Source: Candidatus Taylorbacteria bacterium RIFCSPHIGHO2_02_FULL_43_32b (lineage in GTDB: Bacteria > Patescibacteriota > Minisyncoccia > Phycocordibacterales > 2-02-FULL-43-11). Taken from it: a stretch of 55,695 nt of DNA. Position 1 is the stretch's first letter. Each line of letters starts with the position of its first letter. Both the position numbers and the translations under genes were made by a program. The notes beneath the pieces were generated by a model, which saw only the letters and a list, made by a program, of their open reading frames with translations, was not told the DNA's origin and did not search any database. The stretch is taken from positions 1 through 55,695 of the forward strand of contig MHRK01000047.1 of assembly GCA_001820955.1 (NCBI GenBank), read 5' to 3'. Shown here piece after piece: positions 1 to 55,695 of the stretch.

Positions 1-153
1 GTCATGCGCGGCGACAGAAAGGGGTTTTGCCATATCCCTAGTATAGACGAGACGCGATAATGTGTCCACGGGTTAATTGGGGATAGTATAAAGCACGGCA
101 ATACTCATAAATTGAGCAATAAAATTATGAATATTAATGTTTCTGATATGCTC

Positions 154-177
154 CACGCTTTACGCTAAACGCTTTAC
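154..177. repeat. Word-repeat element, family F6 (acgcttt/acgctaaa words)
   Basis: The sequence is cacgctttacgctaaacgctttac. Related copies lie at 10841-10873 and 22761-22794, with a palindromic version at 46309-46386. Confidence 0.5.
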
Positions 178-273
178 CTGCCCGCCAAAGGGAGAGCCGA
201 TGTTCCGTTGCGGTACAACCTTCGGATAGTAATTTTTTCTCAACAGCCGTCCATAACTTTCCGTCCTTTGGCG

Positions 274-900
274 ATGGCGGGCGGGCACTCCGTATCTTAT
301 AATTGCCCAGTGTATACGATTTACTCTACAGAAGGCATAATTCTTCGGGCCTCCAATTCCGGAGAGGATGACAGGTCGTACTTGATTTTTACAAAAGATT
401 TCGGTTTGCTGAAGGCAGAGGGAAGAAGTGTTCGAAAACTGCAATCAAAACTGAGGTATTCGCTTCAGACCTATTCATTTGTCGATGTTTCTTTGGTGAG
501 AGGAAGGGGCAAATGGAAAATCGCCAGTTGCGTTTTGAAGCGAAATTTTTTTTCGGACATGAATGGTCAAGTTGGAGCCAAAATTATTTTAGCCAGAATT
601 TGCGCGCTTGTGCTTAGGTTGGTACAGGGGGAAGAGCGAAATGAGGCTTTATTCAACAATTTATTAAGCGGTATTTTTTTTCTTGTAGACAAAAAACCCG
701 AGGGAAATTTTCTTCGCAATGTCGAATACTTGCTCGCCTTACGCGTTCTTCATTCTCTTGGTTATTTGGGGGAGGAACCTATTTGGAAAGCTTTTACGGA
801 AACGTCCTTGTTCGAAACGGATTTGTTGATGAAAATCGATCTTGCCAAAAGGGAGGTTTTAAGCACAATTAATAGTTCGTTAAGAGAGACCCACCTCTAG
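274..900 (+). CDS. recO: DNA repair protein RecO
   Basis: ORF 208..900. The N-terminal ...YSTEGIILRASNSGEDDRSYLIFTKDFGLLKAEGRSVRKLQSKLR... resembles the RecO OB-fold region. The start is uncertain (ATG 274 or in-frame GTG 310). Confidence 0.75.
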   Translation: MAGGHSVSYNCPVYTIYSTEGIILRASNSGEDDRSYLIFTKDFGLLKAEGRSVRKLQSKLRYSLQTYSFVDVSLVRGRGKWKIASCVLKRNFFSDMNGQVGAKIILARICALVLRLVQGEERNEALFNNLLSGIFFLVDKKPEGNFLRNVEYLLALRVLHSLGYLGEEPIWKAFTETSLFETDLLMKIDLAKREVLSTINSSLRETHL

Positions 901-1020
901 TTGCATGAGAACAAAAAATCAGAAAAACTGATTGATGCCCTATGGTATAATAACCATGCATTTTGCCCGAAGCCCGGTTGGGTTTGGCAATTTGTCGATT
1001 TTTTAATTTTAATTTGACAC

Positions 1021-2967
1021 ATGCCTCCGGATTATTCTAAAAAGGGCGATGAATCAGAGAAAAGTAAGCAAATGAAAAGCCGTCTTGAAGCTTTGGAAGA
1101 CAGTGTATATTCACCGCGTTTCAAAGAAAATAGACAAAACGACGCACCAATAAGAAGCGTTCCATTTGCGGTTAGGAGAGATTGGAATCAAGAAGAAGAA
1201 AAAAAGGAGTCTGTGCCCGAAACCGTGTCTTCAAGAAATACTTACGCAATTTTAAAACAAATACTGATCGGCTCAGTGGTGCTTTTTTTCGCATCTTTGG
1301 GAGTCGCTGCTTACGTGTTCTGGGGAGGCAGTAATATAATTTCTACCAAGAATATTCTAATCAGTCTGAACACTCCATCTTCCGTAGCTGGGGGTGAAAA
1401 ATTGCCGGTTGAGATTTCAATTATTAACCAGAACAATGTGGCTCTCTTGACCGCGGAGGTTTTGGTTGAATACGGAGATGGCGGTAGGGAACCGGAAGAC
1501 CTTTCGAAAGAGTTAAGGCGTTACAGAGAGGCCATTGGGCCGATAGAAATAAACGGCAATATAAACAAAAAGTACGAAGTGGTCTTCTTTGGCGAAGAGG
1601 GGGAATCCAAGGAAATAAAAGTTACGCTTGAGTATCGAGTGAAAGGTTCAAACGCAATTTTCAAGAAAACTGAGACACAACTTGTTTCTCTTTCGTCTGC
1701 TCCGGTGTCGGTGTCAGTTGAAAGTGCGAAAGAGATTAGTGTGGGTGATGAGGCGGTATTTACTGTTAAGCTTTCTGCAAATACTTCTGAAATATTAAAT
1801 AACCCAATGATTACGGCCGATTTTCCATTCGGGTTTCAGTTTACATCGGCCGATCCGAGGCCTGTTTATGGAAATAATGTTTGGGATCTTGGCGATTTAC
1901 AGCCCGGATCGTCGAGGACTATCACTATACGCGGTAAATTTGGGGGCACGGCCGGAGAGGAAAGGTCAATGCGTTTTATTGTCGGTTCGAAAGATCCAAG
2001 AGATGCGAGAAAGATAGGTGTCATTTTCCTGGCCAAAACATTTACCGTCACACTTTCGAGGCCAAATATCGCATTGGATTTGTCTTTGGCGGGGAAACGG
2101 GACATGGAAGTGTCGGTCAAAGCCGGGAACGACATCAGAACAGATGTAATTTTTACCAACAATCTCGACACAAAAATTTCCAATATTGTTGTGGAAGTAA
2201 GGCCGAGAGGAACTATTTTTGACAGAAACTCCGTTAGCGTGACCGGAGGGTTTTATCGTTCAATTGATGGCACTGTAGTTTGGGACCAGTCGACGGCGAA
2301 GTCTTTGGAGGAATTGGGTCCGGGTGAATCGGGTTCCTTAACATTTTCTTTTAGTACTCTTCGCTCTGCCATTGGAGGGAGAACTCCGACTATGACGGTC
2401 GAAGCGACTATCACGGGAAATAAAATGTCTGAGGGCGAGATTGGCCAAATTCGTTCGACTGTCACAAAAACCGTAAAGATTGCCTCTGAAATGTCGGCAT
2501 CGGCAAAAATTTTGTACAGCACCGGACCGTTTTCGAATACAGGTCCTGTGCCTCCCATTGCGGAACAAGAAACAACTTACACAGTGATGCTTGGAGTTAC
2601 GAACAGTACCAATGATTTGTCCGATGTTCAGGTGGTGACCAGTCTGCCGATTTATGCCACCTGGCTCAACAAAATCAGCCCGGAATTTGAAGTTTTGAAA
2701 TACAATCCGGCTGGCGGCGGAATTGTATGGGACGTTAATGATTTGGGTGCCGGAGAAACAAGAGAAGTTTATTTCCAGGTTTCTTTTCTGCCGAGTATCA
2801 ACCAGATCGGATTTAGTCCGGATCTCATAAAAGAGGTTCGTGCCTCAGGTTACGATAGTTTTACTGGTACGACACTCCAAGTTTCTCCGAGCGAGCGAAA
2901 TTATGACATTAGGCTTGTCGATGACTCGGCATATTCGAGCAAGGGCGGACCGGTGAAGAGAAATTAA
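1021..2967 (+). CDS. Membrane-anchored hypothetical protein with a large beta-rich extracytoplasmic region
   Basis: 648-aa ORF with a charged N-terminus, one hydrophobic helix (ILIGSVVLFFASLGVAAYVFW) and a long S/T/V/G-rich region. No recognisable catalytic motif. Confidence 0.7.
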   Translation: MPPDYSKKGDESEKSKQMKSRLEALEDSVYSPRFKENRQNDAPIRSVPFAVRRDWNQEEEKKESVPETVSSRNTYAILKQILIGSVVLFFASLGVAAYVFWGGSNIISTKNILISLNTPSSVAGGEKLPVEISIINQNNVALLTAEVLVEYGDGGREPEDLSKELRRYREAIGPIEINGNINKKYEVVFFGEEGESKEIKVTLEYRVKGSNAIFKKTETQLVSLSSAPVSVSVESAKEISVGDEAVFTVKLSANTSEILNNPMITADFPFGFQFTSADPRPVYGNNVWDLGDLQPGSSRTITIRGKFGGTAGEERSMRFIVGSKDPRDARKIGVIFLAKTFTVTLSRPNIALDLSLAGKRDMEVSVKAGNDIRTDVIFTNNLDTKISNIVVEVRPRGTIFDRNSVSVTGGFYRSIDGTVVWDQSTAKSLEELGPGESGSLTFSFSTLRSAIGGRTPTMTVEATITGNKMSEGEIGQIRSTVTKTVKIASEMSASAKILYSTGPFSNTGPVPPIAEQETTYTVMLGVTNSTNDLSDVQVVTSLPIYATWLNKISPEFEVLKYNPAGGGIVWDVNDLGAGETREVYFQVSFLPSINQIGFSPDLIKEVRASGYDSFTGTTLQVSPSERNYDIRLVDDSAYSSKGGPVKRN

Positions 2968-3117
2968 AAAAGAGGTGAGTATTGAAGCGAATAATTTTAC
3001 ATTTTGATTTTTTAAGTTTACATTAGCGATATGTCACTACCAGAAGATTGGACCCGTCCCGTTAGAAGTTTGGCGAACAAGGCTCTAAAGTAAATTTGTA
3101 AACTGATTTTAAATATC

Positions 3118-4524
3118 ATGGTTAACAAGCAAGTAAGTGATATTCCTAATGGGATGGAAAAAATAATCTCGCTTTGCAAAAGGCGGGGATTCATTTACCA
3201 GGGTTCGGAAATCTACGGCGGATTGGCAGGAATGTATGATTTTGGTCCTTATGGGGTTGAGTTACTTAACAAAATAAAAGCTTCATGGTGGAAAGAACAC
3301 GTTTATAACAGGGATAATTATGTAGGGTTGGATTCTGCCATATTTAAAGACCCTAGGGTTTGGGAAGCATCCGGACACACGAAGGGTTTTGCTGATCCGT
3401 TGTCGGAATGCAAGAGATGCAACACCCGCATTCGGGTCGACAAAGAACTGGAGGAAATTGGCGTTGTCGCCGATGAGAAGATGAGTGAAGCAAAGCTTAA
3501 CGAACTCTTTAGTGCAAATAAATCTAAAATAAAATGCCCTCAATGCGGCGCTCGTGATTTTACGGAGGTTAGGGCATTTAACTTGCTGGTAAAATCTAAC
3601 CTGGGCGATTTTACAAGTACGGGTGAGCGTCCGGTTTACCTCCCGGGTGAAGCCTGTCAGGGAATTTATCTCAATTACAAAAATATATTGAATTCAACGC
3701 GCGTAAAAGTTCCATTTGGTGTGGCCCAAATCGGTAAAGCTTTCCGAAACGAAATTTCGCCTCGAAATTTCCTATTTCGGACGCGGGAATTTGAACAAGC
3801 TGATACTCAGTTGTTTATTCGCCCTCACGAGAATAAGGAGGCGTATGAGCGGATGAAAAAAGAAAGATGGGATTGGTACCTTAGTCTGGGTATACGGGCA
3901 GAAAATCTGAAATGGAAACAGCACGAAAATTTGGTGTTTTATGCCTCCGATGCTTGGGATATTTTGTACAATTTTCCTACCTACGGATTTGATGAGGTGG
4001 AAGGCATTCACGATCGAACTGATTATGATCTCACTCAACATATGAAGTACTCAGGGGTAGATTTGAGTTATACCGATCCACAAACAAAGGAAAAATTTAT
4101 TCCCTGGATTCTTGAGACATCAATGGGTTTAGGGCGAGTGTTCCTTGCGGTTCTTTCGGACGCCTACACTGAAGATCTGCTAGGGGGGGAGCCGCGTATT
4201 GTACTCAAATTGGCTGGCCATCTTGCTCCGGTAAAAGTAGCGGTTTTCCCTCTTCTTAGAAACAAGCCCGAACTTGTTCAAAAGGCGGAAGAAGTTCATC
4301 GCATGCTGAAAGGAAAAATTGCTGGCCTCGTGGAATTCGACGATAACGGCAACATCGGCAAGCGCTACCGCCGCCAGGACGAGATAGGAACGCCATATTG
4401 CGTGACGATCGATTTCGATTCTTTGGAGAAGGGCGACGTTACGGTACGCGACAGAGATAACGGAAAACAGGATAGGATAAAAATTGATGAGCTCGCCGCT
4501 TTTTTCAAGCAGAAATTCAGTTAG
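3118..4524 (+). CDS. glyQS: Glycine--tRNA ligase (class II, homodimeric GlyQS type)
   Basis: Contains MEKIISLCKRRGFIYQGSEIYGGLAGMYDFGPYGVELLNKIK..., FRNEISPRNFLFRTREFEQ (class II motif 2-like) and an anticodon-binding C-terminus. Confidence 0.93.
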   Translation: MVNKQVSDIPNGMEKIISLCKRRGFIYQGSEIYGGLAGMYDFGPYGVELLNKIKASWWKEHVYNRDNYVGLDSAIFKDPRVWEASGHTKGFADPLSECKRCNTRIRVDKELEEIGVVADEKMSEAKLNELFSANKSKIKCPQCGARDFTEVRAFNLLVKSNLGDFTSTGERPVYLPGEACQGIYLNYKNILNSTRVKVPFGVAQIGKAFRNEISPRNFLFRTREFEQADTQLFIRPHENKEAYERMKKERWDWYLSLGIRAENLKWKQHENLVFYASDAWDILYNFPTYGFDEVEGIHDRTDYDLTQHMKYSGVDLSYTDPQTKEKFIPWILETSMGLGRVFLAVLSDAYTEDLLGGEPRIVLKLAGHLAPVKVAVFPLLRNKPELVQKAEEVHRMLKGKIAGLVEFDDNGNIGKRYRRQDEIGTPYCVTIDFDSLEKGDVTVRDRDNGKQDRIKIDELAAFFKQKFS

Positions 4525-4529
4525 AGCCT

Positions 4530-4700
4530 GTTCACAATCTAATGCCCAGGCCAAACTTTAAAATTTCGAGCGAAAATTTCACAATTCGACGAGGCATATC
4601 GAGATATGTCGAGGAGAAGTGGGTAATTTGCAGCCGAAATTTTAAAGTTTGGGCGGGCAAGCGATGTGTTTCAGCATACTCTTGCGGTTAGATTGTGAGC
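4530..4700. repeat. Large imperfect palindromic element E1 with conserved 26-nt core
   Basis: Outer arms are gttcacaatctaa / ttagattgtgagc and inner arms are ccaaactttaaaatttcg / cgaaattttaaagtttgg. The core cgaggcatatcgagatatgtcgagga (4590-4615) recurs as its reverse complement at 32378-32403. Confidence 0.65.
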
Positions 4701-4752
4701 AGTCTCTCAGATTCCATTTTTAGGTGTTTTGCGCTAGTCTTTGGACTAGCTT

Positions 4753-4980
4753 ATGAACAGCGTTCATTGTTGGGAAATGCGTGGAGATTTTGAATTCAAA
4801 CTGGACCACTCCATTTTCTATTTCAGTGCTGTGCGTGTTCGCAAACCTTTTAGCGCTGAAGTGTTCAGGATATACAAGCAGGGGAACGACGCCACAGAGT
4901 CTAACTTATGCGATATGACTTTCAAAATGGATGATGTCCTTGAGATTAGATACGATGGCAATCGAGTTTGGCCAGTTTAG
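4753..4980 (+). CDS. Hypothetical small protein (75 aa)
   Basis: ORF-track ORF followed by the hairpin accaagg..ccttggtttttt (4982-5008). No recognisable motif. Confidence 0.35.
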   Translation: MNSVHCWEMRGDFEFKLDHSIFYFSAVRVRKPFSAEVFRIYKQGNDATESNLCDMTFKMDDVLEIRYDGNRVWPV

Positions 4981-4981
4981 A

Positions 4982-5008
4982 CGACCAAGGTGATTCCTTG
5001 GTTTTTTG
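4982..5008 (+). terminator. Intrinsic terminator-like hairpin
   Basis: Stem accaagg-tgatt-ccttggt followed by a T-run. Confidence 0.5.
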
Positions 5009-5171
5009 TTGGTGGGAAGTCTTTTAATTGGTGCTAAATGTTTACAGGCATCTGTAATGCCAAATTTTGTTGACAAGTATGGCTAATTATGCTACTCTTG
5101 TTAGAGCAAGATACCCTTGCGACTGATTCGGCAGATTTCCGAAAGCACATTTAGTAAAGAAAGGAAAAACG

Positions 5172-5870
5172 ATGAACACTGTCATCGACGCAGGATCGGC
5201 CAAATTGGCTGGCTTGCAAATCGACACCCTCTCGAAATATCGGGCGGGTCAGCTCACTCTCGATCAATGGGAGCGGTTCAACAACCTCTCTCCGGATGAT
5301 CGGGAAGCACGTTTCGGCGATTGGAAGAAGCCGGAGCCCCGACGCCAAGAGGCGCCTGCGGAACCCACCGAAAAGTTCGCTCTGCTCGTGGACCTCGGCA
5401 TCATTACGGTGCCCGATGATTACGTGCACGACAAGCGGCTCACGAAGTTCGGTAAGCAGAACCGCAAAAAGTTCTATTACTACAGCGACGAGATCACCGA
5501 CAAGAACTTCCCGAATCCGACTCGGGTCCTGAAGCCTGGCGACAAGCTCCGCGTTCGCGCGTTCAAGCAAATCGTCCCCGGCACGACCACCTCGGAAGAG
5601 CGTATGGCGTTCTTGGCAACGGAAAAGGCCATCCACACCGGCGCACAAGGTGCGTCCCTCGTCTTTGATCAGAAGCGCGATCAACTGCCGAAAGGTAAGT
5701 GGTATACTTCCTTCGATGAAAAGGATCGTCTCTGGGCAGATGCCGACGGCTACCACGAGGTGCCGCTCGTGCTCTGCTACTCGGGCGGTGGCTTCCAGTT
5801 TCCCCTTGGCGTCTTCGAGAATGTCTGGGACGACGGCTATGCCTTCCTCTGCTTCTGCGACGTCGAGTAG
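5172..5870 (+). CDS. DGR variable (target) protein with a C-terminal VR
   Basis: 232-aa ORF, visibly GC-richer than its flanks. The last ~41 codons (ADGYHEVPLVLCYSGGGFQFPLGVFENVWDDGYAFLCFCD) align with the TR. An AGGA-type RBS lies upstream. Confidence 0.85.
   Translation: MNTVIDAGSAKLAGLQIDTLSKYRAGQLTLDQWERFNNLSPDDREARFGDWKKPEPRRQEAPAEPTEKFALLVDLGIITVPDDYVHDKRLTKFGKQNRKKFYYYSDEITDKNFPNPTRVLKPGDKLRVRAFKQIVPGTTTSEERMAFLATEKAIHTGAQGASLVFDQKRDQLPKGKWYTSFDEKDRLWADADGYHEVPLVLCYSGGGFQFPLGVFENVWDDGYAFLCFCDVE
5740..5861 (+). repeat. DGR variable region (VR)
   Basis: Ungapped match to 6234-6355. I count 19 mismatches: 18 opposite TR adenines and one C/T (6295 vs 5801). Confidence 0.9.
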
Positions 5871-5920
5871 CCCTTGGAAACTTGGGCACTCAGTTTGTTC
5901 TTCGGGTCCTTAGACCCTTT

Positions 5921-5955
5921 GAGCCCTTGCTTCACCGCGAGGGCTCAATTTTTTT
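5921..5955 (+). terminator. Intrinsic terminator after the DGR target gene
   Basis: Stem gagccct-tgcttcaccgcg-agggctc followed by aattttttt. A smaller hairpin gggtc-ctta-gaccc lies at 5904-5917. Confidence 0.6.
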
Positions 5956-6233
5956 ATATAAATTTTGTATAATATTGTCCGGAACCTAGATAGCGCATGC
6001 GGCCACGGTTTCATGCCATCGAATTCTCGTTTAAGGAATCAGCGAGCGGTCCGTCGGGTAACCCAGTAGGTCATTCTGCTGAATGAGCTTTACGGACGAG
6101 TGCTACCTTTCATGAAAAAATCAAATAAGTCGGTGCGATGTGCCAGCGAGTATAAGACTCGGAATAAAATTCAAAGGGGAGCTGGTGCTCTTCTTGGTGA
6201 GATAGACGGCGCGTCGTACATTGCTGATGAGGT

Positions 6234-6355
6234 ATGCCGACGGCAACCACAAGGTGCCGAACGTGAACTGCAACTCGGACGGTGACTTCAAGTTCAACCT
6301 TGGCAACTTCGAGAATGTCTGGAACGACGACAATGCCTTCCTCTGCTTCTGCAAC
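6234..6355 (+). repeat. DGR template repeat (TR)
   Basis: In the VR-equivalent frame it has 8 AAC codons, and all 8 are altered in the VR. It is non-coding in context (the ORF-track ORF 6221..6466 just reads through it). Confidence 0.9.
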
Positions 6356-6366
6356 TCAAATGATTT

Positions 6367-6389
6367 CTCCCACTACTTGTTAGTGGGAG
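6367..6389. terminator. 9-bp hairpin straddling the Avd stop codon, 12 nt after the TR
   Basis: Stem ctcccacta-cttgt-tagtgggag followed by ttttg on the + strand. Possibly a bidirectional terminator or a structured part of the TR RNA 3' region. Confidence 0.45.
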
Positions 6390-6714
6390 TTTTGTCTCCA
6401 AGGTTTTTCTTCCATCCACCAAGCATGCGCCCGACCTCATCCAATAGTAAAATGAGAGCACCGTAACTTTTATGGTCAATGACTTTATGTTCCCAGCTTA
6501 ACTGTAGAAAGAATTTGAGAAGATCAGCTTTTGCGATAGCCTGGGATACCAGGGATAGTTTCTCGAATTTGTCATAGGCAAAACAACCTCTGAATATCAG
6601 TTCGAGAAGTGAGAGGAAAATATCATCAACTTTTGCACCGATCGTATAGCGATCGACACGTTTTAAATTTGCGATTGAGCTATGCCACGCTTGATAAGCT
6701 TCTTTCGCACGCAC
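6373..6714 (-). CDS. avd: Avd-like accessory protein (four-helix-bundle / '23S rRNA intervening sequence protein' family)
   Basis: 113 aa, all-helical. ...IANLKRVDRYTIGAKVDDIFLSLLELIFRG...ALILLLDEVGRMLGGWKKNL resembles this family, which includes the Bordetella phage Avd. Confidence 0.75.
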   Translation of the reverse strand: MRAKEAYQAWHSSIANLKRVDRYTIGAKVDDIFLSLLELIFRGCFAYDKFEKLSLVSQAIAKADLLKFFLQLSWEHKVIDHKSYGALILLLDEVGRMLGGWKKNLGDKTPTNK

Positions 6715-6735
6715 AAGAACAAGCGGGATTGTTGC

Positions 6736-6746
6736 GGGGGGGGGGG
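6736..6746. repeat. G11 homopolymer tract between the divergent Avd-like and RT genes
   Basis: The run gttgc-ggggggggggg-tgac was counted directly from the sequence. Confidence 0.9.
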
Positions 6747-6772
6747 TGACTTACTGGTTTATTCTGCTCGTC

Positions 6773-7759
6773 ATGTTTACTCATACATACAATTCTATCA
6801 TTACGATTGAAAATTTACTCCTGACGTGGGAAAGGTTTTTGCGCGGCAAAAAGCACAAAAAGGATGTAATTAAATTTCAGGCCGAGCTGGCAACAAATAT
6901 AGCCAGCCTTTATGCAGACCTCAAAAACAAAACCTACATTCACGGTCCATATTCAGCGTTCAATATTTCTGATCCAAAGCCTCGCAACATCCACAAAGCA
7001 ACAGTGCGCGATAGAGTGTTGCATCATTTGATTTACAAAGAATTATATTGGCATTTTCATACTAGGTTTATTTATGATTCTTACTCATGCCGAAAGCATA
7101 AGGGAACGCACAAAGCCCTCGATCGTTTCAAGGACTTTGCTCGCAAGGTATCAAAGAATCATACGCGCACATGTTTTGTACTCAAGTGCGATATTAAAAA
7201 GTTTTTTGCGAGTGTTGACCATGCGGTTCTTATAAAAATCCTTGAACGCCATATTGCTGATCCCGATATCCATTGGCTCATAAATCAGGTTATCTCCAGT
7301 TTTCACACAACAGCTCCGGGTGTCGGATTACCGCTTGGTAATCTCACGTCTCAACTTCTCGTGAACGTATACATGCATGAATTTGACATGTACATCAAAC
7401 AGGAATTAAGAGTGAAATATTATTTACGATACGTAGATGATTTTGTGATTATGCATTATGACAAAAAAGTGATCATGGAAGCGTTGCCGAAAGTCCGCGA
7501 TTTTTTGGAAAATCGTCTCAAATTGTCGTTGCATCCGGATAAGGTTTTCATTAAGACGGCGTCTTCGGGCGTCGATTTTCTGGGATGGATTCACTATCCA
7601 AAACATCGAGTTTTGAGAACGGCGACGAAAAAGAGAATGTTGAGAAAGATCACCGCTACTTCTAAGCCAGAGACCGTCGCCTCGTACCTCGGACTTTTAT
7701 CGCACGGTAATTGCTTCAAATTGAGTCAGACGATATCACGTGGTAGACTTGCAAAATGA
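6773..7759 (+). CDS. DGR-type reverse transcriptase
   Basis: PRNIHKATVRDRVLHHLIY, LPLGNLTSQLLVNVYM (the [LIV]GxxxSQ signature of DGR RTs), YLRYVDDFVIM (YxDD) and GVDFLGW. The start is taken at ATG 6773; the ORF track begins at GTG 6746 inside the G-run. Confidence 0.9.
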   Translation: MFTHTYNSIITIENLLLTWERFLRGKKHKKDVIKFQAELATNIASLYADLKNKTYIHGPYSAFNISDPKPRNIHKATVRDRVLHHLIYKELYWHFHTRFIYDSYSCRKHKGTHKALDRFKDFARKVSKNHTRTCFVLKCDIKKFFASVDHAVLIKILERHIADPDIHWLINQVISSFHTTAPGVGLPLGNLTSQLLVNVYMHEFDMYIKQELRVKYYLRYVDDFVIMHYDKKVIMEALPKVRDFLENRLKLSLHPDKVFIKTASSGVDFLGWIHYPKHRVLRTATKKRMLRKITATSKPETVASYLGLLSHGNCFKLSQTISRGRLAK

Positions 7760-9030
7760 ATTTTTCAAAGAAAACTTTGCCAAATGGTCTCCGAATTATC
7801 ACGGTGCCTATGAAAGATAACCCCACTGTCACGGTTTTGGTTTTGGTGGCGGTTGGCTCCAAATATGAGACAAAAGAGATAAACGGTCTTTCTCATTTTT
7901 TGGAACACATGTGTTTTAAAGGTACCAAAAAACGGCCGACAGCACTTCATATTTCGCATGAATTAGACTCTGTCGGGGCTCAATACAATGCTTTTACAGG
8001 GCAGGAATATACGGGTTATTACGCGAAAGCCGCGGCCAAACACGCGCCGCTTCTTGTGGATGTGGTTTCTGATATTTACTTAAACTCAACCCTGCCGGAA
8101 GCCGAAATGGAAAAAGAGAAAGGGGTCATTATCGAGGAAATCAATATGTACAACGACCTTCCTCAGCGAAAAGTTCAGGACATTTTTATGTCCTTGCTTT
8201 ACGGCAATCAGCCGGCGGGGTGGGATATTGCCGGCACAAAAGAGAATGTGTCCAAAATGAAGCGTTCCGATTTTATCGACTACCGCTCAAAATTTTACAC
8301 GGCGCCAGAAACCCTTGTCGTTGTCTCTGGCTCGATAGACGAAAAAGAAATTTTAAAGTTAGTGGAAAAACAATTCCAGTCTTCTTCTCCGAAGAAAGGA
8401 GGAGGGAAGTTGCCCGTAAGCGAAAAACAAGACATGCCCGCTATTTCGAACCAAAAGAAAGAGACCGATCAGACCCATTTTGTTTTGGGGGTCAGGACAT
8501 TCGATGCTTATGCCAAAAAGAATGCGGAATTAAAAGTTTTAACCGGAGTTTTAAGTGGCGGAATGAGTTCTCGTTTGTTTGAGAAGATGCGCAACAAGCT
8601 CGGGATTTGTTACTACGTCAATGCTTCGGAGGATTCGTTTACCGATCACGGATTTTTTTCCGTGTCTGCAGGCGTCAAAAACGAAAGGTTAGTCGAAGCA
8701 ATAAAAGAAATTTTGAAAGAGCTGGCTTCTCTTCGGGACACTTTGGTGCCGGAGAAGGAACTTGCCAAGGTTAAGGATTATCTTGTGGGCGGTATGTATC
8801 TTGGACTCGAGTCGTCGGACTCATTGGCTGAATTTTACGGCTCGCAGGAAATTATCAAAAAACCGCTCAAAAAGCCCGAAGAATTGGCTAAGGAAATCAC
8901 TGAAGTGACGAGCTTACGTATTCGGAATTTGGCTAAAGAGATATTTGTAGACAACAATCTTAACCTGTCATGGATTGGTCCTGAAATGAAGAAGGAGGAC
9001 ATGATCAAAATTCTTTCGTTCGGCAAGTAG
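7756..9030 (+). CDS. M16 (pitrilysin/insulinase) family zinc peptidase
   Basis: HFLEHMCFKGT (HxxEH zinc motif). The ATGA overlap with the RT stop suggests co-transcription. Confidence 0.9.
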   Translation: MNFSKKTLPNGLRIITVPMKDNPTVTVLVLVAVGSKYETKEINGLSHFLEHMCFKGTKKRPTALHISHELDSVGAQYNAFTGQEYTGYYAKAAAKHAPLLVDVVSDIYLNSTLPEAEMEKEKGVIIEEINMYNDLPQRKVQDIFMSLLYGNQPAGWDIAGTKENVSKMKRSDFIDYRSKFYTAPETLVVVSGSIDEKEILKLVEKQFQSSSPKKGGGKLPVSEKQDMPAISNQKKETDQTHFVLGVRTFDAYAKKNAELKVLTGVLSGGMSSRLFEKMRNKLGICYYVNASEDSFTDHGFFSVSAGVKNERLVEAIKEILKELASLRDTLVPEKELAKVKDYLVGGMYLGLESSDSLAEFYGSQEIIKKPLKKPEELAKEITEVTSLRIRNLAKEIFVDNNLNLSWIGPEMKKEDMIKILSFGK

Positions 9031-9088
9031 ACTTTAAGAATAGGCTTCAAGCTTCACAAGCCTCTCTATCCGCGATAGCATATAGGTT

Positions 9089-10186
9089 ATGGCGGAAATG
9101 CATGATCGAGATCTCCATATTACCATTAGCTCCGGCACGATTTTTAAGGCCGTGGTTATTGTCCTTTGCGTTTGGCTTCTTTTTGCGGTTAAGGATGTTG
9201 TTCTTGTTGTTTTGACTTCTATCGTCCTCGCATCTGCCATAGAACCCGTAATAGTTTCCATGAGAAAGTGGCGGATTAAACGCGTGGCCGCTGTCATCAT
9301 CACCTATTTGGTTTTAGCGATAGTTGCTTCAACTGTTGTGTTTTTTTTCATACCGTCTCTTGTTCAAGATACCGCCAGTTTTTTGGGGCAGGTGCCGAAA
9401 TATATCGACACTATTTCTTTGTGGAATCCTCTCCAGGAAGATTTTACGGCTGAAAAGAATACCGCCAAGGTGCTCTCTGAGGGTATTACCGAGGGAACAA
9501 GGGTGGTTGGAACTGGATTTTCACTGACCGGTTTTATGGATAATTTGTCGCAGATTTTCTCAAACGCTTCGGAAGGAGCTCTTAGAGTAGTAAGTCTATT
9601 TTTCGGCGGAATTCTTAGTTTCGTTCTGATTATTGTTTTGTCTTTTTATCTTGCTGTGCAAGAAAATGGGGTTGGGAATTTCTTGGCTGTTATTGTCCCA
9701 AATAAATACGAAAATTATGTGCTCGGTCTTTGGAAGAGAGTGGAAACAAAAATTGGTTATTGGTTCCAGGGTCAGCTTCTCCTTGGTGTGCTTGTTGGGG
9801 TTTTGGTCTACCTCTTTCTGATAGTTTTTGGGGTGCAAAATGCCATAGTCTTGGCTGTGATAGCCGCGTGTTTCGAAATAATTCCGCTCTTCGGCCCCAT
9901 TTTGGCTGCCATACCGGCCATTGCTGTCGGGTACGCGCAGGAGGGTGTGACTCTCGCATTAATTGTTGCCGGCGTTTATTTGATTATCCACCAGTTTGAA
10001 AATCATCTCATATATCCATTGGTTGTAAAAAAGATTGTTGGCGTTCCTCCACTTATCGTAATTGTCGCTTTAATTGTCGGAGGACAGCTCGCCGGATTTT
10101 TAGGCATTTTCCTTTCCGTTCCGATTGCAACTCTTCTTATGGAATGGTTTAACGATTTGGAGAAGAGTAAGCTTAGTAAAGCTTAG
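9089..10186 (+). CDS. AI-2E family transporter (PerM/UPF0118-like permease)
   Basis: 365 aa, multi-TM, with ...FEIIPLFGPILAAIPAI... and ...LSVPIATLLMEW... typical of the family. Confidence 0.8.
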   Translation: MAEMHDRDLHITISSGTIFKAVVIVLCVWLLFAVKDVVLVVLTSIVLASAIEPVIVSMRKWRIKRVAAVIITYLVLAIVASTVVFFFIPSLVQDTASFLGQVPKYIDTISLWNPLQEDFTAEKNTAKVLSEGITEGTRVVGTGFSLTGFMDNLSQIFSNASEGALRVVSLFFGGILSFVLIIVLSFYLAVQENGVGNFLAVIVPNKYENYVLGLWKRVETKIGYWFQGQLLLGVLVGVLVYLFLIVFGVQNAIVLAVIAACFEIIPLFGPILAAIPAIAVGYAQEGVTLALIVAGVYLIIHQFENHLIYPLVVKKIVGVPPLIVIVALIVGGQLAGFLGIFLSVPIATLLMEWFNDLEKSKLSKA

Positions 10187-10198
10187 CAAGTGCTAATC

Positions 10199-10238
10199 AA
10201 CGAATGATACGAATATTAACGAATGAATTACGAATAAG
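10199..10238. repeat. Word-repeat element, family F4 (acgaat/attcgt words)
   Basis: The sequence is aacgaatgatacgaatattaacgaatgaattacgaataag. Related palindromic copies lie at 35173-35275, 44578-44624 and 52603-52708. Confidence 0.55.
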
Positions 10239-10314
10239 ATGGAACCTTTGAAAATCAAATTGTGGCCGTATTGGGTGAAAGGAAATTGAAAATGTAAAAA
10301 TCAAAATGGAAAAT

Positions 10315-10428
10315 GACCCGCCTGCTTTGAAGTGACGAGGCGCGATGAAAGTAATAGTTATCGAGTAATGTATAAATGTTATGTTAAGCATTGAGACCAG
10401 AGCCAAAGCATTTCGGGCAGGCAATGTA
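10315..10428 (+). repeat. 114-bp conserved 5' module (promoter-like region plus first 16 codons), copy 1
   Basis: 113/114 identical to the reverse complement of 24186-24299. Contains tataaat just upstream of ATG 10381. Confidence 0.85.
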
Positions 10429-10746
10429 GAATTAAAAATTTCGAAGTGGAGTACTTGGCCATATTGGTTGAGGGGAGGAATGTTGTTTGCTATCGTATTC
10501 ATTCTCTGGCTATGTCTCGGGTCTTATGTTGATAAAATGATCTGTATACCAACGCTAATTGTGGCCTGTCATCAATTTGCTTCTCTTCCTCTAACAAACC
10601 AAATAATTAATCCGCTGATCTGGATGCTCTTCGGTAGTTCTGATTTGATAATATATATTGCGAGTGGAACCGTTTACTTCCTTTGCGGGGCAATTCTCGG
10701 CTGGCTCTATGGCAAAATCAAACCACATAAAATTTTGTATTCTTAA
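10381..10746 (+). CDS. Small multi-TM membrane protein, WPYWLxGG...GWLYGKIK paralog family (P1)
   Basis: MLSIETRAKAFRAGNV..WPYWLRGG..GAILGWLYGKIKPHKILYS. Paralogs are at 22367..22741 and 23922..24233. Confidence 0.6.
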   Translation: MLSIETRAKAFRAGNVELKISKWSTWPYWLRGGMLFAIVFILWLCLGSYVDKMICIPTLIVACHQFASLPLTNQIINPLIWMLFGSSDLIIYIASGTVYFLCGAILGWLYGKIKPHKILYS

Positions 10747-10877
10747 ATTTTTACATTTAACACTGTCATTTTACATTTTGATATTTAAATTTTGCATTTT
10801 AATGCTCTATGGCAAAATTAAAAATCGCAAATTGTCTCAACTAAACGCTTCACGCTAAACGCTTTACGCTTTATCTC

Positions 10878-12314
10878 ATGTCTAACCCTTTTTATATAAC
10901 CACCACTCTCCCTTACGTTAATGCGGAACCGCATATCGGTTTTGCCATGGAAATCATTCGTGCAGATATTATTGCTCGCTGGAAAAAATCACAGGGATTT
11001 GACGTTTTTTTCAACACCGGCACGGATGAGCACGGGGCAAAAATATGGCAAAAGGCGAGCGGAGAGGGCATCCCCGTACAGGAATATGTAAACCAGTGCG
11101 CCGCAAAATTTCGGGATTTGAAACAGTTGCTTAACCTTTCGGATGGCATCAATTTTATCCGTACCACGGATCCAAACCACATCAAGGCGACCGAGGAGTT
11201 TTGGAGGAAGTGTGATTTGAGGGGGTACATTTATAAAAAAAATTATAAAATAAAATATTGCGTCGGTTGTGAACTTGAGAAGACCGAATCCGAACTTGTG
11301 GACGGAAAATGTCCAATTCATCCGAATCAGGAAATTCAGCTTATCGAAGAAGAAAATTATTTTTTCAAATTTTCTGAATTTCAGAAACCGCTTTTGGAAC
11401 TTTACAAAAAACAGCCCCGTTTGGTCGTGCCCGATTTCCGTTTCAATGAGATAAAGGCTTTCGTGGAAAGGGGGCTTCAGGATTTCAGTATTTCGCGCCT
11501 CAAAACAAAAATGCCCTGGGGTGTTCCGGTGCCCGGCGACGACGAGCATGTCATGTATGTATGGTTTGACGCTCTCGTAAATTACATTTCCGCGATAGGC
11601 TGGCCCGAGGACGAGGCTAAATTTAAGAAATGGTGGCAGGAAACGGGCGGGGTAGTGCAGTATTGCGGGAAAGATAATTTGAGACAGCAGTCCGCCATGT
11701 GGCAGGCCATGCTTATGGCAGCGGACTTGCCACCATCAAAAACCATAGTTATTGACGGCTTTATTACGAAGAATGGTCAAAAAATTTCGAAGTCTTTGGG
11801 TAATACTGTGGACCCTGTCGGCATTGTTTCGGAGTATGGGGTTGATGCACTTCGATACTATGTTGCAAGAGAGCTCCATCCATTTGAAGACAGCGATTAC
11901 ACTGAGGAAGGGTTCAAGAAAGCTTACAATGGAAATTTGGCTAACGGTATCGGTAACCTTGCAAGCAGGATTACTCAAATGATGATTGCCAATCAAGTAT
12001 CAGTTGAAATCAGCGAGGAAAAAGTGGAGAACCAAATTTACATCAACGCTATGGAAAATTTTGATATAAAAGCGGCCTGTGATGAAATTTGGAAAATAAT
12101 ACAGAAAACGGACCAGAGAATTCAAGAGATTCAACCTTTTCGGTTGGTAAAAACCGATCTTCAAAAAGGCAAAGAGGAAATTGCTTATCTCGGTAGGGAA
12201 CTCAACAAGGTCGCTGTTTTACTTTCCCCGATTATGCCTCATACATCTCGTAAAATTAAGGAAGCCATTGCGGAAAATAAAAAAACTGATACGCTATTTC
12301 CACGAAAGGAATAA
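10878..12314 (+). CDS. metG: Methionine--tRNA ligase
   Basis: PYVNAEPHIGF (HIGH-like) and KISKSLGN (KMSKS-like), with CxxC...CP zinc-knuckle residues. Confidence 0.95.
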   Translation: MSNPFYITTTLPYVNAEPHIGFAMEIIRADIIARWKKSQGFDVFFNTGTDEHGAKIWQKASGEGIPVQEYVNQCAAKFRDLKQLLNLSDGINFIRTTDPNHIKATEEFWRKCDLRGYIYKKNYKIKYCVGCELEKTESELVDGKCPIHPNQEIQLIEEENYFFKFSEFQKPLLELYKKQPRLVVPDFRFNEIKAFVERGLQDFSISRLKTKMPWGVPVPGDDEHVMYVWFDALVNYISAIGWPEDEAKFKKWWQETGGVVQYCGKDNLRQQSAMWQAMLMAADLPPSKTIVIDGFITKNGQKISKSLGNTVDPVGIVSEYGVDALRYYVARELHPFEDSDYTEEGFKKAYNGNLANGIGNLASRITQMMIANQVSVEISEEKVENQIYINAMENFDIKAACDEIWKIIQKTDQRIQEIQPFRLVKTDLQKGKEEIAYLGRELNKVAVLLSPIMPHTSRKIKEAIAENKKTDTLFPRKE

Positions 12315-12421
12315 TTTCACCGCCATGATTCATAATAATAAAAAAGTTAGCTGGTCTAGTTTTGTTTAAGTGTAATGTCTGCAGTTTATTCGCTGCACAT
12401 TACAATTTTAAACAAAATTAA

Positions 12422-13075
12422 ATGATTCAACTTAACGATTCCTCCCTTAGAAAGATCATTTTGGCGCTCGCCATCTATTTGACTTCGCTATTCGCCGCAA
12501 ATACTTTGGGGCTTAAAATTATGCCTTTTATTTTCGGTTCCCATTTATCAGTGGCTGTATTTTCATTTCCGTTTGTTTTCTTAACCACAGACGTTATCGG
12601 TGAAGTTTATGGAAAACGAATCGCTAAACTTTTTGTCTTAGCCGGTTTTTTTAGCACGGCCTTGTTTATTGCCTATTCTTTTTTGTCTATCTATTTGCCA
12701 TGGTCGAGCGAGGGACTGTGGGCAAGGGAAGGCTACAATCAGATGTTTGGCGTTTCGATCCGCATAGCCGTGGCATCACTTTTAGCTTTTGTTATTGCAG
12801 AGTATCAAGATGTTTTGTCTTTTTTCTTTTGGAAGAAAAAGTTTGGAGAGAAATATTTTTGGTTGCGCTCAAATTTATCGAATCTCTGGTCGCAGTTTTT
12901 GGACACAGTCATATTTATGGTCGTGGCTTTCGCGGGTATTTATGAGACAAAAACGCTTATAAGTATTATCCTCTCATGGCGGCTCTACAAAGTGGCGATG
13001 GGATTTCTATACACCCCACTTTCTTATGCCGGAGTCAGGATTCTTCGCGGGAAGGAAGTTTCGGAAAATAAATAA
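12422..13075 (+). CDS. yhhQ: Queuosine-precursor transporter family protein (YhhQ/DUF165)
   Basis: 217 aa, ~6 TM, with FPFVFLTTDVIGEVYGKR... and ...FLDTVIFMVVAF... typical of the family. Confidence 0.75.
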   Translation: MIQLNDSSLRKIILALAIYLTSLFAANTLGLKIMPFIFGSHLSVAVFSFPFVFLTTDVIGEVYGKRIAKLFVLAGFFSTALFIAYSFLSIYLPWSSEGLWAREGYNQMFGVSIRIAVASLLAFVIAEYQDVLSFFFWKKKFGEKYFWLRSNLSNLWSQFLDTVIFMVVAFAGIYETKTLISIILSWRLYKVAMGFLYTPLSYAGVRILRGKEVSENK

Positions 13076-13773
13076 TGATAGTTCGGCCTTTAAAAACTAG
13101 AATATTTTGGGAGGGAGAAGACATTATTTCTTTCCTCTTTGAGTATGCGGGTAAATTGAAAGAAAGGTCGGTCGTTGTAGTTACCTCAAAAATTATTGCT
13201 CTATCGGAGGGGAGGACAGTATTCCCAAATAGTGCTGAAGCCAAGGAGAAAATCATTAAAGAAGAGAGCGATTTTTACATGAAGACTAAACATGTCTGGC
13301 TTACCATCAAAGACGGTATGGTGATGGCAAATGCAGGGGTGGACGAGTCAAATGCTAAGGGCAAGCTCATTCTTCTGCCCAAAGACAGTTTCCGGTCTGC
13401 GGAGCGCATCCGATCAGAGCTTCTGCAGAAGTTCGGTTTAAAGCGTTTAGGAGTATTGATTACGGACAGCAAAACGGTGCCGCTTCGTGCCGGAGTGACG
13501 GGGGTTGCGCTTGGTTATGCCGGTTTCTGTGGTGTGAGAGATTATCGGGGAAAGTCTGATATATTTGGCAGGAAGTTTGTGTATTCGAGATCCAACATTT
13601 CTGACGGATTGGCTACTGCTGCGGTTTTAACAATGGGGGAAGGACGTGAAAAATACCCAATTGCCATTATTGAGAATGCTCCGGTTCAATTTTGTCAAAA
13701 AGTGCGAAAAGCCGAATTAAAGATAAAATTGGAGGACGATATGTACAGGCCTCTTTTTTCAGGGAAAAAATGA
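13075..13773 (+). CDS. CofE/FbiB-like (F420-0:gamma-glutamyl ligase family) protein
   Basis: VVVVTSKIIALSEGR, ANAGVDESNA, LGVLITDS, PLRAGVTGVALGYAGF. The start overlaps the yhhQ stop by 1 nt (TAATG). Confidence 0.7.
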   Translation: MIVRPLKTRIFWEGEDIISFLFEYAGKLKERSVVVVTSKIIALSEGRTVFPNSAEAKEKIIKEESDFYMKTKHVWLTIKDGMVMANAGVDESNAKGKLILLPKDSFRSAERIRSELLQKFGLKRLGVLITDSKTVPLRAGVTGVALGYAGFCGVRDYRGKSDIFGRKFVYSRSNISDGLATAAVLTMGEGREKYPIAIIENAPVQFCQKVRKAELKIKLEDDMYRPLFSGKK

Positions 13774-14612
13774 TTCACCAAACAACAAATACTCGCTGTT
13801 TAATCAAGGCGGCTCGGAATCTTGGCTTGCGGGTCGAGATATTCGACAAGAATGGCAATTTTGTGATGGTTAGAGAGGGCGAAAAAAAATTATTTTTCGC
13901 CAACTACGCCACTCCTTTTAATAGTGCCTCTGTAGAAAAAATTTGCAAAGACAAGGAGTTCACCCATTTACTGTTGGAGAGCGTTGTTCGAATGCCGAGA
14001 GCAAAAGGTTTTTTCGATCCGCTTTATAATGAGGGGGGCGAGATCAAAAACGGCCGAGACACTTTGGCCTCTTTGACGCAAAAAATAATGGAGAGTTTTA
14101 CTTTACCTCTAATTTTAAAGCCAAATTCGAGAGCCAGGGGTTTAAACGTCGCTCTTTGCATCGAAAGCCGCCACGTCTACGATGCCTTGGAGAGAATATT
14201 TGATCATAGATCCGAGTATTATGATTACGTAGCTTTGGCCGAGGAATACGTAAAAATCGATAAAGAGTATCGGGTTGTAGTATACGATAAAAAAATAGCA
14301 CTTTTATATGAAAAAGATATTTCAGGCGCCGAATTCAACGGCAATTTAAGCCCACTTCATTGGGACGGAGCCAAGGCTGTGATTATAGAAGACGAGAATT
14401 TAAAGAAAAAACTTGCTGAATTTATATCACCAATATTCGATCAATTTGAACTAAATTTCGCGGGGCTTGATATTATTATTGGCAAGGATAGCAAAATATA
14501 TCTTTTGGAGGTAAATACCCAGATAGGATTTGCAAATTTCGTGAAAGACAACGGCGAAAAACCGCTTATTGAATTTTACGAAAAAATATTTAAACCCACT
14601 TTATATGAATAA
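13770..14612 (+). CDS. ATP-grasp (RimK/CofF-like) ligase
   Basis: LILKPNSRARGLNVAL...EYRVVVYDKKIALLYEK...AGLDIIIGKDSKIYLLEVNTQIGF. ATGA overlap with the preceding gene. The ORF track starts earlier, at 13692. Confidence 0.7.
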   Translation: MIHQTTNTRCLIKAARNLGLRVEIFDKNGNFVMVREGEKKLFFANYATPFNSASVEKICKDKEFTHLLLESVVRMPRAKGFFDPLYNEGGEIKNGRDTLASLTQKIMESFTLPLILKPNSRARGLNVALCIESRHVYDALERIFDHRSEYYDYVALAEEYVKIDKEYRVVVYDKKIALLYEKDISGAEFNGNLSPLHWDGAKAVIIEDENLKKKLAEFISPIFDQFELNFAGLDIIIGKDSKIYLLEVNTQIGFANFVKDNGEKPLIEFYEKIFKPTLYE

Positions 14613-14791
14613 TACGTATACCTACCTGCTTGGTTTAGTGGTTTTTTGTTTTGTCTTTTTGTCCGTAGTGGTTTGGCGGCATTTGAGCCACAGGCGGTTT
14701 CTTAATCGCATACAGAAAGTTTTTTGACGTCTGACTTTTTTGCCGGACGTTTTTTGTTGAACCATTATTCATAATTCGTTATTCTTAATTC

Positions 14792-15679
14792 ATGATTCTC
14801 AAGTATATGGACGCACACGGGCATGTGAATTTCGTGGCCTATAAAGACGATAGGGGGGAGACGATAAAACGCTCGCTTGATGAGGGTGTCTGGATGGCTG
14901 TTGTCGGCACTCAAAAAGACACTTCGAAATCGGCAGTAGAATTGGCGGAGAAATATAAAGAAGGAGTTTACGCCATTGTTGGTCTTCATCCTATACATAC
15001 GGATAAATCATTTCACGATAAGGAAGAGCTGGGTGTTGGGGGAGCGGAGTTCACATCTCGAGGCGAACAATTTGACTATGATGCATATAGAAAAATGATA
15101 GAAAATTCAAAAGTTGTGGCCATTGGAGAGTGCGGGCTCGATTATTACCGTGTCGATTCGGACGGGACAAATTTGAAGAAACAGGAGGACATTTTTCGTC
15201 AGCATATCGAACTTTCTATCGAGTCGAAAAAACCGCTCATGCTTCACATCCGAAATGGTTCGGGCAGGTCGGCATATATCGATGCTGTTAAAATTTTGAG
15301 TAGCTACAAATCACGGTTAACAAATATTGGTGATGTCCACTGCTATACAGGCAGTTATGAAGAGGCCAAAGGTTTTCTGGATTTAGGATTTAGCATTTCT
15401 TTTACGGGGCTTGTCACTTTTCCTCTTCGAAAATCCGAGGCTAAAGGAAGAGAAGCTGGTGCGCGAAGTTACGATGAAATTGTCAGAGCGATACCGATTG
15501 AGCGAATTTTGGCAGAAACCGATTGCCCATACCTTGCTCCACAGCCGTATCGGGGCAAGCGTAACGAGCCCTTATATGTAAGCGAGGTGGTCAAAAGTAT
15601 AGCCGAAATAAAAAAGCTGGAGTTGGAAAATACAAGAGAGCAGATTCTCGAAAATACGCTTAAATTTTTTGGATTGTAG
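14792..15679 (+). CDS. tatD: TatD family metal-dependent hydrolase/DNase
   Basis: MDAHGHVNF (HxH), ECGLDYY, LMLHIRN, DVHCYTGS, ETDCPYLAP. The start may be ATG 14807. Confidence 0.85.
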   Translation: MILKYMDAHGHVNFVAYKDDRGETIKRSLDEGVWMAVVGTQKDTSKSAVELAEKYKEGVYAIVGLHPIHTDKSFHDKEELGVGGAEFTSRGEQFDYDAYRKMIENSKVVAIGECGLDYYRVDSDGTNLKKQEDIFRQHIELSIESKKPLMLHIRNGSGRSAYIDAVKILSSYKSRLTNIGDVHCYTGSYEEAKGFLDLGFSISFTGLVTFPLRKSEAKGREAGARSYDEIVRAIPIERILAETDCPYLAPQPYRGKRNEPLYVSEVVKSIAEIKKLELENTREQILENTLKFFGL

Positions 15680-15699
15680 GGTTTGGTGCGGTCAAAGAG

Positions 15700-15722
15700 A
15701 AAGCCGTCGAGAACGACGGCTT
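15700..15722. terminator. Bidirectional hairpin terminator
   Basis: Stem aagccgtcg-agaa-cgacggctt, just after the tatD stop. It also overlaps the stop of a 39-codon minus-strand ORF. Confidence 0.55.
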
Positions 15723-15898
15723 AAGAATGTAAGATGGGGAGAAAAAAGCCCCACCGCCCTACAATGAAAAAAAGAGCGATGGGGCTTCCACTCCGACCAG
15801 TCAACATGACCCCGCAGAGGCAAATTACTACTTTCAGCATACTCCAATAAAAAATTTGGTCAAGTACTTTTCGCTTGCGACTTTCCAATAGGGAAATT

Positions 15899-15928
15899 TT
15901 GACTTCTGTATCATTATTGTGCTAATCT
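15899..15928 (+). promoter_or_regulatory. Sigma70-like promoter candidate for rpsF-ssb-rpsR
   Basis: TTGACT, 18-nt spacer, TAATCT, with TG one base upstream of the -10. Confidence 0.35.
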
Positions 15929-15961
15929 CACTCCTACAAATTAGTAGTTATAAAGTAAATA

Positions 15962-16480
15962 ATGGAAGAAACAAATAAGGTCACCGAAGCCACCGTGGAT
16001 ACGGCAGAAGAAAAAGCCGAAGGAAAAATCTACGAAATTGGCTACCACATAGTCCCATCGGTGCCTGAGGACAAATTGGGAGCCGAGGTATCCTCTATAA
16101 AGGATATTCTCGAGAAGCAGAAGGCCGTTGTCGTGAGCGAAGAGTCGCCAAAGTTGCGCCAGTTAACCTACGAAATGCGCAAAGAGTTTGCCGGAAAGTA
16201 TCAAAAATACAATTCCGCCTATTTCGGCTGGGTAAAATTTGAGGCTGAACCTACAGATGCGCTCAAAATCGAAGCCGCCTTTAAGAAAAATCCTCAGATT
16301 TTGAGGTATCTTCTTATAAAAACTGTGCGAGAAAATACTATGACGGCACCAAGAATTCCTTCATACAGAAAGAGCGAGGTGCCGAAGTTTGAGGAGAAAA
16401 AAGAAGCCGATCAGACTCCTAAGAAAGAGGTTTCTGAAACAGAGCTTGATAAGGCCATTGATGCGGCCATAGCGGAGTAG
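15962..16480 (+). CDS. rpsF: 30S ribosomal protein S6 (with N- and C-terminal extensions)
   Basis: KIYEIGYHIVPS...LRQLTYEMRKEFAGKYQKYNSAYFGWVKFEAEP...ILRYLLIKT. Confidence 0.88.
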   Translation: MEETNKVTEATVDTAEEKAEGKIYEIGYHIVPSVPEDKLGAEVSSIKDILEKQKAVVVSEESPKLRQLTYEMRKEFAGKYQKYNSAYFGWVKFEAEPTDALKIEAAFKKNPQILRYLLIKTVRENTMTAPRIPSYRKSEVPKFEEKKEADQTPKKEVSETELDKAIDAAIAE

Positions 16481-16688
16481 CTGAAAAATAAAGAGCGTGG
16501 CGATTATATTTTTCGCTACCCCGTTAAGTTCTTTCAAATACAGCCTCCACGCATTTACCGTTTTCTCAATCCGTGGTACTATTGGCAGGGAGTGTTGTCT
16601 ATTACAAACAATTTGAAAGAATCTGCCCAGGGCGGATACTTAACGGGGTGATGATTTTTATACTCACTTCGTTCGTTAAAAATCTATC

Positions 16689-17150
16689 ATGTACATAAAC
16701 AAAGCAATTCTTTACGGAAATCTGACGAGAGATCCGGAAATTCGGGCACTGCCCTCGGGTATTCAGGTGGCATCTTTTGGTATCGCCACAAACCGCGTTT
16801 ACAAAGACAAAAACGGGGCCAAGCAGGAATCGACAGACTTTCACAACATAGTGGTTTTTGGAAGACAGGCTGAGACGGCCGCACAGTACCTTAAAAAGGG
16901 GCAGGGAGTCTTCATAGAAGGAAGAATCCAAACGAGGAGTTGGGATGACAAAGACGGCCAGAAAAAATATCGCACGGAAATAGTGGCAGACAGAGTGCAG
17001 TTTGGACCAAAAACGACTCCGGGAGGGAATTATAGCGGGGGTCAAAGTGCGACAGAAAAACCTGCTCCAGTCTCAAAACCCAAGGATAAAGAAGAGGGGG
17101 CGATCGAGTATCCTCAAGAAGAAATTAATCCGGAAGACATTCCTTTTTAA
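16689..17150 (+). CDS. ssb: Single-stranded DNA-binding protein
   Basis: NKAILYGNLTRDPEIRALPSG..VASFGIATNR...TDFHNIVVFGRQAE, with the acidic tail ending DIPF. Confidence 0.95.
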   Translation: MYINKAILYGNLTRDPEIRALPSGIQVASFGIATNRVYKDKNGAKQESTDFHNIVVFGRQAETAAQYLKKGQGVFIEGRIQTRSWDDKDGQKKYRTEIVADRVQFGPKTTPGGNYSGGQSATEKPAPVSKPKDKEEGAIEYPQEEINPEDIPF

Positions 17151-17170
17151 ACCGAAGGTTTAAAAAGGAA

Positions 17171-17299
17171 TTAAAAATGTAAAGATCAAAATTCAAAGTG
17201 ACAATGCAAAATTATAAAATGGAATACGTTAAATAGTTTTTCTCCAATTTTTGCATTTTAAACTGTCATTTTACATTTTGATATTTGAATTTTACATTA
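17171..17299. repeat. Family F1 palindromic element (empty, no passenger) between ssb and rpsR
   Basis: Arms are aaaatgtaaagatcaaaattcaaagtgacaatgcaaaatt and aatttttgcattttaaactgtcattttacattttgatatttgaattttacatt. Confidence 0.7.
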
Positions 17300-17350
17300 C
17301 GCTTGCTACAACACATAATTTACAAAATTTTAGAAACTTAAATACAAAAC

Positions 17351-17563
17351 ATGGCTTTTGCTAAAAAACAGTGCTATTTCACTCAAAACAATATCAAACA
17401 CGTTGACTACAAGGACTTGGAACTTTTGAAGAAGTTTCTGGGTCCTCAAGGCAACATTATGGCCAGGAAGCGCTCAGGTGTTTCTTCAAAATACCAAAGA
17501 AAGCTTGCTGAGGCGGTAAAACGTGCCAGATACATGGGGCTTTTGCCATACATCGCTCGATAA
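17351..17563 (+). CDS. rpsR: 30S ribosomal protein S18
   Basis: CYFTQNNIKHVDYKDLELLKKFLGPQGNIMARKRSGVSSKYQRKLAEAVKRARYMGLLPY. Confidence 0.9.
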   Translation: MAFAKKQCYFTQNNIKHVDYKDLELLKKFLGPQGNIMARKRSGVSSKYQRKLAEAVKRARYMGLLPYIAR

Positions 17564-17695
17564 ATATAAGTGGTTCACACAGCAATTCTGCGGGTCTCTT
17601 GTGCCGTGGCCGTTTTTGCTGTTATCCACATCAACGAACAGATTTTGTTTTAAGTTTGTATAATATAGCCATAGCAAAGTAAATTTTTCATAATT

Positions 17696-20600
17696 ATGGC
17701 AAAACTTCACGAGCGTCTCCTTTCGAAATTTCTGTTTTATGCCAAATGGCACAAAAATCCCTTGCATGCCCCCTTCCATTTTGGCGTATTTTTTGGATTA
17801 AGTTTGGTTCTGACCGCAACACTTATTTATGCCGTTACCAATTGGCCTAACGTGTATGCATCGGCCGCGGCTGTAGCCGCTTTTGACAAATCTGCCGTCA
17901 AAAATGAACAAGCGTCTCAAAAGATGGAATCTTTGAAAATTGCGGATAACTATATTGTTGTTCTGAATAGGGGAGAGAGAGGAGCGGAGGTTCAGAAGTC
18001 GTTTGGTCTTAAGGCCAAACAAGAGTACCGACACGCGATAAATGGTTTTTCGGCTTATATTCCGAAGGGTCGGCTTGAAGCACTCAAAAAAGACAAAAGA
18101 GTTTCTTATGTGGAAGAGGATGTTACAGTTTACGCTCTGGCTCAGGCTGTTCCGAGTGGTGTAAGAAGAATCAAGGCAAACCAGTCTAATGTGGCATTGA
18201 TCGATGGCGTGGATAACAGAGTCAATGCGGATGTCGCTATCATCGATACAGGTGTGGATTTTACTCATCCTGATCTCAATGTTTATCAGCATGTTTCTTT
18301 TGCGGTTGATTCAACGGACGGGATGGATGGACACGGTCATGGTACTCATGTGGCCGGAACGGTGGCCGCGCTCGACAACAATATTGGTGTGGTCGGAGTT
18401 GCTCCGGGCGCAAGGATTTGGGCTGTTAAGGCGCTCGATAATTCTGGAGCCGGAGCACTTTCCATTATTATAAAGGCTGTCGATTATGTTACGGAACACG
18501 CGGATGAGATTGAAGTAGCCAACATGAGTCTTGGTGGTCAGGGTAGTTCTGGATCCCTTCGACAAGCAATTGCGACAAGTGTTGGCAAGGGGGTTGTCTA
18601 TGTGGTCGCCGCTGGAAATTCTTTTTTCGAAGTCTATGGTGGTGACAGTCAATTGGGCACCTCGGACGATTTTTTTCCGGCCGCTTATCCTGAAGTCATG
18701 ACCGTAAGCGCTATTGTTGATACGGATGGCCAAAGTGGGGGCGCGGGGGTGTCAACGAGTTATGGGGAGGATGATACCCTTGCCAAGTATTCCAATTGGA
18801 GCAATGTTGTCGACGTGTCAAACCCTGTTGTGTCTCCGGGAGCATCAATTGATATCGCCGCTCCTGGAACTATAATTTACTCAACATATAAAAATGGTGC
18901 TTATGCAACTATGTCTGGGACGTCTATGGCCAGTCCCCATGTTGCTGGAGCCGTTGCTCTCTATATTTCTGAAAACGGAAGGGCTAGCGATGCCACAGGT
19001 GTTTATCGCATTCGACAATCTATAATCGATTTAGCCGAACCACAGAGTGCGTGGGGAGTTAATAAAACAACCCCTCTCTCAAACGATCAGAAGCCGGAAG
19101 GCCTTATTGATGCCGGCAATCTAACAACTGGAGGATCTAATTTGCGACCAACCATCTCAATTTCAAGACCAGTTTCGCAGGCAGTGTTTAATGAAGGTCA
19201 AATGATCGCTTTTTTGGGGAATGCTGCTGACGCGGAAGACGGTGATCTCACGGCAAAAATTGAATGGACTTCGAGTATCGATGGCGTTTTGGGTAAAGGA
19301 GGATCATTTTCAAGAAATTTGAGTTCCGGAGATCACGTTATTTCTGCCAAAGTGAGCGACTCTCTGGGTTATTCGGCTATTGCTACTGTAAGAATTTCCG
19401 TGGTTAGCTCAATCAATAGTGTGCCATCAGTATCTATTCTTTCGCCATTGAACGGGGCAGTGCTTACGACTGGAACATTGGTCGGATTTACAGGTTCGGC
19501 GATTGACCAAGAAGACGGTGATATTAGTTCCCGAATTTCATGGACATTTAATGGATCGGTGCTCGGCACTGGTTCAGATGTCAATGTCACTTTTGGTAAA
19601 GGAGTTTTTAGAATTCTGGCCTCAGTCACCGATTCTGGTTTGAAGACGGCAACTACATCTGTCGAAATTTCAGTTGTTGATAATCCGGAAAATACTGCGC
19701 CGAGCGTTTCCATTATTACTCCGGCCGAAACCTCAAGTGTGATAAAAGGCACGGAAGTGCGTTTTTCTGCTTCCGCGTCCGATAACGAAGAGGGAAATAT
19801 TACTAATCGTATCAAGTGGGCGTCGAGTATTGATGGAAATTTTGGAACAGGCGGCGATCTTCTTTATAGCTTGTTTTCTTCGGGAGTTCACACCATTTAC
19901 GCCAACATAACAGATTCGAACGGGCTTACGTCTTCGGATGCGGTTTCTCTTACAGTTGAGGAAAAACAAGCCGATACTGTGCCCCCTTTGGTTTCAGTGA
20001 CTTATCCTTCTGCTAACTCTGTTGTTTCCGGAGTTGTAACGATGTCTGCTTCGGCTTCAGATAATGATGGAATTGATCGGGTACAATTTATGGTGGACGG
20101 GGCTGATATTGGCGTTTCCGATAGCGTCGCGCCTTATACGATTGCGTGGAATACTGATGACTATACAAGTGGAAGTCACGTAATAAGTGCGGTCGCTTAT
20201 GACACGACTGGCAACAAAACGATTTCTTCGCTCGTTTCGGTAGTGGTTGATCGAGTGCCAACCGTAACAATTACGTCTCCAACGGAAAACACTTTTTTGC
20301 CGGGTCAAGCCGTCACCTTTAGGGCGTCGGCCATGGATAAGGAAGACGGTGATTTGTCGATCAAAATAAAATGGTCTTCCAATCTGGATGGGATACTCGG
20401 CTTGGGTAGTTCTCTTTCAAAATCTCTTTCGGTCGGAACGCACATCATAACTGCCGAAGTTTTTGATTCGAGAGGACAAACAGCCTCGGCCTCACTTATC
20501 GTTACGGTTGCTAATAAACTAGGACTATCAGCATCAACTGATAAGTCGATTTACAATAATAAGGACACGGTCAAAATTACTGCCTTAGTCTCATCAAATT

Positions 20601-20824
20601 CAGTGCCGGTTTCCGGAGCTTTTGTTTCTGCTACAGTCGTCAGTCCTACGGGAAGGCAAACGGCATATTTATCCGGCACTTCCGATAGTTTCGGTAAGGT
20701 TGTATTGACCTATCAGATTAATACTAAATCTGGAGGGGCCGGTTCATACGGAGTTAATCTTACTGCCAGCAAGACCGGATTCGCGAACGGAACTTTGTCG
20801 ATCACTTTCAAGGGCAATAAGTAA
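17696..20824 (+). CDS. Membrane-anchored subtilisin-like (S8) serine protease with tandem Ig-like repeats
   Basis: N-terminal TM and an I9-like propeptide. The catalytic residues sit in AIIDTGVD (Asp), HGHGTHVAGT (His) and SGTSMASPHVAG (Ser). These are followed by ~5 repeats of about 95 aa containing ..A.D.EDGDL...I.W.S..DG.LG.G.. Confidence 0.9.
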   Translation: MAKLHERLLSKFLFYAKWHKNPLHAPFHFGVFFGLSLVLTATLIYAVTNWPNVYASAAAVAAFDKSAVKNEQASQKMESLKIADNYIVVLNRGERGAEVQKSFGLKAKQEYRHAINGFSAYIPKGRLEALKKDKRVSYVEEDVTVYALAQAVPSGVRRIKANQSNVALIDGVDNRVNADVAIIDTGVDFTHPDLNVYQHVSFAVDSTDGMDGHGHGTHVAGTVAALDNNIGVVGVAPGARIWAVKALDNSGAGALSIIIKAVDYVTEHADEIEVANMSLGGQGSSGSLRQAIATSVGKGVVYVVAAGNSFFEVYGGDSQLGTSDDFFPAAYPEVMTVSAIVDTDGQSGGAGVSTSYGEDDTLAKYSNWSNVVDVSNPVVSPGASIDIAAPGTIIYSTYKNGAYATMSGTSMASPHVAGAVALYISENGRASDATGVYRIRQSIIDLAEPQSAWGVNKTTPLSNDQKPEGLIDAGNLTTGGSNLRPTISISRPVSQAVFNEGQMIAFLGNAADAEDGDLTAKIEWTSSIDGVLGKGGSFSRNLSSGDHVISAKVSDSLGYSAIATVRISVVSSINSVPSVSILSPLNGAVLTTGTLVGFTGSAIDQEDGDISSRISWTFNGSVLGTGSDVNVTFGKGVFRILASVTDSGLKTATTSVEISVVDNPENTAPSVSIITPAETSSVIKGTEVRFSASASDNEEGNITNRIKWASSIDGNFGTGGDLLYSLFSSGVHTIYANITDSNGLTSSDAVSLTVEEKQADTVPPLVSVTYPSANSVVSGVVTMSASASDNDGIDRVQFMVDGADIGVSDSVAPYTIAWNTDDYTSGSHVISAVAYDTTGNKTISSLVSVVVDRVPTVTITSPTENTFLPGQAVTFRASAMDKEDGDLSIKIKWSSNLDGILGLGSSLSKSLSVGTHIITAEVFDSRGQTASASLIVTVANKLGLSASTDKSIYNNKDTVKITALVSSNSVPVSGAFVSATVVSPTGRQTAYLSGTSDSFGKVVLTYQINTKSGGAGSYGVNLTASKTGFANGTLSITFKGNK

Positions 20825-20880
20825 GGAGTTATTGGCGAAGCGAAAAGCGCGAAAATTCGAACGACCGAGTATTTTCGGTG

Positions 20881-21040
20881 TTGACAGGGTAAATTTTGGA
20901 GAAACTAATAAAATTTGTCTCGTCCTCTGCCTGTGTGTACGCGCAGGCAGGCATCCTCGCCCTAAAGGGACGGGGAATTCCCCCCCCAATAAGCGAACAA
21001 CAAATAACAAAGTGGCCAACGGCCACTTTGTTATTTGTTG
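20881..21040 (+). ncRNA. Candidate orphan small RNA unit (promoter + three hairpins + terminator)
   Basis: TTGACA (20881-20886) with an A/T-rich -10 region (actaataaaat). Hairpins are ctgcctg..caggcag and ggggaattcccc, plus a long terminator hairpin at 20997-21040. No convincing ORF. Confidence 0.25.
20997..21040. terminator. Long bidirectional terminator hairpin (also downstream of efp)
   Basis: Stem aacaaataacaaagtggcc-aac-ggccactttgttatttgtt. Confidence 0.7.
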
Positions 21041-21058
21041 TAAAAAATTCTATTTGAT

Positions 21059-21628
21059 TTAGTTTACTCTTTCTACGTATTCTCCAGTCGTCGTGTTTAC
21101 TCGGATCATTTCGCCCTCGTTGATGAAGAGTGGGGCGTTAATCATAGCGCCTGTTTCGAGTTTAATTTGCTTTGAGCCTCCTTTTGCGGTGTCGCCTTTG
21201 ACCGCAGGAGGCGCTTCAACCACTTTTAATTCCACTTTGATGGGAAGGCGAAGGCCGACCTGCTTTTCTTTCCAGGTTTGGAGGCCAATCAGAGTATTTC
21301 CTTTGAGGAATTGACCACCTTGGCCGACCTCTTCGGCTGTCATTTTGAAGCGCTTAGACGGGTCTTTGACTTCGCAGAACCAGAATTCGCCTTTGTTATT
21401 GTACAGATACTTAATTTCACGTTCGTCGATTTCGGCTTCTGGCACTTTGTCGGATTGGTGAAAGGTAACTTCAGCAACTCTGCCACTCATTAAACTCTTA
21501 AGTTTTGTTTGATTTACCGGTTTTCTCTGTTGCATTCGAAAGACGCGGGAGTCGAGTACTTCCCAGGGTTCACCTTCGTGCTCAATATATTTGTGGACAG
21601 TTATTTCGTTGTAGTTGATCAGTGACAT
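21059..21628 (-). CDS. efp: Elongation factor P
   Basis: 189 aa, with ...EGEPWEVLDSRVFRMQQRKPVNQTKLKSLMSGR... and ...VVEAPPAVKGDTAKGGSKQIKLETGAMINAPLFINEG.... Confidence 0.95.
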   Translation of the reverse strand: MSLINYNEITVHKYIEHEGEPWEVLDSRVFRMQQRKPVNQTKLKSLMSGRVAEVTFHQSDKVPEAEIDEREIKYLYNNKGEFWFCEVKDPSKRFKMTAEEVGQGGQFLKGNTLIGLQTWKEKQVGLRLPIKVELKVVEAPPAVKGDTAKGGSKQIKLETGAMINAPLFINEGEMIRVNTTTGEYVERVN

Positions 21629-21632
21629 AAGG

Positions 21633-21665
21633 ATAGGCGCCAGGCTTTAGGCACTAGGCGCTAGG
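21633..21665. repeat. Word-repeat element, family F5 (ctaggc/cctag words)
   Basis: The sequence is ataggcgccaggctttaggcactaggcgctagg. Related copies lie at 34543-34672, 39146-39227 and 46131-46213. Confidence 0.5.
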
Positions 21666-21750
21666 AAACTAATAAGATAGGGGAGAGTTTAGCTGAGGTT
21701 GCATTTTTTGGCAACTATCGCATTATGTGTGAAGTTTGCCGTAAATAGTT

Positions 21751-21927
21751 ATGAGCGAAAAAAAATGTCATCTGTGTGGGGCTTCTCTATCTGCAGAAGA
21801 AGAGCAGCGGATTGACGGAAAACCTGTTTGTGATGATTGTTACTATGAGCAGATGGGGAAAGAAATCGATTGCAATCCTATAATAAATCCAGATCTGGTA
21901 TTAGAGCGCCAGCAACATAAAGACTAG
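21751..21927 (+). CDS. 58-aa zinc-ribbon-like small protein (below the ORF-track cutoff)
   Basis: Hand translation: MSEKKCHLCGASLSAEEEQRIDGKPVCDDCYYEQMGKEIDCNPIINPDLVLERQQHKD. It has a CxxC...CxxC arrangement. Confidence 0.4.
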   Translation: MSEKKCHLCGASLSAEEEQRIDGKPVCDDCYYEQMGKEIDCNPIINPDLVLERQQHKD

Positions 21928-21988
21928 CATTCCTTGAAGGGGGTGCTTTTTCTTACCTAGTGTTTAAAAAGGATTTGTATTTTATACT

Positions 21989-22083
21989 TCTTTCAGTTTT
22001 TCTCTAATCAGCTTCAAAATCTCGTTCTCTATCTTGGAGTTTTCCTTAAGGAATTGTCTGGTGGCGTCATAACCGCGGCCAAT
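21989..22083 (-). pseudogene. Detached duplicate of the recA 3' end (last ~31 codons)
   Basis: 94/95 identical to 22808-22902. It would encode ..[32 protein letters not shown], in frame behind the TGA stop of ORF 22087..22341. Confidence 0.85.
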
Positions 22084-22086
22084 TGA

Positions 22087-22341
22087 TCAGAATTTGAGCT
22101 TAACGCCAGTCTTCTTAGCAATTTCTTTAATCCATTCTTCGTGACGGCTGAGCTGCATTTTAATAGCGCTGTATTCAATTCGAAGGTCATCGATAACTTT
22201 TGCAAGTCCATCCACGGCCGTGGTTAACCCTTGCACGACTTCTTTGAGTGAAGAAACATCCTCCACTAGCTCTTTCAGGTCGTTTTTAGTTGCCAGAACG
22301 GAAGTTAATTTATCGATGTCTTTGTCTGTAAGCATGTTCAA
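22087..22341 (-). CDS. 84-aa coiled-coil hypothetical protein; the last codons are derived from recA sequence
   Basis: MNMLTDKDIDKLTSVLATKNDLKELVEDV... The C-terminal GVKL codons (gttaagct) match recA ..AVKLG.., followed by a 15-nt insert carrying the stop. Confidence 0.55.
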   Translation of the reverse strand: MNMLTDKDIDKLTSVLATKNDLKELVEDVSSLKEVVQGLTTAVDGLAKVIDDLRIEYSAIKMQLSRHEEWIKEIAKKTGVKLKF

Positions 22342-22366
22342 AGTTTAATTTGGTCAAAGCGAGCTG

Positions 22367-22741
22367 TCAATTTTGTGAAGTCGCGGAGCTTTTGCGAGTT
22401 TTTATTTTGCCGTAAAGCCAGCCGAATAGTGCACCTGCAATAAACGTAAAAACAATATTTAGCAGAACACCAGAAGGAGTCGGTAGCGCCCCTAGTTCAG
22501 TTTGTCTGAACATTCCTTCGTCTGTAATTATTATACTTGGAATGAAAGAAATTAATCCATTACCGATTAGGGTTAATGGTCCCATAATTTTCAAAAGTGA
22601 ATGCAAAAGACCTCCTTCTTGCTGCGGTACAATTGAATTATCTATTAAAATTGGAATGCTGATTATTATTACAACAGCCGATATCATAACACCGCCTTTA
22701 AACCAATACGGCCAATTTTCCCAAGTTTTCATGTTTGGCAA
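22367..22741 (-). CDS. Small multi-TM membrane protein, WPYW...GWLYGKIK family (P2)
   Basis: MPNMKTWENWPYWFKGGVMIS...AGALFGWLYGKIKTRKSSATSQN. Confidence 0.65.
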   Translation of the reverse strand: MPNMKTWENWPYWFKGGVMISAVVIIISIPILIDNSIVPQQEGGLLHSLLKIMGPLTLIGNGLISFIPSIIITDEGMFRQTELGALPTPSGVLLNIVFTFIAGALFGWLYGKIKTRKSSATSQN

Positions 22742-22801
22742 TTATTTGTAACTTTTGTTTCCCGCTTTCGCTGGAACGTTTTACGCTTCACGTTCTGGGT
22801 T

Positions 22802-23848
22802 CTACGATTCCTTCAGTTTTTCTCTAATCAGCTTCAAAATCTCGTTCTCTATCTTGGAGTTTTCCTTAAGGAATTGTCTGGTGGCGTCATAACCGCGGCC
22901 AAGCTTAACGGCTTCGCCTTTGCCGTCCGGGGCGGGGAATTCATATGACTGACCAGCTTTTTTTATCAATCCAAATTTCTCGCCGAGAGCAATAACTTCA
23001 CCTTCGCGCGAAATTCCTTCGTTATACATAAGATCGAATTCGGTCTGTTTAAAGGGAGCAGCCACTTTGTTTTTGACTACCTTTACTCTCACTCTTCCGC
23101 CGACAACTTCTTCGCCTTTTTTGATTTGAGCAATGCGGCGGATATCCAATCTAACCGAAGTGTAGAATTTGAGTGCTTTGCCTCCTGGGGTAGTCTCTGG
23201 GTTGCCAAACATTACGCCGATTTGCATGCGGATCTGGTTGATGAAAATGACGATGGTCTTTGAGCGGGCCACAATGGCGGTCAATTTGCGAAGAGCTTGT
23301 GACATTAGTCTAGCCTGTTTGCCGACGTGCATGGCGCCCATGTCTCCCTCGATTTCGTCTTTAGGTGTTAGTGCCGCGACAGAGTCGACGACCACTACAT
23401 CAATTTTCCCCGAACGTACCAAACTTTCGCAGATCTCAAGAGCTTGCTCGCCGGTGTCCGGTTGGGAAATGAGAAGATCATCAATTTTTACTCCGATTCT
23501 TTTTGAATATTCGGGGTCCATGGCGTGCTCGGCATCTATAAAAGCGCAGATGCCGCCCTTTTTTTGGGCTTCGGCGATTACGTGAAGTGACAGTGTTGTT
23601 TTTCCGCTTGACTCGGGGCCGAATATTTCGATGATGCGTCCGCGAGGAAGTCCTCCGACTCCAAGAGCCGCATCAAGTCCGATAGAACCTGTCGGGATGG
23701 CGTCAATGCCGACTTTAGGCTTTTCGCCGAGCTTCATAATGGCTTCTTCGCCGAACTTGGTTTTGATTGCGTCTATCGTATTTTGGATATCAACTTGACC
23801 TACAGTCTTTGCTTCTTTCGGGGCTTTATCTTTTGTTTTGAATCCCAT
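22802..23848 (-). CDS. recA: Recombinase RecA
   Basis: [17 protein letters not shown] (Walker A), [38 protein letters not shown]. Confidence 0.97.
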
Positions 23849-23921
23849 GATAGTTTAGATTACTAAATAATTTAAAATTTAAAGATCAAAATGCAAAATG
23901 ACAATTAAAAATTGAAAAATT

Positions 23922-24233
23922 TCAAGTCGACGAATGCCGGGTCTTGATTTTTTTGATGGACCAACCGATAAAAAGTGCTACCAAGGAAACTGAAAAAAGT
24001 ATGCTCAGGTATACCACATAGTCATTTTTCAAATTAGTGAGGATGATGCCGAATCCTTTCGGACATGGACTATACCCATTTTCTGCCAAGCCTACGCAGG
24101 ATGGCTGAGCCATTAACCATAAATCCAAAATTATACTAATGGTTACCCCTAATATTATCCCTCGCAACCAATATTTTTGTGACTTTACATTGCCTGCCCG
24201 AAATGCTTTGGCTCTGGTCTCAATGCTTAACAT
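23922..24233 (-). CDS. Small membrane protein (P3) sharing its first 16 codons with P1
   Basis: MLSIETRAKAFRAGNV then a divergent body ..YWLRGIILG...LFIGWSIKKIKTRHSST. Confidence 0.55.
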   Translation of the reverse strand: MLSIETRAKAFRAGNVKSQKYWLRGIILGVTISIILDLWLMAQPSCVGLAENGYSPCPKGFGIILTNLKNDYVVYLSILFSVSLVALFIGWSIKKIKTRHSST

Positions 24234-24299
24234 AACATTTATACATTACTCGATAACTATTACTTTCATCGCGCCTCGTCACTTCGAAGCAGGCGGGTC
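24186..24299 (-). repeat. 114-bp conserved 5' module, copy 2 (inverted relative to 10315-10428)
   Basis: Direct comparison shows one mismatch (t/c within gctttgaag vs gcttcgaag). Confidence 0.85.
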
Positions 24300-24323
24300 A
24301 TTTTTCATTTTGATTTTTGCATT

Positions 24324-24689
24324 TTACATTTCTTTTGGTGTACTCATGACCATAAACTCAAGTAGTTTTTCGGTTTCTTTGCCGAAACGATCTTTAGCTT
24401 CAAATTTGATTATATTATAGCCACTCTGGAGTATCAATTTTTCGGAAAACGCCCCAGTTTCGTCAATAAAAATGGGGGAGTCGTTCAATGTTATGGAGTT
24501 GACCCTAAAGGCTTTTCCTCTTACTTCCACTTGAGGTCCGAAGATCTCTGTTTTATCTTGCGGGTAGATGATTTGTATTTCCGGACCAGAGAGATAATCA
24601 CGGCTTTCGTAATATATGTACCAGATCAAAAAACTTCCTGCTACGATCGAGAGGATAATCGAAAATATCATTTTTGCTCCTTTTCTCAT
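24324..24689 (-). CDS. Membrane-anchored hypothetical protein (single N-terminal TM plus a beta-rich domain)
   Basis: 121 aa. ATGA-type 4-nt overlap with the ftsK stop. Confidence 0.6.
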   Translation of the reverse strand: MRKGAKMIFSIILSIVAGSFLIWYIYYESRDYLSGPEIQIIYPQDKTEIFGPQVEVRGKAFRVNSITLNDSPIFIDETGAFSEKLILQSGYNIIKFEAKDRFGKETEKLLEFMVMSTPKEM

Positions 24690-26887
24690 TGAGGTTGATT
24701 ATCTGCAGGTTCCGGGGAATTATTGTCAGAGGGTCTATTCAAAACCTCTCTTGGTTTGGATCCGTCGGAGGGCCCGATTACGCCCCGTTCTTCAAGAATA
24801 TCCATGAGCCTGGCGGCTCTCGAGTAGCCAACTCTCAATTTTCTTTGAATGTATGAAGTTGAGGCTTTGCCCGCCCGTGTTACTTCTTCTTTTGCGGCTT
24901 CGTAAAGATCGTCATCAATTTCTTCATTATCAACCGAATCAAAGACGTTTACACCGCCACTTTCACTTTGATTTTCCGTAAGGGTTATTTCGCTCGGTAT
25001 TTCATTTGCGTAAGCTTCACGCAGATGTTTGGTGACTTTTTTTACCTCGGTTTCACTGACATAAGCCGATTGTATTCTAAGCGGTTTGGCCATGTCTCCG
25101 CCTAAATAGAGCATATCTCCAGCCCCCAAAAGTTTTTCTGCTCCGCCTGTGTCCAATATTGTTCGTGAATCAATTTGAGAAGATACCTGGAGAGCGATTC
25201 TTGCGGGGACGTTGGCTTTGATGAGACCTGTAATTACGTTAACTGATGGGCGCTGGGTGGAAAGGATGAGGTGAATACCGACAGCCCTACTCATTTGTGC
25301 CAAACGCACTACCGCCGCTTCCAGCTCTCGGGGATAACTGGTCATAATGTCCGCCAATTCATCAATGACAATAATCACATAGGGCATCATATCGGGAAGG
25401 TTACTGGTGCTTTCCTCAGGGTTGTCCGCTTTCTCTGCCCCTTTAAGGGCTGGTGCAAGAACATTTTTATGGTACGACTCGATGTCTCTAACTGTATTCG
25501 TTTCCAAAATTTCATATCTGCGATCCATTTCTTTGGCCGCCCATCTCAAAGCGAGAATTGCCTTCTTGGCATCTGTAATGACAGGAGTCAAAAGGTGGGG
25601 AATTTTATTGTAAAGAGTTAGCTCGACACGTTTGGGATCAATCATTATGAACTTGAGGTTGTCGGGCGAGTTTCGGAATATCAAAGAGTTGATAATGGTG
25701 TGAATGGTAACCGATTTTCCCGAACCCGTTGCTCCCGCAATCAAAAGGTGGGGCATTTTCGCCAAATTGCCAAAATGTGATTTTCCAGAGATTGCCTTAC
25801 CAAGAGAAATGAGGAGCGGTTTGTCTGACTGTTGGTATTCGTCGCTCCCAAGCATGGTGGCGAGCCCCACAGTCGATTTACTGCTGTTTGGGACTTCAAT
25901 TCCAACGAGTGATTTGCCCGGAATCGGGGCTTCGATTCTTATGGGGTGAGCGGCAAGGGCATATGCCAAATTGTCCTGGAGAGCGGCAATTTTTGACAGT
26001 TTGACCCCTTCTGCCGGTTTGATAGCGTAACGTGTGACCGATGGTCCGATAGAAACTTCGTCCATTTCAATAGATATGCCGAAATTTTGCAAAGTTCTTT
26101 TGATAATATTGGCGTTGGCTTTGATATCTCCCGCGATTGGTTTGCCGCTGTCCCGTTCGAGAAGAGAAATGGGGGGAGGGGTATATTGTTTTCCAAAAGA
26201 TTTGAAACCCTCCCAAACTTTGTCGGTGCCCTCTTCATCAAAATCGTCAGACAGTATCCCTTTACTTACAGTCGGCTCATCATCTTCCACCTCTTCTTCC
26301 TCGGGGGGCTCACTTTCTGGAGGTTCTTCAGGCTCATCCTCTTTTTTATAAGCATCATCCTCGTCTACCTCGATCGTTTTCTTTATTTTAGGGGTAGGGG
26401 TAAAAAGTTGACGGAGGTCTTGAAAGAGGCGAATAAAAGGTTGCATAGAGAGGCGGACTTCAAATATTACCAATATGGATGCAATTACCAGAGCGGAAAA
26501 AATTACGATGCTTGCTCCGACATCAAACAACCTAATAAATGGAATGGCAAAATACTTTCCAATAATACCCCCGTTTTCAAATAATATGTTAATAAGTCCG
26601 AGACCCGCTAAAAGAAAAAAAAGTGATCCCAGTATTTTAGGGACAGGCAACCTGCGATTATCGAACGATGTCAAAAAAGAAATACCAAGCATAAAAGTGG
26701 CAACGGGGAGAAGGAAGAAACCAATGCCAAGTAATTTTTCAAGAATCGCAAAGGTGTAGTTACCAGCAGGACCGGCTTTTCCGACGGCCGACATTGTAAG
26801 CAAAATTGCCGCCACAAAAAGAATTACCGCAACTACAGCGTCTCTTGTTTCTTTGCGCAAACCATCAGATTGGATTTTTTTTACCAT
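24686..26887 (-). CDS. ftsK: DNA translocase FtsK/SpoIIIE
   Basis: N-terminal TM helices, an acidic linker, HLLIAGATGSGKS (Walker A), YVIIVIDELADIM (Walker B) and a winged-helix gamma domain ..ASTSYIQRKLRVGYSRAARLMDILEERG. The start is taken at ATG 26887; the ORF track extends to 26971. Confidence 0.95.
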   Translation of the reverse strand: MVKKIQSDGLRKETRDAVVAVILFVAAILLTMSAVGKAGPAGNYTFAILEKLLGIGFFLLPVATFMLGISFLTSFDNRRLPVPKILGSLFFLLAGLGLINILFENGGIIGKYFAIPFIRLFDVGASIVIFSALVIASILVIFEVRLSMQPFIRLFQDLRQLFTPTPKIKKTIEVDEDDAYKKEDEPEEPPESEPPEEEEVEDDEPTVSKGILSDDFDEEGTDKVWEGFKSFGKQYTPPPISLLERDSGKPIAGDIKANANIIKRTLQNFGISIEMDEVSIGPSVTRYAIKPAEGVKLSKIAALQDNLAYALAAHPIRIEAPIPGKSLVGIEVPNSSKSTVGLATMLGSDEYQQSDKPLLISLGKAISGKSHFGNLAKMPHLLIAGATGSGKSVTIHTIINSLIFRNSPDNLKFIMIDPKRVELTLYNKIPHLLTPVITDAKKAILALRWAAKEMDRRYEILETNTVRDIESYHKNVLAPALKGAEKADNPEESTSNLPDMMPYVIIVIDELADIMTSYPRELEAAVVRLAQMSRAVGIHLILSTQRPSVNVITGLIKANVPARIALQVSSQIDSRTILDTGGAEKLLGAGDMLYLGGDMAKPLRIQSAYVSETEVKKVTKHLREAYANEIPSEITLTENQSESGGVNVFDSVDNEEIDDDLYEAAKEEVTRAGKASTSYIQRKLRVGYSRAARLMDILEERGVIGPSDGSKPREVLNRPSDNNSPEPADNQPQ

Positions 26888-27141
26888 GCAACAATAATAG
26901 CAAAAAAAATATGAGCTGTATAAACAAAACAAAAAACGCAAAAAAATAAGCACGAAAACATAAAGCTCCAAGCGTCATGGCCTCCGCTTTTTCTAAAAGA
27001 CAAAATCAGAACACACGGTCCTCGTCTACGGAATGTTGCTCCGTGAGAGAAGACACCTATAATGGACACATTCATTCACGTAGAGATTGGACAAGAGATA
27101 AACATAGCAAAACAGATTAGATCACTTTTAAGGACACACTC

Positions 27142-27969
27142 ATGAAATCAAAGGGACATATAAGGACAGTTATTGAATCTTCACCAATCCAACAACGGAC
27201 ACTGGAGGCGCATTTTGGGGGGCTCTTTGGCCAATATGTGTATGGTAAATCAAAAAGAATTGCGGAAGCCGTATTTCTACTTACCGCACATTTATCGGAA
27301 AATGATCCCCTGAAACAGACACTTAGAATCAAATCAATTGAAAATGTCACAGTGTCCGTAATGATTAAGAATGATAGTTCAGGTAAAGAATCCGATGTCC
27401 AATTCAATAAAATAATAGATAACATTATCTCCATCGTTTCCTTGCTTGAAATTGCCGCCGTATCGGAAACAATTAGCCCATCGAATTATTTCATCGTGAC
27501 TCGTGAATTGGAAATTGTTTTAAACACTATTCAAGATAAAAATAAGGACAAGAAGACATTAGGAGCAACAATTACAGCGGACTTCTTTAACGTTGCTATA
27601 AAGGACAAACTCTATACGGACAAGGATCGTCAAAAGGACAGTTTCGTTAAGGACAACATGGCTGTATCTATTGCCGATCAAAGTTCTGGGGCAGCTGCAG
27701 GTGTGTCTTCTGGGCGGATTTCGGATCATATGGAAGTCTCGTCCGTTAATAACGTATTGCGTACTGACGAGAGATTAAAAAAGGAAAGATTGGTGATGTC
27801 CTTTTTCGCTTCGGGACGAAAACTGACCGTTAACGAGTTGCATCGTTTAGTGCCTCAGTATGGTGAGAAGACTGTCCAAAGAGAGCTTATACGTCTCGTT
27901 AATGTTGGTCGTCTGACGAAGGAGGGCAAGAAAAGATGGACGAGGTATTTTTATGTCGTTGACAAGTGA
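27142..27969 (+). CDS. Hypothetical protein with a C-terminal winged-helix-like segment
   Basis: 275 aa. The C-terminus is ...GRKLTVNELHRLVPQYGEKTVQRELIRLVNVGRLTKEGKKRWTRY. Confidence 0.55.
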   Translation: MKSKGHIRTVIESSPIQQRTLEAHFGGLFGQYVYGKSKRIAEAVFLLTAHLSENDPLKQTLRIKSIENVTVSVMIKNDSSGKESDVQFNKIIDNIISIVSLLEIAAVSETISPSNYFIVTRELEIVLNTIQDKNKDKKTLGATITADFFNVAIKDKLYTDKDRQKDSFVKDNMAVSIADQSSGAAAGVSSGRISDHMEVSSVNNVLRTDERLKKERLVMSFFASGRKLTVNELHRLVPQYGEKTVQRELIRLVNVGRLTKEGKKRWTRYFYVVDK

Positions 27970-28641
27970 CATAATATGTTGCGAATGCTGAGTTTTTTCG
28001 GTGTTTAATATTTTGGTGATGAGTCGGGCTTTCGGCCGTTTTTCGGGGTTTAGGGGGTGTGCGCTTGACATTGACTCAGCGGGCGTACTGTGCAATAATG
28101 GCGCAAGGGATGAGATATAGGATTGTAAACAAAAATGAATGACGAAAAATGACGGGTTTTAGCCCGTTGTTTTGTAGTTATCCACAACGTCATTTTGCAG
28201 GTAAGCTGGTCCGGACATATAATAGTCATACACGGTAAAGTTTTGTCCGCGACATGATTGTGCGGTTTACAGTTTTAATGAACTTTGACATATAAAATAG
28301 AGAGAGCAATTTACTGAAATTCTTTCTTCATTAATGGAAAGATTATTGTTGTTTTTCCGTCTTATTTTTTGTCACTAACTTCGATAGCTTTTAGTCGTCC
28401 GGACTTGTAAAACAGGTACGGAGAAAGTGGTCGAATTAGTTTGGAAAAGTCGTTGATTCCCCGATTCGCCGGTTGGTGAGTGTTGGGGGATTCTGAATTT
28501 AGTATTAATGTCGCGAATTGGTTTTTGTCGAAACTAAGTTTCTCTAATATTTTTTTGGAGAAGTCGCGGCGGTAACGATTGTCCGCATTGTTTAATATAT
28601 AGAACGGGCAAGTAGTTATCATTATAAAGTTTATAAAGACA

Positions 28642-31600
28642 ATGAGTAAATCTACGAAACTTTTTGCGGGTTTTGTGGGGATAGTTCTCACTCTCGCTAT
28701 TATTGGCGGCGTGGGAATTAACACAGCAAGTGCTGCCGCTTTGACTCAGGCTCAAGTTGACTCAATCATTTCAATGATTCGAGCATTCGGAGCCGATCAG
28801 AGTACGATAAATAACGTAATGGCATCACTTACTGGCGGAACCCCAACTACACCTACAACCCCTTCAATGGGTTACACTTTTTCGCGTAACCTAAAGCAGG
28901 GTGACACAGGAGAAGATGTAATGAACCTTCAGAAAGTCCTTAACATGGATGTCGCGACTCAAGTTGCGGCAAGCGGAGTTGGTTCTTCGGGAAATGAGAC
29001 TTCATACTTCGGTCCTGCGACCAGAGCGGCAGTCATCAAATTCCAGAACAAATACGCTTCTGAAGTTCTGACACCGATTGGTTTGACGTCAGGTACAGGT
29101 ATTGTTGGAGCTATGACACGTGCGAAGTTGCAGGCCATTTCTGGCGTTGCAACTCCGACCACTCCAACCACTCCGACGACCCCAACCACTCCGACAACTC
29201 CGACAACCCCGGCTGGCACAGGAATCACAGTTGGCGACCCAGGTCAGCCTGGCGTCTCTTTGGCTCCGGCTAGCGCTTCAAGAATTCCTTTCACTAAGAT
29301 ACTCCTCACAGCTGGTTCTGACGGTGATGTAACTGTTAACTCGATCACGGTCGAGAGAACAGGTCTCGCTGTCGACACCAACTTTGCCGGCGTCGTTCTT
29401 CTTGATGAGAATGGCATGCAGATCGGTGATGCAAAGACCTTCAACTCAAATCACCAGGCCACGATCGGAACTCCGTTCGTAGTCAAGGCTGGTACGTCGA
29501 AGATCATTACCATCGCTGGTAACATGGCAAACTCCTCAACAGTTTCAGCCGGTCATGTTGCTTCACTCACAGTTGTGAGCGTCAACACGAACGGTGCTGT
29601 TGTTTCTGGAACCCTTCCAATCACAGGAGCTGCCCACACAATCAATGCAACGCTTTCACTCGGTTCGGCTACTCTCATAGCTTCAAGCTTTGATCCGAAC
29701 ACAGCTGCTACCAAGGAAATCGGAACAGCATCGTACAGGTTCTCAGGCGTTCGCTTGACAGCCGGTTCAACTGAAAAGGTTAGACTCTGGAGCGTTCGCT
29801 GGTACCAGTCCGGTTCAGCCGCTTCAGGAGACCTTTCAAACACGAAGACTTACGTTGACGGTGCCGCTTACGAAACAACAATTTCTTCAGATGGCAAATA
29901 TTACACCACGCTCTTCCCGGGTGGCATCTTGATTGATAAGGGTGCTTCTAAGGATATGTGGATTGTCGCTGATATAGTTGGTGCTTCATCTGCAAACCGC
30001 ACGATACAGTTCGACTTGTACAAGACGACTGATATCTACATGACGGGAGAAACCTACGGCTATGGTATTACGCCTTCAGCCAACGGTAACTGTGCGACAA
30101 CTGCGACAACTGGTACAGAATTTATGTACAGTACTGCGGCTTGTGCCGGCACAGCCTCAACCCCATGGTTTGACGGTTCAAAGGTAACCATTAGCGCCGG
30201 TTCAGCCACTTCAATCACCAAATCAACTTCAGTTGCGGCTCAAAACATCGCAGCTGGCGTTCCGAATCAGGTCTTGGGTGGTTTCGAAACCAACATCAAG
30301 GGTGAGCCGATTTCAGTTCAGAACATGACATTCACAGTATCAACCTCGTCAGGTACAGGTACAGGCATTTTGACCAGCGTCACTATCGTTGACCAGAACG
30401 GTGCGGTAGTCGCCGGTCCGATTGATGCCGATACTGCCGGTACTTCACTTGCGTTTACTGACACAATCACATTCCCGATCGGAAAGCAGATCTACACCTT
30501 GAAGGGTAAGATCTCAACTTCAATCGGAAATAACACACAGTACTCGATTGCTTCAACCCCGTCCTCGCAATGGACGAACGTAACAGGTTTGGTTTCTGGT
30601 AACACAGTATCGCTTACATCGAATGGAATCTTCACGATGAACACGATGACTGTTAAGTCAGGAAGCCTCGCTGTTACTGTCGGTTCAACACCGGCAGCGC
30701 AAACAATCGTTGCTGGTGGAAACGCTCGAACCTTCGCTAACTTCCAGCTTGATGCTACACAGTCTGGTGAAGACGTTCGCTTGTCTTCAATGAAGGGTAG
30801 TCTGACTTTTGGCTCTGCTAACACAGCAGATAATCTAAGCGGCTGTCAGCTCTATGAGGGCGAAACTTCGTTGACTTCAGGAAACGTTGTAAATCCGGCC
30901 AATGCTGATACAACTGGTGATGAATACGTATTCACATTCGACACAGCTTTGGTTGTCCCGAAAGGCACAGTCAAGACTTTGGCTTTGAAGTGTAACGTTT
31001 CAACCGCGGCTGCTTCCCCTGAGACATTTGCTTGGGGTATTGAGGACACTGCGGCTAACATTGTTCCGACCGGCGTAACTTCCGGTACAACAATCGGTGA
31101 GACCGTAACAGCTTCAACTGGTCAGACAATGTCAATTGGTTCAGGCGCTCTTGCCGTCTCAACAGACGCTTCAAGCCCGTCCTACACCATTGTCGCCGCT
31201 GGCACAGCGGATCAGGTTATCGGTGTCTACAAGCTTGATGCGACCAACGAGAATATCAACTTGGCTAAACTTGGTTTGTCTTTGACAAACACAGCTTCTA
31301 GCTCGGCGAAGGATATTGTTCAGGTTACGGTTTGGGACGGTTCAACCAAGGTTGGTACCGCCACATTCACAGGCTTGAGCACAACGGCAACTTCAACCTT
31401 TACTTCACCTGTCTTGGTTGCGAAGAACACTTCCAAGCTTTTGACTATCAAGGCTGACTTGTCCAATATCGGAGTTGACGAATCTGCTACTTCATCCGGC
31501 CACATGCTTGCGGTTGATTACCAGAGCGGTCAGGGTACTGGAGTTGAGAGTGGAGCAACGAAAGAAGCTTCAGGTTCAACAGCAGTCACAGGAGTACGCA

Positions 31601-32241
31601 TTATGAAGTCCTACCCGGTATTTGCTCAGGACACATTGTCATCAACTGGTGTTGCTGATGGTAAGCTCCTTCGCTTCAAGGTTACGGCGAACTCAAAGGG
31701 TCCGATCGGAATCACGAAGTTTGAATTGAGTCTTTCCACCACAACCGCTTCGGTTAGTCAGCTCAACATGTTTGCCTACACAGATTCAGCTTACTCACAG
31801 GCAGTCAGTGGGTTGTCATCAGGCGGTCAGTTGCAGGCTTCTAACGCATGTTCCGCAGGTTCAGGCGTCCTAAGTTGCAACACAACTCCGACAATCGCTC
31901 TCTACTCTCAGACTTCAGCTGGTGCTACGACGACTGTTCAGATTCCGGCCGGTACGACTTACTACTTCGAAGTTCGCGCCACTGTAAGCGGCTCAGCCTC
32001 GGGCGCTTCAGTCATCACGACTTTGAAGGGTGACTCGGCCTATCCGTCAATCCCGCAGGGTGGAGAACTCCGCTGGATGGCGTCCACAACCAGAATCGAT
32101 ATGGTAGAAGCTCAGAACTCGTTGATTTGGTCACCCAACTCAACCAGTACAACTGACAATGCCAACGATAATGACTGGACAAACGGATACGGTATCTACG
32201 GTTTGCCTTCAAGCGGTATCATTCAGAACCGCAGCAACTAA
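28642..32241 (+). CDS. Giant secreted/cell-surface protein with a peptidoglycan-binding domain
   Basis: Signal/anchor sequence, then a PG_binding_1-like segment (LKQGDTGEDVMNLQKVLN...FGPATRAAVIKFQ), a (TPT)n linker and ~1000 aa of T/S/A/G-rich beta-type sequence. GC is visibly above its surroundings. Confidence 0.85.
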   Translation: MSKSTKLFAGFVGIVLTLAIIGGVGINTASAAALTQAQVDSIISMIRAFGADQSTINNVMASLTGGTPTTPTTPSMGYTFSRNLKQGDTGEDVMNLQKVLNMDVATQVAASGVGSSGNETSYFGPATRAAVIKFQNKYASEVLTPIGLTSGTGIVGAMTRAKLQAISGVATPTTPTTPTTPTTPTTPTTPAGTGITVGDPGQPGVSLAPASASRIPFTKILLTAGSDGDVTVNSITVERTGLAVDTNFAGVVLLDENGMQIGDAKTFNSNHQATIGTPFVVKAGTSKIITIAGNMANSSTVSAGHVASLTVVSVNTNGAVVSGTLPITGAAHTINATLSLGSATLIASSFDPNTAATKEIGTASYRFSGVRLTAGSTEKVRLWSVRWYQSGSAASGDLSNTKTYVDGAAYETTISSDGKYYTTLFPGGILIDKGASKDMWIVADIVGASSANRTIQFDLYKTTDIYMTGETYGYGITPSANGNCATTATTGTEFMYSTAACAGTASTPWFDGSKVTISAGSATSITKSTSVAAQNIAAGVPNQVLGGFETNIKGEPISVQNMTFTVSTSSGTGTGILTSVTIVDQNGAVVAGPIDADTAGTSLAFTDTITFPIGKQIYTLKGKISTSIGNNTQYSIASTPSSQWTNVTGLVSGNTVSLTSNGIFTMNTMTVKSGSLAVTVGSTPAAQTIVAGGNARTFANFQLDATQSGEDVRLSSMKGSLTFGSANTADNLSGCQLYEGETSLTSGNVVNPANADTTGDEYVFTFDTALVVPKGTVKTLALKCNVSTAAASPETFAWGIEDTAANIVPTGVTSGTTIGETVTASTGQTMSIGSGALAVSTDASSPSYTIVAAGTADQVIGVYKLDATNENINLAKLGLSLTNTASSSAKDIVQVTVWDGSTKVGTATFTGLSTTATSTFTSPVLVAKNTSKLLTIKADLSNIGVDESATSSGHMLAVDYQSGQGTGVESGATKEASGSTAVTGVRIMKSYPVFAQDTLSSTGVADGKLLRFKVTANSKGPIGITKFELSLSTTTASVSQLNMFAYTDSAYSQAVSGLSSGGQLQASNACSAGSGVLSCNTTPTIALYSQTSAGATTTVQIPAGTTYYFEVRATVSGSASGASVITTLKGDSAYPSIPQGGELRWMASTTRIDMVEAQNSLIWSPNSTSTTDNANDNDWTNGYGIYGLPSSGIIQNRSN

Positions 32242-32277
32242 CATTAGCTACTTGTGCTCGCCCCTTCGGCGAGAGCT

Positions 32278-32313
32278 AAACAAAACCCCCCGCTTCGCGG
32301 GGGGTTTTGTTTT
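32278..32313 (+). terminator. Strong intrinsic terminator
   Basis: Stem aaacaaaacccccc-gcttcgc-ggggggttttgttt, preceded by a second hairpin gctcgcc..ggcgagagc. Confidence 0.75.
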
Positions 32314-32324
32314 ACCATCCCCAA

Positions 32325-32466
32325 TTAATCTATGAACACCAAGCCCCGGAAATTTTTGGCTACTGCTACCCGAAAATTCCTCGACATATCTCGATATGCC
32401 TCGTAATTTTCTGTTCGCCTCGCCTAAAAATGTCCGGACTTATGCCCAGATCTTAATTGTCGATGG
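32325..32466. repeat. Large imperfect palindromic element E2 (same core as E1, opposite orientation)
   Basis: Outer arms are ccatccccaattaatc / gatcttaattgtcgatgg. The core tcctcgacatatctcgatatgcctcg (32378-32403) is the reverse complement of 4590-4615. Confidence 0.65.
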
Positions 32467-32497
32467 TATTACGCCAATATTATGCTAATATTTTCTC

Positions 32498-33169
32498 ATG
32501 CAAGATAAAATGAAGTGGATATTTGGTGGATTTGCACTACTCGTCGTTACGGGGGTTGTTTTGTTTTCTGGTATTTTCAAATTGGGCGAAGAAGGGGAAA
32601 ATAGTCCTGTCGCTTCATCTACAACATCAGGCTTTGTTTCTAAAGATGGGATAACAGCAACCGGCGACTTTACAGTTGAACCTGTAGAAGAAACTATAGA
32701 AATTCCGAATTTGAATCGTCCAGTTGTTTTTCCTTCCGATATGCCAAATGAGGCTAGGGAAGTGTTAAAAGAAAGACTGGATGAAGCAGTTGTCACGATT
32801 CGTGGCGACCAGAGCTCGTACGAGGGCTGGTTTAAGCTTGGGGTTAATCGCAAGGCCATAGAGGATTATGTCGGGGCAAAGGAGGCGTGGGAATTTGCCT
32901 CATATCTTTACTCAAAAGATGCTGTTTTGTACTCAAATTTGGGTAATTTGTACGGCTACTACTTAAAGAATACCGCGCTGGCAGAAACAAATTATCTGAA
33001 GGCCGTTGATCTCGAACCTTACATAGCTAATTGGTATCTACGCACGGCAGATTTTTACCGAGAAGTTGTGGGTGATTCGGTTAAGGCCAAGGCAATTTTG
33101 GCTAAAGGTTTAAGTATGATTCCAGGTGACACGTTGATCACAACCGCGTTAAATTCAACCGGCCAATAA
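32498..33169 (+). CDS. Membrane-anchored TPR-repeat protein
   Basis: N-terminal TM. TPR-like repeats such as ...YSNLGNLYGYYLKNTALAETNYLKAVDLEPYIANWYLRTADFY.... Confidence 0.7.
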   Translation: MQDKMKWIFGGFALLVVTGVVLFSGIFKLGEEGENSPVASSTTSGFVSKDGITATGDFTVEPVEETIEIPNLNRPVVFPSDMPNEAREVLKERLDEAVVTIRGDQSSYEGWFKLGVNRKAIEDYVGAKEAWEFASYLYSKDAVLYSNLGNLYGYYLKNTALAETNYLKAVDLEPYIANWYLRTADFYREVVGDSVKAKAILAKGLSMIPGDTLITTALNSTGQ

Positions 33170-33171
33170 AA

Positions 33172-33321
33172 ATGAGACTTTTGAATAAAGATTTCTTTAG
33201 GTTTTTGTCGGGATTTATGGGACTTGTTTCTATTAGTCTCGTTTTGATATTTGCCGTCGGTTTTTACGAATCTCAGATAATGGAAAAGGGTAGAGAGGCT
33301 AATACTATTGGCCGAGAATAG
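33172..33321 (+). CDS. 49-aa single-TM small protein (below the ORF-track cutoff)
   Basis: Hand translation: MRLLNKDFFRFLSGFMGLVSISLVLIFAVGFYESQIMEKGREANTIGRE. It starts 3 nt after the upstream stop. Confidence 0.35.
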   Translation: MRLLNKDFFRFLSGFMGLVSISLVLIFAVGFYESQIMEKGREANTIGRE

Positions 33322-33431
33322 AGAAGCATGTTTTCATAGAAGATATGTGTTTTTTGGTTTGCTGGGGCGTCAGAGTAAATTTCCAATTAGCGGATGTCAT
33401 CAATTGTTATGTGGACATTGTTACGATTACT

Positions 33432-33469
33432 ACTCATTATAACGTAGCTATAGCTATGTTATAATGAGT
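33432..33469. promoter_or_regulatory. 38-bp near-perfect palindrome overlapping a TATAAT box (putative operator/promoter of the PaaX-like gene)
   Basis: actcattataacg-tagctatagcta-tgttataatgagt, with TATAAT at 33460-33465, 41 nt upstream of ATG 33507. Confidence 0.5.
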
Positions 33470-33506
33470 GGAAGAAATTTAACAATTTTTTCAAAAAAGT
33501 AAAAAA

Positions 33507-34070
33507 ATGGGACAACTGGAAACCGAATCGAAAATAAGGACTAGAAATTCAAAAATAAAGAGTGCGATTCTAACCACGCTCGCTGTTTCGATTGCAGGAT
33601 CGCTTAATGCTGGTGCTTTGGTACGAGGGGTTTTGCAGGAACTGAAGAAACCAAAGGAAAAACGCGTTCTTGCCCAAAATGCCATATACAACGCGAGAAA
33701 AAGACTGTCACAGCTTGGGCTCATCTCTTATGAAAATGGATTGTGGTATATAACTGAAGAAGGAAGAAAAGTGCTTTCAACTTCAGTTTTCGGCCAGTTT
33801 GAACGGCCTAAAAAGTGGGATAAAAAATGGCGAATATTGATTTTTGACATAGGTGAGGATAGACGCACACTAAGAGAGAAAGTGAGGAGAACTTTGGTTT
33901 CTGTGGGGTTTAGGAGACTGCAGGATAGCGTTTGGGCGTATCCATATGATCGCGAGGACTTGATCGCGCTTATTAAAACCGATTTCAAAATTGGCAAGGA
34001 CATGCTTTATATTATTGCAGACCAAATCGAGAATGATATTGAATTGAGGCGCGAGTTCGGTTTAATGTAG
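33507..34070 (+). CDS. PaaX-like transcriptional regulator (wHTH plus Cas2-like fold domain)
   Basis: ...KKWDKKWRILIFDIGEDRRTLREKVRRTLVSVGFRRLQDSVWAYPYD... resembles the PaaX-family central domain. Confidence 0.65.
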   Translation: MGQLETESKIRTRNSKIKSAILTTLAVSIAGSLNAGALVRGVLQELKKPKEKRVLAQNAIYNARKRLSQLGLISYENGLWYITEEGRKVLSTSVFGQFERPKKWDKKWRILIFDIGEDRRTLREKVRRTLVSVGFRRLQDSVWAYPYDREDLIALIKTDFKIGKDMLYIIADQIENDIELRREFGLM

Positions 34071-34131
34071 CTTGTGTTATTCTATTTACAAACTGCACGA
34101 TACTTACACTAGAAAATTTTCACGGTTCGCT

Positions 34132-34169
34132 ACTCATTATAAGAAAGCTATAGCTATGTTAAAATGAGT
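34132..34169. promoter_or_regulatory. Second, degenerate copy of the palindromic operator, facing the rplJ leader
   Basis: actcattataagaaagctatagctatgttaaaatgagt. It shares about 50 bp, including upstream flank, with 33421-33472. Confidence 0.45.
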
Positions 34170-34680
34170 AAAAAGGTTATTGATTTGTAGCGGATTTAAG
34201 TGAGCAGGTAGTTCAAAGACGGGTACTTTCTTATGAGCGCGTGTTTGTAATACCAAAAAAGACAGAGAATCTTTCCAAAGGGATGTGCGGGTTAAGTTTG
34301 AGGAGGGGCTTAATGTAACGCAAAATTAAGGAGGGGTTGCGCATAATCCATTTCTTTGTTACTGTTGTCTTTACAGGGCTTCAGAGACTGAAGGTGCCAA
34401 TTTTCAAGGAGCGTTAGCGACTATGAAGATTGAGCATCCCGAACCGCTTTTGTTAAAAAGAGGTGAGGGACAGCTAATGCTTAATTTCCTTCACAGAGGT
34501 CGATTCTCTTAAATTGAGATCGAAGCCTATTATATTATTAGAGTTAGGCGCTAGGCGTTAGGGAGAAGTTTAATTCTAACGTCAGTGACCGTGCCTGCAT
34601 TTAAATGGCGCTAAGATTTAGGGTTGAGGTTTTAGGATTTCCTAGAGCCTAACGCCTAAAACCTAGAGCCTGTTTCTATC

Positions 34681-35169
34681 GTGGCAATCTCCAAAGAAAA
34701 GAAAAAAGGAATTATCGAAAAGCTCGAGAAAATTTTCTCGGATGCCAAGGCTGTAACCTTCGTAAATTTTAGCGGTTTGACCGTGGCGGGGGCGACGGAA
34801 CTCCGCCGAGTTTTGAAAGCGGGTGAAGTCGGGTATTTTGTGGCAAAAAAAACGTTAATCAGGAAAGTATTGGGCGCAAAGAAATTGGAAGGTGAAATGC
34901 CGGAACTTCCGGGTGAAATAGGTATTGCTTACAGTGCCGAACCAACGGCGCCCGCAAGAGAAGCTCACACCTTCGCAAAGAAGATAGAGAAGGGTCTCAA
35001 ACTAGTTGGCGGTATTTTCGAGGGTAAATTTTTGAACCAAGAAGCCATGCTTCAAATAGCATTGATTCCGTCTAAGAATACTCTTCGTGCCCAGTTTGTG
35101 AACGTTATAAATTCGCCGATCCAGAGGTTGGCGGTTGTGCTTAGTGAAATCGCAAAGAAAAAAGTATAG
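34681..35169 (+). CDS. rplJ: 50S ribosomal protein L10
   Basis: GTG start, with ...AVTFVNFSGLTVAGATELRRVLKAGEVGYFVAKKTL.... Confidence 0.9.
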   Translation: MAISKEKKKGIIEKLEKIFSDAKAVTFVNFSGLTVAGATELRRVLKAGEVGYFVAKKTLIRKVLGAKKLEGEMPELPGEIGIAYSAEPTAPAREAHTFAKKIEKGLKLVGGIFEGKFLNQEAMLQIALIPSKNTLRAQFVNVINSPIQRLAVVLSEIAKKKV

Positions 35170-35172
35170 TTT

Positions 35173-35275
35173 GACCAATATACGAATAATGCGAATCTTG
35201 ACGAATGACTACTAATTCTCAGGTTCGGAGTTATTCGTATACATTAGTTAAGATTAGCATCATTAGTATATTTGT
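35173..35275. repeat. Family F4 palindromic element between rplJ and rplL
   Basis: ccaatatacgaataatgcgaatcttgacgaatgac...attcgtatacattagttaagattagcatcattagtatatttg. Confidence 0.6.
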
Positions 35276-35284
35276 AATCATTTT

Positions 35285-35683
35285 ATGGAAGAAACAAAAA
35301 AGGATGTTCAGATTCCGGACAAGTTCAAGTCTATTGTTGAAACGATTGAAAAGATGTCCGTGCTTGATCTAAACGAGTTGGTAAAAGTGTTTGAAGCCAA
35401 GTTTGGCGTGTCTGCTGCGGCGGTTGCCGTGGCCGCCCCGGGTGCCGGAGCCGCTCCTCAAGGCGAAGAGAAGACCACTTTCAATGTTGAATTGAAAGAC
35501 GGAGGCGCTCAGAAAATCGCCGTAATCAAGATTGTAAAGGAAGTTTTGGGTCTTGGTTTGAAAGAGGCCAAGGATGTTGTCGACGGTGCTCCGAAGATGC
35601 TTAAAGAAGGAATGAAGAAATCAGAAGCGGAGGATCTTAAGAAGAGAATTGAGGAAGCCGGAGGGAAAGTTGAGTTAAAGTAA
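35285..35683 (+). CDS. rplL: 50S ribosomal protein L7/L12
   Basis: ...[23 protein letters not shown]...[55 protein letters not shown]. Confidence 0.95.
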
Positions 35684-35930
35684 ACTTTAACTCAACTTTA
35701 CCGGAGGTCCTGACGAATTTTAATAAATTCGGAAGGGCAGGGAGGTTTCCGGAGGTGCCTGATTTTTCGCATCACGAAAAATTAGGCCAAGGAGGTAAAG
35801 TTGAATTGAAATAAAAACTTTACTACAAAAAACCGCTCGTACAGCAAATGCTTCGGGTGGTTTTTTGTTGTCTGGACGTTTTTTAAGAATTGCTACATCC
35901 TGGTGGAAGTAAAGAAATAACATTGAGAAT

Positions 35931-36128
35931 ATGATTAGACGAGATGAACCTCCGGGTGGTCATTTACCCACTGAAGTGGTGGAAGTCGACGATCGCAGGC
36001 GACCCACGAGACAGGGAGTATCCTATGGTTGTTTCGAATCCGAAAGACATACCACATGGATCCCCAAAAATAAAATTTACGCCGTAGTTAAGTGGCTCCG
36101 CGATAAGTTCTTGTCGCCGTATTTATAA
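35931..36128 (+). CDS. Hypothetical small protein (65 aa)
   Basis: ORF track only, with no motif. Weak call. Confidence 0.25.
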   Translation: MIRRDEPPGGHLPTEVVEVDDRRRPTRQGVSYGCFESERHTTWIPKNKIYAVVKWLRDKFLSPYL

Positions 36129-36462
36129 AAAGCCTTCCCTTTTTTGGGGCGGGCGCTTTGTTTTTTGGGATTTGAAGACTGTGTCGCCAAAGAAGCTCAA
36201 TCCTAATTCCTAATGGGCACCATTAGGAATTTCAATAAGTTCGTAAATAGTTTAGTGCTCGTGATTTTCTGACGGATAATAATTGGAGCGCTTGTGTGCA
36301 TTTGTTTAGCAGTATATAACAATGAAAAAACCGACCCGGGTCAACTCTCGCATTTTTGATGAGGTAAGCATAGAATACACAAACGTTTTCAGGTCTGGTC
36401 TGTTTTCTGATTCGTTAAGTTGATTTGTTTAAATTCGTATTTATTCGTTGATTTGCACTTGC

Positions 36463-37077
36463 ATGGATATATTGGAAAAATTGTTCGGCAGCGGGGATAG
36501 GGTCAGGATAATGAGGGTTTTTCTTTTTAGCCCCGACGTGGTTTTTACCGTGGAGGAGATAGCAAAAAGAAGTAATCTTTTTCGTCGGGTAGTGGACAAA
36601 GAATTATTTTTGTTACAGAAGGCGACATTTATAAGGCGCAAGCCCTTTCCCCGCGTATCTAAAAATGGCAATGGTTCGCGGAAAAAGGGAAACGGTTGGG
36701 CGTTGAGCAAAAATTTTCAGTATCTTAAGCCAATGGAGAGCTTGCTCATTCAGCAGGTACTAATTACCGAATCCGATTTAATTAAGAGGCTCGAGAAAGT
36801 GGGGAAGCTCAAGTTACTACTTATTTCGGGATTATTTGTTCAGGATAGTGAGGGCAGGGTTGATCTTCTTATTGTTTGCGAACATATGAAAAGGAAGACT
36901 CTTGAACAGGTGATAAAGTCTATGGAGGCTGAAATAGGCAAGGAACTTCGTTACGCGGCGTTTGAGGCGCCGGAATTTGAATACCGAGTAAAAATGTACG
37001 ATAAGCTGATCAGAGACATATTCGATTTCCCTCATAAAACCATATTAAACAAACTCGGTTTGGTGGAGGATAGATAA
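36463..37077 (+). CDS. Hypothetical protein with an N-terminal winged-helix (ArsR-like) segment
   Basis: MDILEKLFGSGDRVRIMRVFLFSPDVVFTVEEIAKRSNL... The start is taken at ATG 36463; the ORF track begins at TTG 36448. Confidence 0.6.
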   Translation: MDILEKLFGSGDRVRIMRVFLFSPDVVFTVEEIAKRSNLFRRVVDKELFLLQKATFIRRKPFPRVSKNGNGSRKKGNGWALSKNFQYLKPMESLLIQQVLITESDLIKRLEKVGKLKLLLISGLFVQDSEGRVDLLIVCEHMKRKTLEQVIKSMEAEIGKELRYAAFEAPEFEYRVKMYDKLIRDIFDFPHKTILNKLGLVEDR

Positions 37078-37250
37078 CCAATTTTTTAAGGCTCCTTGTT
37101 TTTTGGGCAATTTCGGTATCAACACTTGTCAGCTTGAAAACTGGTCAATATGTTATAATTTGTGAGGAAATCAAGAGGCTGGGTATTGGAATGAGCTGGT
37201 CTCTCCGTTCCAATTTTCGTTGGCCTTTTTATAAATAAAAAAAGTTTATT

Positions 37251-37946
37251 ATGTTAGAAACATGGAGTGAAGCCTTGCAAACAGCTTTTGAGGATTTATG
37301 GCTCGGTGTTCTCAATTTTGTTCCCCGATTGGTTATGGCCCTGATCATTTTTTTGGTGGGTTGGGCGATAGGGGCGCTTTTGGATAAGGTAGTTGCCCAA
37401 GTTGTCAGCTCTTTGAAGATTGACGCAGCTCTTCGCCGCGCGAAATTGGATGAACTGCTTCAGAAAGCCGGTTACAATCTCAATTCCGGTATGTTTTTGG
37501 GCGGACTCGTAAAATGGTTTGTCATAGTCGCCTTTCTTATCGCTTCCGTTGATGTCCTTGGTCTTCAGGGGGTCAATGATTTTCTTGTCCGGGTTGTTGA
37601 GTATTTACCGAATGTCATAGTTGCCGCCCTTATAATATTAGTTGCCGCGATTATTGCTGAGATTGTACAGAAAGTTGTGGTTGGGGCGGCCCAAGCCGCC
37701 GCAATCGGCAATGCCAGTTTCGCCGGCTTGGTTGCCAAGTGGTCAATCTGGGTTTTTGCCATCATGGCCGCTTTGCTTCAGCTTCAGATTGTCGCTCCGT
37801 TTATTCAGACATTGTTTACCGGAATTGTTGTGGCTATCGCGCTTGGACTCGGACTATCATTCGGTCTTGGTGGTCAGGAAGCTGCCGCAAGAGCTATTGA
37901 AAAGGTGACGACAGAGATTTCAAACAGGAGGCACCATCAGGGGTAA
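37251..37946 (+). CDS. Conserved-TM-helix-repeat membrane protein (mechanosensitive-channel-related family)
   Basis: ...LNFVPRLVMALIIFLVGWAIGALLDKVV...GGLVKWFVIVAFLIASVDVLGL... is a repeated TM-helix unit. Confidence 0.7.
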   Translation: MLETWSEALQTAFEDLWLGVLNFVPRLVMALIIFLVGWAIGALLDKVVAQVVSSLKIDAALRRAKLDELLQKAGYNLNSGMFLGGLVKWFVIVAFLIASVDVLGLQGVNDFLVRVVEYLPNVIVAALIILVAAIIAEIVQKVVVGAAQAAAIGNASFAGLVAKWSIWVFAIMAALLQLQIVAPFIQTLFTGIVVAIALGLGLSFGLGGQEAAARAIEKVTTEISNRRHHQG

Positions 37947-38260
37947 GAATTATGAATTAGGAATAATGAATTAAGGTAAAGACCAGATTCAAGATTCAGA
38001 ATAAAAGAAAAAGCCGCCGTGTCCGAAAGGTCACGGCGGTTTTCGTTGAACGGGGCGTGCACTTTTCGGTTTCGTCTATCGAGGCGCCCCTTGAAGAACA
38101 TTATACCTGTGGCCGTTGATAGACCACTTAAAATAATTCCGAAAAGTAGACCAAATATAATTGATCGGGAAGTGACGGGTTCCCAGAAATCCCTGGTTAA
38201 GTGGGCGACAGGCAGCCAAATGATAAAACCGATCAGGAAGCAGATAGTTCCAAAGAGCAT
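37937..38260 (-). CDS. Possible 2-TM small membrane protein whose C-terminal tail is encoded by repeat sequence
   Basis: MLFGTICFLIGFIIWL...IIFGLLFGIILSGLSTATGIMFF... The 3' third runs through a terminator hairpin (38011-38044) and the F2 repeat. Weak call. Confidence 0.3.
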   Translation of the reverse strand: MLFGTICFLIGFIIWLPVAHLTRDFWEPVTSRSIIFGLLFGIILSGLSTATGIMFFKGRLDRRNRKVHAPFNENRRDLSDTAAFSFILNLESGLYLNSLFLIHNSYP

Positions 38261-38385
38261 AATTTATAGGGTTGAGACGCAAACTTCTTTTAGGGTGGCA
38301 GGTTATTAAATTAGTGTCAAGAAAAATAAAACGGTTATTTGTCAACGATTTTGGCATAATTCCTTATTCCTAATTCATAATTCAC
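37946..38385. mobile_element. Family F2 inverted repeats bracketing a 107-codon minus-strand ORF
   Basis: gaattatgaattaggaataatgaattaagg (37946-37975) matches the inverse of ccttattcctaattcataattc (38360-38381). Confidence 0.4.
38011..38044 (+). terminator. Intrinsic terminator after 37251..37946
   Basis: Stem gccgccgtg-tccgaaaggt-cacggcggt followed by tttt. Confidence 0.6.
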
Positions 38386-38549
38386 CTTTTTTTCTTGCCA
38401 ACAAAGTGAGGCTTTGCTAGCCAAAAAGCCTTGCGCAGGCCGACGGGCCGAGCAGAGAAATTTGCCAGCAGGCAAATATTCGTGTTTTTGGGGAGCAAAG
38501 TCGAACGATATCCACACCCTATCCACGTCCATTTTCGGCCAAAAGATTT

Positions 38550-38680
38550 CCCCGTAGTGAAATTTGGCCTCGTGACTTTGGCGTTTAGTCTAAAATATCG
38601 TTGGTAAATAAGCATTCTACCGGTCTATTGCTATAAAGGGCTTGCTGTGTCACAAAGCAAGGCCAAATTCTACTACGGGG
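38550..38680. repeat. 131-bp imperfect palindrome immediately upstream of the rRNA promoter -35 box
   Basis: Arms are ccccgtagtgaaatttggcc ... ggccaaattctactacgggg, with an inner hairpin cttgct..agcaag. Confidence 0.55.
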
Positions 38681-38681
38681 T

Positions 38682-38709
38682 TTGACAGTTTTTGGCCTAT
38701 CTGTATAAT
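38682..38709 (+). promoter_or_regulatory. Consensus sigma70-type promoter, probable rRNA promoter
   Basis: TTGACA (38682-38687), 16-nt spacer, TATAAT (38704-38709), about 590 nt upstream of the 23S 5' end. Confidence 0.5.
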
Positions 38710-38881
38710 GGCTCCTATTCAGAATATGTTAATAAAAATCCAAACTTTAAAGCGGCAGAGATGATAGCGCCATTTAGGTGTTGACACTCTGGAGCCCGCT
38801 AAAAAGCGGGATTTTTAGTCCCGAAAGGGTACTCAGCAGGGCTTGTTGATTGACAAAGAATGACGTTTTGCTAAGCAAAAC

Positions 38882-38988
38882 GCAGAGTTATGAATCAAAG
38901 AATAATGAATCACGGCCGAAAATTGCGAAGCAATTTTCGGAAAACCATAATTCATAATTCATCCTTCATTATTCTGCGCCTAGTGTAG
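38882..38988. repeat. Family F2 palindromic element in the 23S leader
   Basis: gcagagttatgaatcaaagaataatgaatcacggccgaaaattgcgaagcaattttcggaaaaccataattcataattcatccttcattattctgc. Confidence 0.65.
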
Positions 38989-39145
38989 CCAGGCGCATTT
39001 ATCCTGTCGCGACGATCAAGATATCAGGTCTTTTCAATGTCGCAGACAGTTGGTTCTTCGCCTTAGTTGGCGGAGACCATAAACCATTCTGCCTAAGAAA
39101 CAGAATGGGTTAATCAGGTAAAGAAGAAGACGTTGTTGGAGCAAG

Positions 39146-39227
39146 AGGCTCTAGGCTTTAGGCTCTAGGCTTTAGGATGGAAGAGAATTCTTTCCTAGTG
39201 CCTAGTGCCTATCTACCTAGTGCCTAA
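39146..39227. repeat. Family F5 palindromic element flanking the 23S 5' side
   Basis: aggctctaggctttaggctctaggctttagg...cctagtgcctagtgcctatctacctagtgcctaa. A counterpart lies at 46131-46213. Confidence 0.65.
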
Positions 39228-39238
39228 TTTGATTTCAT

Positions 39239-39251
39239 ACAACGGGACAAA
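39239..39251 (+). promoter_or_regulatory. 5' half of the 23S processing stem
   Basis: acaacgggacaaa is the perfect complement of tttgtcccgttgt at 46214-46226 (RNase III-type processing stem, inferred). Confidence 0.6.
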
Positions 39252-39452
39252 ACGTTCGAACTGCGAGTGGTCGCGGTGCGAACGGTGGTTAAAATATTTC
39301 CTAACAGGAAATAAGAGCATATGGTGGATGCCTTGGCTCGAGAGAGGCGATGAAGGACGTAGCGTGGCTGCGATAAGCTTCGGGGAGGTGCCTAGCAACC
39401 TTTGATCCGGAGATGTCCGAATGGGGAAACCCTGCGGCGTAAAACGCCGTAA

Positions 39453-39644
39453 CCGAAGCATCACATGGAATGTGATGAAAAATGCAAAATGTAAATATCA
39501 AAATTAAAAATGACAGTTAAAAATGTAAAAATGAAAGAAATTGGAAAATGTTTTTGTTTTCAATTTTAAAAATTTGCATTGTCATTTTACACTTTGATTT
39601 TTTAATTTTAAATTTAAAGCATCGCGTTTCGCGCGATGCTTCGG
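39453..39644 (+). other. 23S intervening sequence 1 (helix 9 region), containing a family F1 palindrome
   Basis: Closing stem ccgaagcatc...gatgcttcgg. Modules are catcacatggaatgtgatg, an F1 palindrome, then gcatcgcgtttcgcgcgatgc. Confidence 0.7.
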
Positions 39645-39745
39645 AGCGTACCCTGGGAAGTAAAACATTTCAGTACCAGGAGGAGTAGAAACTAATCAGC
39701 ATTCCGTAAGTAGCGGCGAGCGAAAGCGGAGAAGCCCAAACCCGG

Positions 39746-39906
39746 CCGCATCTCATTGCATTCGATGCGGAATTCTTAATTTTTAAATTTTGTAATTTTT
39801 TAAATAATTTTCTAATTTCTGAATGTTTACACATTTGGTCATTGGGATTTGTTTAGAAATTAAAAATTAGAAATTAGAAATTCCACTCGAGCGTAGCGAG
39901 ATGTGG
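39746..39906 (+). other. 23S intervening sequence 2 (domain I), containing a family F3 element
   Basis: Closing stem ccgcatctc...gagatgtgg. The interior, ~120 nt (aatttttaaat...ttagaaattaaaaattagaaattagaaattcc), is closely similar to 44332-44442. Confidence 0.65.
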
Positions 39907-40221
39907 CAGGGGGTTGTAAGGTAACGGCGTCGGTTTTATATCGAGAAGAGTTACAAAATTGTTTGTTAATTGAATCTGCTGGAAAGCGGAGCCCAAGAAG
40001 GTGATAGCCCTGTAAGTGAAAATAAACAATCTCTTTTGCCGTTATTCTTGAGTACTTCGAGACACGAATAGCTCGGAGGAATCTGCCGGAACTAACCGGT
40101 AAGGCTAAATACTCATCGAGACCGATAGTGAACTAGTACCGCGAGGGAAAGGTGAAAAGCAGTCCGTTGAGGACGATGAAATAGACCTGAAACCATATTG
40201 CTTACAAAGAGTTGTAGCGGG

Positions 40222-40368
40222 CGCATCACATGGGATGTGATGCGGATATGAATTATGAATAAGGAATTATGAATTATGCCGGGAAAATTGCGTAGCAATT
40301 TTCCCCAACCATTATTCATAATTCATACTTCTTAATTCATGCTTGAGCATCGCGTTTCGCGTGATGCG
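40222..40368 (+). other. 23S intervening sequence 3 (helix 25 region), containing a family F2 palindrome
   Basis: gcatcacatgggatgtgatgc, then an F2 palindrome (gaattatgaataaggaattatgaattatg...), then gcatcgcgtttcgcgtgatgc. Confidence 0.7.
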
Positions 40369-40994
40369 TCCGTGGCAGCGTGCCTATTGAAGAATGAGCC
40401 AACGAGTTGATGCATTCGGCGAGGCGAACTCCCGTTAAAGGAGGAAGCCGTAGGGAAACCGAGTGTTAATAGCGCGAATAGTCTAATGCATCAGACCCGA
40501 AGCCAAGTGAGCTTGCCTTGAGCAGGATGAACCCTCGAGAAATCGAGGGGAAGGTCCGAACGCTAGAGCTGTGCAATACTCTGCGATGACTTGAGGTAAG
40601 AAGTGATAAGCTAATCGAACTTGGTAATAGCTGGTTCTCTCCGAAATAGCTTTTGGGCTAGCGTCGAGTGATCCTTTAAGGGGTAGAGCACTGGATGGTC
40701 TGGACAGGTCGAAAGACCGCTAGACCAATCAAACTCCGAATACTTAGAGTTATAACTCGGCAGTTACACCGTGGGGGCGAAGCTTCACTGGTGAAAAGGG
40801 AAACAGCCCGGATCTCCAAATAAGGTCCCTAAATTTATGCTAAGTGCATCACAAGGTGGTGAAATTTCTCAAACAATGAGGATGTCGGCTTAGAAGCAGC
40901 CATCATTCAAAGAAAGCGTAACAGCTCACTCATCGAGAGATTTTGCGCCGAAGATAATCGGGGCTAAGCATAGTACCGAATTTGAGGGCACAGG

Positions 40995-41131
40995 AAGCAT
41001 CACATTGCATGTGATGCGAATTATGCAGTATGAATTATGAATTAAGGTTTTCGGAAAATCGCTTTGCGATTTTCCTCCATAATACATAATTCATTATTCA
41101 TAATTCGGCATCGTGCGTAGCGCGATGCTTC
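40995..41131 (+). other. 23S intervening sequence 4 (helix 45 region), containing a family F2 palindrome
   Basis: Closing stem gaagcatc...gatgcttc. Modules are catcacattgcatgtgatg, an F2 palindrome, then gcatcgtgcgtagcgcgatgc. Confidence 0.7.
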
Positions 41132-41673
41132 TCGTGCGGTAGGAGAGTTTTCGCATCTGCTGTGAAGGTGAAGGGGTGACCCACACTGGAGCGTTGCGAA
41201 GTAAGAATGTTGGCACAAGTAACCACATTAGGGGTGAGAAACCCCTACGCCGAAATACCAAGGTTTCCTTGGCAATGATTGTCAGCCAAGGGTTAGTCGG
41301 TCCTAAGGGAATGGCGAAAGCCGCACCCGATGGATATACGGTTAATATTCCGTAACTTTCGTGCGAAACGATGAGATGACGAAGTGTAGTATGCTCTGCG
41401 CATTATTGGATTTGACGTTTGACGCGTCAGGACGGCTTTTAGGTAAGTCCGGGAGCCTGCCTTTAATGGCGATTCCAAACGCGGCAAGAATCCCAAGGGC
41501 AACCGAGGGAAATAGGGCAAAGCACGCTTCCGAGAAAAGTCTCTAAGTTTATTCGCATGAAATCCGTACCGCAAACCGACACAGGTGGTAACGTCGAGAA
41601 GACGAAGGCGAACGAGTGAAGGTTCTCCAAGGAACTCGGCAAAAAATCAGCCGTAACTTCGGAATAAGGCTTT

Positions 41674-41985
41674 CCAGCACCACTTTTTGGTTTTAAAATA
41701 TAGTTGTGTATTACGTCTATTTACAAAAACACACTGTAACCAAAGAGATTTATATTGGTAAAACAAATAATCTCAAGCGACGTTTGAGCGAACATAATAA
41801 CGGTGAACAAAAATCTACACATCGGAAAGATGGCGAATGGAAATTTGTTTATCTGGAGGTATATCGCTCAAAAAAAGATGCAGATGATCGTGAGATGAAG
41901 CTTAAGCATCACGGTCGTGCGAAACAAGAGCTATATAAAAGAATCAGCTCGTCGCTTGAAGATTAAAACCAAAAAGTGGTGCTGG
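41674..41985 (+). other. Stem-bounded 23S insertion (helix 63 region) carrying a GIY-YIG ORF
   Basis: A perfect 22-bp closing stem ccagcaccactttttggtttta / taaaaccaaaaagtggtgctgg encloses ORF 41706..41966. Confidence 0.7.
41706..41966 (+). CDS. GIY-YIG domain nuclease (small YhbQ/UPF0213-like)
   Basis: GTG start. YYVYLQKHTVTKEIYIGKTNNLKRRLSEHNNG...WKFVYLEVYRSKKDADDREMKLK. Confidence 0.75.
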   Translation: MYYVYLQKHTVTKEIYIGKTNNLKRRLSEHNNGEQKSTHRKDGEWKFVYLEVYRSKKDADDREMKLKHHGRAKQELYKRISSSLED

Positions 41986-42103
41986 ATGCAACGAAAGACT
42001 GCTTGGCAACTGTTTATCAAAAACACAGCTCCCTGCGAACTCGTAAGAGGATGTATAGGGGGTGACACTTGACCAATGCCAGAAGGTCAAACGACGGCGT
42101 TGC

Positions 42104-42250
42104 GTGCATCACATGGAATGTGATGCGGGATGAATTATGAATAAAGAATTATGAATTATGGAGGAAAATCGCAAAGCGATTTTCCGAAAACCCTAATTAC
42201 TAATTCATACTACATAATTTAATTCTCACATCGCGCTTCGCGTGATGCAC
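42104..42250 (+). other. 23S intervening sequence 5 (domain IV), containing a family F2 palindrome
   Basis: Closing stem gtgcatc...gatgcac. Modules are catcacatggaatgtgatg, an F2 palindrome, then catcgcgcttcgcgtgatg. Confidence 0.65.
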
Positions 42251-42319
42251 GTGGTGACTGTCGTAAGCCCTGGTGAATGTCGGCCTTAACTATAAGGGTC
42301 CTAAGGTAGCGCAATTCCT

Positions 42320-43381
42320 AAAAGACTGGGACCATCCAAAAGGGATGGAAAACTTGGCTGTATGCGGGAAACTCCGGTAGTATCTCGAGACTACTTTGTC
42401 GGGTATAATATGCCGATGAGTAAAAATGTTTCGAGTGGCTCCGATTTATGTCGGAGGCCGGACAATCCGCAGGAAACGTATGAAGTTAGTAATTTCTATT
42501 ATTCAGGATTCTTTGCAGCAGAAATGTCCTGTTCGATCATTAAAGCAACAAATCATCATCCAAAAGGCTATTACTATGCCGTTGATATAACGGTGTCGAA
42601 TGCGGATGTAAAGTTGCTGAAGAAGGTGAATCGGGCAGTCATGAAAGGCTCCGGGATTATAAGCCCCGTAAAAGGAGCTTTCAATCTTTCGGCGCGCGGA
42701 AAAGAAAAGGTTCGTATTGTCCTGGATTTTCTTCAGAAGTATCCGATTATTGTTGGCGATCTTGCTAAAAATCGGATAGCGATCTTAAGGAAGGCGCTTG
42801 CGTATCTTGATAATCATCAAGGGCACGTAACGCATGAAGAAAAAACAAAAATCATGGATACAATGCGGCGTAATCTCCGAATGCTAAAAGAAAAAGGAGT
42901 AATTGAAAAATCATTTGACGTCGAACCGGTGAATACTGATGCTGTTGGCTATTTCCTTTCAGGAGTAGCGGATGGTGAGGGTTCATTTGGGTCTAAAATG
43001 TCCGGTGATCGTAAGGAACCGTATTTTTTTGTCGCGATGAAAGATCAGAAAATTATTGATCTGTTCCGAAAATTTATAAATTACGGAAATGTTCGGGGGC
43101 GAAAAGATAAAGTGTTCCATTGCGAAATAAATAAACGGGATAAGCTAAAAGAAATTTGTACCTTATTTCTTTTGCGATATCCTTTGCATAACGCGCGACA
43201 AAAGGCGCGGTTGCGAGAACTTCAGCGGATCCTCAACGACTATACGCCAAGCCCCGCAATGGCGGGGATGATATAGTCTGAACTGCATGGCGACATGCAG
43301 AGTTCGGCTCGCGTCGAACCGCTTCGATTAATTTTAATCGGAGTCAAAATCTTGCACCCGCAAGGTTTCAGTAACAGAGTG
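42320..43381 (+). mobile_element. Group I intron with a LAGLIDADG ORF, inserted in ..GCGAAAUUCCU|UGUCGGGUAAG.. (about E. coli 1943)
   Basis: The 5' exon ends in U (42319) and the intron ends in G (43381). An S-element-like gatatagtc lies at 43269-43277, and the exon sequence is restored on removal. Confidence 0.8.
42362..43276 (+). CDS. Double-motif LAGLIDADG homing endonuclease
   Basis: Motifs YYSGFFAAEMSCSI and VGYFLSGVADGEGSFG. The start is uncertain (the internal ATG 42410 is possible). Confidence 0.85.
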   Translation: MRETPVVSRDYFVGYNMPMSKNVSSGSDLCRRPDNPQETYEVSNFYYSGFFAAEMSCSIIKATNHHPKGYYYAVDITVSNADVKLLKKVNRAVMKGSGIISPVKGAFNLSARGKEKVRIVLDFLQKYPIIVGDLAKNRIAILRKALAYLDNHQGHVTHEEKTKIMDTMRRNLRMLKEKGVIEKSFDVEPVNTDAVGYFLSGVADGEGSFGSKMSGDRKEPYFFVAMKDQKIIDLFRKFINYGNVRGRKDKVFHCEINKRDKLKEICTLFLLRYPLHNARQKARLRELQRILNDYTPSPAMAGMI

Positions 43382-43698
43382 TGTCGGGTAAGTTCCGACG
43401 CGTTGAATAGTGTCATGTCTGAGCAACTGTCTCGGAGAACAGCTCGGTGAAAATACAGTACCGGTGAAGATGCCGGTTACCTGCAGCTAGACGAAAAGAC
43501 CCTGGAAGCTTTACTACAACTTGGTATTGAGTATATGTTTTTTATGCGTAGCGTAGACGTTAGGCTTTGAAGTGTCCCTTTCGGGGGGCATGGAGCCGCC
43601 AATGAAACAGCGTTCTTAAAAAATATATATTCTAACCTGTGCGGCAAAAACGTACGGGAACAGTATCTGGCGGGTAGTTTTGGTGGGGCGCTATCCTT

Positions 43699-44657
43699 GA
43701 GAACGTGAATTTTTTCGTGTTCTCAAACTATGGCGCCTCCGGCAAGGTTAATCTCTTGCGAAAAAAATAAAGTTAGAGGGCGTCATAAATTCAAAATGCA
43801 AAAATCAAAATGAAAAATGACCCCAGTAGCAGAGCAAATCTCGCTACGGGGCAGGCAATTGCAAAATGAAAAAATGACGGGTAAATCAGCGATATGCTGG
43901 GAAATCTGGTGTATCCGCAGCTACTTGGTGTACAATAGGAATGTTATAAATATCTAAATTTTTAATAACATGTCCGAAGAAATGCCAAGTGAAAATGCTA
44001 GCGGTGCAGAAAACCAGCAGGAATCTACTAACGAGCTTATTGAACGGTTTAGAAACCAACCAATTGAACAATATAAAATCGAGTTAATCAGAAAAGCCGA
44101 TGTAATTGAAAATAGGATTAGACATGTTAAAGACCTAATTCAAGAGTACGACGGAACTCATGGCGATATGAGTAGTATTTTTACGGGTCGATTGGGTGCA
44201 ATAGGAAGAAAACTTGATGAAATGGAGGAAGCCTTGGACTTTAATTTGAAGTCAGTAGCATTCATGAAAAGTCAGGAAAAGTAGTGGATATTCCTCAGAG
44301 ACCACCAGCTGATGCCTGTGAATACAGGAATGATTAATTTTTGAATTTTTCAATTTTTAAATAATGTTTCAATTTCTTAATGTTTAAGACATTGGGTTAT
44401 TGGGGTTTATTTAGAAATTAAAAATTAGAAATTAAGAATTCCGATGTACTCATCGGTTAATGTATGGTCCGAACTCTACCCTTCGATAAGGAGGGCTTGC
44501 CCGACTCAGGGCAAGTAGCGATATAGAGAGACAGGCAGAAATGTCCTGTCTGTAAACAAGATTTGTGCTTTCGTTTGCGCATGTATTCGTAGTCATTCGT
44601 TATGATTCGTATACATTCGTAGATTGGCACTTAATTTTGTTGTACACAACAAAATTG
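43699..44657 (+). mobile_element. 0.96-kb composite insertion in the 23S helix 81 loop region (class unresolved)
   Basis: Flanked by ..ggggcgctatcctt| and |tctaaaaagtaacgaaggag. Contains F1 (43786-43880), F3 (44332-44442) and F4 (44578-44624) repeats and a 104-codon ORF. U at -1 and a terminal G are possible. Confidence 0.6.
43970..44284 (+). CDS. Hypothetical helical/acidic 104-aa protein encoded inside the 23S insertion
   Basis: ORF track only. No nuclease, maturase or RT motif recognised. Confidence 0.35.
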   Translation: MSEEMPSENASGAENQQESTNELIERFRNQPIEQYKIELIRKADVIENRIRHVKDLIQEYDGTHGDMSSIFTGRLGAIGRKLDEMEEALDFNLKSVAFMKSQEK

Positions 44658-44899
44658 TCTAAAAAGTAACGAAGGAGTCTATTAAGGTTCCCTAGGCGCG
44701 AATGGAAACCGTGCCGATAGTGCAATGGCAAAAGGGAGCTTGACTGCGAGGGGGACATCCCAAGCAGGTGCGAAAGCAGAGCATAGTGAACCGATGGCCC
44801 GCGTTAGACGCGGCCAGAGATTATCGGACAAAAGCTACTCCAGGGATAACAGGCTAGTTCCGCCTAAGAGTTCATATCGACGGCGGAGTTCGGCACCTC

Positions 44900-45287
44900 A
44901 AATCGGGGCGCCATACCAGAAATGGTATTAGCTACTTCGACATAACACACAGGAGTGAACCCTGTTATGTTGTTGAAAAATATTGGCTTATAACGGTGGA
45001 ATCCTACGAATAAATTTTTTGCAAAATTTAGGCGAGGACAATCCCGTGGGAACCCAGCACCATTTATCGTAAGACGGTGAATGAAGTGGTGTTGGCGGCA
45101 GTGCTATTTATGTGACTATTTCCAGAAAGTAAATAAATGGTGCTGGACCCGTAGAGACTTTCTCGATGACCCAAATCGAGACTAGTCCGGAATAAATTTC
45201 CGGGCTAACACGCCAACTCCTCATCCTCCAAAAGAGGGAAGGAAGAAGATATAGTCCATACAATTGGAAACAATTGCTAAAAGATAC
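44900..45287 (+). mobile_element. ORF-less group-I-like intron in ..GGCACCUC|GAUGUCGG.. (about E. coli 2500, peptidyl-transferase centre)
   Basis: aagatatagtcc (S-element-like) at 45247-45258, followed by a caattg-gaaa-caattg hairpin. It shares ggct(t)ataacggtggaatc with the next intron. The canonical U(-1)/terminal-G junction cannot be placed. Confidence 0.65.
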
Positions 45288-45319
45288 GATGTCGGCTTAT
45301 CACATCCCGGGGCTGTAGA

Positions 45320-45353
<34 letters not shown>

Positions 45354-45442
45354 TGCTACATGAGCTGGGTTCAGACCGTCGCGAGACAGGTTGGTCTCCT
45401 ATCTGCTGCAGGCGTTGATTCTTGAGGAGATTCGTTTCTAGT

Positions 45443-45890
45443 AAGTAATTGCTACTTTATGGAGTAATCCATAATGACAATTTGGCTAATAACGGTGGAA
45501 TCTTAAGGTTTTTGGTCTGTTGATAACCATATCGAACACGGTCCGGTGATTATGGTACAATTTACTTGAGGACCAGAAATATTTAAGACAATACCGTGGG
45601 AAGCATTAGGAAATTAAAAATGCAAATATCAAAATCAAAAAATACTGATTAAATTTTGCGAAAGCAAAATTTACAATCTGAATAGAATTTGTCCGCCTTC
45701 GGCGGACGCTTCAATTTTACATTTTGATTTTTAAACTTTACATTTTCTTTTGCCCCGTAACGACTGGAGTCCGCCTTATCGGCGGACGAAGATAGTGGTG
45801 GCGAACGATTTCGCGCCATTATAATATGCCAACGACCAATTAGATTGGTCGAAGATATAGTCTACACACGTAGTGATACGTGAATATGTG
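45443..45890 (+). mobile_element. ORF-less group-I-like intron splitting the sarcin-ricin loop (..CUAGU|ACGAGAGGACC..)
   Basis: The 5' exon ends in U (45442) and the intron ends in G (45890). It has aagatatagtc at 45852-45862 and carries a family F1 palindrome (45611-45746) in a peripheral region. Confidence 0.7.
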
Positions 45891-46130
45891 ACGAGAGGAC
45901 CGAAACGAACTGACCTCTGGTGTACCTGCTGTCGTGCCAACGGCACCGCAGGGCAGCTATGTCGGGAACGGATAACCGCTGAAAGCATCTAAGTGGGAAA
46001 CCGCCTCCAAGATTAGGAATCGTTTAGACCCGTGGAAGACTACCACGTTGATAGGCTTTAGGTGTACGCACAGTAATGTGTTGAGCCGTGAAGTACTAAT
46101 CCGTCGATCTTGTTAGGAAATATTGGAGCC

Positions 46131-46213
46131 ACAGGCTCTAGGTAGTAGAGCTCTAGGCTCTAGGTTGGAAGAAATTCTTTCCTAGCGTCTAGTGCCTAAA
46201 GTCTAGTGCCTAA
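46131..46213. repeat. Family F5 palindromic element flanking the 23S 3' side
   Basis: acaggctctaggtagtagagctctaggctctagg...cctagcgtctagtgcctaaagtctagtgcctaa. Confidence 0.65.
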
Positions 46214-46308
46214 TTTGTCCCGTTGTGTGGAATTGATAGATGTCAGTTCCATTTGTACCTTGATTAAAATGTCCGCCAAAGGCGGATCAGCCGAGGAGGC
46301 TGAAAAAG

Positions 46309-46386
46309 CAGCGTAAAGCGTATAGCGTTTAGTTTGGAAGATTTTCCGGACTTAACGCTGTACGCTATTCGCTAAACGCTTTAAAG
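46309..46386. repeat. Family F6 palindromic element
   Basis: gcagcgtaaagcgtatagcgtttag...cttaacgctgtacgctattcgctaaacgctttaaag. Confidence 0.6.
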
Positions 46387-46395
46387 ATTTTGGAC

Positions 46396-46470
46396 GCGCA
46401 TGTAACTCAGCGGTAGAGTATGGCTTTCGTAAGGCCAGAGTCATTGGTTCAAATCCAATCATGCGCTCCA
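46396..46470 (+). tRNA. tRNA-Thr (anticodon CGU), CCA encoded
   Basis: Manual cloverleaf: gcgcatg/catgcgc acceptor, actc/gagt D stem, tggct-ttCGTaa-ggcca anticodon arm, attgg-ttcaaat-ccaat T arm, discriminator t, cca. Confidence 0.9.
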
Positions 46471-46476
46471 AGCTTT

Positions 46477-46567
46477 CGGAGGGGTGGTGTAATGGGCTCT
46501 GGGCACATTAGTTGTTTCACTTGATGGGTGAGAATTTGTCCAAGTTCAAAACTTGCCCCTCCGCCCA
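46477..46567 (+). ncRNA. 91-nt tRNA-like element (long variable region; anticodon not assignable)
   Basis: Perfect 7-bp acceptor cggaggg/ccctccg, T arm ccaag-ttcaaaa-cttgc and a 3' c-cca. However, position 8 is G, no clean D stem is found, and the best anticodon stem encloses a 9-nt loop (ttgtttcac). Confidence 0.3.
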
Positions 46568-46823
46568 ATTTTCGGGCTCCGTCCCTTCCGCGGGTGCGGA
46601 AACTGAGTGCCCGTAACTAACTGGGGCGCAACTAAGAATTAGAGGACAATCTTTCGTTCTCTTCTAGCTTAGTTGTCGCCCCGGTTAGAATTATGCTAAT
46701 CTCTTTGCATTAAAGGTTTTGTTCCCCAGTACAACAGCAAAGCTGTGTACGGGGCAGGCGGGTGATTTATTTCAGGGACTAAATCACGCAAAATTTTGAC
46801 AATATAATATTTGAACTCAAAGT

Positions 46824-46936
46824 CTCTGGTGCTTTGGCGAGAGGGAAACACCTCTTCCTCCGCCTCCGTAAAGCTTTGGCGGATTGCGATTTGTATCCAA
46901 TCGCTTCGCTTTTGGACAAATCGGGAACATTCCGAC
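46824..46936 (+). pseudogene. 5S-like 5' half carrying a ~70-nt insertion
   Basis: ctctggtgctttggcgagagggaaacacctcttcc [insert] acattccgac, compared with canonical gtctggtgacttgacgcggtggaaacacctcttcccattccgaac. Confidence 0.55.
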
Positions 46937-46985
46937 TTGCCCCGTCAGAAAAATTGAGTATATTGATAATTAGTTCACTTTTTTA

Positions 46986-47094
46986 GTCTGGTGACTTGAC
47001 GCGGTGGAAACACCTCTTCCCATTCCGAACAGAGCAGTTAAGCACCGTAGTACCGATGATACCCTTTGGTGGGAAAAGTAGGTAGTCGCCAGGC
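46986..47094 (+). rRNA. rrf: 5S rRNA (canonical copy)
   Basis: gtctggtgac...ggaaacacctcttcccattccgaacagagcagttaagc...ccgatgat..ggtgggaaaagtaggtagtcgccaggc. Helix I is complementary. Confidence 0.88.
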
Positions 47095-47126
47095 TAAAGT
47101 AGTGAACTCAATTTTTCTTTCCGGGG

Positions 47127-47279
47127 ACAGAGCAGTTAAGCCTCTTAGCGCCGATGAGTCACGCATAATTTTCTGCTGAAAATTTGCGCGACCCCGCCTC
47201 GGGCCGCCGCCCTCCGGCTTTGAATCCTCCAGGTGTTCGGATTCAACCCTTTGGTGGGAAAAGTAGGTAAGTGCCAGGG
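47127..47279 (+). pseudogene. 5S-like 3' half carrying a ~85-nt insertion
   Basis: acagagcagttaagcctcttagcgccgatgagtc [insert] accctttggtgggaaaagtaggtaagtgccaggg. Its 3' end can pair (with G-U pairs) with 46824-46832. Confidence 0.55.
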
Positions 47280-47310
47280 ACTTTGTGTTTAAGTCAAAAT
47301 TTAGGCGGGC

Positions 47311-47350
47311 GAACAGAGCAGTCAAGCTCTGTAGAGACGATGAGTCGTGG
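47311..47350 (+). pseudogene. Third partial 5S-derived fragment
   Basis: gaacagagcagtcaagctctgtagagacgatgagtcgtgg. Confidence 0.45.
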
Positions 47351-47401
47351 CTTTCTTGACATAAGTTTGTGCAAAAGTATTCTTAATGAGTAAAGGAACA
47401 A

Positions 47402-47605
47402 ATGAAAACCGTCCGCGCTAGCCGGTTAATTTTAGGGCTTTCTTTCGTAGGTATAATAAATACCCTGTGCCTCATCCTCGTTGCGAATCAACTTATATCG
47501 CAATGGTGGGTGATAATGGCTTTGTTGTTTTTGACGGCGTATGTCCTTTGGATTGTGATTTTAGTTGATAAAGCTCGAAATGGGCAAATCCTGATTAAGA
47601 AGTAA
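47402..47605 (+). CDS. Small 2-TM membrane protein (67 aa)
   Basis: Two hydrophobic helices (LILGLSFVGIINTLCLILVA and WWVIMALLFLTAYVLWIVILV). Confidence 0.45.
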   Translation: MKTVRASRLILGLSFVGIINTLCLILVANQLISQWWVIMALLFLTAYVLWIVILVDKARNGQILIKK

Positions 47606-47693
47606 TCCTCGTTGCGGGGGCTCTTTTTTTGTTTATCATAAACACTTTTGCGGACTCATTGTTTGTTGCTGGTTGTTTGTTTATACTTTAGGG

Positions 47694-48461
47694 ATGTTTT
47701 CTTGGGGACGAGGACGAAAATTACTTTATCTATCAACAGCATTGTTTTTCAGTGTTTTTGCAATGATTCTTATTGCTGTAGTTACTTGGTACGAACGGCC
47801 TAACTGTTTTGATAACATGAAGAATCAGGACGAATTCGGTGTCGATTGCGGGGGAAGTTGCGCCAAGGTTTGTACCAATGAAATTGCGCAAATAAGTCCG
47901 GATTGGGTCAGGTTTTTTGAAGTGAAATACGGAGTTTACAGTGTGGCGGTGCGGGCTCAAAATCCGAATAATCTCGTGGCATTTTCTGTTCCTTATCGCA
48001 TTAAACTTTACGGAAGTACTGGCCTACTGCTTGGCGAGAGAGATGGGGAAGTTTACATTCCGCCCAATCAGGCGTTCGGCATTTTTGAAGGCGCGATTAG
48101 TGTGCCGAACGACAAGCCTGCTCGAGTTACATTTGAATGGCGAGATAAAACTAATTGGGTGAAAAATTCAGCTGTTAACAAGCCTATGGTTATCAAAGAT
48201 GTGATAAGGAGTTTTAATGGCCCCGGTTTCCCAAGAGTGACCGCCCTAATGGAAAATACCAGTCTTCAAACTGTACGTAATGTAAGGGGTGTTGCCATTG
48301 TTTATGACTTGAACGGGAACGCAATAGCGGCATCAAAAACAATAATCGACAAGGTAGCTGGAGGGGGAAAAGCGGAGATGGTTTTTTCTTGGCCTGTTTA
48401 TTTCGGGCAGGAGGCTAGAGTTGAAATTCTTCATTGGCTTTTGCCCATGGGTGAACAATAG
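47694..48461 (+). CDS. Membrane-anchored hypothetical protein upstream of the SEDS gene
   Basis: N-terminal TM (LLYLSTALFFSVFAMILIAVVTW), a cysteine cluster (CFD..CGGSCAKVC) and a beta-rich domain. The ORF track starts at TTG 47673. Confidence 0.6.
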   Translation: MFSWGRGRKLLYLSTALFFSVFAMILIAVVTWYERPNCFDNMKNQDEFGVDCGGSCAKVCTNEIAQISPDWVRFFEVKYGVYSVAVRAQNPNNLVAFSVPYRIKLYGSTGLLLGERDGEVYIPPNQAFGIFEGAISVPNDKPARVTFEWRDKTNWVKNSAVNKPMVIKDVIRSFNGPGFPRVTALMENTSLQTVRNVRGVAIVYDLNGNAIAASKTIIDKVAGGGKAEMVFSWPVYFGQEARVEILHWLLPMGEQ

Positions 48462-48481
48462 GATTTGTTTAAAATTAAAAT

Positions 48482-49609
48482 ATGTCCGGTAAAAAAATTC
48501 CCTTTATTCATATCGATTGGCTGTTGCTAACGGCAGTTTTGCTTATTTCCGCCGCCAGTCTTACTGTCATGAATTCCTTTGTTGGAGAAAGCGCGTTATT
48601 CGAACGCCAGTTTGTTTGGCAGGCGGTTGCTGTCGGTGTCATGCTTTTTGTCAGTTTAATTGATTGGCATTTTTTAAGGCGCACAGATATTTTGGTCTAC
48701 TGTTTTGGACTGACAATTCTTGTTCTTGTCGCGGTGCTTTTTTTTGGAATTGACGTAAACGGATCTCATAGCTGGTTTCGTTTTGGCGGGGTTTCTTTCC
48801 AACCATCTGATTTGGCAAAGATTGTGATTTTGCTGATACTTTCAAAGTATTTCTCAAGAAGACATATTGAGATAGCCGATATACGCCACATTATCGTCTC
48901 AGGTTTATACGCATTCGCCATTTTCATACTGATTTTTCTTCAGCCGGATTTTGGGTCGGCTATAGTAATTTTTCTAATTTGGCTTGGCATGGTTTTGGTT
49001 TCGGGAATATCCAAAAAACACCTTCTCTTGGTTTTTGGGGTCGGATTCTGCGTTTTTGCCGCTCTCTGGTTTTTTGTATTCGCCGATTATCAAAAGCAGA
49101 GAATAGTTACATTTATTAACCCTTTAAGTGACATCAGGGGCGCGGGTTATAATGCCGACCAGTCGGTTATAGCTGTCGGTTCGGGGGGGTTTTGGGGTAA
49201 AGGGCTCGGCTATGGCACTCAATCTCGCCTCAATTTTTTACCCGAGTACGAAACTGATTTTATTTTCGCTGCGTTTGCTGAAGAGTGGGGTTTTGTCGGT
49301 GTGGTAATGCTTCTCATTTTGTATTTGGGAATTATTTGGCGCATTGTTAAAATAGCGATGAGAGGTGCTACAAATTTCGAAGTGCTATTCGGTTTGGGTG
49401 TGGCGGTTTATTTTTTGTGCCATATCGTAATCAATATCGGTATGAATCTGGCACTTTTGCCAGTAACCGGAATCACGCTACCTTTTATGAGCTATGGCGG
49501 ATCTCACTTGGTGGCTGAGTTTTTGGCAGTAGGAATACTTTTTGGAATGAATCGGTACGGTCGTTCCACCGACAGGGAAGCGGTGAAGAATGAGGTGGTG
49601 GGGGTGTAG
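48482..49609 (+). CDS. SEDS-family peptidoglycan glycosyltransferase (RodA/FtsW)
   Basis: ...FQPSDLAKIVILLILSKYF..., LQPDFGSA, YGTQSRLNFLPEYETDFIFAAFAEEWGF, LPFMSYGGSH. Confidence 0.9.
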   Translation: MSGKKIPFIHIDWLLLTAVLLISAASLTVMNSFVGESALFERQFVWQAVAVGVMLFVSLIDWHFLRRTDILVYCFGLTILVLVAVLFFGIDVNGSHSWFRFGGVSFQPSDLAKIVILLILSKYFSRRHIEIADIRHIIVSGLYAFAIFILIFLQPDFGSAIVIFLIWLGMVLVSGISKKHLLLVFGVGFCVFAALWFFVFADYQKQRIVTFINPLSDIRGAGYNADQSVIAVGSGGFWGKGLGYGTQSRLNFLPEYETDFIFAAFAEEWGFVGVVMLLILYLGIIWRIVKIAMRGATNFEVLFGLGVAVYFLCHIVINIGMNLALLPVTGITLPFMSYGGSHLVAEFLAVGILFGMNRYGRSTDREAVKNEVVGV

Positions 49610-49611
49610 GG

Positions 49612-49690
49612 GGGAATGAATTATGAATTAGGGTGAATGCAAAATGCAAAAATCAAAATGGAAAATGACAATGCAAAATGCAAAAATTTT
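49612..49690. repeat. Adjacent single arms of families F2 and F1 after the SEDS gene
   Basis: gaatgaattatgaattagggtgaatgcaaaatgcaaaaatcaaaatggaaaatgacaatgcaaaatgcaaaaatttt. Confidence 0.55.
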
Positions 49691-49789
49691 GTGAAATAGC
49701 AATATACTGGCAATTCTGGGAATGGTAAGATATTTGTATTACAAGTAGAAATGTTCGGCTATCTGCTGGACAGGTAGCAAACTAACTTT

Positions 49790-50026
49790 ATGGAACTATC
49801 ATCAGAAAAATTTGATAATGATCTGGAGGAGAAAGTTGAATATGATGAGGGCATTAGGCATTTAATACAAGTGTGTGAGATGGCCGCCCCATTTTTTGAA
49901 AAGGCCAAGGATCCGGAATATCTTAAGAGAATTCCATCAGCATGGTTTATAAAAACAGCCGAAGCTTTGACTATGTTAGGGGTAATAGATCAGATCGTGG
50001 AAAAAGAAAACGAAAAAGAGAAATAG
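49790..50026 (+). CDS. Hypothetical acidic small protein (78 aa)
   Basis: ORF track only. Confidence 0.35.
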   Translation: MELSSEKFDNDLEEKVEYDEGIRHLIQVCEMAAPFFEKAKDPEYLKRIPSAWFIKTAEALTMLGVIDQIVEKENEKEK

Positions 50027-50100
50027 TTTTTTTGTAAGTGTCTCCGGCCATGGGGCACTGCTTGTATTTCTTGAGGGCTTCCTTTCGCTTGAACATACAG

Positions 50101-50126
50101 AAAAAAACCGGGACGTTATGTTCCGG
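50101..50126 (-). terminator. Intrinsic terminator enclosing the stop codon of 50116..50799
   Basis: On the minus strand: ccggaac-ataac-gtcccgg followed by ttttttt. Confidence 0.55.
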
Positions 50127-50799
50127 TTAATTCATGTATGCGTTCGACTACGGCGCTTATTTGGGGTGAATAGGCGATATCACCACGCTTACCGTATGTT
50201 TCAATGCGGAGAAATTCGCCCCAAATGAGCTCGGTGTACCTCTTGTCTTTGTGCCAAAAATCAGGGTTTAATGTTCCGGGCGTCTCAGACGATGTCCATA
50301 CGTAGCCGCGTTGCTTTAAGTCCGCATTTTCGAGGTATTTCTGGAGGGTCAAGCGACAACGTCCGCAATGCCCCCATGCCGCGATGAAAACAATTTTTTT
50401 AAATCGATCAAGACCAAGTCTCAAGGCATAGACGACATTTTCGAGAGTATTTTTCGAAACTTTGTCACAGTAGAAAAAAATGTTTTCCGGCAAAGTTTTT
50501 TTGGCCAGAGCAAATATTTTTTCTGATTCGCGTTTGCCGTCCCCGGTGTCTTTTCCTCCGGTTATGAATACGTTTTTAACGCTGGTCAGATTGATGATGT
50601 CGGAGAGATGTTCAATAGCCAGGAAGTGTTTTTCTTCATGAGGAGTGCCAAAAACTAAGACAGCGTCAGTTTCTTTGTCGGCATTCTCGTTTTTACCAAA
50701 GCAAAGCTCTGTTAGAAGTTCGACTGCTTCCTCTCCCAGTTTTGGGGGTGTTGGATTCTTGGGTATTTGATTTTGCATAAGAACCTTATACTTACGCAA
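50116..50799 (-). CDS. DUF218/YdcF-like protein
   Basis: ...AVLVFGTPHEE..NVFITGGKD...SKNTLENVVYAL...KIVFIAAWGHCGRCRLTLQ fits the family pattern from memory. Confidence 0.55.
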   Translation of the reverse strand: MRKYKVLMQNQIPKNPTPPKLGEEAVELLTELCFGKNENADKETDAVLVFGTPHEEKHFLAIEHLSDIINLTSVKNVFITGGKDTGDGKRESEKIFALAKKTLPENIFFYCDKVSKNTLENVVYALRLGLDRFKKIVFIAAWGHCGRCRLTLQKYLENADLKQRGYVWTSSETPGTLNPDFWHKDKRYTELIWGEFLRIETYGKRGDIAYSPQISAVVERIHELTGT

Positions 50800-50888
50800 A
50801 ATTACAGTAATTGTTGGTTGGAGTCAAAATTTCGCCCTTGATTACAAGGGCTCAATATCGCGACAGAAGACCTCCATCTGCATTCTCA

Positions 50889-51395
50889 TTATGTTATTTC
50901 AGTTTTAATGGTTTCAAGCGCCTCGCAAATGCGGTCTGACATTTCAATAAAGTTTGGAGTAGGTTCAAAGTCCCAATCTTTTTCTTGCTGCTTCTGTTCG
51001 TAGAGTTTTCCCCAACTATCGTATTCCTGCAGTATCTTTTCTATTTTGAGCACTACCTCAGGCATGAATTCTTTTGCCTCGCCAAGTAAAATACTTTTGC
51101 TGACGGAGTCCGCCAAGGTTTTTTCTTTAGTTGTTTCGCCGGTAATTTTTCTTAAATCACCTTCGAAGGCTCTCTCTGAAGGGGTTTGAAATTGGTTTGA
51201 TCCATATAACCCATTACCGGATATTAAAAACCCTGTACCTTTTAAAGTTCTTTTTCCGTCTTCAAGCCGGCCGTTTTGAGCAAAATCCGCATTGCGTTTC
51301 GCGTAATTTATAAATTCATCTATTGCGGAAAGCAACAAAATCTTAGTCTTTTTTACTTTCTCATTTTCGTCTAAAAAATCTTTTTTTTCGAACAT
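50889..51395 (-). CDS. Hypothetical protein (168 aa)
   Basis: ORF track only, no motif. Lies 8 nt downstream of the GT gene on the same strand. Confidence 0.5.
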   Translation of the reverse strand: MFEKKDFLDENEKVKKTKILLLSAIDEFINYAKRNADFAQNGRLEDGKRTLKGTGFLISGNGLYGSNQFQTPSERAFEGDLRKITGETTKEKTLADSVSKSILLGEAKEFMPEVVLKIEKILQEYDSWGKLYEQKQQEKDWDFEPTPNFIEMSDRICEALETIKTEIT

Positions 51396-51403
51396 GTTTA
51401 AAA

Positions 51404-52597
51404 TTATTGCTTATAAATTTCTTGTGTCCGCTCAAGCATCTTTTTAAGAGAAAATTCTTCCGAAATTCTGCGTTTTAGTTTACCTCCGAATTCAAGAATT
51501 TTATCGGGATTCTGTTCGAAAAAACGAAGAGCATATGAAATTTCTTTAATTGCCGCCGGTCGGATTAATATACCCGTTTCCATATCTACGATGACATCTT
51601 TAGCTCCGCCTACGTTTGTAGCCACCACAGGAAGTCCAACTGAGCCGGCTTCGAGAATAGTGTAAGGGAGACCTTCCTTAAGTGATGGCAACAAAAAAAT
51701 GTCGAATGCCGAAAGCAATTCGCCTGCATTATTTTTATAACCCGTAAAAAAAACGAAGTTTTGTAAGGCAAGTTTCTTCACTTCATTTTCCAGCTTTTGT
51801 CTTTGTTCGCCTTCGCCGATAATGCCGAAGATGATGGGGTGATCGTTGTCAGCCTTTTGTTTTTTTATTTCGGCGATGGCTTCTAGCGCGTATCTGAGTC
51901 CTTTATTTGGATGAAGTTCTGCAATTGTGCCGATGGCAAGATTTCGCTCTGAAATGATGGCCTCGCCGAATATGATTTTTCGGGCATCGTCTCTGTCCCG
52001 ATACGTTATTGGAGAGATGCCATTATGGATTAAGATAAGTCTGTTTGAAGTTAAAAATTTGGGTGCACGCACTAAGTCGTCTTCCGAAACGACTATTGTC
52101 TTATGCGATAGATATACCGTGAACCAAGAAAGAAAGTAAATAATTAATCTTTGGTAGTTTTTTCTTGATTCTTTGAATGCCCATCCGTGAGCAGTAAAAA
52201 TTATTTTAGGCTCTAAGCGATCGGTTCTAGCTCCTAGGAAAGAAAAAAGAGTAACCAGACGACACGCGAGAGCGCCGACTCCGCCGGCTTTGGAGCTGTT
52301 CAGGTGAACCACATCGGGTTTTTCTCTTTTTATTATTTTATATAATTCAAAAAAAACGAGCGGTTCTTTAAAAAAAGAGATATCTCGCATGAAATTTTTT
52401 ACCAAAATTGTCCTGATGCCGGATTCTTCGAGTTTGTTATAAAGCAACCCCGGTTTGGCTTTAGATTCTCCGGAGCCCCCAAGCGCAACGATAGGTTCAA
52501 ATTCGTTTTCAGGCAGGGAAGTGGCCAGATCAAAGACATATCGTTGGGCGCCACCAAAGTTAGACTTGGTGATTATGTAGAGAATCTTTTTTTTCAT
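51404..52597 (-). CDS. Glycosyltransferase, GT4 family (GT-B fold)
   Basis: ...SNFGGAQRYVFDLA... and PSLKEGLPYTILEAGSVGLPVVATNVGGAKDVI (E-x7-E region). Confidence 0.88.
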   Translation of the reverse strand: MKKKILYIITKSNFGGAQRYVFDLATSLPENEFEPIVALGGSGESKAKPGLLYNKLEESGIRTILVKNFMRDISFFKEPLVFFELYKIIKREKPDVVHLNSSKAGGVGALACRLVTLFSFLGARTDRLEPKIIFTAHGWAFKESRKNYQRLIIYFLSWFTVYLSHKTIVVSEDDLVRAPKFLTSNRLILIHNGISPITYRDRDDARKIIFGEAIISERNLAIGTIAELHPNKGLRYALEAIAEIKKQKADNDHPIIFGIIGEGEQRQKLENEVKKLALQNFVFFTGYKNNAGELLSAFDIFLLPSLKEGLPYTILEAGSVGLPVVATNVGGAKDVIVDMETGILIRPAAIKEISYALRFFEQNPDKILEFGGKLKRRISEEFSLKKMLERTQEIYKQ

Positions 52598-52602
52598 ATC
52601 GT

Positions 52603-52708
52603 TAATACAAATATACGAATGTTACTAATCTTTCTAATGTCAACGAATTCTCAAAATTCGGGTTCTATTCGTATACATTCGTTATGATTAGTGTCATTAG
52701 TATATTGG
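52603..52708. repeat. Family F4 palindromic element in a divergent intergenic region
   Basis: caaatatacgaatgttactaatc...attcgtatacattcgttatgattagtgtcattagtatattgg. Same architecture as 35173-35275. Confidence 0.6.
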
Positions 52709-52797
52709 TCAAGTTATTATAAAAACTATACCATGCCAACGTGTTTTTTCCACGGAGCTAGATTTAACAGGATTTTTGTTGTACCATACTTCCGTCT

Positions 52798-54147
52798 ATG
52801 ACAGGCCTAAACAAACAAGAACCGCTCATACTTTTTTTGGGTGATGTTGTTATTTTTGCCATAACGTTGTGGCTGGCCCTTTTTTTGCGTTACGGGTCGG
52901 TACCTCCAATTGACCGTATACAGAGCCATTTTTTGGCTTTTTTGCCTCTCGTAGCAATATGGCTTGTTGTTTTTTTTATCGCCGGTCTATATGAAAGGCA
53001 TACTTTGATTTTAAGGAGCCGTTTGCCAAATATTGTCATAGGGGCACAAATAGCCAACGGAATTGTTGCCGTGGCTTTTTTCTACTTCGCCACATATCTT
53101 ACAATCGCTCCGAAAACTGTGCTGTTTATTTATGTCGCGTTGGCGGCCGTCGCCGCAATTTTGTGGAGGCTTTATGGATATCCCATAATCGGAAGCCGCA
53201 GTAAGCAAAGAGCCTTCTTGATTGGCCAAGGCGAAGAGATTCGTGAATTGGAGACTGAAGTTAACCAAAACGATTTTTATGCCATGAAATTCGTTTCGTC
53301 TATTGATGTGGATAAAATTGCTGGCTTGGATATCAGAAAAGACCTTATTGAGGAAGTTTACGCTGATGAAGTTTCGATTATTGCTCTCGACACAAGAAAC
53401 CCAAAAATAAATCCGCTTCAGCCTCATTTATACAACCTTGTTTTTTCTAACGTGAAGTTTATCAGCCTGCACAGGCTTTACGAAGAAATATTCAAGAGGG
53501 TGCCGCTTTCCCTTGTCGGTTATGAATGGTTCTTGGAAAATGTTTCCAATCGTTCCAAGCCTGTTTACGACGCTTTGAAAAGAATAATTGACGTTGCGAT
53601 TTCATTGCCTCTTCTAGTTGTGCCTCTCCTTTCATTTCCTTTTGTGTACATCGCGGTAAAAATTGAAGATGGCGGACCGGTTTTTATTTTTCAAACCAGG
53701 GTAGGCGAAAATAACCGGCTGGTCAAATTTGTGAAGTTCAGAACAATGCTATTTAGTGAGGACGGTGAATGGCAGGGAAGAGGAAAGGAAAATAAGGTGA
53801 CAGCAGTCGGCGCATTTCTCCGAAAAACTCGTCTTGATGAATTTCCTCAGTTGTGGAACGTTCTCATCGGGGACGCGTCTCTTGTTGGCCCGCGTCCGGA
53901 GTTTCCGGAGCCCGTTCGGCGTTATTCAGAAGAACTGCCATATTACAATGTTCGACATATGATAAAGCCTGGCTTGTCAGGTTGGGCACAGATATACGGA
54001 GAGCATCCTCACCACGGGGTGGATGTAACGAAGACTGCCAATAAATTGGCGTATGATTTGTACTACATCAATAACAGAAGTCTGTTCTTGGATTTGGAGA
54101 TCGCACTGAAGACAGTTAGGATTTTGCTGACGTTTAAGGGAAAATAA
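52798..54147 (+). CDS. Polyprenyl-phosphate sugar-1-phosphate transferase (WbaP/bacterial sugar transferase family)
   Basis: N-terminal TM helices. C-terminal LRKTRLDEFPQLWNVLIGDASLVGPRPE...IKPGLSGWAQI. Confidence 0.9.
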   Translation: MTGLNKQEPLILFLGDVVIFAITLWLALFLRYGSVPPIDRIQSHFLAFLPLVAIWLVVFFIAGLYERHTLILRSRLPNIVIGAQIANGIVAVAFFYFATYLTIAPKTVLFIYVALAAVAAILWRLYGYPIIGSRSKQRAFLIGQGEEIRELETEVNQNDFYAMKFVSSIDVDKIAGLDIRKDLIEEVYADEVSIIALDTRNPKINPLQPHLYNLVFSNVKFISLHRLYEEIFKRVPLSLVGYEWFLENVSNRSKPVYDALKRIIDVAISLPLLVVPLLSFPFVYIAVKIEDGGPVFIFQTRVGENNRLVKFVKFRTMLFSEDGEWQGRGKENKVTAVGAFLRKTRLDEFPQLWNVLIGDASLVGPRPEFPEPVRRYSEELPYYNVRHMIKPGLSGWAQIYGEHPHHGVDVTKTANKLAYDLYYINNRSLFLDLEIALKTVRILLTFKGK

Positions 54148-54150
54148 GAT

Positions 54151-54252
54151 TAATGTAAAATGTAAATATCAAAATTCAAAATGACAATGCTAAATTATTA
54201 AATTTTACATTTTTAATTGTAATTTTGCATTTTGATTTTTTAATTTTGAATT
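54151..54252. repeat. Family F1 palindromic element (empty)
   Basis: taatgtaaaatgtaaatatcaaaattcaaaatgacaatgc...attttacatttttaattgtaattttgcattttgattttttaattttgaatt. Confidence 0.7.
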
Positions 54253-54274
54253 AGCTTAACCGACGTAATTGAGA

Positions 54275-55210
54275 ATGAAAAACAAAAATTCGGATAGTGA
54301 TAAAAGCAAGGGGGTGAAAATTGTAGTGACTGGCGGAGCCGGATTTATCGGCAGTCATATTGTCGACGCCCTGGTTGCTTCAAATAAATACGAAGTCCAT
54401 GTTATCGATAATCTGTCGAACGGAAAGCTGGAAAATGTAAACAAGAAAGCAGTATTTCATAAAGCCGATATTAGAAAATTGGCTGAAATCTCACCCATAC
54501 TAAAAGGTGCCAAATACGTTTTTCACGAAGCGGCCTTGCCCCGCGTTCAATTTTCTATTGAACATCCGGATGAAACAAACGAAGTCAACGTGACGGGCAC
54601 CCTAAATGTTCTTATCGCCGCGAGAGATGCCGGTGTAAAAAGATTAGTCTACGCGGCTTCAAGTTCGGCCTACGGTGATCAGCCAAGTTTACCTTTAATT
54701 GAAAATATGGAGGCCATGCCAAAAAGTCCTTATGGCCTTCAGAAATACATTGGCGAACTTTATCTTAAACTTTTTACCGAAGTTTACGGTATGGAAACCG
54801 TGTCTCTTCGGTATTTCAATGTCTATGGTCGACGTAATTCAAGTGAGGGTGCTTATGCGCTTGTGATCGCTAAGTTTTTCAAATTGCTTAAGGAAGGCAA
54901 AGCTCTGACCATAACCGGAGATGGCACTCATACCCGCGACTTTACATCAGTTCACGATGTTTCGCGCGCCAACCTTTTGGCAATGACAAGTAAAAAAGTG
55001 GGAAAGGGGGAAGTCATAAATATCGGCGCGGGCCACAATTATTCTGTTAATGAGGTGGCCAAAATGATCGGCGGGAAAGCTGTACACATTGCTCCGCGAT
55101 TGGAGCCGCATGACACCCTGGCTGATAATTCTTTGGCCAAAAAATTGCTTGGCTGGACGCCGGAGTGGACACTGGAGGATGGCATCAAGGAACTCAAAAA
55201 ATTGAATTAG
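54275..55210 (+). CDS. NAD-dependent sugar-nucleotide epimerase/dehydratase (SDR family)
   Basis: VTGGAGFIGSHIVDAL (GxxGxxG), ASSSAYG and YGLQKYIGE (YxxxK). The start is taken at ATG 54275; the ORF track starts at TTG 54269. Confidence 0.9.
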   Translation: MKNKNSDSDKSKGVKIVVTGGAGFIGSHIVDALVASNKYEVHVIDNLSNGKLENVNKKAVFHKADIRKLAEISPILKGAKYVFHEAALPRVQFSIEHPDETNEVNVTGTLNVLIAARDAGVKRLVYAASSSAYGDQPSLPLIENMEAMPKSPYGLQKYIGELYLKLFTEVYGMETVSLRYFNVYGRRNSSEGAYALVIAKFFKLLKEGKALTITGDGTHTRDFTSVHDVSRANLLAMTSKKVGKGEVINIGAGHNYSVNEVAKMIGGKAVHIAPRLEPHDTLADNSLAKKLLGWTPEWTLEDGIKELKKLN

Positions 55211-55270
55211 TCAGTGAATTAGCTCGTCCTCTGACGAGACATGGAATTTTGGCAATGAAAAACCGCGGGC

Positions 55271-55549
55271 TTAAAGCCGCGGCGATTTGCTAGTTTTTTT
55301 CGCATTGTTTAGAACGACTTCGCTCGAATCGAAGAGTCTGTGCGTGCGAGCGTTAACGCGGGCATGTATAACCCGGTTCGGGTGTTCGATGACTGTTGTG
55401 TTGTGACACCACCAGATTTGATCTTTCTCCGGCGTAAAACCGTGGTCTGTTAGCCACTGTTCGGCTTCATTACTTTCAAGCGGACCAACACATAAGTCCG
55501 CTGACGTTGCAAACGGGGCCCTAAGTTCAATTACGGTATTTTTATTCAT
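55271..55549 (-). CDS. Hypothetical protein (92 aa)
   Basis: ORF track only. Somewhat GC-richer than its neighbours. A hairpin ccgcgg..ccgcgg lies at its stop. Confidence 0.4.
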   Translation of the reverse strand: MNKNTVIELRAPFATSADLCVGPLESNEAEQWLTDHGFTPEKDQIWWCHNTTVIEHPNRVIHARVNARTHRLFDSSEVVLNNAKKTSKSPRL

Positions 55550-55695
55550 ATTCTCCTCTCTTTATAGGATAGTAAAACTAAAAAGGCATTTCGTCAATAT
55601 TTTGTATCATTGCTGTCCCACTAAACTCCCGCAAGTTGTAATTGGAGCATTTTGTCAGGTTTGAATTTGTGCAGATTCTTTGGGGACAAAGATAA

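Follow-up and report, generated by a model that had tools for sequence, protein, structure and literature searches.

Inverted heptamer arrays shared by gene gaps, 23S rRNA inserts and PF05635 genes in a Candidatus Taylorbacteria genome

Heptamer repeats are known from the intergenic DNA of heterocystous cyanobacteria (i.e. the STRR sequences). Intergenic heptamers of unknown function have furthermore been described in Xanthomonas (GGGAATC, with 70-75 convergent inverted pairs) and in Beggiatoaceae and cyanobacteria (TAACTGA) (PMC4692102, PMC4679880). A second class of related structures is represented by the intervening sequences (IVS) of 23S rRNA genes, whose classic sites are helices 9, 25 and 45; in Coxiella burnetii the helix 45 IVS comprises a PF05635/S23p gene together with tandem heptamers (GACAGAT), is cut by RNase III at the first repeat, shows a sporadic distribution and is regarded as selfish (PMC4990558). 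The 23S genes of CPR bacteria are likewise reported to contain short (<200 bp) non-intron, ORF-less inserts at IVS sites, and some CPR rRNA inserts contain PF05635 ORFs (Tsurumaki et al. 2024, PMC11270868). Here we describe a small genome of CPR type (G000) in which the same arms occur in gene gaps, at the classic 23S IVS sites and around PF05635 genes; this links three puzzles that have been treated separately, and the novelty lies in finding all three settings together in one genome.

An earlier note on the window (i.e. the whole 55,695-nt stretch of DNA analysed here) had proposed six families of short-word palindromes (F1 to F6), and the words given for them were present in every interval listed. 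The common grammar ascribed to these families is real and can be stated more sharply, as the arms are arrays of ~4-6 degenerate heptamers (AAAATNN in F1, GAATTAT in F2, AAATTAG in F3, AGGCNCT in F5 and ACGCTTT in F6), with the exception of F4 (ACGAAT), which has a period of ~10, unlike the heptamer families. The elements recur beyond the window, both elsewhere in the genome and in relatives, and at least one extra family (F7, GAATCNN) was found outside the window in the same genome. Scanning the 1.01-Mb genome (G+C 43%) by lag autocorrelation recovered 60-91 arrays at lag 7, 0-9 at the other lags between 4 and 12, 5-16 at lag 13 and 11-23 at lag 14 (= 2x7), while locally shuffled DNA yielded at most 2 arrays per lag at any lag. 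Moreover, ATGAATTATGAAT (n=27) and AAAAATCAAAATG (n=25) rank among the commonest 13-mers genome-wide, and the folding z-scores of the complete hairpins range from -3.1 to -8.4. The observation of word palindromes is genuine and lies far above chance.

Approximately 75% of the arrays fall in the ~17% of the DNA that is non-coding (outside crude ORF calls), and a strict array is present in ~8% of tandem gaps genome-wide. That most intergenic gaps contain such elements was an overstatement, since by crude ORF calls they occupy 18 of the 36 window gaps of at least 30 nt (14 of 32 when the rRNA operon is left out). The listed intervals had also been described as hairpin-forming, which holds for the complete hairpins but not for about one third of the intervals, which are lone arms: those at 154-177, 2995-3024, 10199-10238, 10841-10873, 14765-14795 and 49612-49690 are unfolded (z >= 0), and a partner search identified 22761-22794 and 44578-44624 as likewise partnerless. 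Some inverted arms of the window enclose small genes (Table 1); the one within the F1 arms of 23869..24332 (23922-24233, minus strand) is paralogous to the small-protein gene 10381-10746, and a small ORF (37937-38260, minus strand) is bracketed by the F2 arms of 37946..38388.

Table 1. Coordinates of the word-array elements and of the 23S rRNA gene with its inserts in the window.
Feature	Coordinates	Strand	Remarks
Inverted F1 arms	10285..10800	.	10285-10317 and 10746-10800; flank small membrane protein gene 10381-10746 (no Pfam match)
Lone F6 array	10841..10873	+	stops 4 nt short of start codon at 10878; no fold, z = 0.0
F1 hairpin without gene	17171..17299	.	between ssb (16689-17150) and next same-strand gene; z = -3.1
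Inverted F1 arms	23869..24332	.	23869-23917 and 24298-24332; partner score 24
F5 element	34543..34672	.	3' half is a hairpin, z = -3.4
F4 hairpin (ACGAAT words, period ~10)	35173..35275	.	z = -3.6
Inverted F2 arms	37946..38388	.	37946-37975 and 38352-38388; score 25-26, exceeds all shuffles
F2 hairpin, rRNA-type tip	38882..38988	+	upstream of 23S gene; z = -6.9
F5 hairpin	39146..39227	+	~70 nt upstream of 23S 5' end; near-copy of 46131-46213; z = -5.5
23S rRNA gene	39301..46107	+	6.8 kb; Rfam LSU match in two pieces
IVS-like insert, helix 9/10 (E. coli 130/178)	39433..39645	+	z = -6.7
Insert at E. coli 275/286	39744..39959	+	shell-like flank and F3 hairpin 39770-39895; z = -4.7
IVS-like insert, helix 25 (E. 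coli 535/548)	40219..40371	+	z = -8.3
IVS-like insert, helix 45 (E. coli 1159/1181)	40988..41137	+	shell, F2 arms 41016-41108, tip; z = -6.6
Insert, tip of helix 68 (E. coli 1860/1886)	42102..42264	+	shell, F2 arms 42128-42230, tip; z = -8.3
961-nt insert, E. coli 2259/2261	43698..44658	+	no Rfam match; G002 without insert
Group-I-intron-like insert, E. coli 2654	45444..45890	+	F1 hairpin 45611-45746 nested within
F5 hairpin	46131..46213	+	~20 nt downstream of 23S 3' end; z = -4.0
F6 hairpin	46309..46386	+	directly upstream of tRNA-Thr (46396-46470); z = -8.4
Lone F2 arm, then lone F1 arm	49612..49690	+	partnerless, unfolded, z = -0.04
F4 hairpin	52603..52708	.	gap between divergent genes; z = -4.3
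F1 hairpin without gene	54151..54252	.	between sugar-transferase and epimerase genes; z = -3.3

The 23S rRNA gene harbors ten insertions (~3.9 kb in total; boundaries delimited by BLAST against E. coli 23S), and the claim that they contain the same families was borne out by five of them (at E. coli 275/286 and at helices 9, 25, 45 and 68), which use F1, F2 and F3 arms. Around the arms of these inserts stands a pair of mini-hairpins (the ‘shell’) that is specific to rRNA, and whose architecture is conserved across families of the order. The helix 9/10 insert is composed, in order, of a shell hairpin (CATCACATGGAATGTGATG), F1 heptamer arms (39478-39608) and a second shell hairpin (CATCGCGTTTCGCGCGATG), and the helix 25 one of a shell, F2 arms (40244-40346) and a tip hairpin (GGAAAATTGC-GTA-GCAATTTTCC). 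The occupancy of these sites varies among relatives: at helix 9/10 the congener G002 has no insert and the congener G003 has F1 arms in another shell; at helix 25 G003 has F1 arms and G002 a 46-nt hairpin without heptamers; the helix 45 insert of G013 uses F1 arms; and G007 carries at E. coli 275/286 an insert with a matching shell but with AATAACC-type heptamers. An additional insert is present in the 23S gene of G003 (near E. coli position 648). The 961-nt insert contains an F1 arm with a GC hairpin (43786-43880), an F3 hairpin (44332-44442, z = -5.8), a lone F4 arm (44578-44624) and an ORF of 104 aa (43970-44284) with no Pfam match. The group-I-intron-like insert, which is absent from G002, coincides with an Rfam Intron_gpI match (45428-45883, E = 0.0036) that falls under the gathering score.

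[quoted passage not shown] In relatives 20 of the 27 PF05635 genes are bracketed, and the best period is exactly 7 in 16 of these 20. Furthermore, protein clades of PF05635 track arm words across genomes (e.g. CTAGGC in G000 and G003, GAATTAT in G000 and G019, with support 98 in both), an agreement that may be due to plain co-inheritance instead of recognition. PF05635 is present in 8 of the 10 relatives with F2 arrays, as compared to 9 of the 31 without them. No gene-bearing member was found for F4 and F6 in this assembly (91% complete), and G027, which belongs to another family of the order, encodes no PF05635 gene at E <= 1e-8, yet holds 43 F1 cores.

As their build matches both the 23S IVS and the PF05635-carrying cassettes, this shared anatomy allows a more precise identification than that of REP or MITE elements, and we consider it probable that the elements are IVS-type hairpins, with few gene-bearing copies, many gene-less miniatures and fast gain and loss between congeners. 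This reading sets out from the anatomy, the families, their recurrence and turnover between relatives, the PF05635 link and the RNase III gene of G000, as directly observed here. The several families would then represent one kind of element (a hairpin whose arms are inverted arrays of ~4-6 degenerate heptamers), each comprising a single full copy with a PF05635 gene between its arms, many miniature gene-less copies and some solitary arms. Copies would spread and vanish quickly, and would persist where the transcript tolerates an extra stem-loop: in same-strand gene gaps, beside rRNA and tRNA genes, in a peripheral group I intron loop, and on 23S helices 9, 25, 45 and 68, at whose tips the shell would join the arms to the helix. 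Once transcribed, the arms may pair as long, imperfect duplexes and be cut there by RNase III, a cleavage that in 23S would take out the insert and leave the rRNA ends unjoined (as in Coxiella, Salmonella and Leptospira) and in mRNAs would create processing or stability sites. Each PF05635 paralog may serve its own arm family. Counting against this reading are the lone arms, the lack of a G.U excess in the stems, the missing target-site duplication and cognate transposase, the families F4 and F6 with no gene-bearing member, and G027 with its many F1 cores and no PF05635 gene.

The F1 core is present in 44 copies in G000, 61 in the congener G003, 39 in the congener G004 and, as mentioned, in 43 in G027, and in 0-1 copies in the congeners G001 and G002. 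The gap orthologous to 54151..54252 holds an F1 hairpin in G004, a hairpin made of other words in G003 and none in G001 and G002, while the arms around rpsL are found only in G000 among 28 relatives with scorable flanks. Both the absence of hairpins at corresponding sites in G001 and G002 and the uniqueness of the rpsL arms speak against the hairpins being host-kept RNA elements (stems for intercistronic processing or stability, terminators and stems for rRNA processing, with word families serving as orthogonal pairing partners), an explanation that we regard as unlikely. Such a role would be in line with the higher density of arrays in same-strand gaps (0.58 per kb, vs. 0.21 in convergent and 0.15 in divergent ones), with the hairpin that G003 retains despite its different words, with the two F5 hairpins that together flank the 23S gene (39146-39227 and 46131-46213), with the F6 hairpin that precedes tRNA-Thr, and with the shell architecture kept between families of the order. 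On the other hand, the stems are enriched neither in G.U pairs (i.e. they bear no sign of RNA-pairing-specific selection) nor in compensatory changes, the arm mismatches are fixed by descent and not by pairing selection, ordinary GC-stem/T-run terminators exist elsewhere (e.g. 32278-32312 and 35822-35871), and the unpaired arms make up one third of the listed intervals.

At two fixed columns the two arms of F1 differ (G vs. T), in 20 and 21 of the 23 copies respectively, and their agreement within copies (0.31) is lower than in permuted pairs (0.43 +/- 0.02); because almost every copy pairs two distinct arm subtypes, the copied unit is the whole F1 hairpin. This runs counter to the view of the arrays as ordinary simple-sequence repeats with a heptamer unit, generated by replication slippage in AT-rich spacers, with a DNA-level role or none and with incidental hairpins. 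In bacterial intergenic DNA no repeat unit is reported to be more over-represented than the heptamer (PMC4679880, PMC4692102), F2 copies vary in unit number, other phyla have long perfect arrays, 120 unrelated loci (876 kb) contain 127 lag-7 arrays (other lags <=17, except lag 14), and lone arms are common. We nonetheless judge this origin improbable, given that partners within 900 nt are inverted in 42 cases vs. direct in 8, that F1 preserves a fixed order of non-identical words across three species (which contradicts, for F1, in-place expansion and contraction without shared flank-independent sequence), and that the bracketing of PF05635 genes is too regular for such repeats.

The IVS-type reading can also be weighed against the earlier suggestion that the elements behave like REP/BIME or MITE elements. 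Such behaviour is borne out by the dispersal of the families, their dozens of copies and the site occupancy varying between congeners, whereas membership in the REP/RAYT group is unsupported. Mobilisation by a RAYT (Y1 HUH transposase) seems to us very improbable: Y1_Tnp proteins are encoded in the genome, and the pairing of two arm subtypes recalls the Y/Z pairs of BIMEs, but the RAYT-like gene (G000:C53:7853-8206) has inverted arrays of another repeat, AAGAAATGGGGACA(GGCACCATT), on its flanks, the second Y1 gene has no heptamer arrays close by, and a single arm is by itself not palindromic. No Y1 gene flanked by F1-F7 arms and no cognate transposase for the arm families were found in the genome, and no target-site duplication was detected (27% of copies vs. 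15% in controls, not significant). Chance matches from AT-rich composition, to which the A/T-rich words of F1 and F3 might point, have virtually no claim left, being refuted by the G+C content, the shuffles, the words of F5 and F6 (which are not AT-rich) and the recurrence of the families in relatives, where reversed-pattern controls were near zero.

In comparison with known systems, REP/BIME sequences and bacterial MITEs (Correia elements, Rickettsia palindromic elements) resemble the elements described here in being small, non-coding, palindromic, dispersed, polymorphic and co-transcribed with their neighbours, and BIMEs do so additionally in their paired subtypes; they differ in that here neither a RAYT/IS partner sharing the ends of the elements nor a duplicated target was found, the arms are internally periodic, and the protein proposed as partner is no transposase but a four-helix bundle. 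The heptamers of Xanthomonas, Beggiatoaceae and cyanobacteria share the 7-nt unit and the intergenic location, but are described as near-perfect repeats of a single word, whereas here several families of degenerate words (with a fixed word order in F1) have copies inside rRNA as well and bracket a gene family. The gene-less IVS of Salmonella, Yersinia, Campylobacter and Alphaproteobacteria are similar in their sites (helices 9, 25 and 45), size (100-200 nt), extended stem-loop and varying presence between close relatives; however, they are not reported as heptamer-built or as derived from genome-wide repeat families, and helix 68 and E. coli 275/286 are extra sites here. The main text of the CPR survey (Tsurumaki et al. 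2024, PMC11270868) contains neither ‘repeat’ nor ‘palindrom’, and draws no link to intergenic copies. In contrast to the IVS of Coxiella burnetii and the ORF-bearing ones of Leptospira, the copies within 23S here are gene-less, occur five or more to a gene and are framed by two mini-hairpins as an added shell; those with a gene are located away from the rRNA, at least five word families coexist, with dozens of gene-less copies between protein genes, and RNase III excision, known for Coxiella, is here putative. With these IVS the elements nevertheless share the long stem-loop that replaces the tip of a 23S helix, and the PF05635 cassettes are built like that of Coxiella, with heptamers beside the gene.

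The genome under study (G000; 1.01 Mb in 63 contigs, 43% G+C, with the window as its contig C47) was found to harbor arrays of short words whose grammar is sharper than the reiteration described in the earlier note. The words listed there (families F1-F6; see table) were present in every interval named, and each array consists of approximately 4-6 degenerate heptamers. Lag autocorrelation applied to the whole genome as an unbiased scan recovered 60-91 arrays at lag 7 (vs 0-9 at the other lags between 4 and 12, and 5-23 at lags 13 and 14), and revealed an additional family (F7, GAATCNN) on other contigs; furthermore, the commonest genomic 13-mers include F1 and F2 words. Base composition does not account for this signal, which was nearly lost in locally shuffled DNA (at most 2 arrays whatever the lag), and the elements recur well beyond the window: the F1 arm core was counted 44 times in this genome, 61 and 39 times in its congeners G003 and G004, and 43 times in a member of another family of the same order (G027), vs 0-1 in congeners G001 and G002 and 0-1 for reversed-pattern controls. 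The arrays share the tandem 7-nt unit and the intergenic location of heptamer simple sequence repeats (STRR, TAACTGA and GGGAATC types): about 75% of them lay outside crude ORF calls (i.e. in about 17% of the DNA), at a density approximately 3 times higher in same-strand gaps than in convergent or divergent ones. F2 arrays differ in unit number, while F1 is a fixed order of different words conserved across species. The statement that most intergenic gaps contain an element was too generous, as about half of the window gaps are occupied.

Partners within 900 nt were predominantly inverted (42 vs 8 direct), with an excess of only 17 vs 6 for the distant ones (200-900 nt). The proposal that the listed intervals form hairpins held for full arm pairs (complete hairpins had folding z-scores of -3.1 to -8.4) and failed for the approximately one third of intervals that are solitary arms, with neither partner nor fold.

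The best resolved family, F1, is approximately 100-130 nt in size, its core counts corresponding to some 20-30 hairpins in each of the three congeners that carry it (G000, G003 and G004), and the copies of the three species are alignable across about 45 nt of each arm. Within a copy, the two arms belong to systematically different subtypes (alpha, AATGYAAAATGYAAATATC; beta, AATTWAAAATTAAAAAATC), with a G-versus-T difference at two columns in 20/23 and 21/23 copies, and at variable columns the within-copy agreement was 0.31, vs 0.43 +/- 0.02 in permuted pairs. Since the arms are systematically unlike within copies, the copied unit is the whole hairpin, derived from an asymmetric founder, and not the outcome of local fold-back or free arm assortment. 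This asymmetry puts a purine-purine mismatch at approximately every seven stem pairs. Most mismatches in the stems are transversions, and G.U is not in excess over A.C, a pattern uninformative as to an RNA-level role. The orientation of the subtypes relative to transcription was 9 to 2 in this genome by eye, and 17 to 11 in an automated count of three genomes affected by many ambiguous copies and mis-called strands. F2-type arrays were detected in 10 of the 41 genomes of the order, and GAATNAN arrays (often as inverted pairs) at more than 120 loci from many phyla, one of them with arrays between successive ribosomal-protein genes. The 876 kb surrounding these loci held 127 other period-7 arrays, vs at most 17 at other lags (lag 14 excepted). 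BLAST clustering in search of a neighbor gene common to 120 GAATNAN loci recovered only ORFs that read through the repeats, and a phmmer search of the same loci with one PF05635 query gave no match, though locus L045 clearly carries such a gene.

The window also holds tRNA-Thr and 5S rRNA genes (a 16S gene is absent from the assembly), and its 23S gene contains ten insertions when mapped on E. coli 23S. In accordance with the earlier note, the intergenic families recur here, as five heptamer-armed hairpins. The inserts in helices 9, 25, 45 and 68 are clearly nested in the same way, with a shell of two mini-hairpins (CATCACA-TGGAA-TGTGATG and CATCGCG-TTTCG-CGCGATG), which the rest of the genome lacks, enclosing the heptamer arms; inserts with F2 arms additionally have a tip hairpin (GGAAAATTGC-GNN-GCAATTTTCC) inside the arms. 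Alignment with E. coli and congeners showed clean insertions at helix tips, those of helices 9, 25 and 45 replacing the terminal loop, and bacterial intervening sequences (IVS), whose excision is performed by RNase III, are classically found in these same three helices (PMC4990558). Moreover, the inserts possess terminal inverted repeats that fold into stem-loops (MFE -48 to -67 kcal/mol, z -6.6 to -8.3) and are sporadically present among close relatives, and an RNase III gene is encoded in the genome, at C50:4639-5028. Three further inserts resemble group I introns, with scores below the Rfam gathering threshold; one of them contains a LAGLIDADG ORF and another a nested F1 hairpin.

The flanks of the operon are similarly crowded, with an F2 hairpin upstream and an F6 hairpin directly before the tRNA. 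The 23S gene lies between two near-identical F5 hairpins; as an alternative to local folding, the left arm of the upstream copy could pair with the right arm of the downstream copy in a long-range processing stem. We also observed 20-nt inverted repeats that bracket an 89-nt stretch upstream of 23S and the 5S gene, with similar pairs on contigs C23, C38 and C16; these may be processing stems or another structured repeat.

Coordinates and composition of the features discussed (plain numbers, window positions; Ec, E. coli 23S positions; C, contigs of G000; G, genomes; L, locus handles)
Feature	Position	Content
F1 word		AAAATNN
F2 word		GAATTAT
F3 word		AAATTAG
F4 word		ACGAAT, period near 10
F5 word		AGGCNCT
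F6 word		ACGCTTT
23S rRNA gene	39301-46107	6.8 kb, stretched by inserts
Helix 9/10 insert	39433-39645; Ec130/178	F1 arms
23S insert	Ec275/286	F3 arms; flank shell-like, more diverged
Helix 25 insert	40219-40371; Ec535/548	F2 arms
Helix 45 insert	40988-41137; Ec1159/1181	F2 arms
Helix 63 insert	41671-42005	86-aa GIY-YIG ORF, 41706-41966, E = 1.5e-18
Helix 68 insert, 42102-42264		F2 arms
23S insert, Ec1940/41	42320-43381	LAGLIDADG ORF, 42362-43276; weak group I intron match
961-nt 23S insert	Ec2259/2261	F1 arm, ORF without assignment, F3 hairpin, F4 arm
F5 hairpins around 23S	39146-39227; 46131-46213	
20-nt inverted repeats	38550-38680; 46940-47125	CCCCGTAGTGAAATTTGGCCT...; CCCCGTCAGAAAAATTGAGT...
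Single F6 arrays	10841-10873; 154-177	gap to the start codon 4 nt and about 30 nt, respectively
Terminator-like hairpins	32278-32312; 35822-35871; 20997-21041	A run, GC stem, T run
Arm-bracketed PF05635 gene	C19:14177-14488; cassette C19:14090-14558	E = 1e-34
PF05635 tree group	G000, G003, G037	CTAGGC-word copies
PF05635 tree group	G000, G019	GAATTAT copies
PF05635 tree group	G007, G039	TAGTGAG copies
PF05635 tree group	G013, G026, G030	AAAGTTN copies
PF05635 tree group		AT-rich clade, holds F1 and F3-like
Membrane-protein genes within F1 arms	10381-10746; 23922-24233 (minus strand); C7:3894-4240	
Y1 (HUH) transposase gene	C53:7853-8206	locus coordinates L142:1300-1452 and 2154-2290
ATACCATCTCTAATTAACGCTTTCACA family, examples	C38:17043-17201; C31:6865-7023; C7:9580-9738	
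Near-perfect palindromes	33432-33469; 34131-34170; C63:5830-6000; C12:8693-8877	ACTCATTATAA..AGCTATAGCT..TTATAATGAGT
Inverted repeat, 55-nt arms	4546-4657	centre GAGGCATATC|GATATGTCGAGG
Further sites of this type	C14:6636-6679; C50:3657-3700; C55:4275-4318	
ATATCGAGATATG motif, helix 68 of G007	L236:2985-3083	

Comparison of congener 23S genes (flanks 85-99% identical) revealed a rapid turnover of these inserts. In G002 the helix 9 insert is absent and helix 25 bears only a 46-nt plain hairpin devoid of heptamer arms, while in G003 F1 arms take the place of the F2 arms of G000, the shells differ and an extra insert lies near Ec648. Among the other relatives, G013 carries F1 arms in helix 45, and in G007 a shell of the G000 type surrounds other heptamer words at four sites (AATAACC, whose degenerate pattern matches the genome at noise level). 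In G000, G003 and G002 the rRNA arm repertoire follows the dispersed repertoire of the genome (F1 and F2 in G000; F1 and almost no F2 in G003; neither in G002). The intergenic copies vary too: between a sugar-transferase and an epimerase gene, F1 is present in G000 and G004, G003 has a hairpin built from other words, and the gap is empty in G001 and G002. Inverted arms around rpsL were found in G000 only, their absence from the 27 other genomes with scorable flanks (28 in total) indicating that the bracketing of ordinary genes is species-specific.

[quoted passage not shown] All five lie outside rRNA genes within stem-forming inverted heptamer arms, in the manner of ORF-bearing IVS cassettes, and each is associated with a different family (F7, F2, F5, F1 and F3-like). 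PF05635 genes occur in 16 of 40 relatives, where inverted arms scoring above every shuffle flank 20 of the 27 copies that could be tested, again outside rRNA genes, with a best period of exactly 7 in 16 of these 20 and with many different words. In a maximum-likelihood tree of the domain, copies group by arm word across host genomes, so that gene and arms are passed on jointly, as lineages of elements. Such a match between clade and word could come from common descent by itself, so recognition of the arms by the protein is not proved by it. The gene is present in 8 of the 10 genomes with F2 arrays, vs 9 of the 31 without (these genomes are related, hence not independent). F1 arms also enclose three small membrane-protein genes, which are paralogs of each other (two start with MLSIETRAKAFRAGNV, and none has a Pfam match).

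The earlier note had likened the elements to REP/BIME or MITE elements. Terminal inverted repeats, small size, lack of coding capacity and high copy number agree with MITEs; on the other hand, no transposase-encoding autonomous partner with common ends was found, the only gene-bearing copies being those with PF05635, a family for which we know of no transposase activity. The ends of F1 are poorly defined; where they were assumed to lie, direct repeats of 2 nt or more were seen in 27% of copies vs 15% of shuffled pairings, a difference that is not significant. Membership in the REP/RAYT class fails: the Y1 gene on contig C53 is flanked by AAGAAATGGGGACA arrays and not by the heptamer families, a second Y1 gene (contig C55) has no heptamer arrays nearby, and single arms are not the 20-40-nt imperfect palindromes that define REP units, being devoid of self-complementarity (MFE about 0, z >= 0) and folding only as pairs. 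Intrinsic terminators (a GC stem followed by a T run) do not match, as the stems are mostly A.U-rich and mismatched, a GC hairpin is found within just some of the F1 copies, and canonical bidirectional terminator-like hairpins at gene ends elsewhere in the window indicate that the heptamer hairpins are not the general terminators of this genome.

Other repeat systems coexist with the heptamer hairpins. The RAYT-like Y1 gene on C53 has a REPtron layout, with inverted AAGAAATGGGGACA(GGCACCATT) arrays on its flanks and related AATGGTGCCCATT palindromes scattered on other contigs; these repeats form a system separate from the heptamer hairpins. Outside the window, a MITE-like family with units of approximately 160 bp, whose terminal inverted repeats are 27 nt long (ATACCATCTCTAATTAACGCTTTCACA), is present in at least 12 copies and supplies the commonest 13-mers of the genome. 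Near-perfect palindromes occur within and outside the window, and a second, perfect-palindrome family (GTGGTTTAATAATGTTACT|AGTAACATTATTAAACCAC) has at least 8 copies. An inverted repeat with 55-nt arms adjoins a retroelement locus; its centre belongs to a dispersed palindrome family (ATATCGAGATATG, 23 copies), the motif of which fills the helix 68 insert of G007.

By analogy with Coxiella, Salmonella and Leptospira, paired arms would serve as substrates of RNase III, whose cuts would remove the 23S inserts with no religation, and the intergenic copies would give operon transcripts sites of processing or stabilisation. The lack of G.U excess, the frequency of solitary arms and the poor conservation of sites argue together against a fine-tuned RNA role, and we favour a largely selfish element tolerated at permissive sites. 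A bolder reading, which we regard as improbable, is that each PF05635 paralog (a four-helix bundle) reads its own heptamer word in a sequence-specific manner, promoting element copying or RNase III processing. Binding would be to the arms (as DNA or RNA) of the family to which each paralog belongs, with one subunit per heptamer; the solved relative of the G000 protein (Xanthomonas XCC0516, 2GSC) has five chains in a single entry and bAvd is a pentamer, numbers that would fit arms of approximately five units. If true, the five word families would represent five orthogonal protein-repeat pairs, and the long-noted bacterial heptamer excess would be the footprint of the PF05635-arm system.

To our knowledge, neither the origin of 23S IVS nor the function of the PF05635/S23p family has been established, and the abundance of heptamers in bacterial intergenic DNA is unexplained. 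These three matters have been kept apart in the literature (we found no paper describing a link of IVS, PF05635 and heptamer repeats, and none in the collection searched that joins CPR or Patescibacteria with REP or MITE terms), and in this genome they are visibly one thing, since the same arm families stand at 23S IVS sites, between genes and around every PF05635 gene. What is new is a single genome with common arm families in 23S helix tips, ordinary gaps and five gene-bearing cassettes.

A survey of rRNA insertions in CPR bacteria reported short uncharacterised inserts at IVS sites, its main text being free of the words "repeat" and "palindrom" (PMC11270868), and the heptamer-element reading explains much of what was catalogued there. 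Among repeat units of bacterial intergenic DNA, heptamers are reported to show the strongest over-representation (PMC4679880, PMC4692102), and Xanthomonas harbors 70-75 convergent GGGAATC pairs (PMC4679880, PMC4692102). The single F6 arrays that end shortly before start codons recall the TAACTGA repeats that immediately precede start codons in Beggiatoaceae (PMC4679880). In Coxiella, the helix-45 IVS carries an S23p (PF05635) gene, is closed by a terminal stem of 28 bp, and contains the heptamer GACAGAT in tandem, repeated 2-3 times according to strain, with the RNase III cut placed at the first repeat (PMC4990558).

Follow-up and report, generated by a model that had tools for sequence, protein, structure and literature searches.

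Does the stretch between positions 5172 and 7759 of this contig hold a diversity-generating retroelement (DGR) that is still at work and, if so, what might turn it on and off? The window, by which we mean the whole 55,695-nucleotide (55.7-kb) stretch of DNA analysed here, had been read in an initial annotation as carrying a complete DGR engaged in mutagenic retrohoming, in a host probably belonging to the CPR. We are highly confident that the locus is a chromosomal, recently active, CPR-type DGR of Candidatus Taylorbacteria, with the order target-VR, TR, inverted avd and RT (architecture B3). The retrohoming reading is supported by an exact adenine-specific alignment, a bAvd match, RT scores and a comparison of strains. 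The CPR origin of the host was also correct (Candidatus Taylorbacteria), and the GenBank proteins of the locus are OHA15231-OHA15233.

The first line of evidence is a pair of repeats whose pattern can be read directly. The VR (5740..5861, + strand) makes up the last 41 codons of the target ORF 5172-5870, and the TR (6234..6355, + strand) is a 122-nt segment that aligns to it exactly and without gaps at an offset of 494, with similarity stopping at both borders. Our recount agrees with the earlier one: there are 19 mismatches, 18 of them at an A of the TR (replaced by T, G or C), and the sole exception, C6295/T5801, is synonymous (TTC to TTT). Given 32 A in the 122 nt of the TR, the hypergeometric probability of finding at least 18 of 19 mismatches on A is 5.2e-12. 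All eight AAC codons of the TR, read in the VR frame, are altered as had been listed (TAC, CTC, CTC, TAC, CCC, GTC, GAC and GAC), and the TR adenines fall 12 times at codon position 1, 19 times at position 2 and never at position 3. Two TR codons (AAG) are mutable to TAG stops, which counts against the DGR reading. This pair is the sole TR-like repeat of the window, and an adenine-tolerant scan of both strands of the 55.7 kb found no further VR matching the TR.

A 122-nt direct repeat of 84% identity could in principle come from duplication, and 6234-6355 would then be a degenerate copy (a pseudogene fragment) of the target 3' end, lying beside an unrelated group II intron or retron RT. We consider this so improbable as to be negligible. 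The mismatches are directional as well as adenine-specific (P 5e-12), a bias that already refutes a duplicate; the repeat copy is invariant between strains and the gene copy varies; the RT is DGR-like, with an Avd gene lying between; and at least 25 genomes share the arrangement.

At the 3' end of the repeat pair, positions 5840-5858 form a 19-nt A-free stretch that is the same in VR and TR and is followed by a fixed G5859/A6353 difference, after which similarity is lost; by analogy with the IMH/IMH* of BPP-1 (PMC5758913), we assign 5840..5870 (+ strand) as a putative IMH-like 3' boundary. Because the VR codon 5859-5861 is near-constant in 20 relatives (GAC in 18/20, Asp-coding in 19/20) and the TR codon is varied (AAC, GAC, CAC or TAC), the 5859/6353 mismatch is probably an IMH/IMH* difference and not a product of mutagenesis. 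Downstream of the VR lie a hairpin, GGGTC-CTTA-GACCC (5904-5917, + strand), and a 12-bp stem with a T-run (5919-5955, + strand, with the hairpin itself at 5919-5948) that resembles an intrinsic terminator of the target gene. Both hairpins (5904-5955), picked up by a terminator scan and an inverted repeat search, are conserved across relatives, whose alignment shows compensatory changes.

The RT gene (6773..7759, + strand) encodes a protein of 328 aa that matches Pfam RVT_1 at 3.5e-26. The DGR-type motifs recognised earlier (VRDRVLHH, LPLGNLTSQ and YVDD) are indeed present in ORF 6746/6773-7759, whose start is most likely the ATG at 6773 (328 aa, the form deposited in GenBank) rather than the GTG at 6746. 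Its best PDB match is 8ub7_A (BPP-1 bRT) at E 5.8e-42, against 1.9e-14 for a group II RT, and it scores 147.5 bits against bRT and at most 57 against group II and retron-type RTs, a placement made by HMMER scores against solved structures and not by phylogeny. The query segment LPLGNLTSQLLVNVY aligns to IPIGSLTSQLFANVY of bRT, and LPLGNLTSQ to IPIGSLTSQ, giving the LGxxxSQ motif and not the QGxxxSP of group II enzymes. The RT gene and avd, which lie on opposite strands, overlap by their first four codons; in the RT gene these read ATGTTTACTCAT.

The initial annotation judged both cassette and target to be unusual, and on this point it was not supported. Architecture B3, the order TR-(avd)-RT with a reverse-strand avd, is the standard layout and is reported for roughly 90% of the DGRs in CPR (Wu et al. 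2018, PMC5758913), and the locus follows this order with TR 6234-6355 (+), avd 6373-6714 (-) and RT 6773-7759 (+). The target-TR-(avd)-RT order is repeated in at least 25 further species-representative genomes, whose TR/VR pairs also differ specifically at adenines. Roux et al. 2021 (PMC8144416) report targets lacking both a Pfam domain and a membrane anchor as typical of CPR DGRs, and describe targets without known domains for the Patescibacteria-restricted RT clade 2. The cassette is an ordinary example of a DGR type known to be common in CPR bacteria.

The target gene (5172..5870, + strand) is an ORF of 232 aa whose product opens with a three-helix module at the N-terminus (residues ~1-50), continues through a Pro-rich linker (52-66) and closes with an alpha/beta domain that has the VR at its end. 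Searches of Pfam and NCBIfam gave no match, PDB sequences searched with a profile of the family yielded chance matches only, no TM segment was found in the protein, and the window contains no paralog. Homologs are plentiful (597 found, every one with an organism name being from Patescibacteria; the family amounts to 1252 clusters at 50% identity). They make up a large CPR family, unmatched in Pfam, whose hypervariable positions are the AAC-coded ones: entropy among the homologs peaks at residues 194, 199, 201, 203, 209, 211, 214, 217, 220 and 223, which correspond to AAC/AAT codons of the TR, and the rest is conserved. The target has an AF2 model with pLDDT 88.6, and its C-terminal domain may be a C-type-lectin-like binding surface; the top 24 PDB matches in Foldseek, along with several top viral matches, are C-type lectin domains, all of them weak (E 0.06-0.6, TM 0.4-0.46). 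The gene also stands out in composition, with a GC3 of 0.73 against at most 0.50 for each other gene. Two causes of this excess can be set aside: adenine depletion by stray, strand-specific DGR mutagenesis, since A3 and T3 are both depleted, and expression-linked codon bias, since the L7/L12, L10, RecA and EF-P genes have a GC3 of at most 0.50. The excess may point to gene-specific recombination or transfer.

Is the element active? The initial annotation proposed testing whether polymorphism is confined to VR positions opposite TR adenines, and a comparison of assemblies, used in place of read mapping, bears this out almost entirely. Over 2700 positions compared with the window, one related contig (L085) shows 22 differences, 20 of which lie in the VR; 19 of these 20 are opposite TR adenines and the remaining one restores the TR base, and there are zero differences in TR, RNA domain, avd or RT. 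In a second contig (L001), all five VR differences (5/5) fall at TR-adenine positions. The TR itself is identical to that of the window in both and carries one change in a third (L086). Differences among near-identical contigs are almost all in the VR, at TR-adenine positions, and indicate that the element was recently active, with activity judged from assembly consensus sequences.

Between the VR and the TR, we find the start of what looks like a dedicated RNA. A promoter-like extended -10 box, TGTATAAT (5966..5973, + strand), is a putative start signal for the TR-containing RNA: a box of the form TATAAT, TATACT, TACAAT or TAAAAT is aligned just upstream of the structured RNA in 20/20 cassettes. 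A two-hexamer promoter scan did not detect the 5966..5973 box. The structured 5' RNA domain itself (5978..6233, + strand) has 255 nt, 8 helices and 55 base pairs, and its covariation is observed directly, with 96.5% of cells paired and compensatory changes in 47/55 pairs; 0/500 shuffles attain these figures, and pairing in slid controls is 35-52%. It contains a near-invariant single-stranded GAAAAAAUCAAAUAAGUCGGUG. Our RNA model (R1) scores 236 bits at 5978..6233 with no second match in the window, and a search of the TR-flanking RNA against Rfam gave no family at gathering score or at E up to 10. The domain always lies directly 5' of the TR, also where the cassette has diverged and serves another target.

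The TR 3' flank (6356..6393, + strand) has an 8-bp hairpin (6367-6389) followed by UUUU, which the terminator scan lists as terminator-like, and overlaps the avd stop codon. Ahead of the hairpin, UGAUUU (6361-6366) pairs with AAAUCA (6118-6123) of the 5' domain, looping the TR; the flank pairing is 93.5% paired, 7/14 pairs have compensatory changes, and 0/500 shuffles do as well. In BPP-1, a cPRT-Stop duplex and an Avd-binding stem-loop are known (bioRxiv 10.1101/2023.10.23.563531), and by analogy the 6367-6389 hairpin is a candidate Avd-binding stem-loop and terminator. A metagenome scan for the conserved RNA motif returned at least 17 true cassettes among the 119 matches listed. Most of the other matches listed are an unrelated repeat in metagenome Ga0056123, or coding sequences.

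The Avd-like four-helix-bundle ORF that had been placed between TR and RT is correctly identified, and only its strand needed changing: avd lies on the minus strand (6373..6784), with its four-helix-bundle bAvd domain in ORF 6373-6714. The HMM search of 6373-6714 that had been proposed gave Pfam PF22296 (bAvd) at E 6.6e-12 and 46.3 bits, above the gathering score of 40; against NCBIfam DivGenRetAVD, the match has E 1.6e-13 and is under the curated (equivalog) cut-off. Judging from sequence conservation, the true start of avd is the conserved ATG at 6784-6782. It is followed by MSKHDEQNKPVSH, a Pro run and then ATIPLVL, and in the window the frame is off by one nucleotide.

This frame structure is plain in the alignments. 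Upstream of the annotated avd start, the codons for Q-[I/A]-P-L-V-L are conserved with synonymous third-position wobble (including CTT/TTG), and the annotated first codon itself varies among GTG, GTA, GTC, GTT, ACG, TCG and ATT and so is not a conserved start. From the ATG (M-[S/N/D]-x-H), a stop-free ORF runs up to the tract in 20/20 loci, and P-[V/L]-S is conserved immediately ahead of the tract. Two other interpretations of this region were rejected: that 6715-6735 is a small hairpin or promoter, since conservation there is of the codon type in the avd frame, and that an upstream ORF with reinitiation serves avd, since the ATG-frame ORF has no early stop.

What sets the frame is a homopolymer tract at 6736..6746, G11 on the + strand and hence C11 in the avd sense, which encodes the Pro run. 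It is the longest homopolymer in the 55.7-kb window, and it is kept as a run of 7-13 nt, or as a (CA)n repeat in one relative (L030), in about 31/39 related cassettes. The avd ATG is in frame in about 6/7 of the cassettes without a long tract (as an upstream Met in the avd frame) against about 2/31 of those with a tract, and so few in-frame starts among tract cassettes have P ~5e-4. Among contigs at least 99% identical, the length is 10 (L213), 11 (the window, L085 and L086) or 12 (L001, L090 and L216); 10 C puts avd in frame, and 11 and 12 put it out of frame. The 10-C contig equals window positions 3601-9784 minus one G, the sole difference in 6184 nt, and encodes the predicted 136-aa Avd (P0285). 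Replicate assemblies (L002 and L003) were identical, with no tract variation between them. A base change of T to G beside a homopolymer is a known type of sequencing error, and the variants with 13 G rest on such a change beside the run. The length of the RT gene call is unreliable as a proxy for tract length, a 306-aa call having been traced to a 13-G variant.

With 11 C and an out-of-frame start, the copy in the window may make little or no full-length Avd. One could take this as the onset of pseudogenisation in a decaying, inactive DGR whose TR/VR differences are historical. Most assemblies, this one included, have the start out of frame, and cassettes do get lost: about 60% of the target-homolog loci in species-representative genomes lack an RT within 6 kb, and three of these RT-less loci (L017, L023 and L061) keep nothing but remnants of the RNA domain, which together indicate repeated loss. 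Yet the RT ORF of the window is intact, and neither its TR nor its RNA domain varies. Strains that show 0-2 other substitutions in 2.7 kb, and both have 11 G, have seen turnover of the VR between them; Avd downstream of the tract is 100% conserved in three relatives (L088, L089 and L093) with about 10% DNA difference; and the tract is kept across cassettes whose Avd proteins are about 40-95% identical, which decay would not do. We therefore regard decay as very unlikely.

Within the preferred reading, a recently active DGR, the tract can be given a role. The poly-C run of avd may be a contingency switch, in which the frame is set by slippage (during replication, or when RNA polymerase or tRNA-Pro slips along the C run), so that full-length Avd, and hence mutagenic retrohoming, would occur only in a subpopulation or at a low level. 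We hold this extension of the main explanation to be evenly poised between right and wrong. In its favour are the conserved codons upstream of a non-conserved annotated start, the ATG-led ORF open to the tract, the rarity of an in-frame ATG where a tract is present, the three lengths in near-identical contigs (one of them in frame by a single G fewer), the replacement of the run in one relative by (CA)n, which is also slippage-prone, and the standing of G11 as the longest homopolymer of the window. Against it, homopolymer lengths from short-read assemblies can be wrong. Moreover, the 113-aa product of the annotated start covers bAvd profile positions 14-106 of 107, nearly the full domain, and its first codon is GTG here, so internal initiation could yield a functional core. 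Finally, some genomes need a shift of +1 and others one of -1, which leaves no single programmed frameshift. In the literature examined, a set without the CPR survey of Paul et al. 2017, we found no description of a poly-C, homopolymer or phase-variation tract in DGRs.

How would the parts work together? By homology with the BPP-1 DGR we infer a sequence of events that extends to the RNA ends, priming, homing and ligand binding. An own promoter would give a non-coding RNA of about 420 nt (~5980 to ~6393), made up of the 255-nt structured 5' domain, the 122-nt TR and the short hairpin-bearing 3' flank. The RT (6773-7759) and Avd would bind this RNA and copy the TR into cDNA, with random bases placed opposite adenines, and the cDNA would then replace the 3'-terminal VR (5740-5861) of the target gene. 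Up to 18 codons could be re-randomised in this way, for about 1e17 protein variants, on a C-terminal and perhaps C-type-lectin-like surface.

It is worth being clear about where the value of the locus lies. The cassette itself adds little, as DGRs are abundant in CPR and the layout is standard. The locus is, though, a very clean natural example, in that public Taylorbacteria assemblies from the same population differ almost only in the VR. To our knowledge, the cellular control of DGR activity is largely unknown. What the avd poly-C tract may add is a new and plausible form of regulation, turning mutagenesis on or off; if this is true, a tract deciding Avd production would amount to a simple stochastic on/off switch for a DGR. 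With its strong covariation, the 5' RNA domain marks out the predicted functional DGR RNA in the CPR clade, and it suggests that the RNA scaffold of the BPP-1 cryo-EM structure can be arranged otherwise around the template, which bears on engineering DGRs for directed evolution. From the sequences in hand we would tentatively, and a shade short of even confidence, extend the argument to a large clade of CPR DGRs, in which Avd, and with it hypermutation, would be gated by an out-of-frame poly-C or (CA)n tract and made only after slippage of DNA, RNA or ribosome, and in which the RNA would be rearranged, the 255-nt 5' domain replacing the 3' spacer of BPP-1.

Compared with the B3 DGRs described from CPR (PMC5758913, PMC8144416), the cassette shows no essential difference. 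It shares their gene order and orientation, chromosomal location and groundwater CPR host, a target without recognisable domain, signal peptide or TM segment, a VR at the extreme C-terminus and an AAC-rich TR. The 255-nt RNA domain, the avd poly-C tract and the target GC3 excess were not found in the CPR DGR literature examined.

The likeness to BPP-1 (mtd-avd-TR-brt; PDB 8ub7) extends to a homologous RT, an Avd-family protein, adenine-specific flow from TR to VR, a GC-rich identical 3' boundary (IMH-like), pairing across the TR and a stem-loop just 3' of it. Here avd, unlike its BPP-1 counterpart, is encoded on the opposite strand, antisense to the RT start that it overlaps. Most of the non-template RNA here is 5' of the TR (255 nt), in contrast to the 140-nt 3' spacer of BPP-1, and the stretch after the TR, up to a terminator-like hairpin, is no more than about 38 nt. 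The element is cellular, not phage-borne, and its target is no tail fibre. As in the C-type-lectin-fold DGR proteins Mtd, TvpA and the archaeal AvpA (PMC5006420, PMC6328139), a compact alpha/beta domain carries the VR in its C-terminal strands, variable residues alternate along strands (199/201/203), and the best fold matches are C-type lectin domains. Unlike those proteins, the target has no sequence match to the CLec, FGE-sulfatase or DUF1566 families, and its structural matches are animal and viral CTLDs, below significance, and not solved DGR variable proteins.

For the tract, the closest comparison is with the SSR contingency loci of Neisseria, Bordetella and Campylobacter (poly-G/C; PMC1891110, PMC2831843), a likeness drawn from assembly sequences in which reversible switching is a prediction. 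In both cases, a G/C homopolymer sits near the 5' end of the coding sequence, its length sets the reading frame, and that length is polymorphic among otherwise identical sequences. Those loci encode surface antigens; the gated gene here is an accessory factor of targeted hypermutation, in a CPR host.

The element at 5172-7759 is an ordinary diversity-generating retroelement (DGR) of the CPR type, well preserved and active in the recent past, and the initial annotation was right to read it as a DGR. Its variable region (VR, 5740-5861, at the 3' end of the target ORF 5172-5870) and its template region (TR, 6234-6355) are 122 nt each and align without gaps, the similarity ending at both borders. 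Eighteen of the 19 mismatches lie at an A of the downstream copy, and the remaining one, C6295/T5801, is synonymous (TTC/TTT); with A at 32 of the 122 nt of the TR, 18 or more of 19 mismatches would hit an A by chance with a probability of 5e-12. Read in the frame of ORF 5172-5870, the TR contains eight AAC codons, all eight altered in the VR, and its adenines are confined to codon positions 1 and 2. Exact alignment reproduced the mismatch counts of the initial annotation, the C/T exception included, and the altered codons are exactly those it had listed. No second TR copy or target paralog was found in the window.

As it stands, the TR can specify 19 variable codons, or ~1e18 proteins. At its last AAC codon (6353-6355; VR 5859-5861, residue 230), the VR has GAC in 18 of 20 relatives and codes for Asp in 19 of 20, and the TR codon differs among them (AAC, GAC, CAC, or TAC). 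A near-constant VR codon opposite a varying TR codon is the reverse of normal DGR behavior. This codon probably marks the IMH/IMH* boundary, that is, the 3' boundary of VR and TR, assigned by analogy with the Bordetella phage BPP-1, which would leave 18 diversified codons. Two AAG codons of the TR, at 6251-6253 and 6290-6292, are mutable to TAG stops; stop-capable codons are usually avoided by DGR templates.

Activity was assessed at the assembly level, by comparing the consensus of public contigs near-identical to the window, a counterpart of the read mapping proposed in the initial annotation. One such contig (L085) differs at 22 of 2700 positions, 20 of them in the VR; 19 of these 20 lie opposite TR adenines and the other returns the TR's C at 5801. 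Between the two there are zero differences in the TR, spacer, avd, and RT. In a second contig (L001; 99.1% identity across 10.4 kb) the VR differs at five sites, each of them opposite a TR adenine, and the same pattern is found in more distant strains. These comparisons support ongoing and unidirectional diversification of the VR. Elsewhere, L001 shows 35 differences in ~110 nt at 4884-4995, spanning the 3' end of a small ORF (4753-4980) and that ORF's terminator-like hairpin; the differences there show no adenine specificity, and the patch resembles a recombination tract. A further patch of differences, at 2133-2512, lies inside the gene for a DUF11 protein.

The reverse transcriptase (RT) ORF (6773-7759, forward strand) has an RVT_1 match. 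Among all solved structures, the closest by far is the BPP-1 DGR RT (8ub7_A; E 5.8e-42, 147 bits), in which IPIGSLTSQLFANVY of bRT aligns to LPLGNLTSQLLVNVY of the window's protein; group II and retron-type RTs come next at no more than 57 bits. These scores support the DGR-type assignment made from the sequence. ATG 6773, and not GTG 6746, is the most likely start of the RT; it gives a protein of 328 aa, which is also the GenBank form. On the reverse strand, ORF 6373-6714, proposed earlier as Avd-like, matches Pfam bAvd at 46.3 bits, above the gathering score of 40, and NCBIfam DivGenRetAVD with an E of 1.6e-13, under the equivalog cut-off. Identical proteins are annotated as hypothetical in GenBank, in four Candidatus Taylorbacteria MAGs (OHA15231-OHA15233 and others). 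The neighboring genes are housekeeping genes (GlyRS, M16 peptidase, MetRS, and rRNA), which places the DGR on the chromosome. Within 39301-47094 the 23S rRNA gene is interrupted: the full model is matched once across 3104 nt, model positions 2045-2912 are matched again at 43456-46107, and a 304-aa ORF (42362-43276) sits between these two matches, with a tRNA and 5S rRNA following. This is probably an intron- or insertion-bearing rRNA typical of CPR.

The 232-aa target protein has no match in Pfam, NCBIfam, or the PDB sequences, and lacks a TM segment and an obvious signal peptide. It has 597 word-indexed homologs, of which the organism-named ones are all Patescibacteria, and 1252 clusters at 50% identity came from an exhaustive profile search. 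Across 121 aligned sequences the family is well conserved except at entropy peaks (residues 194, 199, 201, 203, 209, 211, 214, 217, 220, and 223), which coincide exactly with the TR's AAC/AAT codons and are dominated by Y, D, S, G, N, R, and H. A confident AlphaFold model (pLDDT 88.6) predicts three helices forming an N-terminal module, then a Pro-rich linker that is disordered, and an alpha/beta domain at the C-terminus. The best Foldseek matches (PDB and BFVD) are nearly all C-type lectin domains, at E 0.06-0.6 and TM of at most 0.46; on this model, the C-terminal fold is likely a divergent CLec-like one. The N-terminal module (residues 1-50; AKLAGLQID...WE.F) recurs in many CPR proteins whose C-terminal domains are unrelated; several of these proteins serve as targets in related DGRs (loci L062-L083), and one has DUF5701.

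The composition of the target gene also stands apart. Its GC is 58%, against 43% for the window, and its GC3 is 0.73, against 0.30-0.50 in all 41 other long ORFs, L7/L12, L10, RecA, and EF-P included. Nearly all target relatives share the excess, some 55 of them (median GC3 0.70), whether or not a DGR is adjacent, and it is frequent in other proteins having the same N-terminal module; the RT and avd genes of those cassettes have a much lower GC3, near the flanking GC. Stray adenine mutagenesis does not account for it, because T3 is depleted as well as A3.

A structured RNA domain 5' of the TR is well supported across the family. Two hairpins, the second terminator-like, lie 3' of the target gene, followed by a conserved promoter-like extended -10 box, TGTATAAT, at 5966-5973 and a 255-nt segment (5978-6233) that is conserved in all cassettes. 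For this segment RNAalifold gives eight helices with 55 pairs, 47 of which show compensatory changes. Paired states fill 96.5% of cells, the observed values are reached in 0 of 500 shuffles, and sliding the partners by 1-3 columns lowers pairing to 35-52%. A near-invariant single-stranded GAAAAAAUCAAAUAAGUCGGUG lies mid-domain; the AAAUCA within it (6118-6123) is able to base-pair with UGAUUU (6361-6366) in the 3' flank of the TR (6356-6393), and after UGAUUU comes a terminator-like 8-bp hairpin (6367-6389) and then UUUU. The predicted ends of the DGR RNA lie near 5980 and 6393. Both this pairing and the hairpin show some covariation. In one near-identical contig (L214), four clustered substitutions at 6351, 6358, 6362, and 6367 hit the TR 3' end, the UGAUUU pairing partner, and the hairpin base, and the only other change is T6747G.

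With a covariance model, the 5' domain is found directly upstream of the TR in each of the family's cassettes, and also in diverged cassettes whose targets are of other types (L062, L065, L079, and L083). Remnants lie beside three orphan targets, at L017:6787-6931, L023:6798-6958, and L061:6604-6800, with no RT or avd nearby, and these look like vestiges of lost cassettes. Approximately 60% of target loci in species-representative genomes are without an adjacent DGR. Outside DGR cassettes and these three remnants the model found no match, and no Rfam family matches the DGR RNA. In ~90 short contigs of metagenome Ga0056123 (L094-L212), the RNA search pattern was matched by chance by a conserved but unrelated repeat of ~150 nt; it often sits at the end of a contig and looks like a multicopy mobile element.

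Between avd as annotated and RT lies a run of 11 G at 6736-6746 (C11 in the avd sense), longer than any other homopolymer of the window. On the avd strand, relatives conserve the codons immediately upstream of the annotated GTG (Q/T-I/A-P-L-V-L) and show synonymous wobble in them, CTT/TTG included, and the annotated "start" codon varies (GTG, GTA, GTC, GTT, ACG, TCG, or ATT). Translation thus has to start farther upstream, which puts the run within the real 5' coding portion of avd. An ATG (6784-6782; M-[S/N/D]-x-H) lies upstream of the C run and overlaps the RT start region in antisense, ATGTTTACTCAT against ATGAGTAAACAT (6773-6784), so that the promoter of each gene must lie inside the other or further off. 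M-x-x-H is the N-terminus of both RT and Avd in most relatives. In 20 of 20 loci the ORF opened by this ATG reaches the tract without a stop, and a conserved P-[V/L]-S comes right before the tract. The upstream Met is in frame with Avd in six cassettes without a long tract (L053, L100, L104, L152, L171, and L201), and in only ~2 of ~31 cassettes with one (7-13 nt, or (CA)n in L030; P ~5e-4 for so few); in the window, as in most relatives, the conserved ATG does not share the Avd frame.

The 90%-identity cluster of the window's Avd holds 113-aa calls together with proteins of 130-140 aa. One of the latter (P0285, 136 aa) is the window's Avd exactly, with MSKHDEQNKPVSHPPPATIPLVL in front, and its contig (L213) is window 3601-9784 minus one G, having 10 G and being in frame. 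In other near-identical contigs the run has 11 or 12 G or is flanked by a T-to-G change; all tract lengths come from assemblies, where homopolymer lengths can be wrong. The simplest reading, to which we would give roughly an even chance, is that the tract may be a slippage-prone frame switch for Avd. Against such a switch, the 113-aa product spans nearly the whole bAvd profile, and a GTG start is possible in the window. No counterpart of the tract was found in the searchable DGR literature.

The cassette runs in the order target-VR (+), 372-nt spacer, TR (+), avd (-), RT (+). Cassettes with this arrangement and these orientations, all carrying an adenine-specific TR/VR pair, occur in ~25 species-representative Patescibacteria genomes and at least 17 metagenome contigs; some of them (L002) have a second target downstream of RT. 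The initial annotation considered both cassette and target unusual-looking, which the comparison does not support. The layout, inverted avd included, is architecture B3, TR-(avd)-RT, which accounts for 90% of CPR DGRs in Wu et al. 2018 (PMC5758913), and targets mostly without a recognizable or transmembrane domain are usual in the DGR RT clade restricted to Patescibacteria (Roux et al. 2021, PMC8144416). The cassette thus belongs to a known kind and is very probably already inside the scope of published CPR DGR surveys. Possible new content lies in two family-wide features, the well-supported RNA domain 5' of the TR and the avd poly-C frame switch, which is plausible and unproven.

For the RNA domain, BPP-1 provides the comparison. 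There, a 140-nt spacer RNA 3' of the TR wraps the RT, pairs with the TR end and upstream sequence (the cPRT-Stop duplex), and bears an Avd-binding stem-loop (bioRxiv 10.1101/2023.10.23.563531). The survey in that study covered just 40 nt upstream of TRs, to which the 5' domain would be invisible. In the window's clade, by contrast, the position of the BPP-1 3' spacer is occupied by antisense avd. The closing duplex and 3' hairpin may be counterparts of the cPRT-Stop duplex and the Avd-binding stem-loop, and the large 5' domain would then assume the scaffold role that the 3' spacer has in BPP-1.

Follow-up and report, generated by a model that had tools for sequence, protein, structure and literature searches.

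Why should a small membrane-protein gene lie between two inverted copies of a repeat that also occurs, on the same contig, as closely spaced inverted pairs without any gene? This question is raised by the P1 unit of contig MHRK01000047.1 of a Candidatus Taylorbacteria bacterium; the whole stretch analysed, 55,695 nucleotides, is called the window here (Table 1). A preliminary description of the window took the repeats (family F1, with a second family, F2) for the arms of a non-autonomous, MITE-like element that sometimes carries a membrane-protein passenger, and knew of no described system like it. The design in fact matches that of the ORF-bearing intervening sequences (IVSs) of 23S rRNA genes (PMC4990558). 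In F1, the arms serve as the terminal inverted repeats of a cassette of the IVS type, whose native cargo is a PF05635 gene (IVP, or S23p). Overall, the best explanation of the data, and in our judgement the probable one, is an IVS-type IVP cassette that occurs in full, empty and cargo-swapped states.

The F1 core, ATCAAAATGNAAAATGAC, is matched 13 times in the window (at most two mismatches), against 0.06 matches expected from dinucleotide shuffles, and the genome under study (G000, a 1.01-Mb Taylorbacteria-like CPR genome) contains 47 matches in total. An alignment of the arms yields a consensus of about 52 nt, built of AAAATGN heptamers, with outer termini AATK...MATT and a sharp outer edge 16–17 nt 5' of the core; the arms are A-rich on one strand and have no internal palindrome. 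Strict arrays number 57 at lag 7, against 0–4 at lags 5, 6 and 8–11. Because 13 matches were reached in none of 100 shuffles of the window, and because of these lag controls, low-complexity chance is excluded as the source of the arms. The hairpins fold better than shuffles, at -20 to -67 kcal/mol with z down to -6.8; the AU-rich stems have moderate stability only (z = -1.5 to -4). The two arms of a pair agree no better with each other than with permuted partners (43.1 vs 43.6), so pairing at wobble positions does not seem to be selected.

Both kinds of arrangement in the preliminary description, the four close F1 pairs and the distant pairs around P1 and P3, are real. The close pairs are gene-less, as it had stated, but two of them lie inside the 23S rRNA gene rather than in ordinary spacers. 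The genome-wide census that it called for found 14 short gene-less hairpins in G000 (100–135 nt, in spacers and 23S rRNA helix tips, two of them within the 23S gene) and six gene-enclosing pairs: one full IVP unit on contig C19, and units around P1, P3, a P3-like gene, a SET gene and a NUDIX gene. In other words, the family is present in this genome in three states, as a full unit, as gene-less hairpins and as cargo-swapped units, and units of the F1 type are scattered among housekeeping genes.

Table 1. Features of the window (positions in the window; "." marks features given without strand).
Feature	Coordinates	Strand	Remarks
Solo F1 arm	2991..3024	-	Degenerate
Resident P1-like gene, N-terminal remnant	10239..10282	+	MEPLKIKLWPYWVKG; directly outside left arm
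P1 unit	10283-10800		F1-armed, cargo-swapped, P1 gene inside
F1 left arm, P1 unit	10283..10317	+	Outer heptamers and core, AAATTGAAAATGTAAAAATCAAAATGGAAAATGAC; core ATG 10306-10308
F1 cores around P1	10300-10317 and 10765-10782		Distant convergent pair
Element X in P1 left arm	10318..10422	+	Nested 105-nt insert; insertion point GAC^AATG
P1 gene	10381..10746	+	121-aa small membrane protein, cargo of the unit
F1 left arm, P1 unit, part beyond X	10423..10439	+	AATGTAGAATTAAAAAT; coding now
F1 right arm, P1 unit	10745..10800	-	
Resident P1-like gene, C-terminal remnant	10805..10858	+	LYGKIKNRKLSQLNASR*; directly outside right arm
F1 hairpin without gene	17168..17302	.	3' of ssb gene; -26.9 kcal/mol, z = -3.5
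P3 unit	23868-24331		F1-armed, cargo-swapped
F1 arm, P3 stop side	23868..23921	+	
F1 cores around P3	23885-23902 and 24297-24314		Distant convergent pair
P3 gene	23922..24233	-	103-aa small membrane protein, cargo of the unit
Element X, second copy	24192..24296	-	Arm position as in P1 unit
F1 arm, P3 start side	24297..24331	-	Outer heptamers and core
F2-armed unit	37937..38382	-	107-aa membrane ORF 37937-38260; GAATTAT-type arms
F2 arms	37946-37977 and 38352-38382		GAATTAT/GAATAAT heptamers, flanking ORF 37937-38260(-)
23S rRNA gene	39301..46107	+	6.8 kb, about 10 inserts
F1 hairpin without gene in 23S	39478..39612	.	Helix tip at E. coli ~150-176
Solo F1 arm in 23S insert	43787..43856	+	35-nt X-like insert 43822-43856 at GAC^AAT
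F1 hairpin without gene in 23S	45611..45746	.	E. coli ~2630-2657; nested GC mini-hairpins
Solo F1 arm	49635..49688	+	After FtsW/RodA gene
F1 hairpin without gene	54151..54252	.	Spacer that separates sugar transferase and epimerase genes

An autonomous transposase partner had been sought; the gene found to have the same termini encodes the PF05635 four-helix-bundle protein IVP/S23p. The full unit of G000 encloses the PF05635 gene C19:16283-16654. Among 80 IVP homologues (67–81% identical, from many CPR classes), an F1 core (at most two mismatches) supplies its ATG as codon 1 in 76, an inverted core follows downstream in 72 (in 57 of these, 16–18 nt past the stop codon), and both arms are present at 69. 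The start-side arm comprises the leader, the initiating ATG (within ATCAAA-ATG-NAAAATGAC) and codons up to the sixth to tenth (6–10 codons), and the stop-side arm is its complement, about 17 nt past the stop codon. Only the start-side arm is under coding constraint: all 76 such arms have ATG or GTG at codon 1 and N is T in none of them; on the stop side, N is T in 11 of 72 arms and the start codon is retained in 35 of 72. The upstream arms of 53 canonical CPR IVP genes match themselves at lag 7 with a score of 0.76, against 0.24–0.36 at other lags.

The pairing of arms and gene extends to the other palindrome families. Each of the six PF05635 genes in G000 stands between heptamer arms of its own; those at the paralogues match the families F2 (IVP gene at C19:~14150-14600), F3, AGGCNCT, GAATCNN and GACTTAT, and in this genome palindrome families and IVP paralogues, six of each, correspond one-to-one. 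The same design is found on plasmids of Nostoc, Trichormus and Azospirillum, and some shortened elements keep IVP remnants (L241, E = 7e-14; L245, E = 0.011). No F1-type IVP gene is assembled in the hairpin-rich genomes G003, G004 and G027, which suggests that IVP is not needed for the persistence of hairpins and speaks against the idea, which we rejected, that it is required for their abundance. The literature searched contains no description of IVP/heptamer cassettes outside rRNA.

Genes other than IVP obey the same rule of frame. In eight of eight paired gene-bearing units (six in G000, two in G003) the core ATG and the ORF share a reading frame, for which the chance value is (1/3)^8, and five of them read straight through the arm as M-x-N-D-x-x-K; a P1-like unit of G003, orthologous and free of the insert X described below, is a ninth case. 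The cargo ranges over PF05635, SET, NUDIX, AdoMet_dc, Peptidase_S51 and small membrane proteins. Since the genes enclosed in G000 comprise IVP, SET and NUDIX beside three small membrane proteins, membrane proteins are not the typical passengers that they had seemed to be from the window.

In the P1 and P3 units, the native cargo has been swapped for a small gene fused in frame to the start encoded by the arm; neither cargo has a Pfam match, and the P1 family has the pattern WPYW[LV][KR]GG...G[WL]xYGKIK. Both units were struck later by element X, which is now the source of their start codons. The ends of X are inverted (GCCTGCTTTG...CAAAGCA..GCAGGC), and G000 has only two copies, identical at 104 of 105 positions. 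In the P1 unit, X halts the frame of the core ATG and provides an ATG of its own at 10381 (MLSIETRAKAFRAGNV); without X, P1 would start at the core ATG and read MENDNVELKISKWSTWPYWLRGG, and P3 would likewise run MKNDNVKSQKYWLRG... from its core ATG.

The surroundings of P1 are more tangled. The N-terminal remnant outside the left arm matches the second P1-like gene of G003 (MKFKSWPYWVKG...), the C-terminal remnant on the other side continues into an ACGCTWW heptamer array, and the orthologous P1-like unit of G003 closes with an arm of a different family. Because remnants of a resident gene lie outside both arms and the G003 unit ends differently, the history of the locus, as read from these sequences, would also fit a rearrangement among paralogues, as against a clean insertion. 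Exact-protein look-ups recovered nine further contigs with an identical P1 unit, and no strain-level polymorphism of the unit was seen among them. In contig L100 the unit is joined to a different left flank (contig C15), the result of either recombination or chimeric assembly.

The F2 arms do flank a 107-codon ORF, as had been described. This ORF does not follow the start-in-arm rule, for a spacer of 100 nt that contains stops lies between, and at the C-terminal end its reading frame continues across the stop-side arm.

The 23S rRNA gene of the window has taken up several of these families: F1 occurs in three inserts, F2 in three (at E. coli ~517-618, ~1156-1208 and ~1865-1889) and a third palindrome family in two. 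Together with a GC-richer base (39449-39642), the hairpin at 39478..39612 forms one long hairpin of -67.1 kcal/mol (z = -6.8). A 104-aa ORF in a 23S insert (43970-44284) was considered and set aside; it lacks a Pfam match and does not form a clean unit. For the 23S genes of relatives, an Rfam family search was empty and a DNA query was positive, most of the genes being cut by contig ends; the 16S gene of the G000 assembly was not found via a 515F-like primer site. None of 80 CPR F1-IVP units adjoins 23S sequence, a count to be read in the light of the frequent absence of rRNA from such assemblies, and no Rfam RNA was found at 20 sampled loci.

The F1 elements come and go. The PerM-MetRS spacer measures 691 nt in G000 against 52 and 27 nt in its congeners G001 and G002, the spacer before recA 475 nt against 22–125 nt in G001, G002 and G003 (in G003 it carries a different heptamer hairpin), and the P1 and P3 units are missing at the orthologous junctions in the congeners. 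Such presence and absence at orthologous sites, together with sharp termini and many copies, is what a classical MITE or mobile insertion cassette moved by a transposase encoded elsewhere would produce. The most plausible enzyme would be one of the Y1 HUH transposases (IS200/RAYT-type) of the genome, which act on DNA hairpins and make no target duplication; target-site duplication is indeed absent, since the flank repeat lengths of 67 pairs equal those of a mismatched-flank (shuffled) control. Y1_Tnp matches occur at six loci in G000 and at one or more in five of five other F1-bearing genomes, against two of five F1-free ones, and one RAYT type is flanked by inverted arrays of short tandem words, of which the upstream arm in G003, GAAAATGAAAAATGGAAATGAAAATGGGG, resembles F1 heptamers. 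However, the Y1 genes of G000, G003, G004, G027, G007 and G013 are flanked by REP-like or other repeats of their own and never by F1, and the RAYT type marked by MPNHWH does not track F1, being present in G019, G037 and G039 (0–1 F1 arms) and missing in the assembly of G004; on these two grounds RAYT was rejected as the partner. Moreover, F1 arms are not individually palindromic as REPs are, and the gene that consistently bears F1 termini is that of IVP. No transposase with F1 termini was found in our search, which also gave no rve match, and none is visible in the window, as the preliminary description had noted. Its picture of a dispersed family of empty and one-gene elements therefore stands; the strict MITE reading fails on the lack of target-site duplication, of a matching transposase and of arm covariation, and we regard a MITE of any kind as unlikely.

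It could also be argued that the F1 hairpins do not move at all and are regulatory or structural elements of the host under selection, whose signals the enclosed genes use for expression: intercistronic RNA-processing sites, mRNA stabilisers or terminators, or translation-initiation modules. The arms do abut coding sequence (in 30 of 145 an outward start codon lies exactly 6–7 nt from the boundary, and in 26 of 145 the first heptamer contains or overlaps with an upstream stop codon), many CPR classes keep exactly the same 21-base core, and by frame and constraint tests the arm ATG appears to be a working start codon. Against this, F1 arms (at most one mismatch) number 30–40 in G000, G003 and G004 and are absent from G001 and G002, relatives have short, empty spacers at the orthologous positions, and one and the same site may hold different heptamer families in different genomes; copies in rRNA helix tips serve no gene, and decayed and nested copies exist. 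This makes a purely host-serving role distinctly unlikely. Least credible of all is an integron-like arrangement, in which the hairpins would be folded attC-like sites and the single-gene cassettes would be moved by a tyrosine recombinase. Single promoter-less ORFs that each end in an imperfect palindrome, diverse cargo, the lack of target duplication and the one intact tyrosine recombinase gene of G000 all recall integrons. But that only integrase lies on contig C27, not near any F1 element, the cassettes are scattered among housekeeping genes instead of being arrayed beside it, the arms stand on both sides with a start codon inside, unlike attC, and a single conserved gene family makes up the native cargo.

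If an IVS-type IVP cassette is accepted, its working may be sketched as follows. A unit would be transcribed inside a host transcript (an operon or rRNA), and its arms would pair into a long, imperfect stem; RNase III, for which G000 has a gene on contig C50, would cut this stem and set free a small mRNA in which a short leader precedes the ATG of the arm, and the host RNA would simply be left cut, as with rRNA intervening sequences. By analogy with these, we consider release of such a mini-mRNA quite possible, with the reservation that the S23p of Coxiella is probably not made after excision of the IVS (PMC4990558), which counts against it. Units and hairpins appear to come and go as whole blocks and to leave no target duplication, most likely through recombination between arms (exchange of empty and filled states, mixing of arm families) plus some insertion step. 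The five conserved bases per heptamer in both arms are putative protein-recognition sites, possibly for a pentameric IVP, and this account of spread is offered only tentatively. With similar caution, we speculate that IVP proteins and heptamer-array arms are cognate pairs, in which each pentameric IVP (five subunits x 7 nt = 35 nt) would recognise its own array, as DNA or RNA, and thereby promote the copying, exchange or protection of the cassette; the cassette could then capture arbitrary small genes because the arm supplies the start codon.

Were this so, the cassette would be a transposase-free system of gene capture and expression, able to reside wherever a spacer is transcribed or an rRNA helix ends in a tip, and the intergenic excess of heptamers (GGGAATC pairs in Xanthomonas, arrays in cyanobacteria) would be the footprint of the cassette. 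To our knowledge, the function and spread of rRNA intervening sequences and of S23p/IVP have gone without explanation for about 30 years, and we know of no explanation for the over-representation of heptamers in bacterial spacers. The cassette shows how tiny CPR genomes can acquire and shed small accessory genes with no transposase involved. It connects the intervening sequences of rRNA with bacterial heptamer repeats and with gene capture, and one genome displays the full IVP unit, the empty hairpins (in spacers and 23S) and the cargo-swapped units side by side. Recognition of heptamers by IVP, release of mini-mRNA by RNase III and arm-driven translation are now directly testable. For annotation, the cassette accounts for most CPR "word palindromes" and short rRNA inserts.

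How does the F1 family compare with known systems? Mobile insertion cassettes (MICs), such as the IS231-derived MIC231 of Bacillus cereus, are mobile units without a transposase. Like MITEs and MICs, F1 elements are bounded by inverted repeats, lack a transposase, are empty or carry a passenger, and are multicopy with presence/absence polymorphism; unlike them, they have no target-site duplication and no parent insertion sequence or transposase sharing their ends, the full-length form carries the gene of a non-enzymatic four-helix bundle, and the start codon of the cargo lies in the arm. Correia/NEMIS elements of Neisseria and ERIC of enterobacteria are co-transcribed intergenic hairpin repeats of about 100–150 nt set tightly against genes; NEMIS elements are cut by RNase III, and Correia elements duplicate a TA target. 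F1 hairpins share this size and placement and differ in being built of heptamers, having a gene-bearing form and occurring in rRNA; we know of no heptamer build, cognate gene-bearing form or rRNA location for Correia/NEMIS or ERIC. With REP/REPIN-RAYT systems they share hairpin-forming doublets, the lack of target duplication and a cognate gene flanked by its own repeats, the difference being that F1 arms are not individually palindromic and that the gene between them is IVP, not RAYT. Genuine REPtron-like loci exist in these genomes as well.

Tandem heptamers in spacers also recall the intergenic arrays of Xanthomonas (GGGAATC) and Nostoc (GGGGAYT) reported by Rehm et al. (2015; PMC4692102), who counted 70–75 convergent inverted heptamer pairs able to form stem-loops in Xanthomonas and described the arrays as simple repeats that form G-quadruplexes, without connecting them to S23p/IVP genes; our check for IVP covered cyanobacterial and Azospirillum plasmid genes. 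Short non-intron rRNA insertions of CPR bacteria have been catalogued by Tsurumaki et al. (2024; PMC11270868), with no report of dispersed families, heptamer build or termini shared with IVP, and a text search of that paper finds neither "palindrom" nor "inverted repeat". Like these insertions and the ORF-less 23S IVSs of the Salmonella type, the hairpins described here, of about 100–170 nt, take the place of loops at helix tips where IVS sites are known.

The closest relatives are the 23S IVSs that encode S23p/IVP, in helix 45 of Coxiella burnetii and in Leptospira (PMC4990558 and references in it), which are regarded as selfish and horizontally spread (PMC4990558). The CPR F1-IVP units differ from them in sitting between protein genes, in having dozens of gene-less copies per genome and in including units where the start codon of the arm leads in frame into a gene other than IVP; the PF05635 ORF of such IVSs is present in the F1 family and absent from the P1 and P3 units, which also lie outside 23S helix tips. 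Excision of an IVS is a cut by RNase III without religation, and for F1 such cutting is presumed from the RNase III gene of the genome. The plan is shared: both have long-stem terminal inverted repeats with a PF05635 four-helix-bundle ORF in the loop, and gene-less F1 and F2 hairpins occupy 23S helix tips here, among them tips in the regions of helices 25 and 45. In Coxiella, terminal inverted repeats bound the IVS, tandem heptamers precede the S23p start, and RNase III cuts at the first repeat (PMC4990558); in the F1 family, too, tandem heptamers in the AAAATGN register stand directly before the start codon.

The arms of family F1, inverted repeats built from AAAATGN heptamers, belong to a cassette family of the intervening-sequence (IVS) type and not to a MITE family in the strict sense, as the preliminary description had proposed; its notion of passenger carriage holds in essence, with six arm pairs in this genome (G000) enclosing one gene each. 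The native cargo is IVP, the four-helix-bundle protein (PF05635, S23p) of 23S rRNA intervening sequences. Homologues of the F1-armed IVP gene were found at 80 loci with 67–81% identity: the F1 core supplies the ATG as codon 1 in 76, an inverted core lies downstream in 72 (16–18 nt past the stop codon in 57 of these), and both arms are present in 69. No 23S sequence adjoins the gene at any of the 80 loci, and no Rfam RNA was found in 20 sampled loci. The codon 1 position reads ATG or GTG in 76/76 start-side arms versus 35/72 opposite arms, and the N of the heptamer is T, which would give ATG-TAA, in 0/76 versus 11/72; there is a coding constraint on the start-side arm only. The F1-type protein matches PDB 2RLD (E = 1.4e-14); its gene is intact in G000, G007, and G013, decayed in G021 and G024, and was not found assembled in the hairpin-rich genomes G003, G004, and G027. 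Among species-representative genomes, more than 119 stretches contain an exact match to the 21-base motif ATCAAAATGNAAAATGACAATG; most of these are labelled CPR, of many classes, in their record titles, and a minority are titled Gammaproteobacteria, Chloroflexi, Planctomycetia, Pacearchaeota, and others (labels as recorded only).

All arm pairs listed in the preliminary description are present in the window. The F1 core ATCAAAATGNAAAATGAC has 13 matches there versus 0.06 expected, and 47 across G000 (1.01 Mb, 63 contigs; at most two mismatches in both cases), and strict lag-7 arrays number 57 in G000 versus 0–4 at lags 5, 6, and 8–11; composition therefore does not explain the heptamer build, and both counts together rule out a low-complexity origin of the arms. 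The aligned arms yield a ~52-nt consensus (aAATGyAAAATkyAAAwATCAAAATGnAAAATGACAATGCAAAATnnAAAAt) in a 7-nt register, sharp at its outer edge and fading at its inner edge. Five positions per heptamer are conserved on each arm and the remaining two drift, and a test for covariation between the two arms of a unit found none, which looks more like sequence recognition than base-pair selection. The arms adjoin coding sequence: of 145 arms, 30 have an outward start codon 6–7 nt away, and 26 have a stop codon within or overlapping the first heptamer.

Besides the gene-enclosing pairs, the genome-wide census yielded 14 short convergent pairs in G000; 77 of 129 elements pooled from several genomes are 100–140 nt long. 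The passengers are diverse and not, as had been supposed, specifically membrane proteins, since IVP, SET-domain, NUDIX, AdoMet-decarboxylase-like, and S51 peptidase genes are also carried. In all eight paired gene-bearing units of G000 and its congener G003 the ORF is in frame with the core ATG, and five are open from that codon, reading M-[EKQ]-N-D-x-x-K. The P1 and P3 units, each with one small membrane-protein gene, are apparent exceptions explained by a nested element: they have 161 nt in common (94% identical), namely the arm plus a 105-nt element X, inserted in the arm at GAC^AATG. The ends of X are inverted; the element exists in only two copies in G000 (104/105 identical), stops the core-ATG frame, and provides its own in-frame ATG; without it, the restored frames read MENDNVELKISKWSTWPYWLRGG in P1 and MKNDNVKSQKYWLRG in P3. 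At the orthologous PerM-MetRS junction of G003, the F1 arm lacks X and the P1-like ORF begins at the core ATG (MQNDNVKFKILSWGTWPYWGRGG...), which confirms X as a later disruption of the frame in P1. The other end of that G003 unit is an AGGCTCT-type array with no F1 arm, and arm families can therefore be mixed. Because remnants of a resident P1-like gene, matching the second P1-like gene of G003, lie outside the G000 arms, the P1 locus has also been reshaped by recombination among paralogues.

A metagenome contig (L100; JGI 3300009296, 1949 nt) joins the GAPDH flank of contig C15 to the P1 unit and MetRS, with a WPYW-coding remnant at the junction, and reflects either recombination between P1-like paralogues or a chimeric assembly. 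On C15 itself, a displaced copy of the GAPDH 3' end stands ahead of a palindrome and a tandem pair of P1-like membrane genes, parallel to a displaced recA tail in the window. Small membrane proteins with an N-terminal WPYW[LV][KR]GG, a C-terminal G[WL]xYGKIK, and no Pfam match form a multi-copy family whose members cluster in variable spacers beside heptamer arrays.

Features of the F1 family and related loci (E. coli numbering for rRNA sites)
Feature	Location	Details
P1 unit	window 10283-10800	F1 arms; P1, 121 aa
Resident P1-like gene remnants	window 10239-10282; 10805-10858	
P3 unit	window 23868-24331	F1 arms; P3, 103 aa
F1 unit	C7	P3-like gene
F1 unit	G000	SET-domain protein
F1 unit	G000	NUDIX hydrolase
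F1 unit	G003	AdoMet-decarboxylase-like gene
F1 unit	G003	S51 peptidase
F1 unit, IVP ("23S rRNA intervening-sequence protein")	C19:16283	F1 (AAAATGN)
IVP gene	C19:14177	F2 (GAATTAT/GAATAAT)
IVP gene	C15	F3 (AATTTTT/AAATTAT)
IVP gene	C58	AGGCNCT
IVP gene	C44	GAATCNN
IVP gene	C49	GACTTAT
WPYW/GKIK family member	window 22367-22741	(-) strand
WPYW/GKIK family member(s)	C15:3647-4350	
WPYW/GKIK family member	C7:3916-4194	
Displaced GAPDH end	C15:4330-4720	
Displaced recA tail	window 21989-22902	
23S rRNA gene	window 39301-46107	6.8 kb, about 10 inserts
F1 hairpin in 23S	window 39478-39612	~150-176
F1 hairpin in 23S	window 45611-45746	~2630-2657
Solo F1 arm in 23S insert		~2262-2321
F2 hairpins in 23S		helix-25 region, helix-45 region, ~1865-1889
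GIY-YIG ORF	window 41706-41966	23S insert at ~1704-1770
LAGLIDADG ORF	window 42362-43276	1062-nt 23S insert at 1943/1944
23S insert		~2501; 387 nt
tRNA-Thr(CGT)	window 46396-47343 (region)	between 23S and 5S genes
D19 repeats	window 47026, 47124, 47310	34-nt piece of 5S region
RAYT-like Y1 gene	C53:7600-8700	MPNHWH type, 223 aa

In G000 the F1 family is present in both operon spacers and rRNA helix tips. The first 23S insert and its GC-richer base are predicted to fold as a single long hairpin (-67 kcal/mol, z = -6.8); the helix tip at this site (~150-176) is a plain short hairpin in G007, G013, G030, and G036, an F1-like hairpin in G003, and a hairpin of another heptamer family (TTGACAA) in G031. 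Tsurumaki et al. 2024 (PMC11270868) catalogued short non-intron inserts at IVS sites of CPR rRNA and did not describe palindromes or dispersed copies of them. The D19 repeats suggest partial 5S duplications. A 16S 515F-like primer site (at most two mismatches) was not found in the whole G000 assembly; either the 16S gene did not assemble or an interruption lies at that site.

The PerM-MetRS spacer measures 691 nt in G000 versus 52 and 27 nt in the congeners G001 and G002, respectively, and the spacer before recA 475 nt versus 22, 125, and (in G003) 107 nt; the latter contains F1-P3-F1 in G000 and an AGGCTYT hairpin in G003. At no more than one mismatch, F1 arms number 37 in G000, 40 in G003, 30 in G004, 32 in G027 (a genome from another family), and zero in G001 and G002. 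An identical P1 unit is present in nine further assemblies. A search for target-site duplications at F1 elements found none. G000 encodes RNase III and one tyrosine recombinase, and a search there for an rve-type transposase was negative. Y1 HUH transposases match at six loci; the Y1/RAYT genes of G000 and its relatives have their own REP-like or word-array flanks and a distribution that does not follow F1, and both points speak against them as its partner. The C53 RAYT-like gene lies between inverted arrays of a tandem word of ~19 nt (CAACAAAGAAATGGGGACA), an arm-gene-arm design with a longer period. No autonomous transposase with F1 termini, as envisaged for a MITE, was found; the gene sharing those termini is IVP.

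Each of the six PF05635 genes in G000 is enclosed by heptamer arms of its own that extend into its first codons. In a canonical set of 76 IVP loci from many CPR groups, the upstream arms have a lag-7 self-match of 0.76 versus 0.24–0.36 at other lags (best lag 7 in 52/53), and the complementarity of upstream and downstream arms has a median of 17.25 within a locus versus 10 for cross-locus pairs. IVP genes with the same design are found on plasmids of Nostoc punctiforme and Trichormus variabilis, where the arrays read (G)AGTCAG[GA], and on one from Azospirillum (GGACAGA/GGACGGA). On the Pseudanabaena galeata plasmid pPg_01 (L456), an IVP gene lying between cas6 and cas4 has long arrays on both sides, AAAGCTA about 15 times and AAAGCCA about 10 times, on the same strand and hence direct, not inverted.

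A literature search found no description of IVP cassettes outside rRNA, of gene-less derivatives, or of foreign-gene capture. IVP genes within cas loci were reported by Zhang and Ye 2013 (PMC3936711), and Rehm et al. 2015 (PMC4692102) described 70–75 cases of convergently paired GGGAATC arrays in each Xanthomonas genome and did not make the link to S23p, which in Xanthomonas campestris forms a homopentameric ring (PMC4990558). [quoted passage not shown]

Follow-up and report, generated by a model that had tools for sequence, protein, structure and literature searches.

A probable palindromic mobile element at the 5' ends of two divergent membrane-protein genes of a groundwater bacterium

IS200/IS605-derived palindrome-associated elements and REP/RAYT elements are hairpin-forming and non-autonomous, and insert 3' of a fixed short target without duplicating it. 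The element described here bears a resemblance to these, and a resemblance only, in that all five inserts recognized (two at genes A and B, one at 43822, one at L022/L023 of a related organism and one at L032 of another genome) lie directly 3' of AAAATGAC without duplication. However, no Y1 (HUH) transposase, RAYT or TnpB was seen in the window (the whole 55.7-kb stretch of DNA analysed), and subterminal hairpins are not clearly defined. Bacterial MITEs, such as the Neisseria Correia elements, ERIC and BOX, are small, have terminal inverted repeats and carry no transposase; they lie near or inside genes, can alter expression or make fusions, and their terminal repeats form RNA hairpins (PMC10969869). 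The present element is likewise small, with terminal inverted repeats and no transposase ORF, but unlike MITEs it has no target-site duplication, is strictly site-specific, shows no promoter above background and has no known parent IS element. Rickettsia palindromic elements are palindromic repeats of ~100-150 bp inside protein-coding genes, partly translated with the host protein (reviewed in PMC10969869). We liken our element to these because it is also a palindrome of that size class, inside an ORF and partly in a predicted translational fusion. Rickettsia elements are, however, typically read through in frame, whereas this one carries stops in the host frame and would donate a new start codon, and it lies at the extreme 5' end of the gene, always at one target in an AT-rich repeat.

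The host is an uncultured groundwater bacterium, and A and B are distantly related small membrane-protein genes. An alignment of 10200-10760 (+) with 23900-24400 (-), together with a repeat search, upheld the first-pass annotation in its central observation, a near-identical 114-bp block at two loci in inverted orientation: 10315-10428 is the reverse complement of 24186-24299 except at 10329, which is T in copy A and C in copy B. A 37-mer from this module occurs exactly twice in the window, against an expectation of 0 from 100 shuffles. The module consists of 66 nt upstream of the ATG at 10381, including TATAAAT at 10371-10377 (3 nt 5' of the ATG), and 16 codons (MLSIETRAKAFRAGNV); both genes thus have one common 5' block that includes the start codon, as had been claimed. 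It was also correct that the bodies diverge while staying in one protein family. In the alignment the DNA of A and B separates abruptly past the module, and beyond this point the proteins have in common only YWLRG, LWL and a GW..KIK C-terminus, while an exhaustive profile search places both in a single family. Pfam returned no family for A, B and their relatives, and word-indexed protein searches with A and B recovered nothing but the proteins themselves and a deletion variant.

The 114-bp module is no single unit. It is a composite of 3 bases of a dispersed arm, a 105-bp insert and 6 further arm bases. Similarity between the two loci reaches upstream to 10278/24336 (161 nt, 94%), and this extension is a repeat with ~15 occurrences in the window. 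In the alignment of the two loci, high identity ends at the insert's own ends: 1 of 105 positions differs within the insert and ~5 of 37 in the upstream arm, while downstream 6 nt match and then nothing. Perfect flanking runs between A and B do not exceed 13 and 8 nt on the upstream side and 6 nt on the downstream side. The features are as follows (^ marks the target point).

10239..10289, + strand: remnant N-terminal fragment MEPLKIKLWPYWVKGN, followed by a stop, of an upstream tandem family gene; ends in the arm
10283..10317, + strand: 5' AT-rich heptamer-repeat arm of locus A, one of 15 in the window; holds the putative ancestral ATG at 10306-10308 (ATGGAAAATGAC)
10318..10422, + strand: palindromic insert, copy A, 105 nt (CCGCCTGC...GGGCAGGC); boundary ambiguous by one C
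10381..10746, + strand: ORF A, small membrane protein, 121 aa; first 14 codons from the insert
10765..10802, - strand: 3' arm of locus A, oriented opposite to its 5' arm
10802..10858, + strand: duplicate C-terminal fragment MLYGKIKNRKLSQLNASR, followed by a stop, after the 3' arm of A; matches the family consensus GKIKNRK
23868..23902, + strand: 3' arm of locus B, inverted relative to the B 5' arm, between the B stop codon and recA
23922..24233, - strand: ORF B, small membrane protein, 103 aa; first 14 codons from the insert
24192..24296, - strand: palindromic insert, copy B, 105 nt; one base different from copy A
24297..24331, - strand: 5' arm of locus B; holds the putative ancestral ATG at 24308-24306 (ATGAAAAATGAC) and the stop codon of an upstream 121-aa gene
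43787..43856, + strand: arm (43787-43821) plus 35-nt GC-rich hairpin at the target ..AAAATGAC^
46724..46762, + strand: related GC-rich hairpin ending GGGGCAGGCGGG, outside any arm
49635..49688, + strand: unoccupied arm, a paralogous empty site; 21 nt up to the target identical to arm A, then ...GAC^AATGCAAAATGC

The arms are a dispersed AT-rich heptamer repeat. Twelve of the 15 in the window are uninterrupted (...AAAATGAC^AATGC/AGTT...), and unoccupied arms read AAAATGACAATG at the target; the remaining three, at A, B and 43822, have a GC-rich insert at exactly the target point. A 12-mer of the locus A arm recurs in the unoccupied arm at 49658-49669. The hairpin at 43822 (z = -3.9) also ends in GGGCAGGC, then AAT, and with its arm sits inside a 23S rRNA insertion. 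Beside the full insert the flanks read ...AAAATGAC^element^AATGT..., which leaves room for a single duplicated C at most.

The insert is closed by the inverted termini GCCTGC...GCAGGC, and its terminal inverted repeats, GCCTGCTT(T)GAAGTG and CATTTCGGGCAGGC, pair over ~14 imperfect base pairs. The end pairing of GCCTGCUU.GAAGUG with CAUUUCGGGCAGGC holds in each of the four distinct copies, even in that of L032, whose interior is unrelated. Its length is 105 nt in the two window copies, 104 in L022 and 99 in L032, and its coding capacity lies solely in the 14-codon 3' segment. The insert, of non-coding size and with terminal inverted repeats, is probably a miniature mobile element. An intron or spliced intervening sequence was considered and rejected, as the insert is too small, matches no known intron family and does not keep its length in frame (104 nt in L022).

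Besides its two full copies the window holds two short relatives. In the related organism (L022/L023) the element lies at the same site, at 88% identity, in the gene for P0004. In L032 the target is again the same and lies within an arm hairpin downstream of valS, where there is no membrane-protein gene, and the copy has the same ends around a different interior. Exact scans gave 0 matches to a 37-mer in GTDB species genomes, one chance match to a 20-mer in JGI metagenomes (L021, unrelated), 0 matches in IMG/VR, and 4 matches to a 3'-end 20-mer in GTDB genomes, three of them due to chance and one real (L032), so that the three collections together yielded L032 as the single further real copy. 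No other strain was found in which the orthologous locus is empty; the insert is present in 9 of 9 complete B contigs.

At genes A and B the insert separates codon 4 from codon 5 of the ancestral ORFs as reconstructed. Within it the ancestral frame is interrupted by TGA at 10333 and TAA at 10366, and only its last 42 nt belong to the ORF, read from the internal ATG at 10381, 14 codons before the 3' end of the insert and in frame with the gene body. Deleting the insert restores family-typical N-termini, MENDNVELKISKW... for A and MKNDNVKSQKYWLRG... for B. Gene A without 10318-10422 reads MENDNVELKISKWSTWPYWLRGG, which matches the relative P0032 (MENENVKFKIFRWGTWPYWVRGG) and P0007 at a syntenic locus (MENNNIKFKIVSWKSWPYWLRGG); B without the insert is close to P0038 (MKNNKKYWLRG). 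A and B, with their long N-termini, depart from the family pattern: 33 of 37 relatives place the YW[LVI]xG motif at residues 5-9, and most members of the family have no insert.

NCBI calls ORF A at 121 aa, and other gene callers begin it at Met34. Two observations suggest that the 16 module codons are most likely translated, as the first-pass annotation supposed: the module ATG is the earliest in-frame start codon downstream of a stop, and it is the sole start that keeps (WP)YWLRGG, the family's most conserved N-terminal motif, in both genes. The insert ATG would then be the only usable start, and the shared N-terminal peptide MLSIETRAKAFRAG would follow from it. Between the window and L022 the 16 codons show 4 non-synonymous and 0 synonymous changes, and the peptide is therefore without visible purifying selection; given the 104-nt length in L022, no in-frame read-through is being preserved either.

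We consider it fairly probable that the shared block is an insertion of the MITE or Rickettsia-palindromic-element kind that was recently copied from A to B. The element lies at one fixed position (...AAAATGAC^AATG...) of the AT-rich heptamer-repeat arm. At genes A and B the arm also encodes the first protein codons, and the insert splits the original ORFs: its stops close the old frame, its ATG would become the new start, and both predicted proteins would begin with MLSIETRAKAFRAG and go on with sequences of their own. The A lineage may have received its copy first, with a later copy into B by transposition or another homology-poor step. The A-lineage copy is probably old because a diverged copy occupies the same site in the related organism, and the B copy is probably recent and taken from A because only 1 of 105 bases differs; the C in B is the derived state, given that T at 10329 is common to A and L022. 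Because high identity stops at the element ends, transposition or homology-poor copying is likelier than homologous conversion. The first-pass proposal of cassette exchange or recombination-driven variation, drawn from a conserved module on variable bodies, is not supported by these results. There are only two bodies here and a diverged copy in one related gene (P0004), and the block has been inserted into a 5' coding end that already existed, unlike a swappable cassette.

The alternative that fares best, though we regard it as unlikely, is ectopic gene conversion, in which a RecA-mediated tract would have copied the A arm and insert onto B without any activity of a mobile element. It would leave the same trace, a near-identical patch in otherwise diverged paralogues; the window contains recA, and the copies of the dispersed arm ahead of both genes provide some homology. 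This flanking homology, given above, is nevertheless very short, and the B arm is nearer to the arm at 43787 than to the A arm, and therefore a conversion tract would have to match the ends of the insert. Conversion also leaves unexplained the short insert at 43822 and the L032 copy, whose ends and target are the same but whose interior differs and beside which no such gene lies.

A broader reading, which we hold to be doubtful, joins the arms, the GC-rich palindromic inserts aimed at one position in them and the small WPYWLRGG...GKIKNRK membrane-protein genes between inverted arms into a mobile-cassette system, so far undescribed, in CPR-type bacteria. Its terminal repeats would be the arms, its gene-less derivatives the arm-loop-arm hairpins of intergenic regions and 23S rRNA insertions, and the inserts would be moved by a site-specific transposase of single-strand type that makes no target-site duplication. 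A 590-bp cassette is 100% identical in two contexts, L022 and L023, and if such a system exists this would be a trace of its mobility.

Still less probable is that the block functions as a cis-regulatory RNA, either a small RNA or a structured 5' leader, which would control the membrane-protein family and owe its identity to selection. As RNA the insert is predicted to adopt a closed multi-branch fold (-30.5 kcal/mol, z = -2.2) whose closing helix coincides with the block ends and in which the start codon lies within a small hairpin loop, and two L022 substitutions turn G-U into A-U pairs. As DNA, however, the insert alone shows no gain in folding over shuffles (z = -0.4 to -1.1), covariation contributes essentially nothing (-0.06 kcal/mol), and the closing stem does not vary among only four sequences. 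Rfam 15 gave no match for the module at the gathering threshold (the whole window returned rRNA and tRNA only) and none at E <= 10 for 10230-10500. The interior is unconserved in L032, where no gene follows, most family members lack the element, and 104 of 105 identical positions beside saturated flanks point to recent copying, not selection. The leaderless mRNA that the first-pass annotation read from TATAAAT finds no support, as the related copy reads TGTAGAT, and a promoter and terminator scan gave counts not above the shuffled background, with TATAAAT in no two-hexamer match.

We discount almost entirely programmed variation, in which recombination at the inverted copies would invert the 13.8-kb segment or swap cassette bodies behind a constant expression and N-terminal module: the repeats are inverted, each carries the start codon of a surface or membrane protein, as at invertible switches and shufflons (Hin/Gin, fim, the Rci shufflon), and contig L004 joins the B upstream flank via the module to the A body, the junction expected from inversion, but the repeats here are 13.8 kb apart and enclose housekeeping genes, there are only two bodies, Pfam scans and precomputed domains of all larger ORFs in the window revealed no transposase, invertase or integrase, 17 of 18 assembled junctions from several samples have the reference arrangement, leaving no credible second orientation, the flank-linked SNP is never shuffled among them, and a 45.6-kb contig from another sample spans both copies collinear with the window. 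L004 was rejected as proof of inversion: it has 3x coverage, and it is chimeric because ~600 bp on, within metG, it switches to the metG of another organism; L017, another contig of low coverage, is also a chimera, in recA. The suggested inversion of the metG-to-recA segment is thus unproven. The two copies could occasionally recombine, as an inverted repeat that breaks or confuses assemblies, and there is no sign that recombination between them is their function. No link between a nearby diversity-generating retroelement and the module was found.

If the preferred reading, a palindromic mobile insertion, is right, a tiny repeat can rewrite a gene start in a very small genome, cutting off the old start and donating a new one, and two unrelated-looking paralogues would thereby come to be identical in their 5' region and N-terminal peptide. 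Where divergent bodies share an expression module, the cause may accordingly be insertion of selfish DNA, not programmed variation, which calls for caution. In metagenome assemblies, repeats of this type also break contigs and give rise to chimeric joins. A literature search found no description of repeat families in the host's bacterial group, and insertion into heptamer arrays that is both site-specific and duplication-free offers a lead toward the mobilizing enzyme.

Fragments of further family genes flank locus A. The remnant at 10239..10289 matches, at the syntenic locus L027, the start of a 94-aa gene (MKFWKDLPYWIKG) and, in L022/L023, the fragment MKFWKNWPYWVMGN, followed by a stop; a leader peptide was rejected for it, as it is more simply a remnant of an upstream tandem gene that is intact at L027. 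On the other side of the gene, a 15-nt direct repeat, GCTCTATGGCAAAAT, occurs at 10704-10718 and again at 10804-10818.

Genes A and B, two small membrane-protein genes in inverted orientation, begin with a shared 5' block that, judged from sequence comparison, is an insertion, probably a small palindromic insertion element of a kind already known. Reading and alignment of both regions confirmed the near-identity proposed in the first-pass annotation, with 10315-10428 (forward strand) and 24186-24299 (reverse strand) differing by a single mismatch at 10329 (T versus C). The proposed layout also held: 66 nt precede an ATG (10381 in A, 24233 in B), which opens 16 codons, MLSIETRAKAFRAGNV. Likewise, alignment of A with B breaks off abruptly at the DNA level past the block, while the two proteins still fall into one family by profile search. 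A repeat search of the window recovered this pair (I1) as 94% complementary over 161 nt, spaced by 13,737 nt, and a 37-mer taken from the block is present at exactly two places in the window, against none in any of 100 shuffles. The features concerned are as follows.

10381-10746, forward strand: gene A, neighboured by an AI-2E-family transporter gene and metG
24233-23922, reverse strand: gene B, neighboured by a 121-aa gene and recA
10318-10422, forward strand: 105-nt insert, copy A, in an arm at the junction
24296-24192, reverse strand: 105-nt insert, copy B, in an arm at the junction
43822-43856: 35-nt hairpin in a third occupied arm, ending in GGGCAGGC as the 105-nt inserts do, then AAT

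The window contains 15 AT-rich arms built of heptamers, (AAAATGN)n, mostly in inverted pairs that form long hairpins (e.g., 2993, 17169-17298, 39481-39614, 49635 and 54152-54253), and A and B are its only genes lying between both arms of a pair. Of the 15 arms, 12 read ...AAAATGAC and then AATGC, AATT or AGTT, and the other three carry GC-rich DNA exactly at the AAAATGAC junction. Other small GC-rich palindromes, CCCTCCTTCGCTAAGAGCTACGGAAGGG and CCCTGCCTGCCGGCAGGTAGG, lie elsewhere within arms on two contigs of related genomes (L022 411-443 and L024 381-401). Further intergenic arrays with a 7-nt period are GAATTAT (37945-42168), ACGAATG (10200), ACGCTTT (10845) and TAGGCGC (21634; complement at 46178).

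A and B belong to a real family that is as yet without a name. Word-indexed protein searches with A and B matched only the A and B proteins themselves and Pfam has no matching family. A profile search run exhaustively over 1.84 billion representatives returned 41 proteins at E <= 0.001, mostly of 77-122 aa. The family N-terminus is M..(W.)WPYWLKGG or MKQKRYWLRGG and the C-terminus is GWLYGKIKNRK. Among 37 relatives, 33 have their [YW]W[LVI]xG motif starting at residue 5-9, compared with residue 21 in B and residue 28 in A. P0004, a protein of another organism, is the sole relative sharing the N-terminal block peptide (as MLSNEIGDKAFRAGNV).

A distant relative has a syntenic locus (L027/L028) with M16 peptidase, AI-2E transporter, family genes and metG, at which the second family gene starts ATGGAAAATAACAATATCAAATTTAAAATT..., encoding MENNNIKFKIVSW. 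Deletion of 10318-10422 in silico joins ATGGAAAATGAC to AATGTAGAATTAAAAATT..., encoding MENDNVELKISKWSTWPYWLRGG, a reconstructed A start in which 15 of 23 residues are identical to the start of the related protein P0032; deleting the B copy yields MKNDNVKSQKYWLRG, near P0038 (MKNNKKYWLRG). With the insert present the old frame reads MENDPPALK*RGAMKVIVIE*CINV, then MLSIETRAKAFRAGNV, and because it is interrupted by these stops the old start is cut off. The ATG within the insert is in frame with the gene, is the first start past a stop and is the only one that retains the family's conserved first motif, and we infer that translation begins there. The NCBI annotation begins both A and B at this ATG, and another gene caller begins A at Met34.

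The element termini are CCGCCTGCTT...GCATTTCGGGCAGGC, and the ends of the insert pair as GCCUGCUU.GAAGUG with CAUUUCGGGCAGGC. Four distinct copies were found, two of them A and B. A third, on contigs L022/L023 of another organism in groundwater metagenome assemblies, lies in the P0004 gene at the same target; it is 104 nt long and 88% identical to the window copy, whose TATAAAT here reads TGTAGAT. The fourth (CAZYRJ010000041.1, from a genome labelled Candidatus Saccharibacteria) also occupies the same target, within an arm-loop-arm hairpin directly after valS and without a membrane-protein gene. This 99-nt copy retains 11 nt of the 5' end and 23 nt of the 3' end around an unrelated interior. 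Conserved ends with a free interior fit a terminus-recognised element better than a structured RNA, a preference supported by the near-zero covariation term of the insert fold across the four copies (-0.06 kcal/mol), its weak DNA fold (z-scores -0.4 to -1.1) and the lack of any Rfam match to the module region at E <= 10. No target-site duplication was seen at the insert flanks, and there are no transposase or invertase genes within the window.

Among known elements the insert comes closest to Rickettsia palindromic elements and bacterial MITEs, which lie in or beside genes, make translational fusions and have TIR hairpins (PMC10969869). Unlike these, the insert interrupts the host frame with stop codons and supplies the start codon, and it has one fixed target that is not duplicated. 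The fixed target and missing duplication suggest a possible likeness to IS200/IS605-type and REP elements. Searching the literature for MITEs from this group of bacteria turned up nothing relevant.

As to how B got its copy, the two inserts differ at 1 of 105 positions and the upstream arms at about 5 of 37; B's arm is nearer to the arm at 43787 than to A's (pair I18), and downstream of the insert A and B have only AATGTA in common. The T at 10329 is common to A and L022, so the C in B is derived. Homologous conversion is the less favoured source, since it would require longer flanking homology; the confinement of high identity to the element favours a copy-and-insert step.

The first-pass annotation had suggested cassette exchange or recombination-driven variation, and that the copies could mediate metG-recA inversion; one 5' block including the start codon is indeed common to A and B, and a cassette-exchange or inversion system is unsupported. 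When all module-bearing contigs were sorted by flank (two break within the module), 8 junctions joined A upstream to A body and 9 joined B upstream to B body, each with its own SNP allele. The lone recombinant, L004 (B upstream, module, A body), is a SPAdes contig at 3x coverage that is 100% identical to 24690-24186 and about 10324-11040, beyond which it continues into metG of a different organism; contig L017 has a like chimerism in recA. A 45.6-kb contig from another sample covers both copies and is collinear with the window. Given the chimeric L004, the 17 reference junctions and this collinear contig, there is no reliable evidence for inversion, and a low-frequency RecA-mediated event via the 105-161 bp of identity is possible. 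Cassette exchange found no support either, and exact-DNA scans of GTDB species genomes and JGI metagenomes, like the window itself, placed the module on no third gene body.

Two fragments and one population variant suggest that locus A is what erosion has left of a tandem array of family genes. Upstream of the arm, the remnant MEPLKIKLWPYWVKGN* (10239-10289) matches the beginning of the first of the family genes in the syntenic region, and it recurs in L022/L023 as MKFWKNWPYWVMGN*. A second C-terminal fragment, LYGKIKNRKLSQLNASR*, follows the 3' arm; a 15-nt direct repeat with copies at 10704 and 10804 bounds it. In P0002 (SRR3989344), a deletion between two CAAACCA repeats (about 10595-10719) shifts the frame of A, which then runs into this downstream fragment. 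Gene A may be under relaxed selection. A variant of B, P0043 (JGI), has lost its stop codon and gained 15 aa.

L022 351-940 and L023 171-760 share a 590-bp block at 100% identity that comprises the remnant N-fragment, arm, insert, P0004 gene and start of the downstream gene, which by reading of its sequence encodes a putative MazF-like toxin. Beyond it the two contigs are unrelated upstream and partly identical downstream, with scattered mismatches; the identity could reflect either recent cassette movement or chimeric short contigs.

The window matches contig MHSD01000068.1 (GCA_001821185.1) and is also present in many groundwater metagenome assemblies. Its 23S rRNA gene (39301-46107) contains multiple insertions ranging in length from 154 nt to about 970 nt, one encoding a LAGLIDADG endonuclease (42362-43276) and others made of AT-rich arm hairpins (39480-39630 and 45611-45760). 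23S rRNA genes split by large insertions are typical of Candidate Phyla Radiation bacteria. A single Rfam-recognised 5S rRNA gene (46987-47094) is surrounded by several partial 5S-like repeats (46825-47343; repeat families D12, D14 and D18). The last ~95 nt of recA recur 820 bp downstream as a direct repeat of 95 nt and 99% identity (21988-22082 and 22808-22902), with two small ORFs between (22367-22741 and 22087-22341), a pattern that resembles an insertion in the 3' end of recA whose DNA restores the terminal part of the gene. A diversity-generating retroelement occupies 4753-7759, with these parts.

5172-5870: target ORF, with variable repeat 5740-5861
6234-6355: template repeat
6373-6714, reverse strand: bAvd-like gene
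6746-7759: reverse transcriptase, motifs LGNLTSQ and YVDD

Mismatches between template and variable repeats fall at template adenines in 18 of 19 cases. Just upstream of this locus (4546-4657) is a 55-nt palindrome-forming sequence (...CGAGGCATATCGAGATATGTCGAGG...) that recurs inverted 27.7 kb away at 32350-32404 (pairs I14 and I16).
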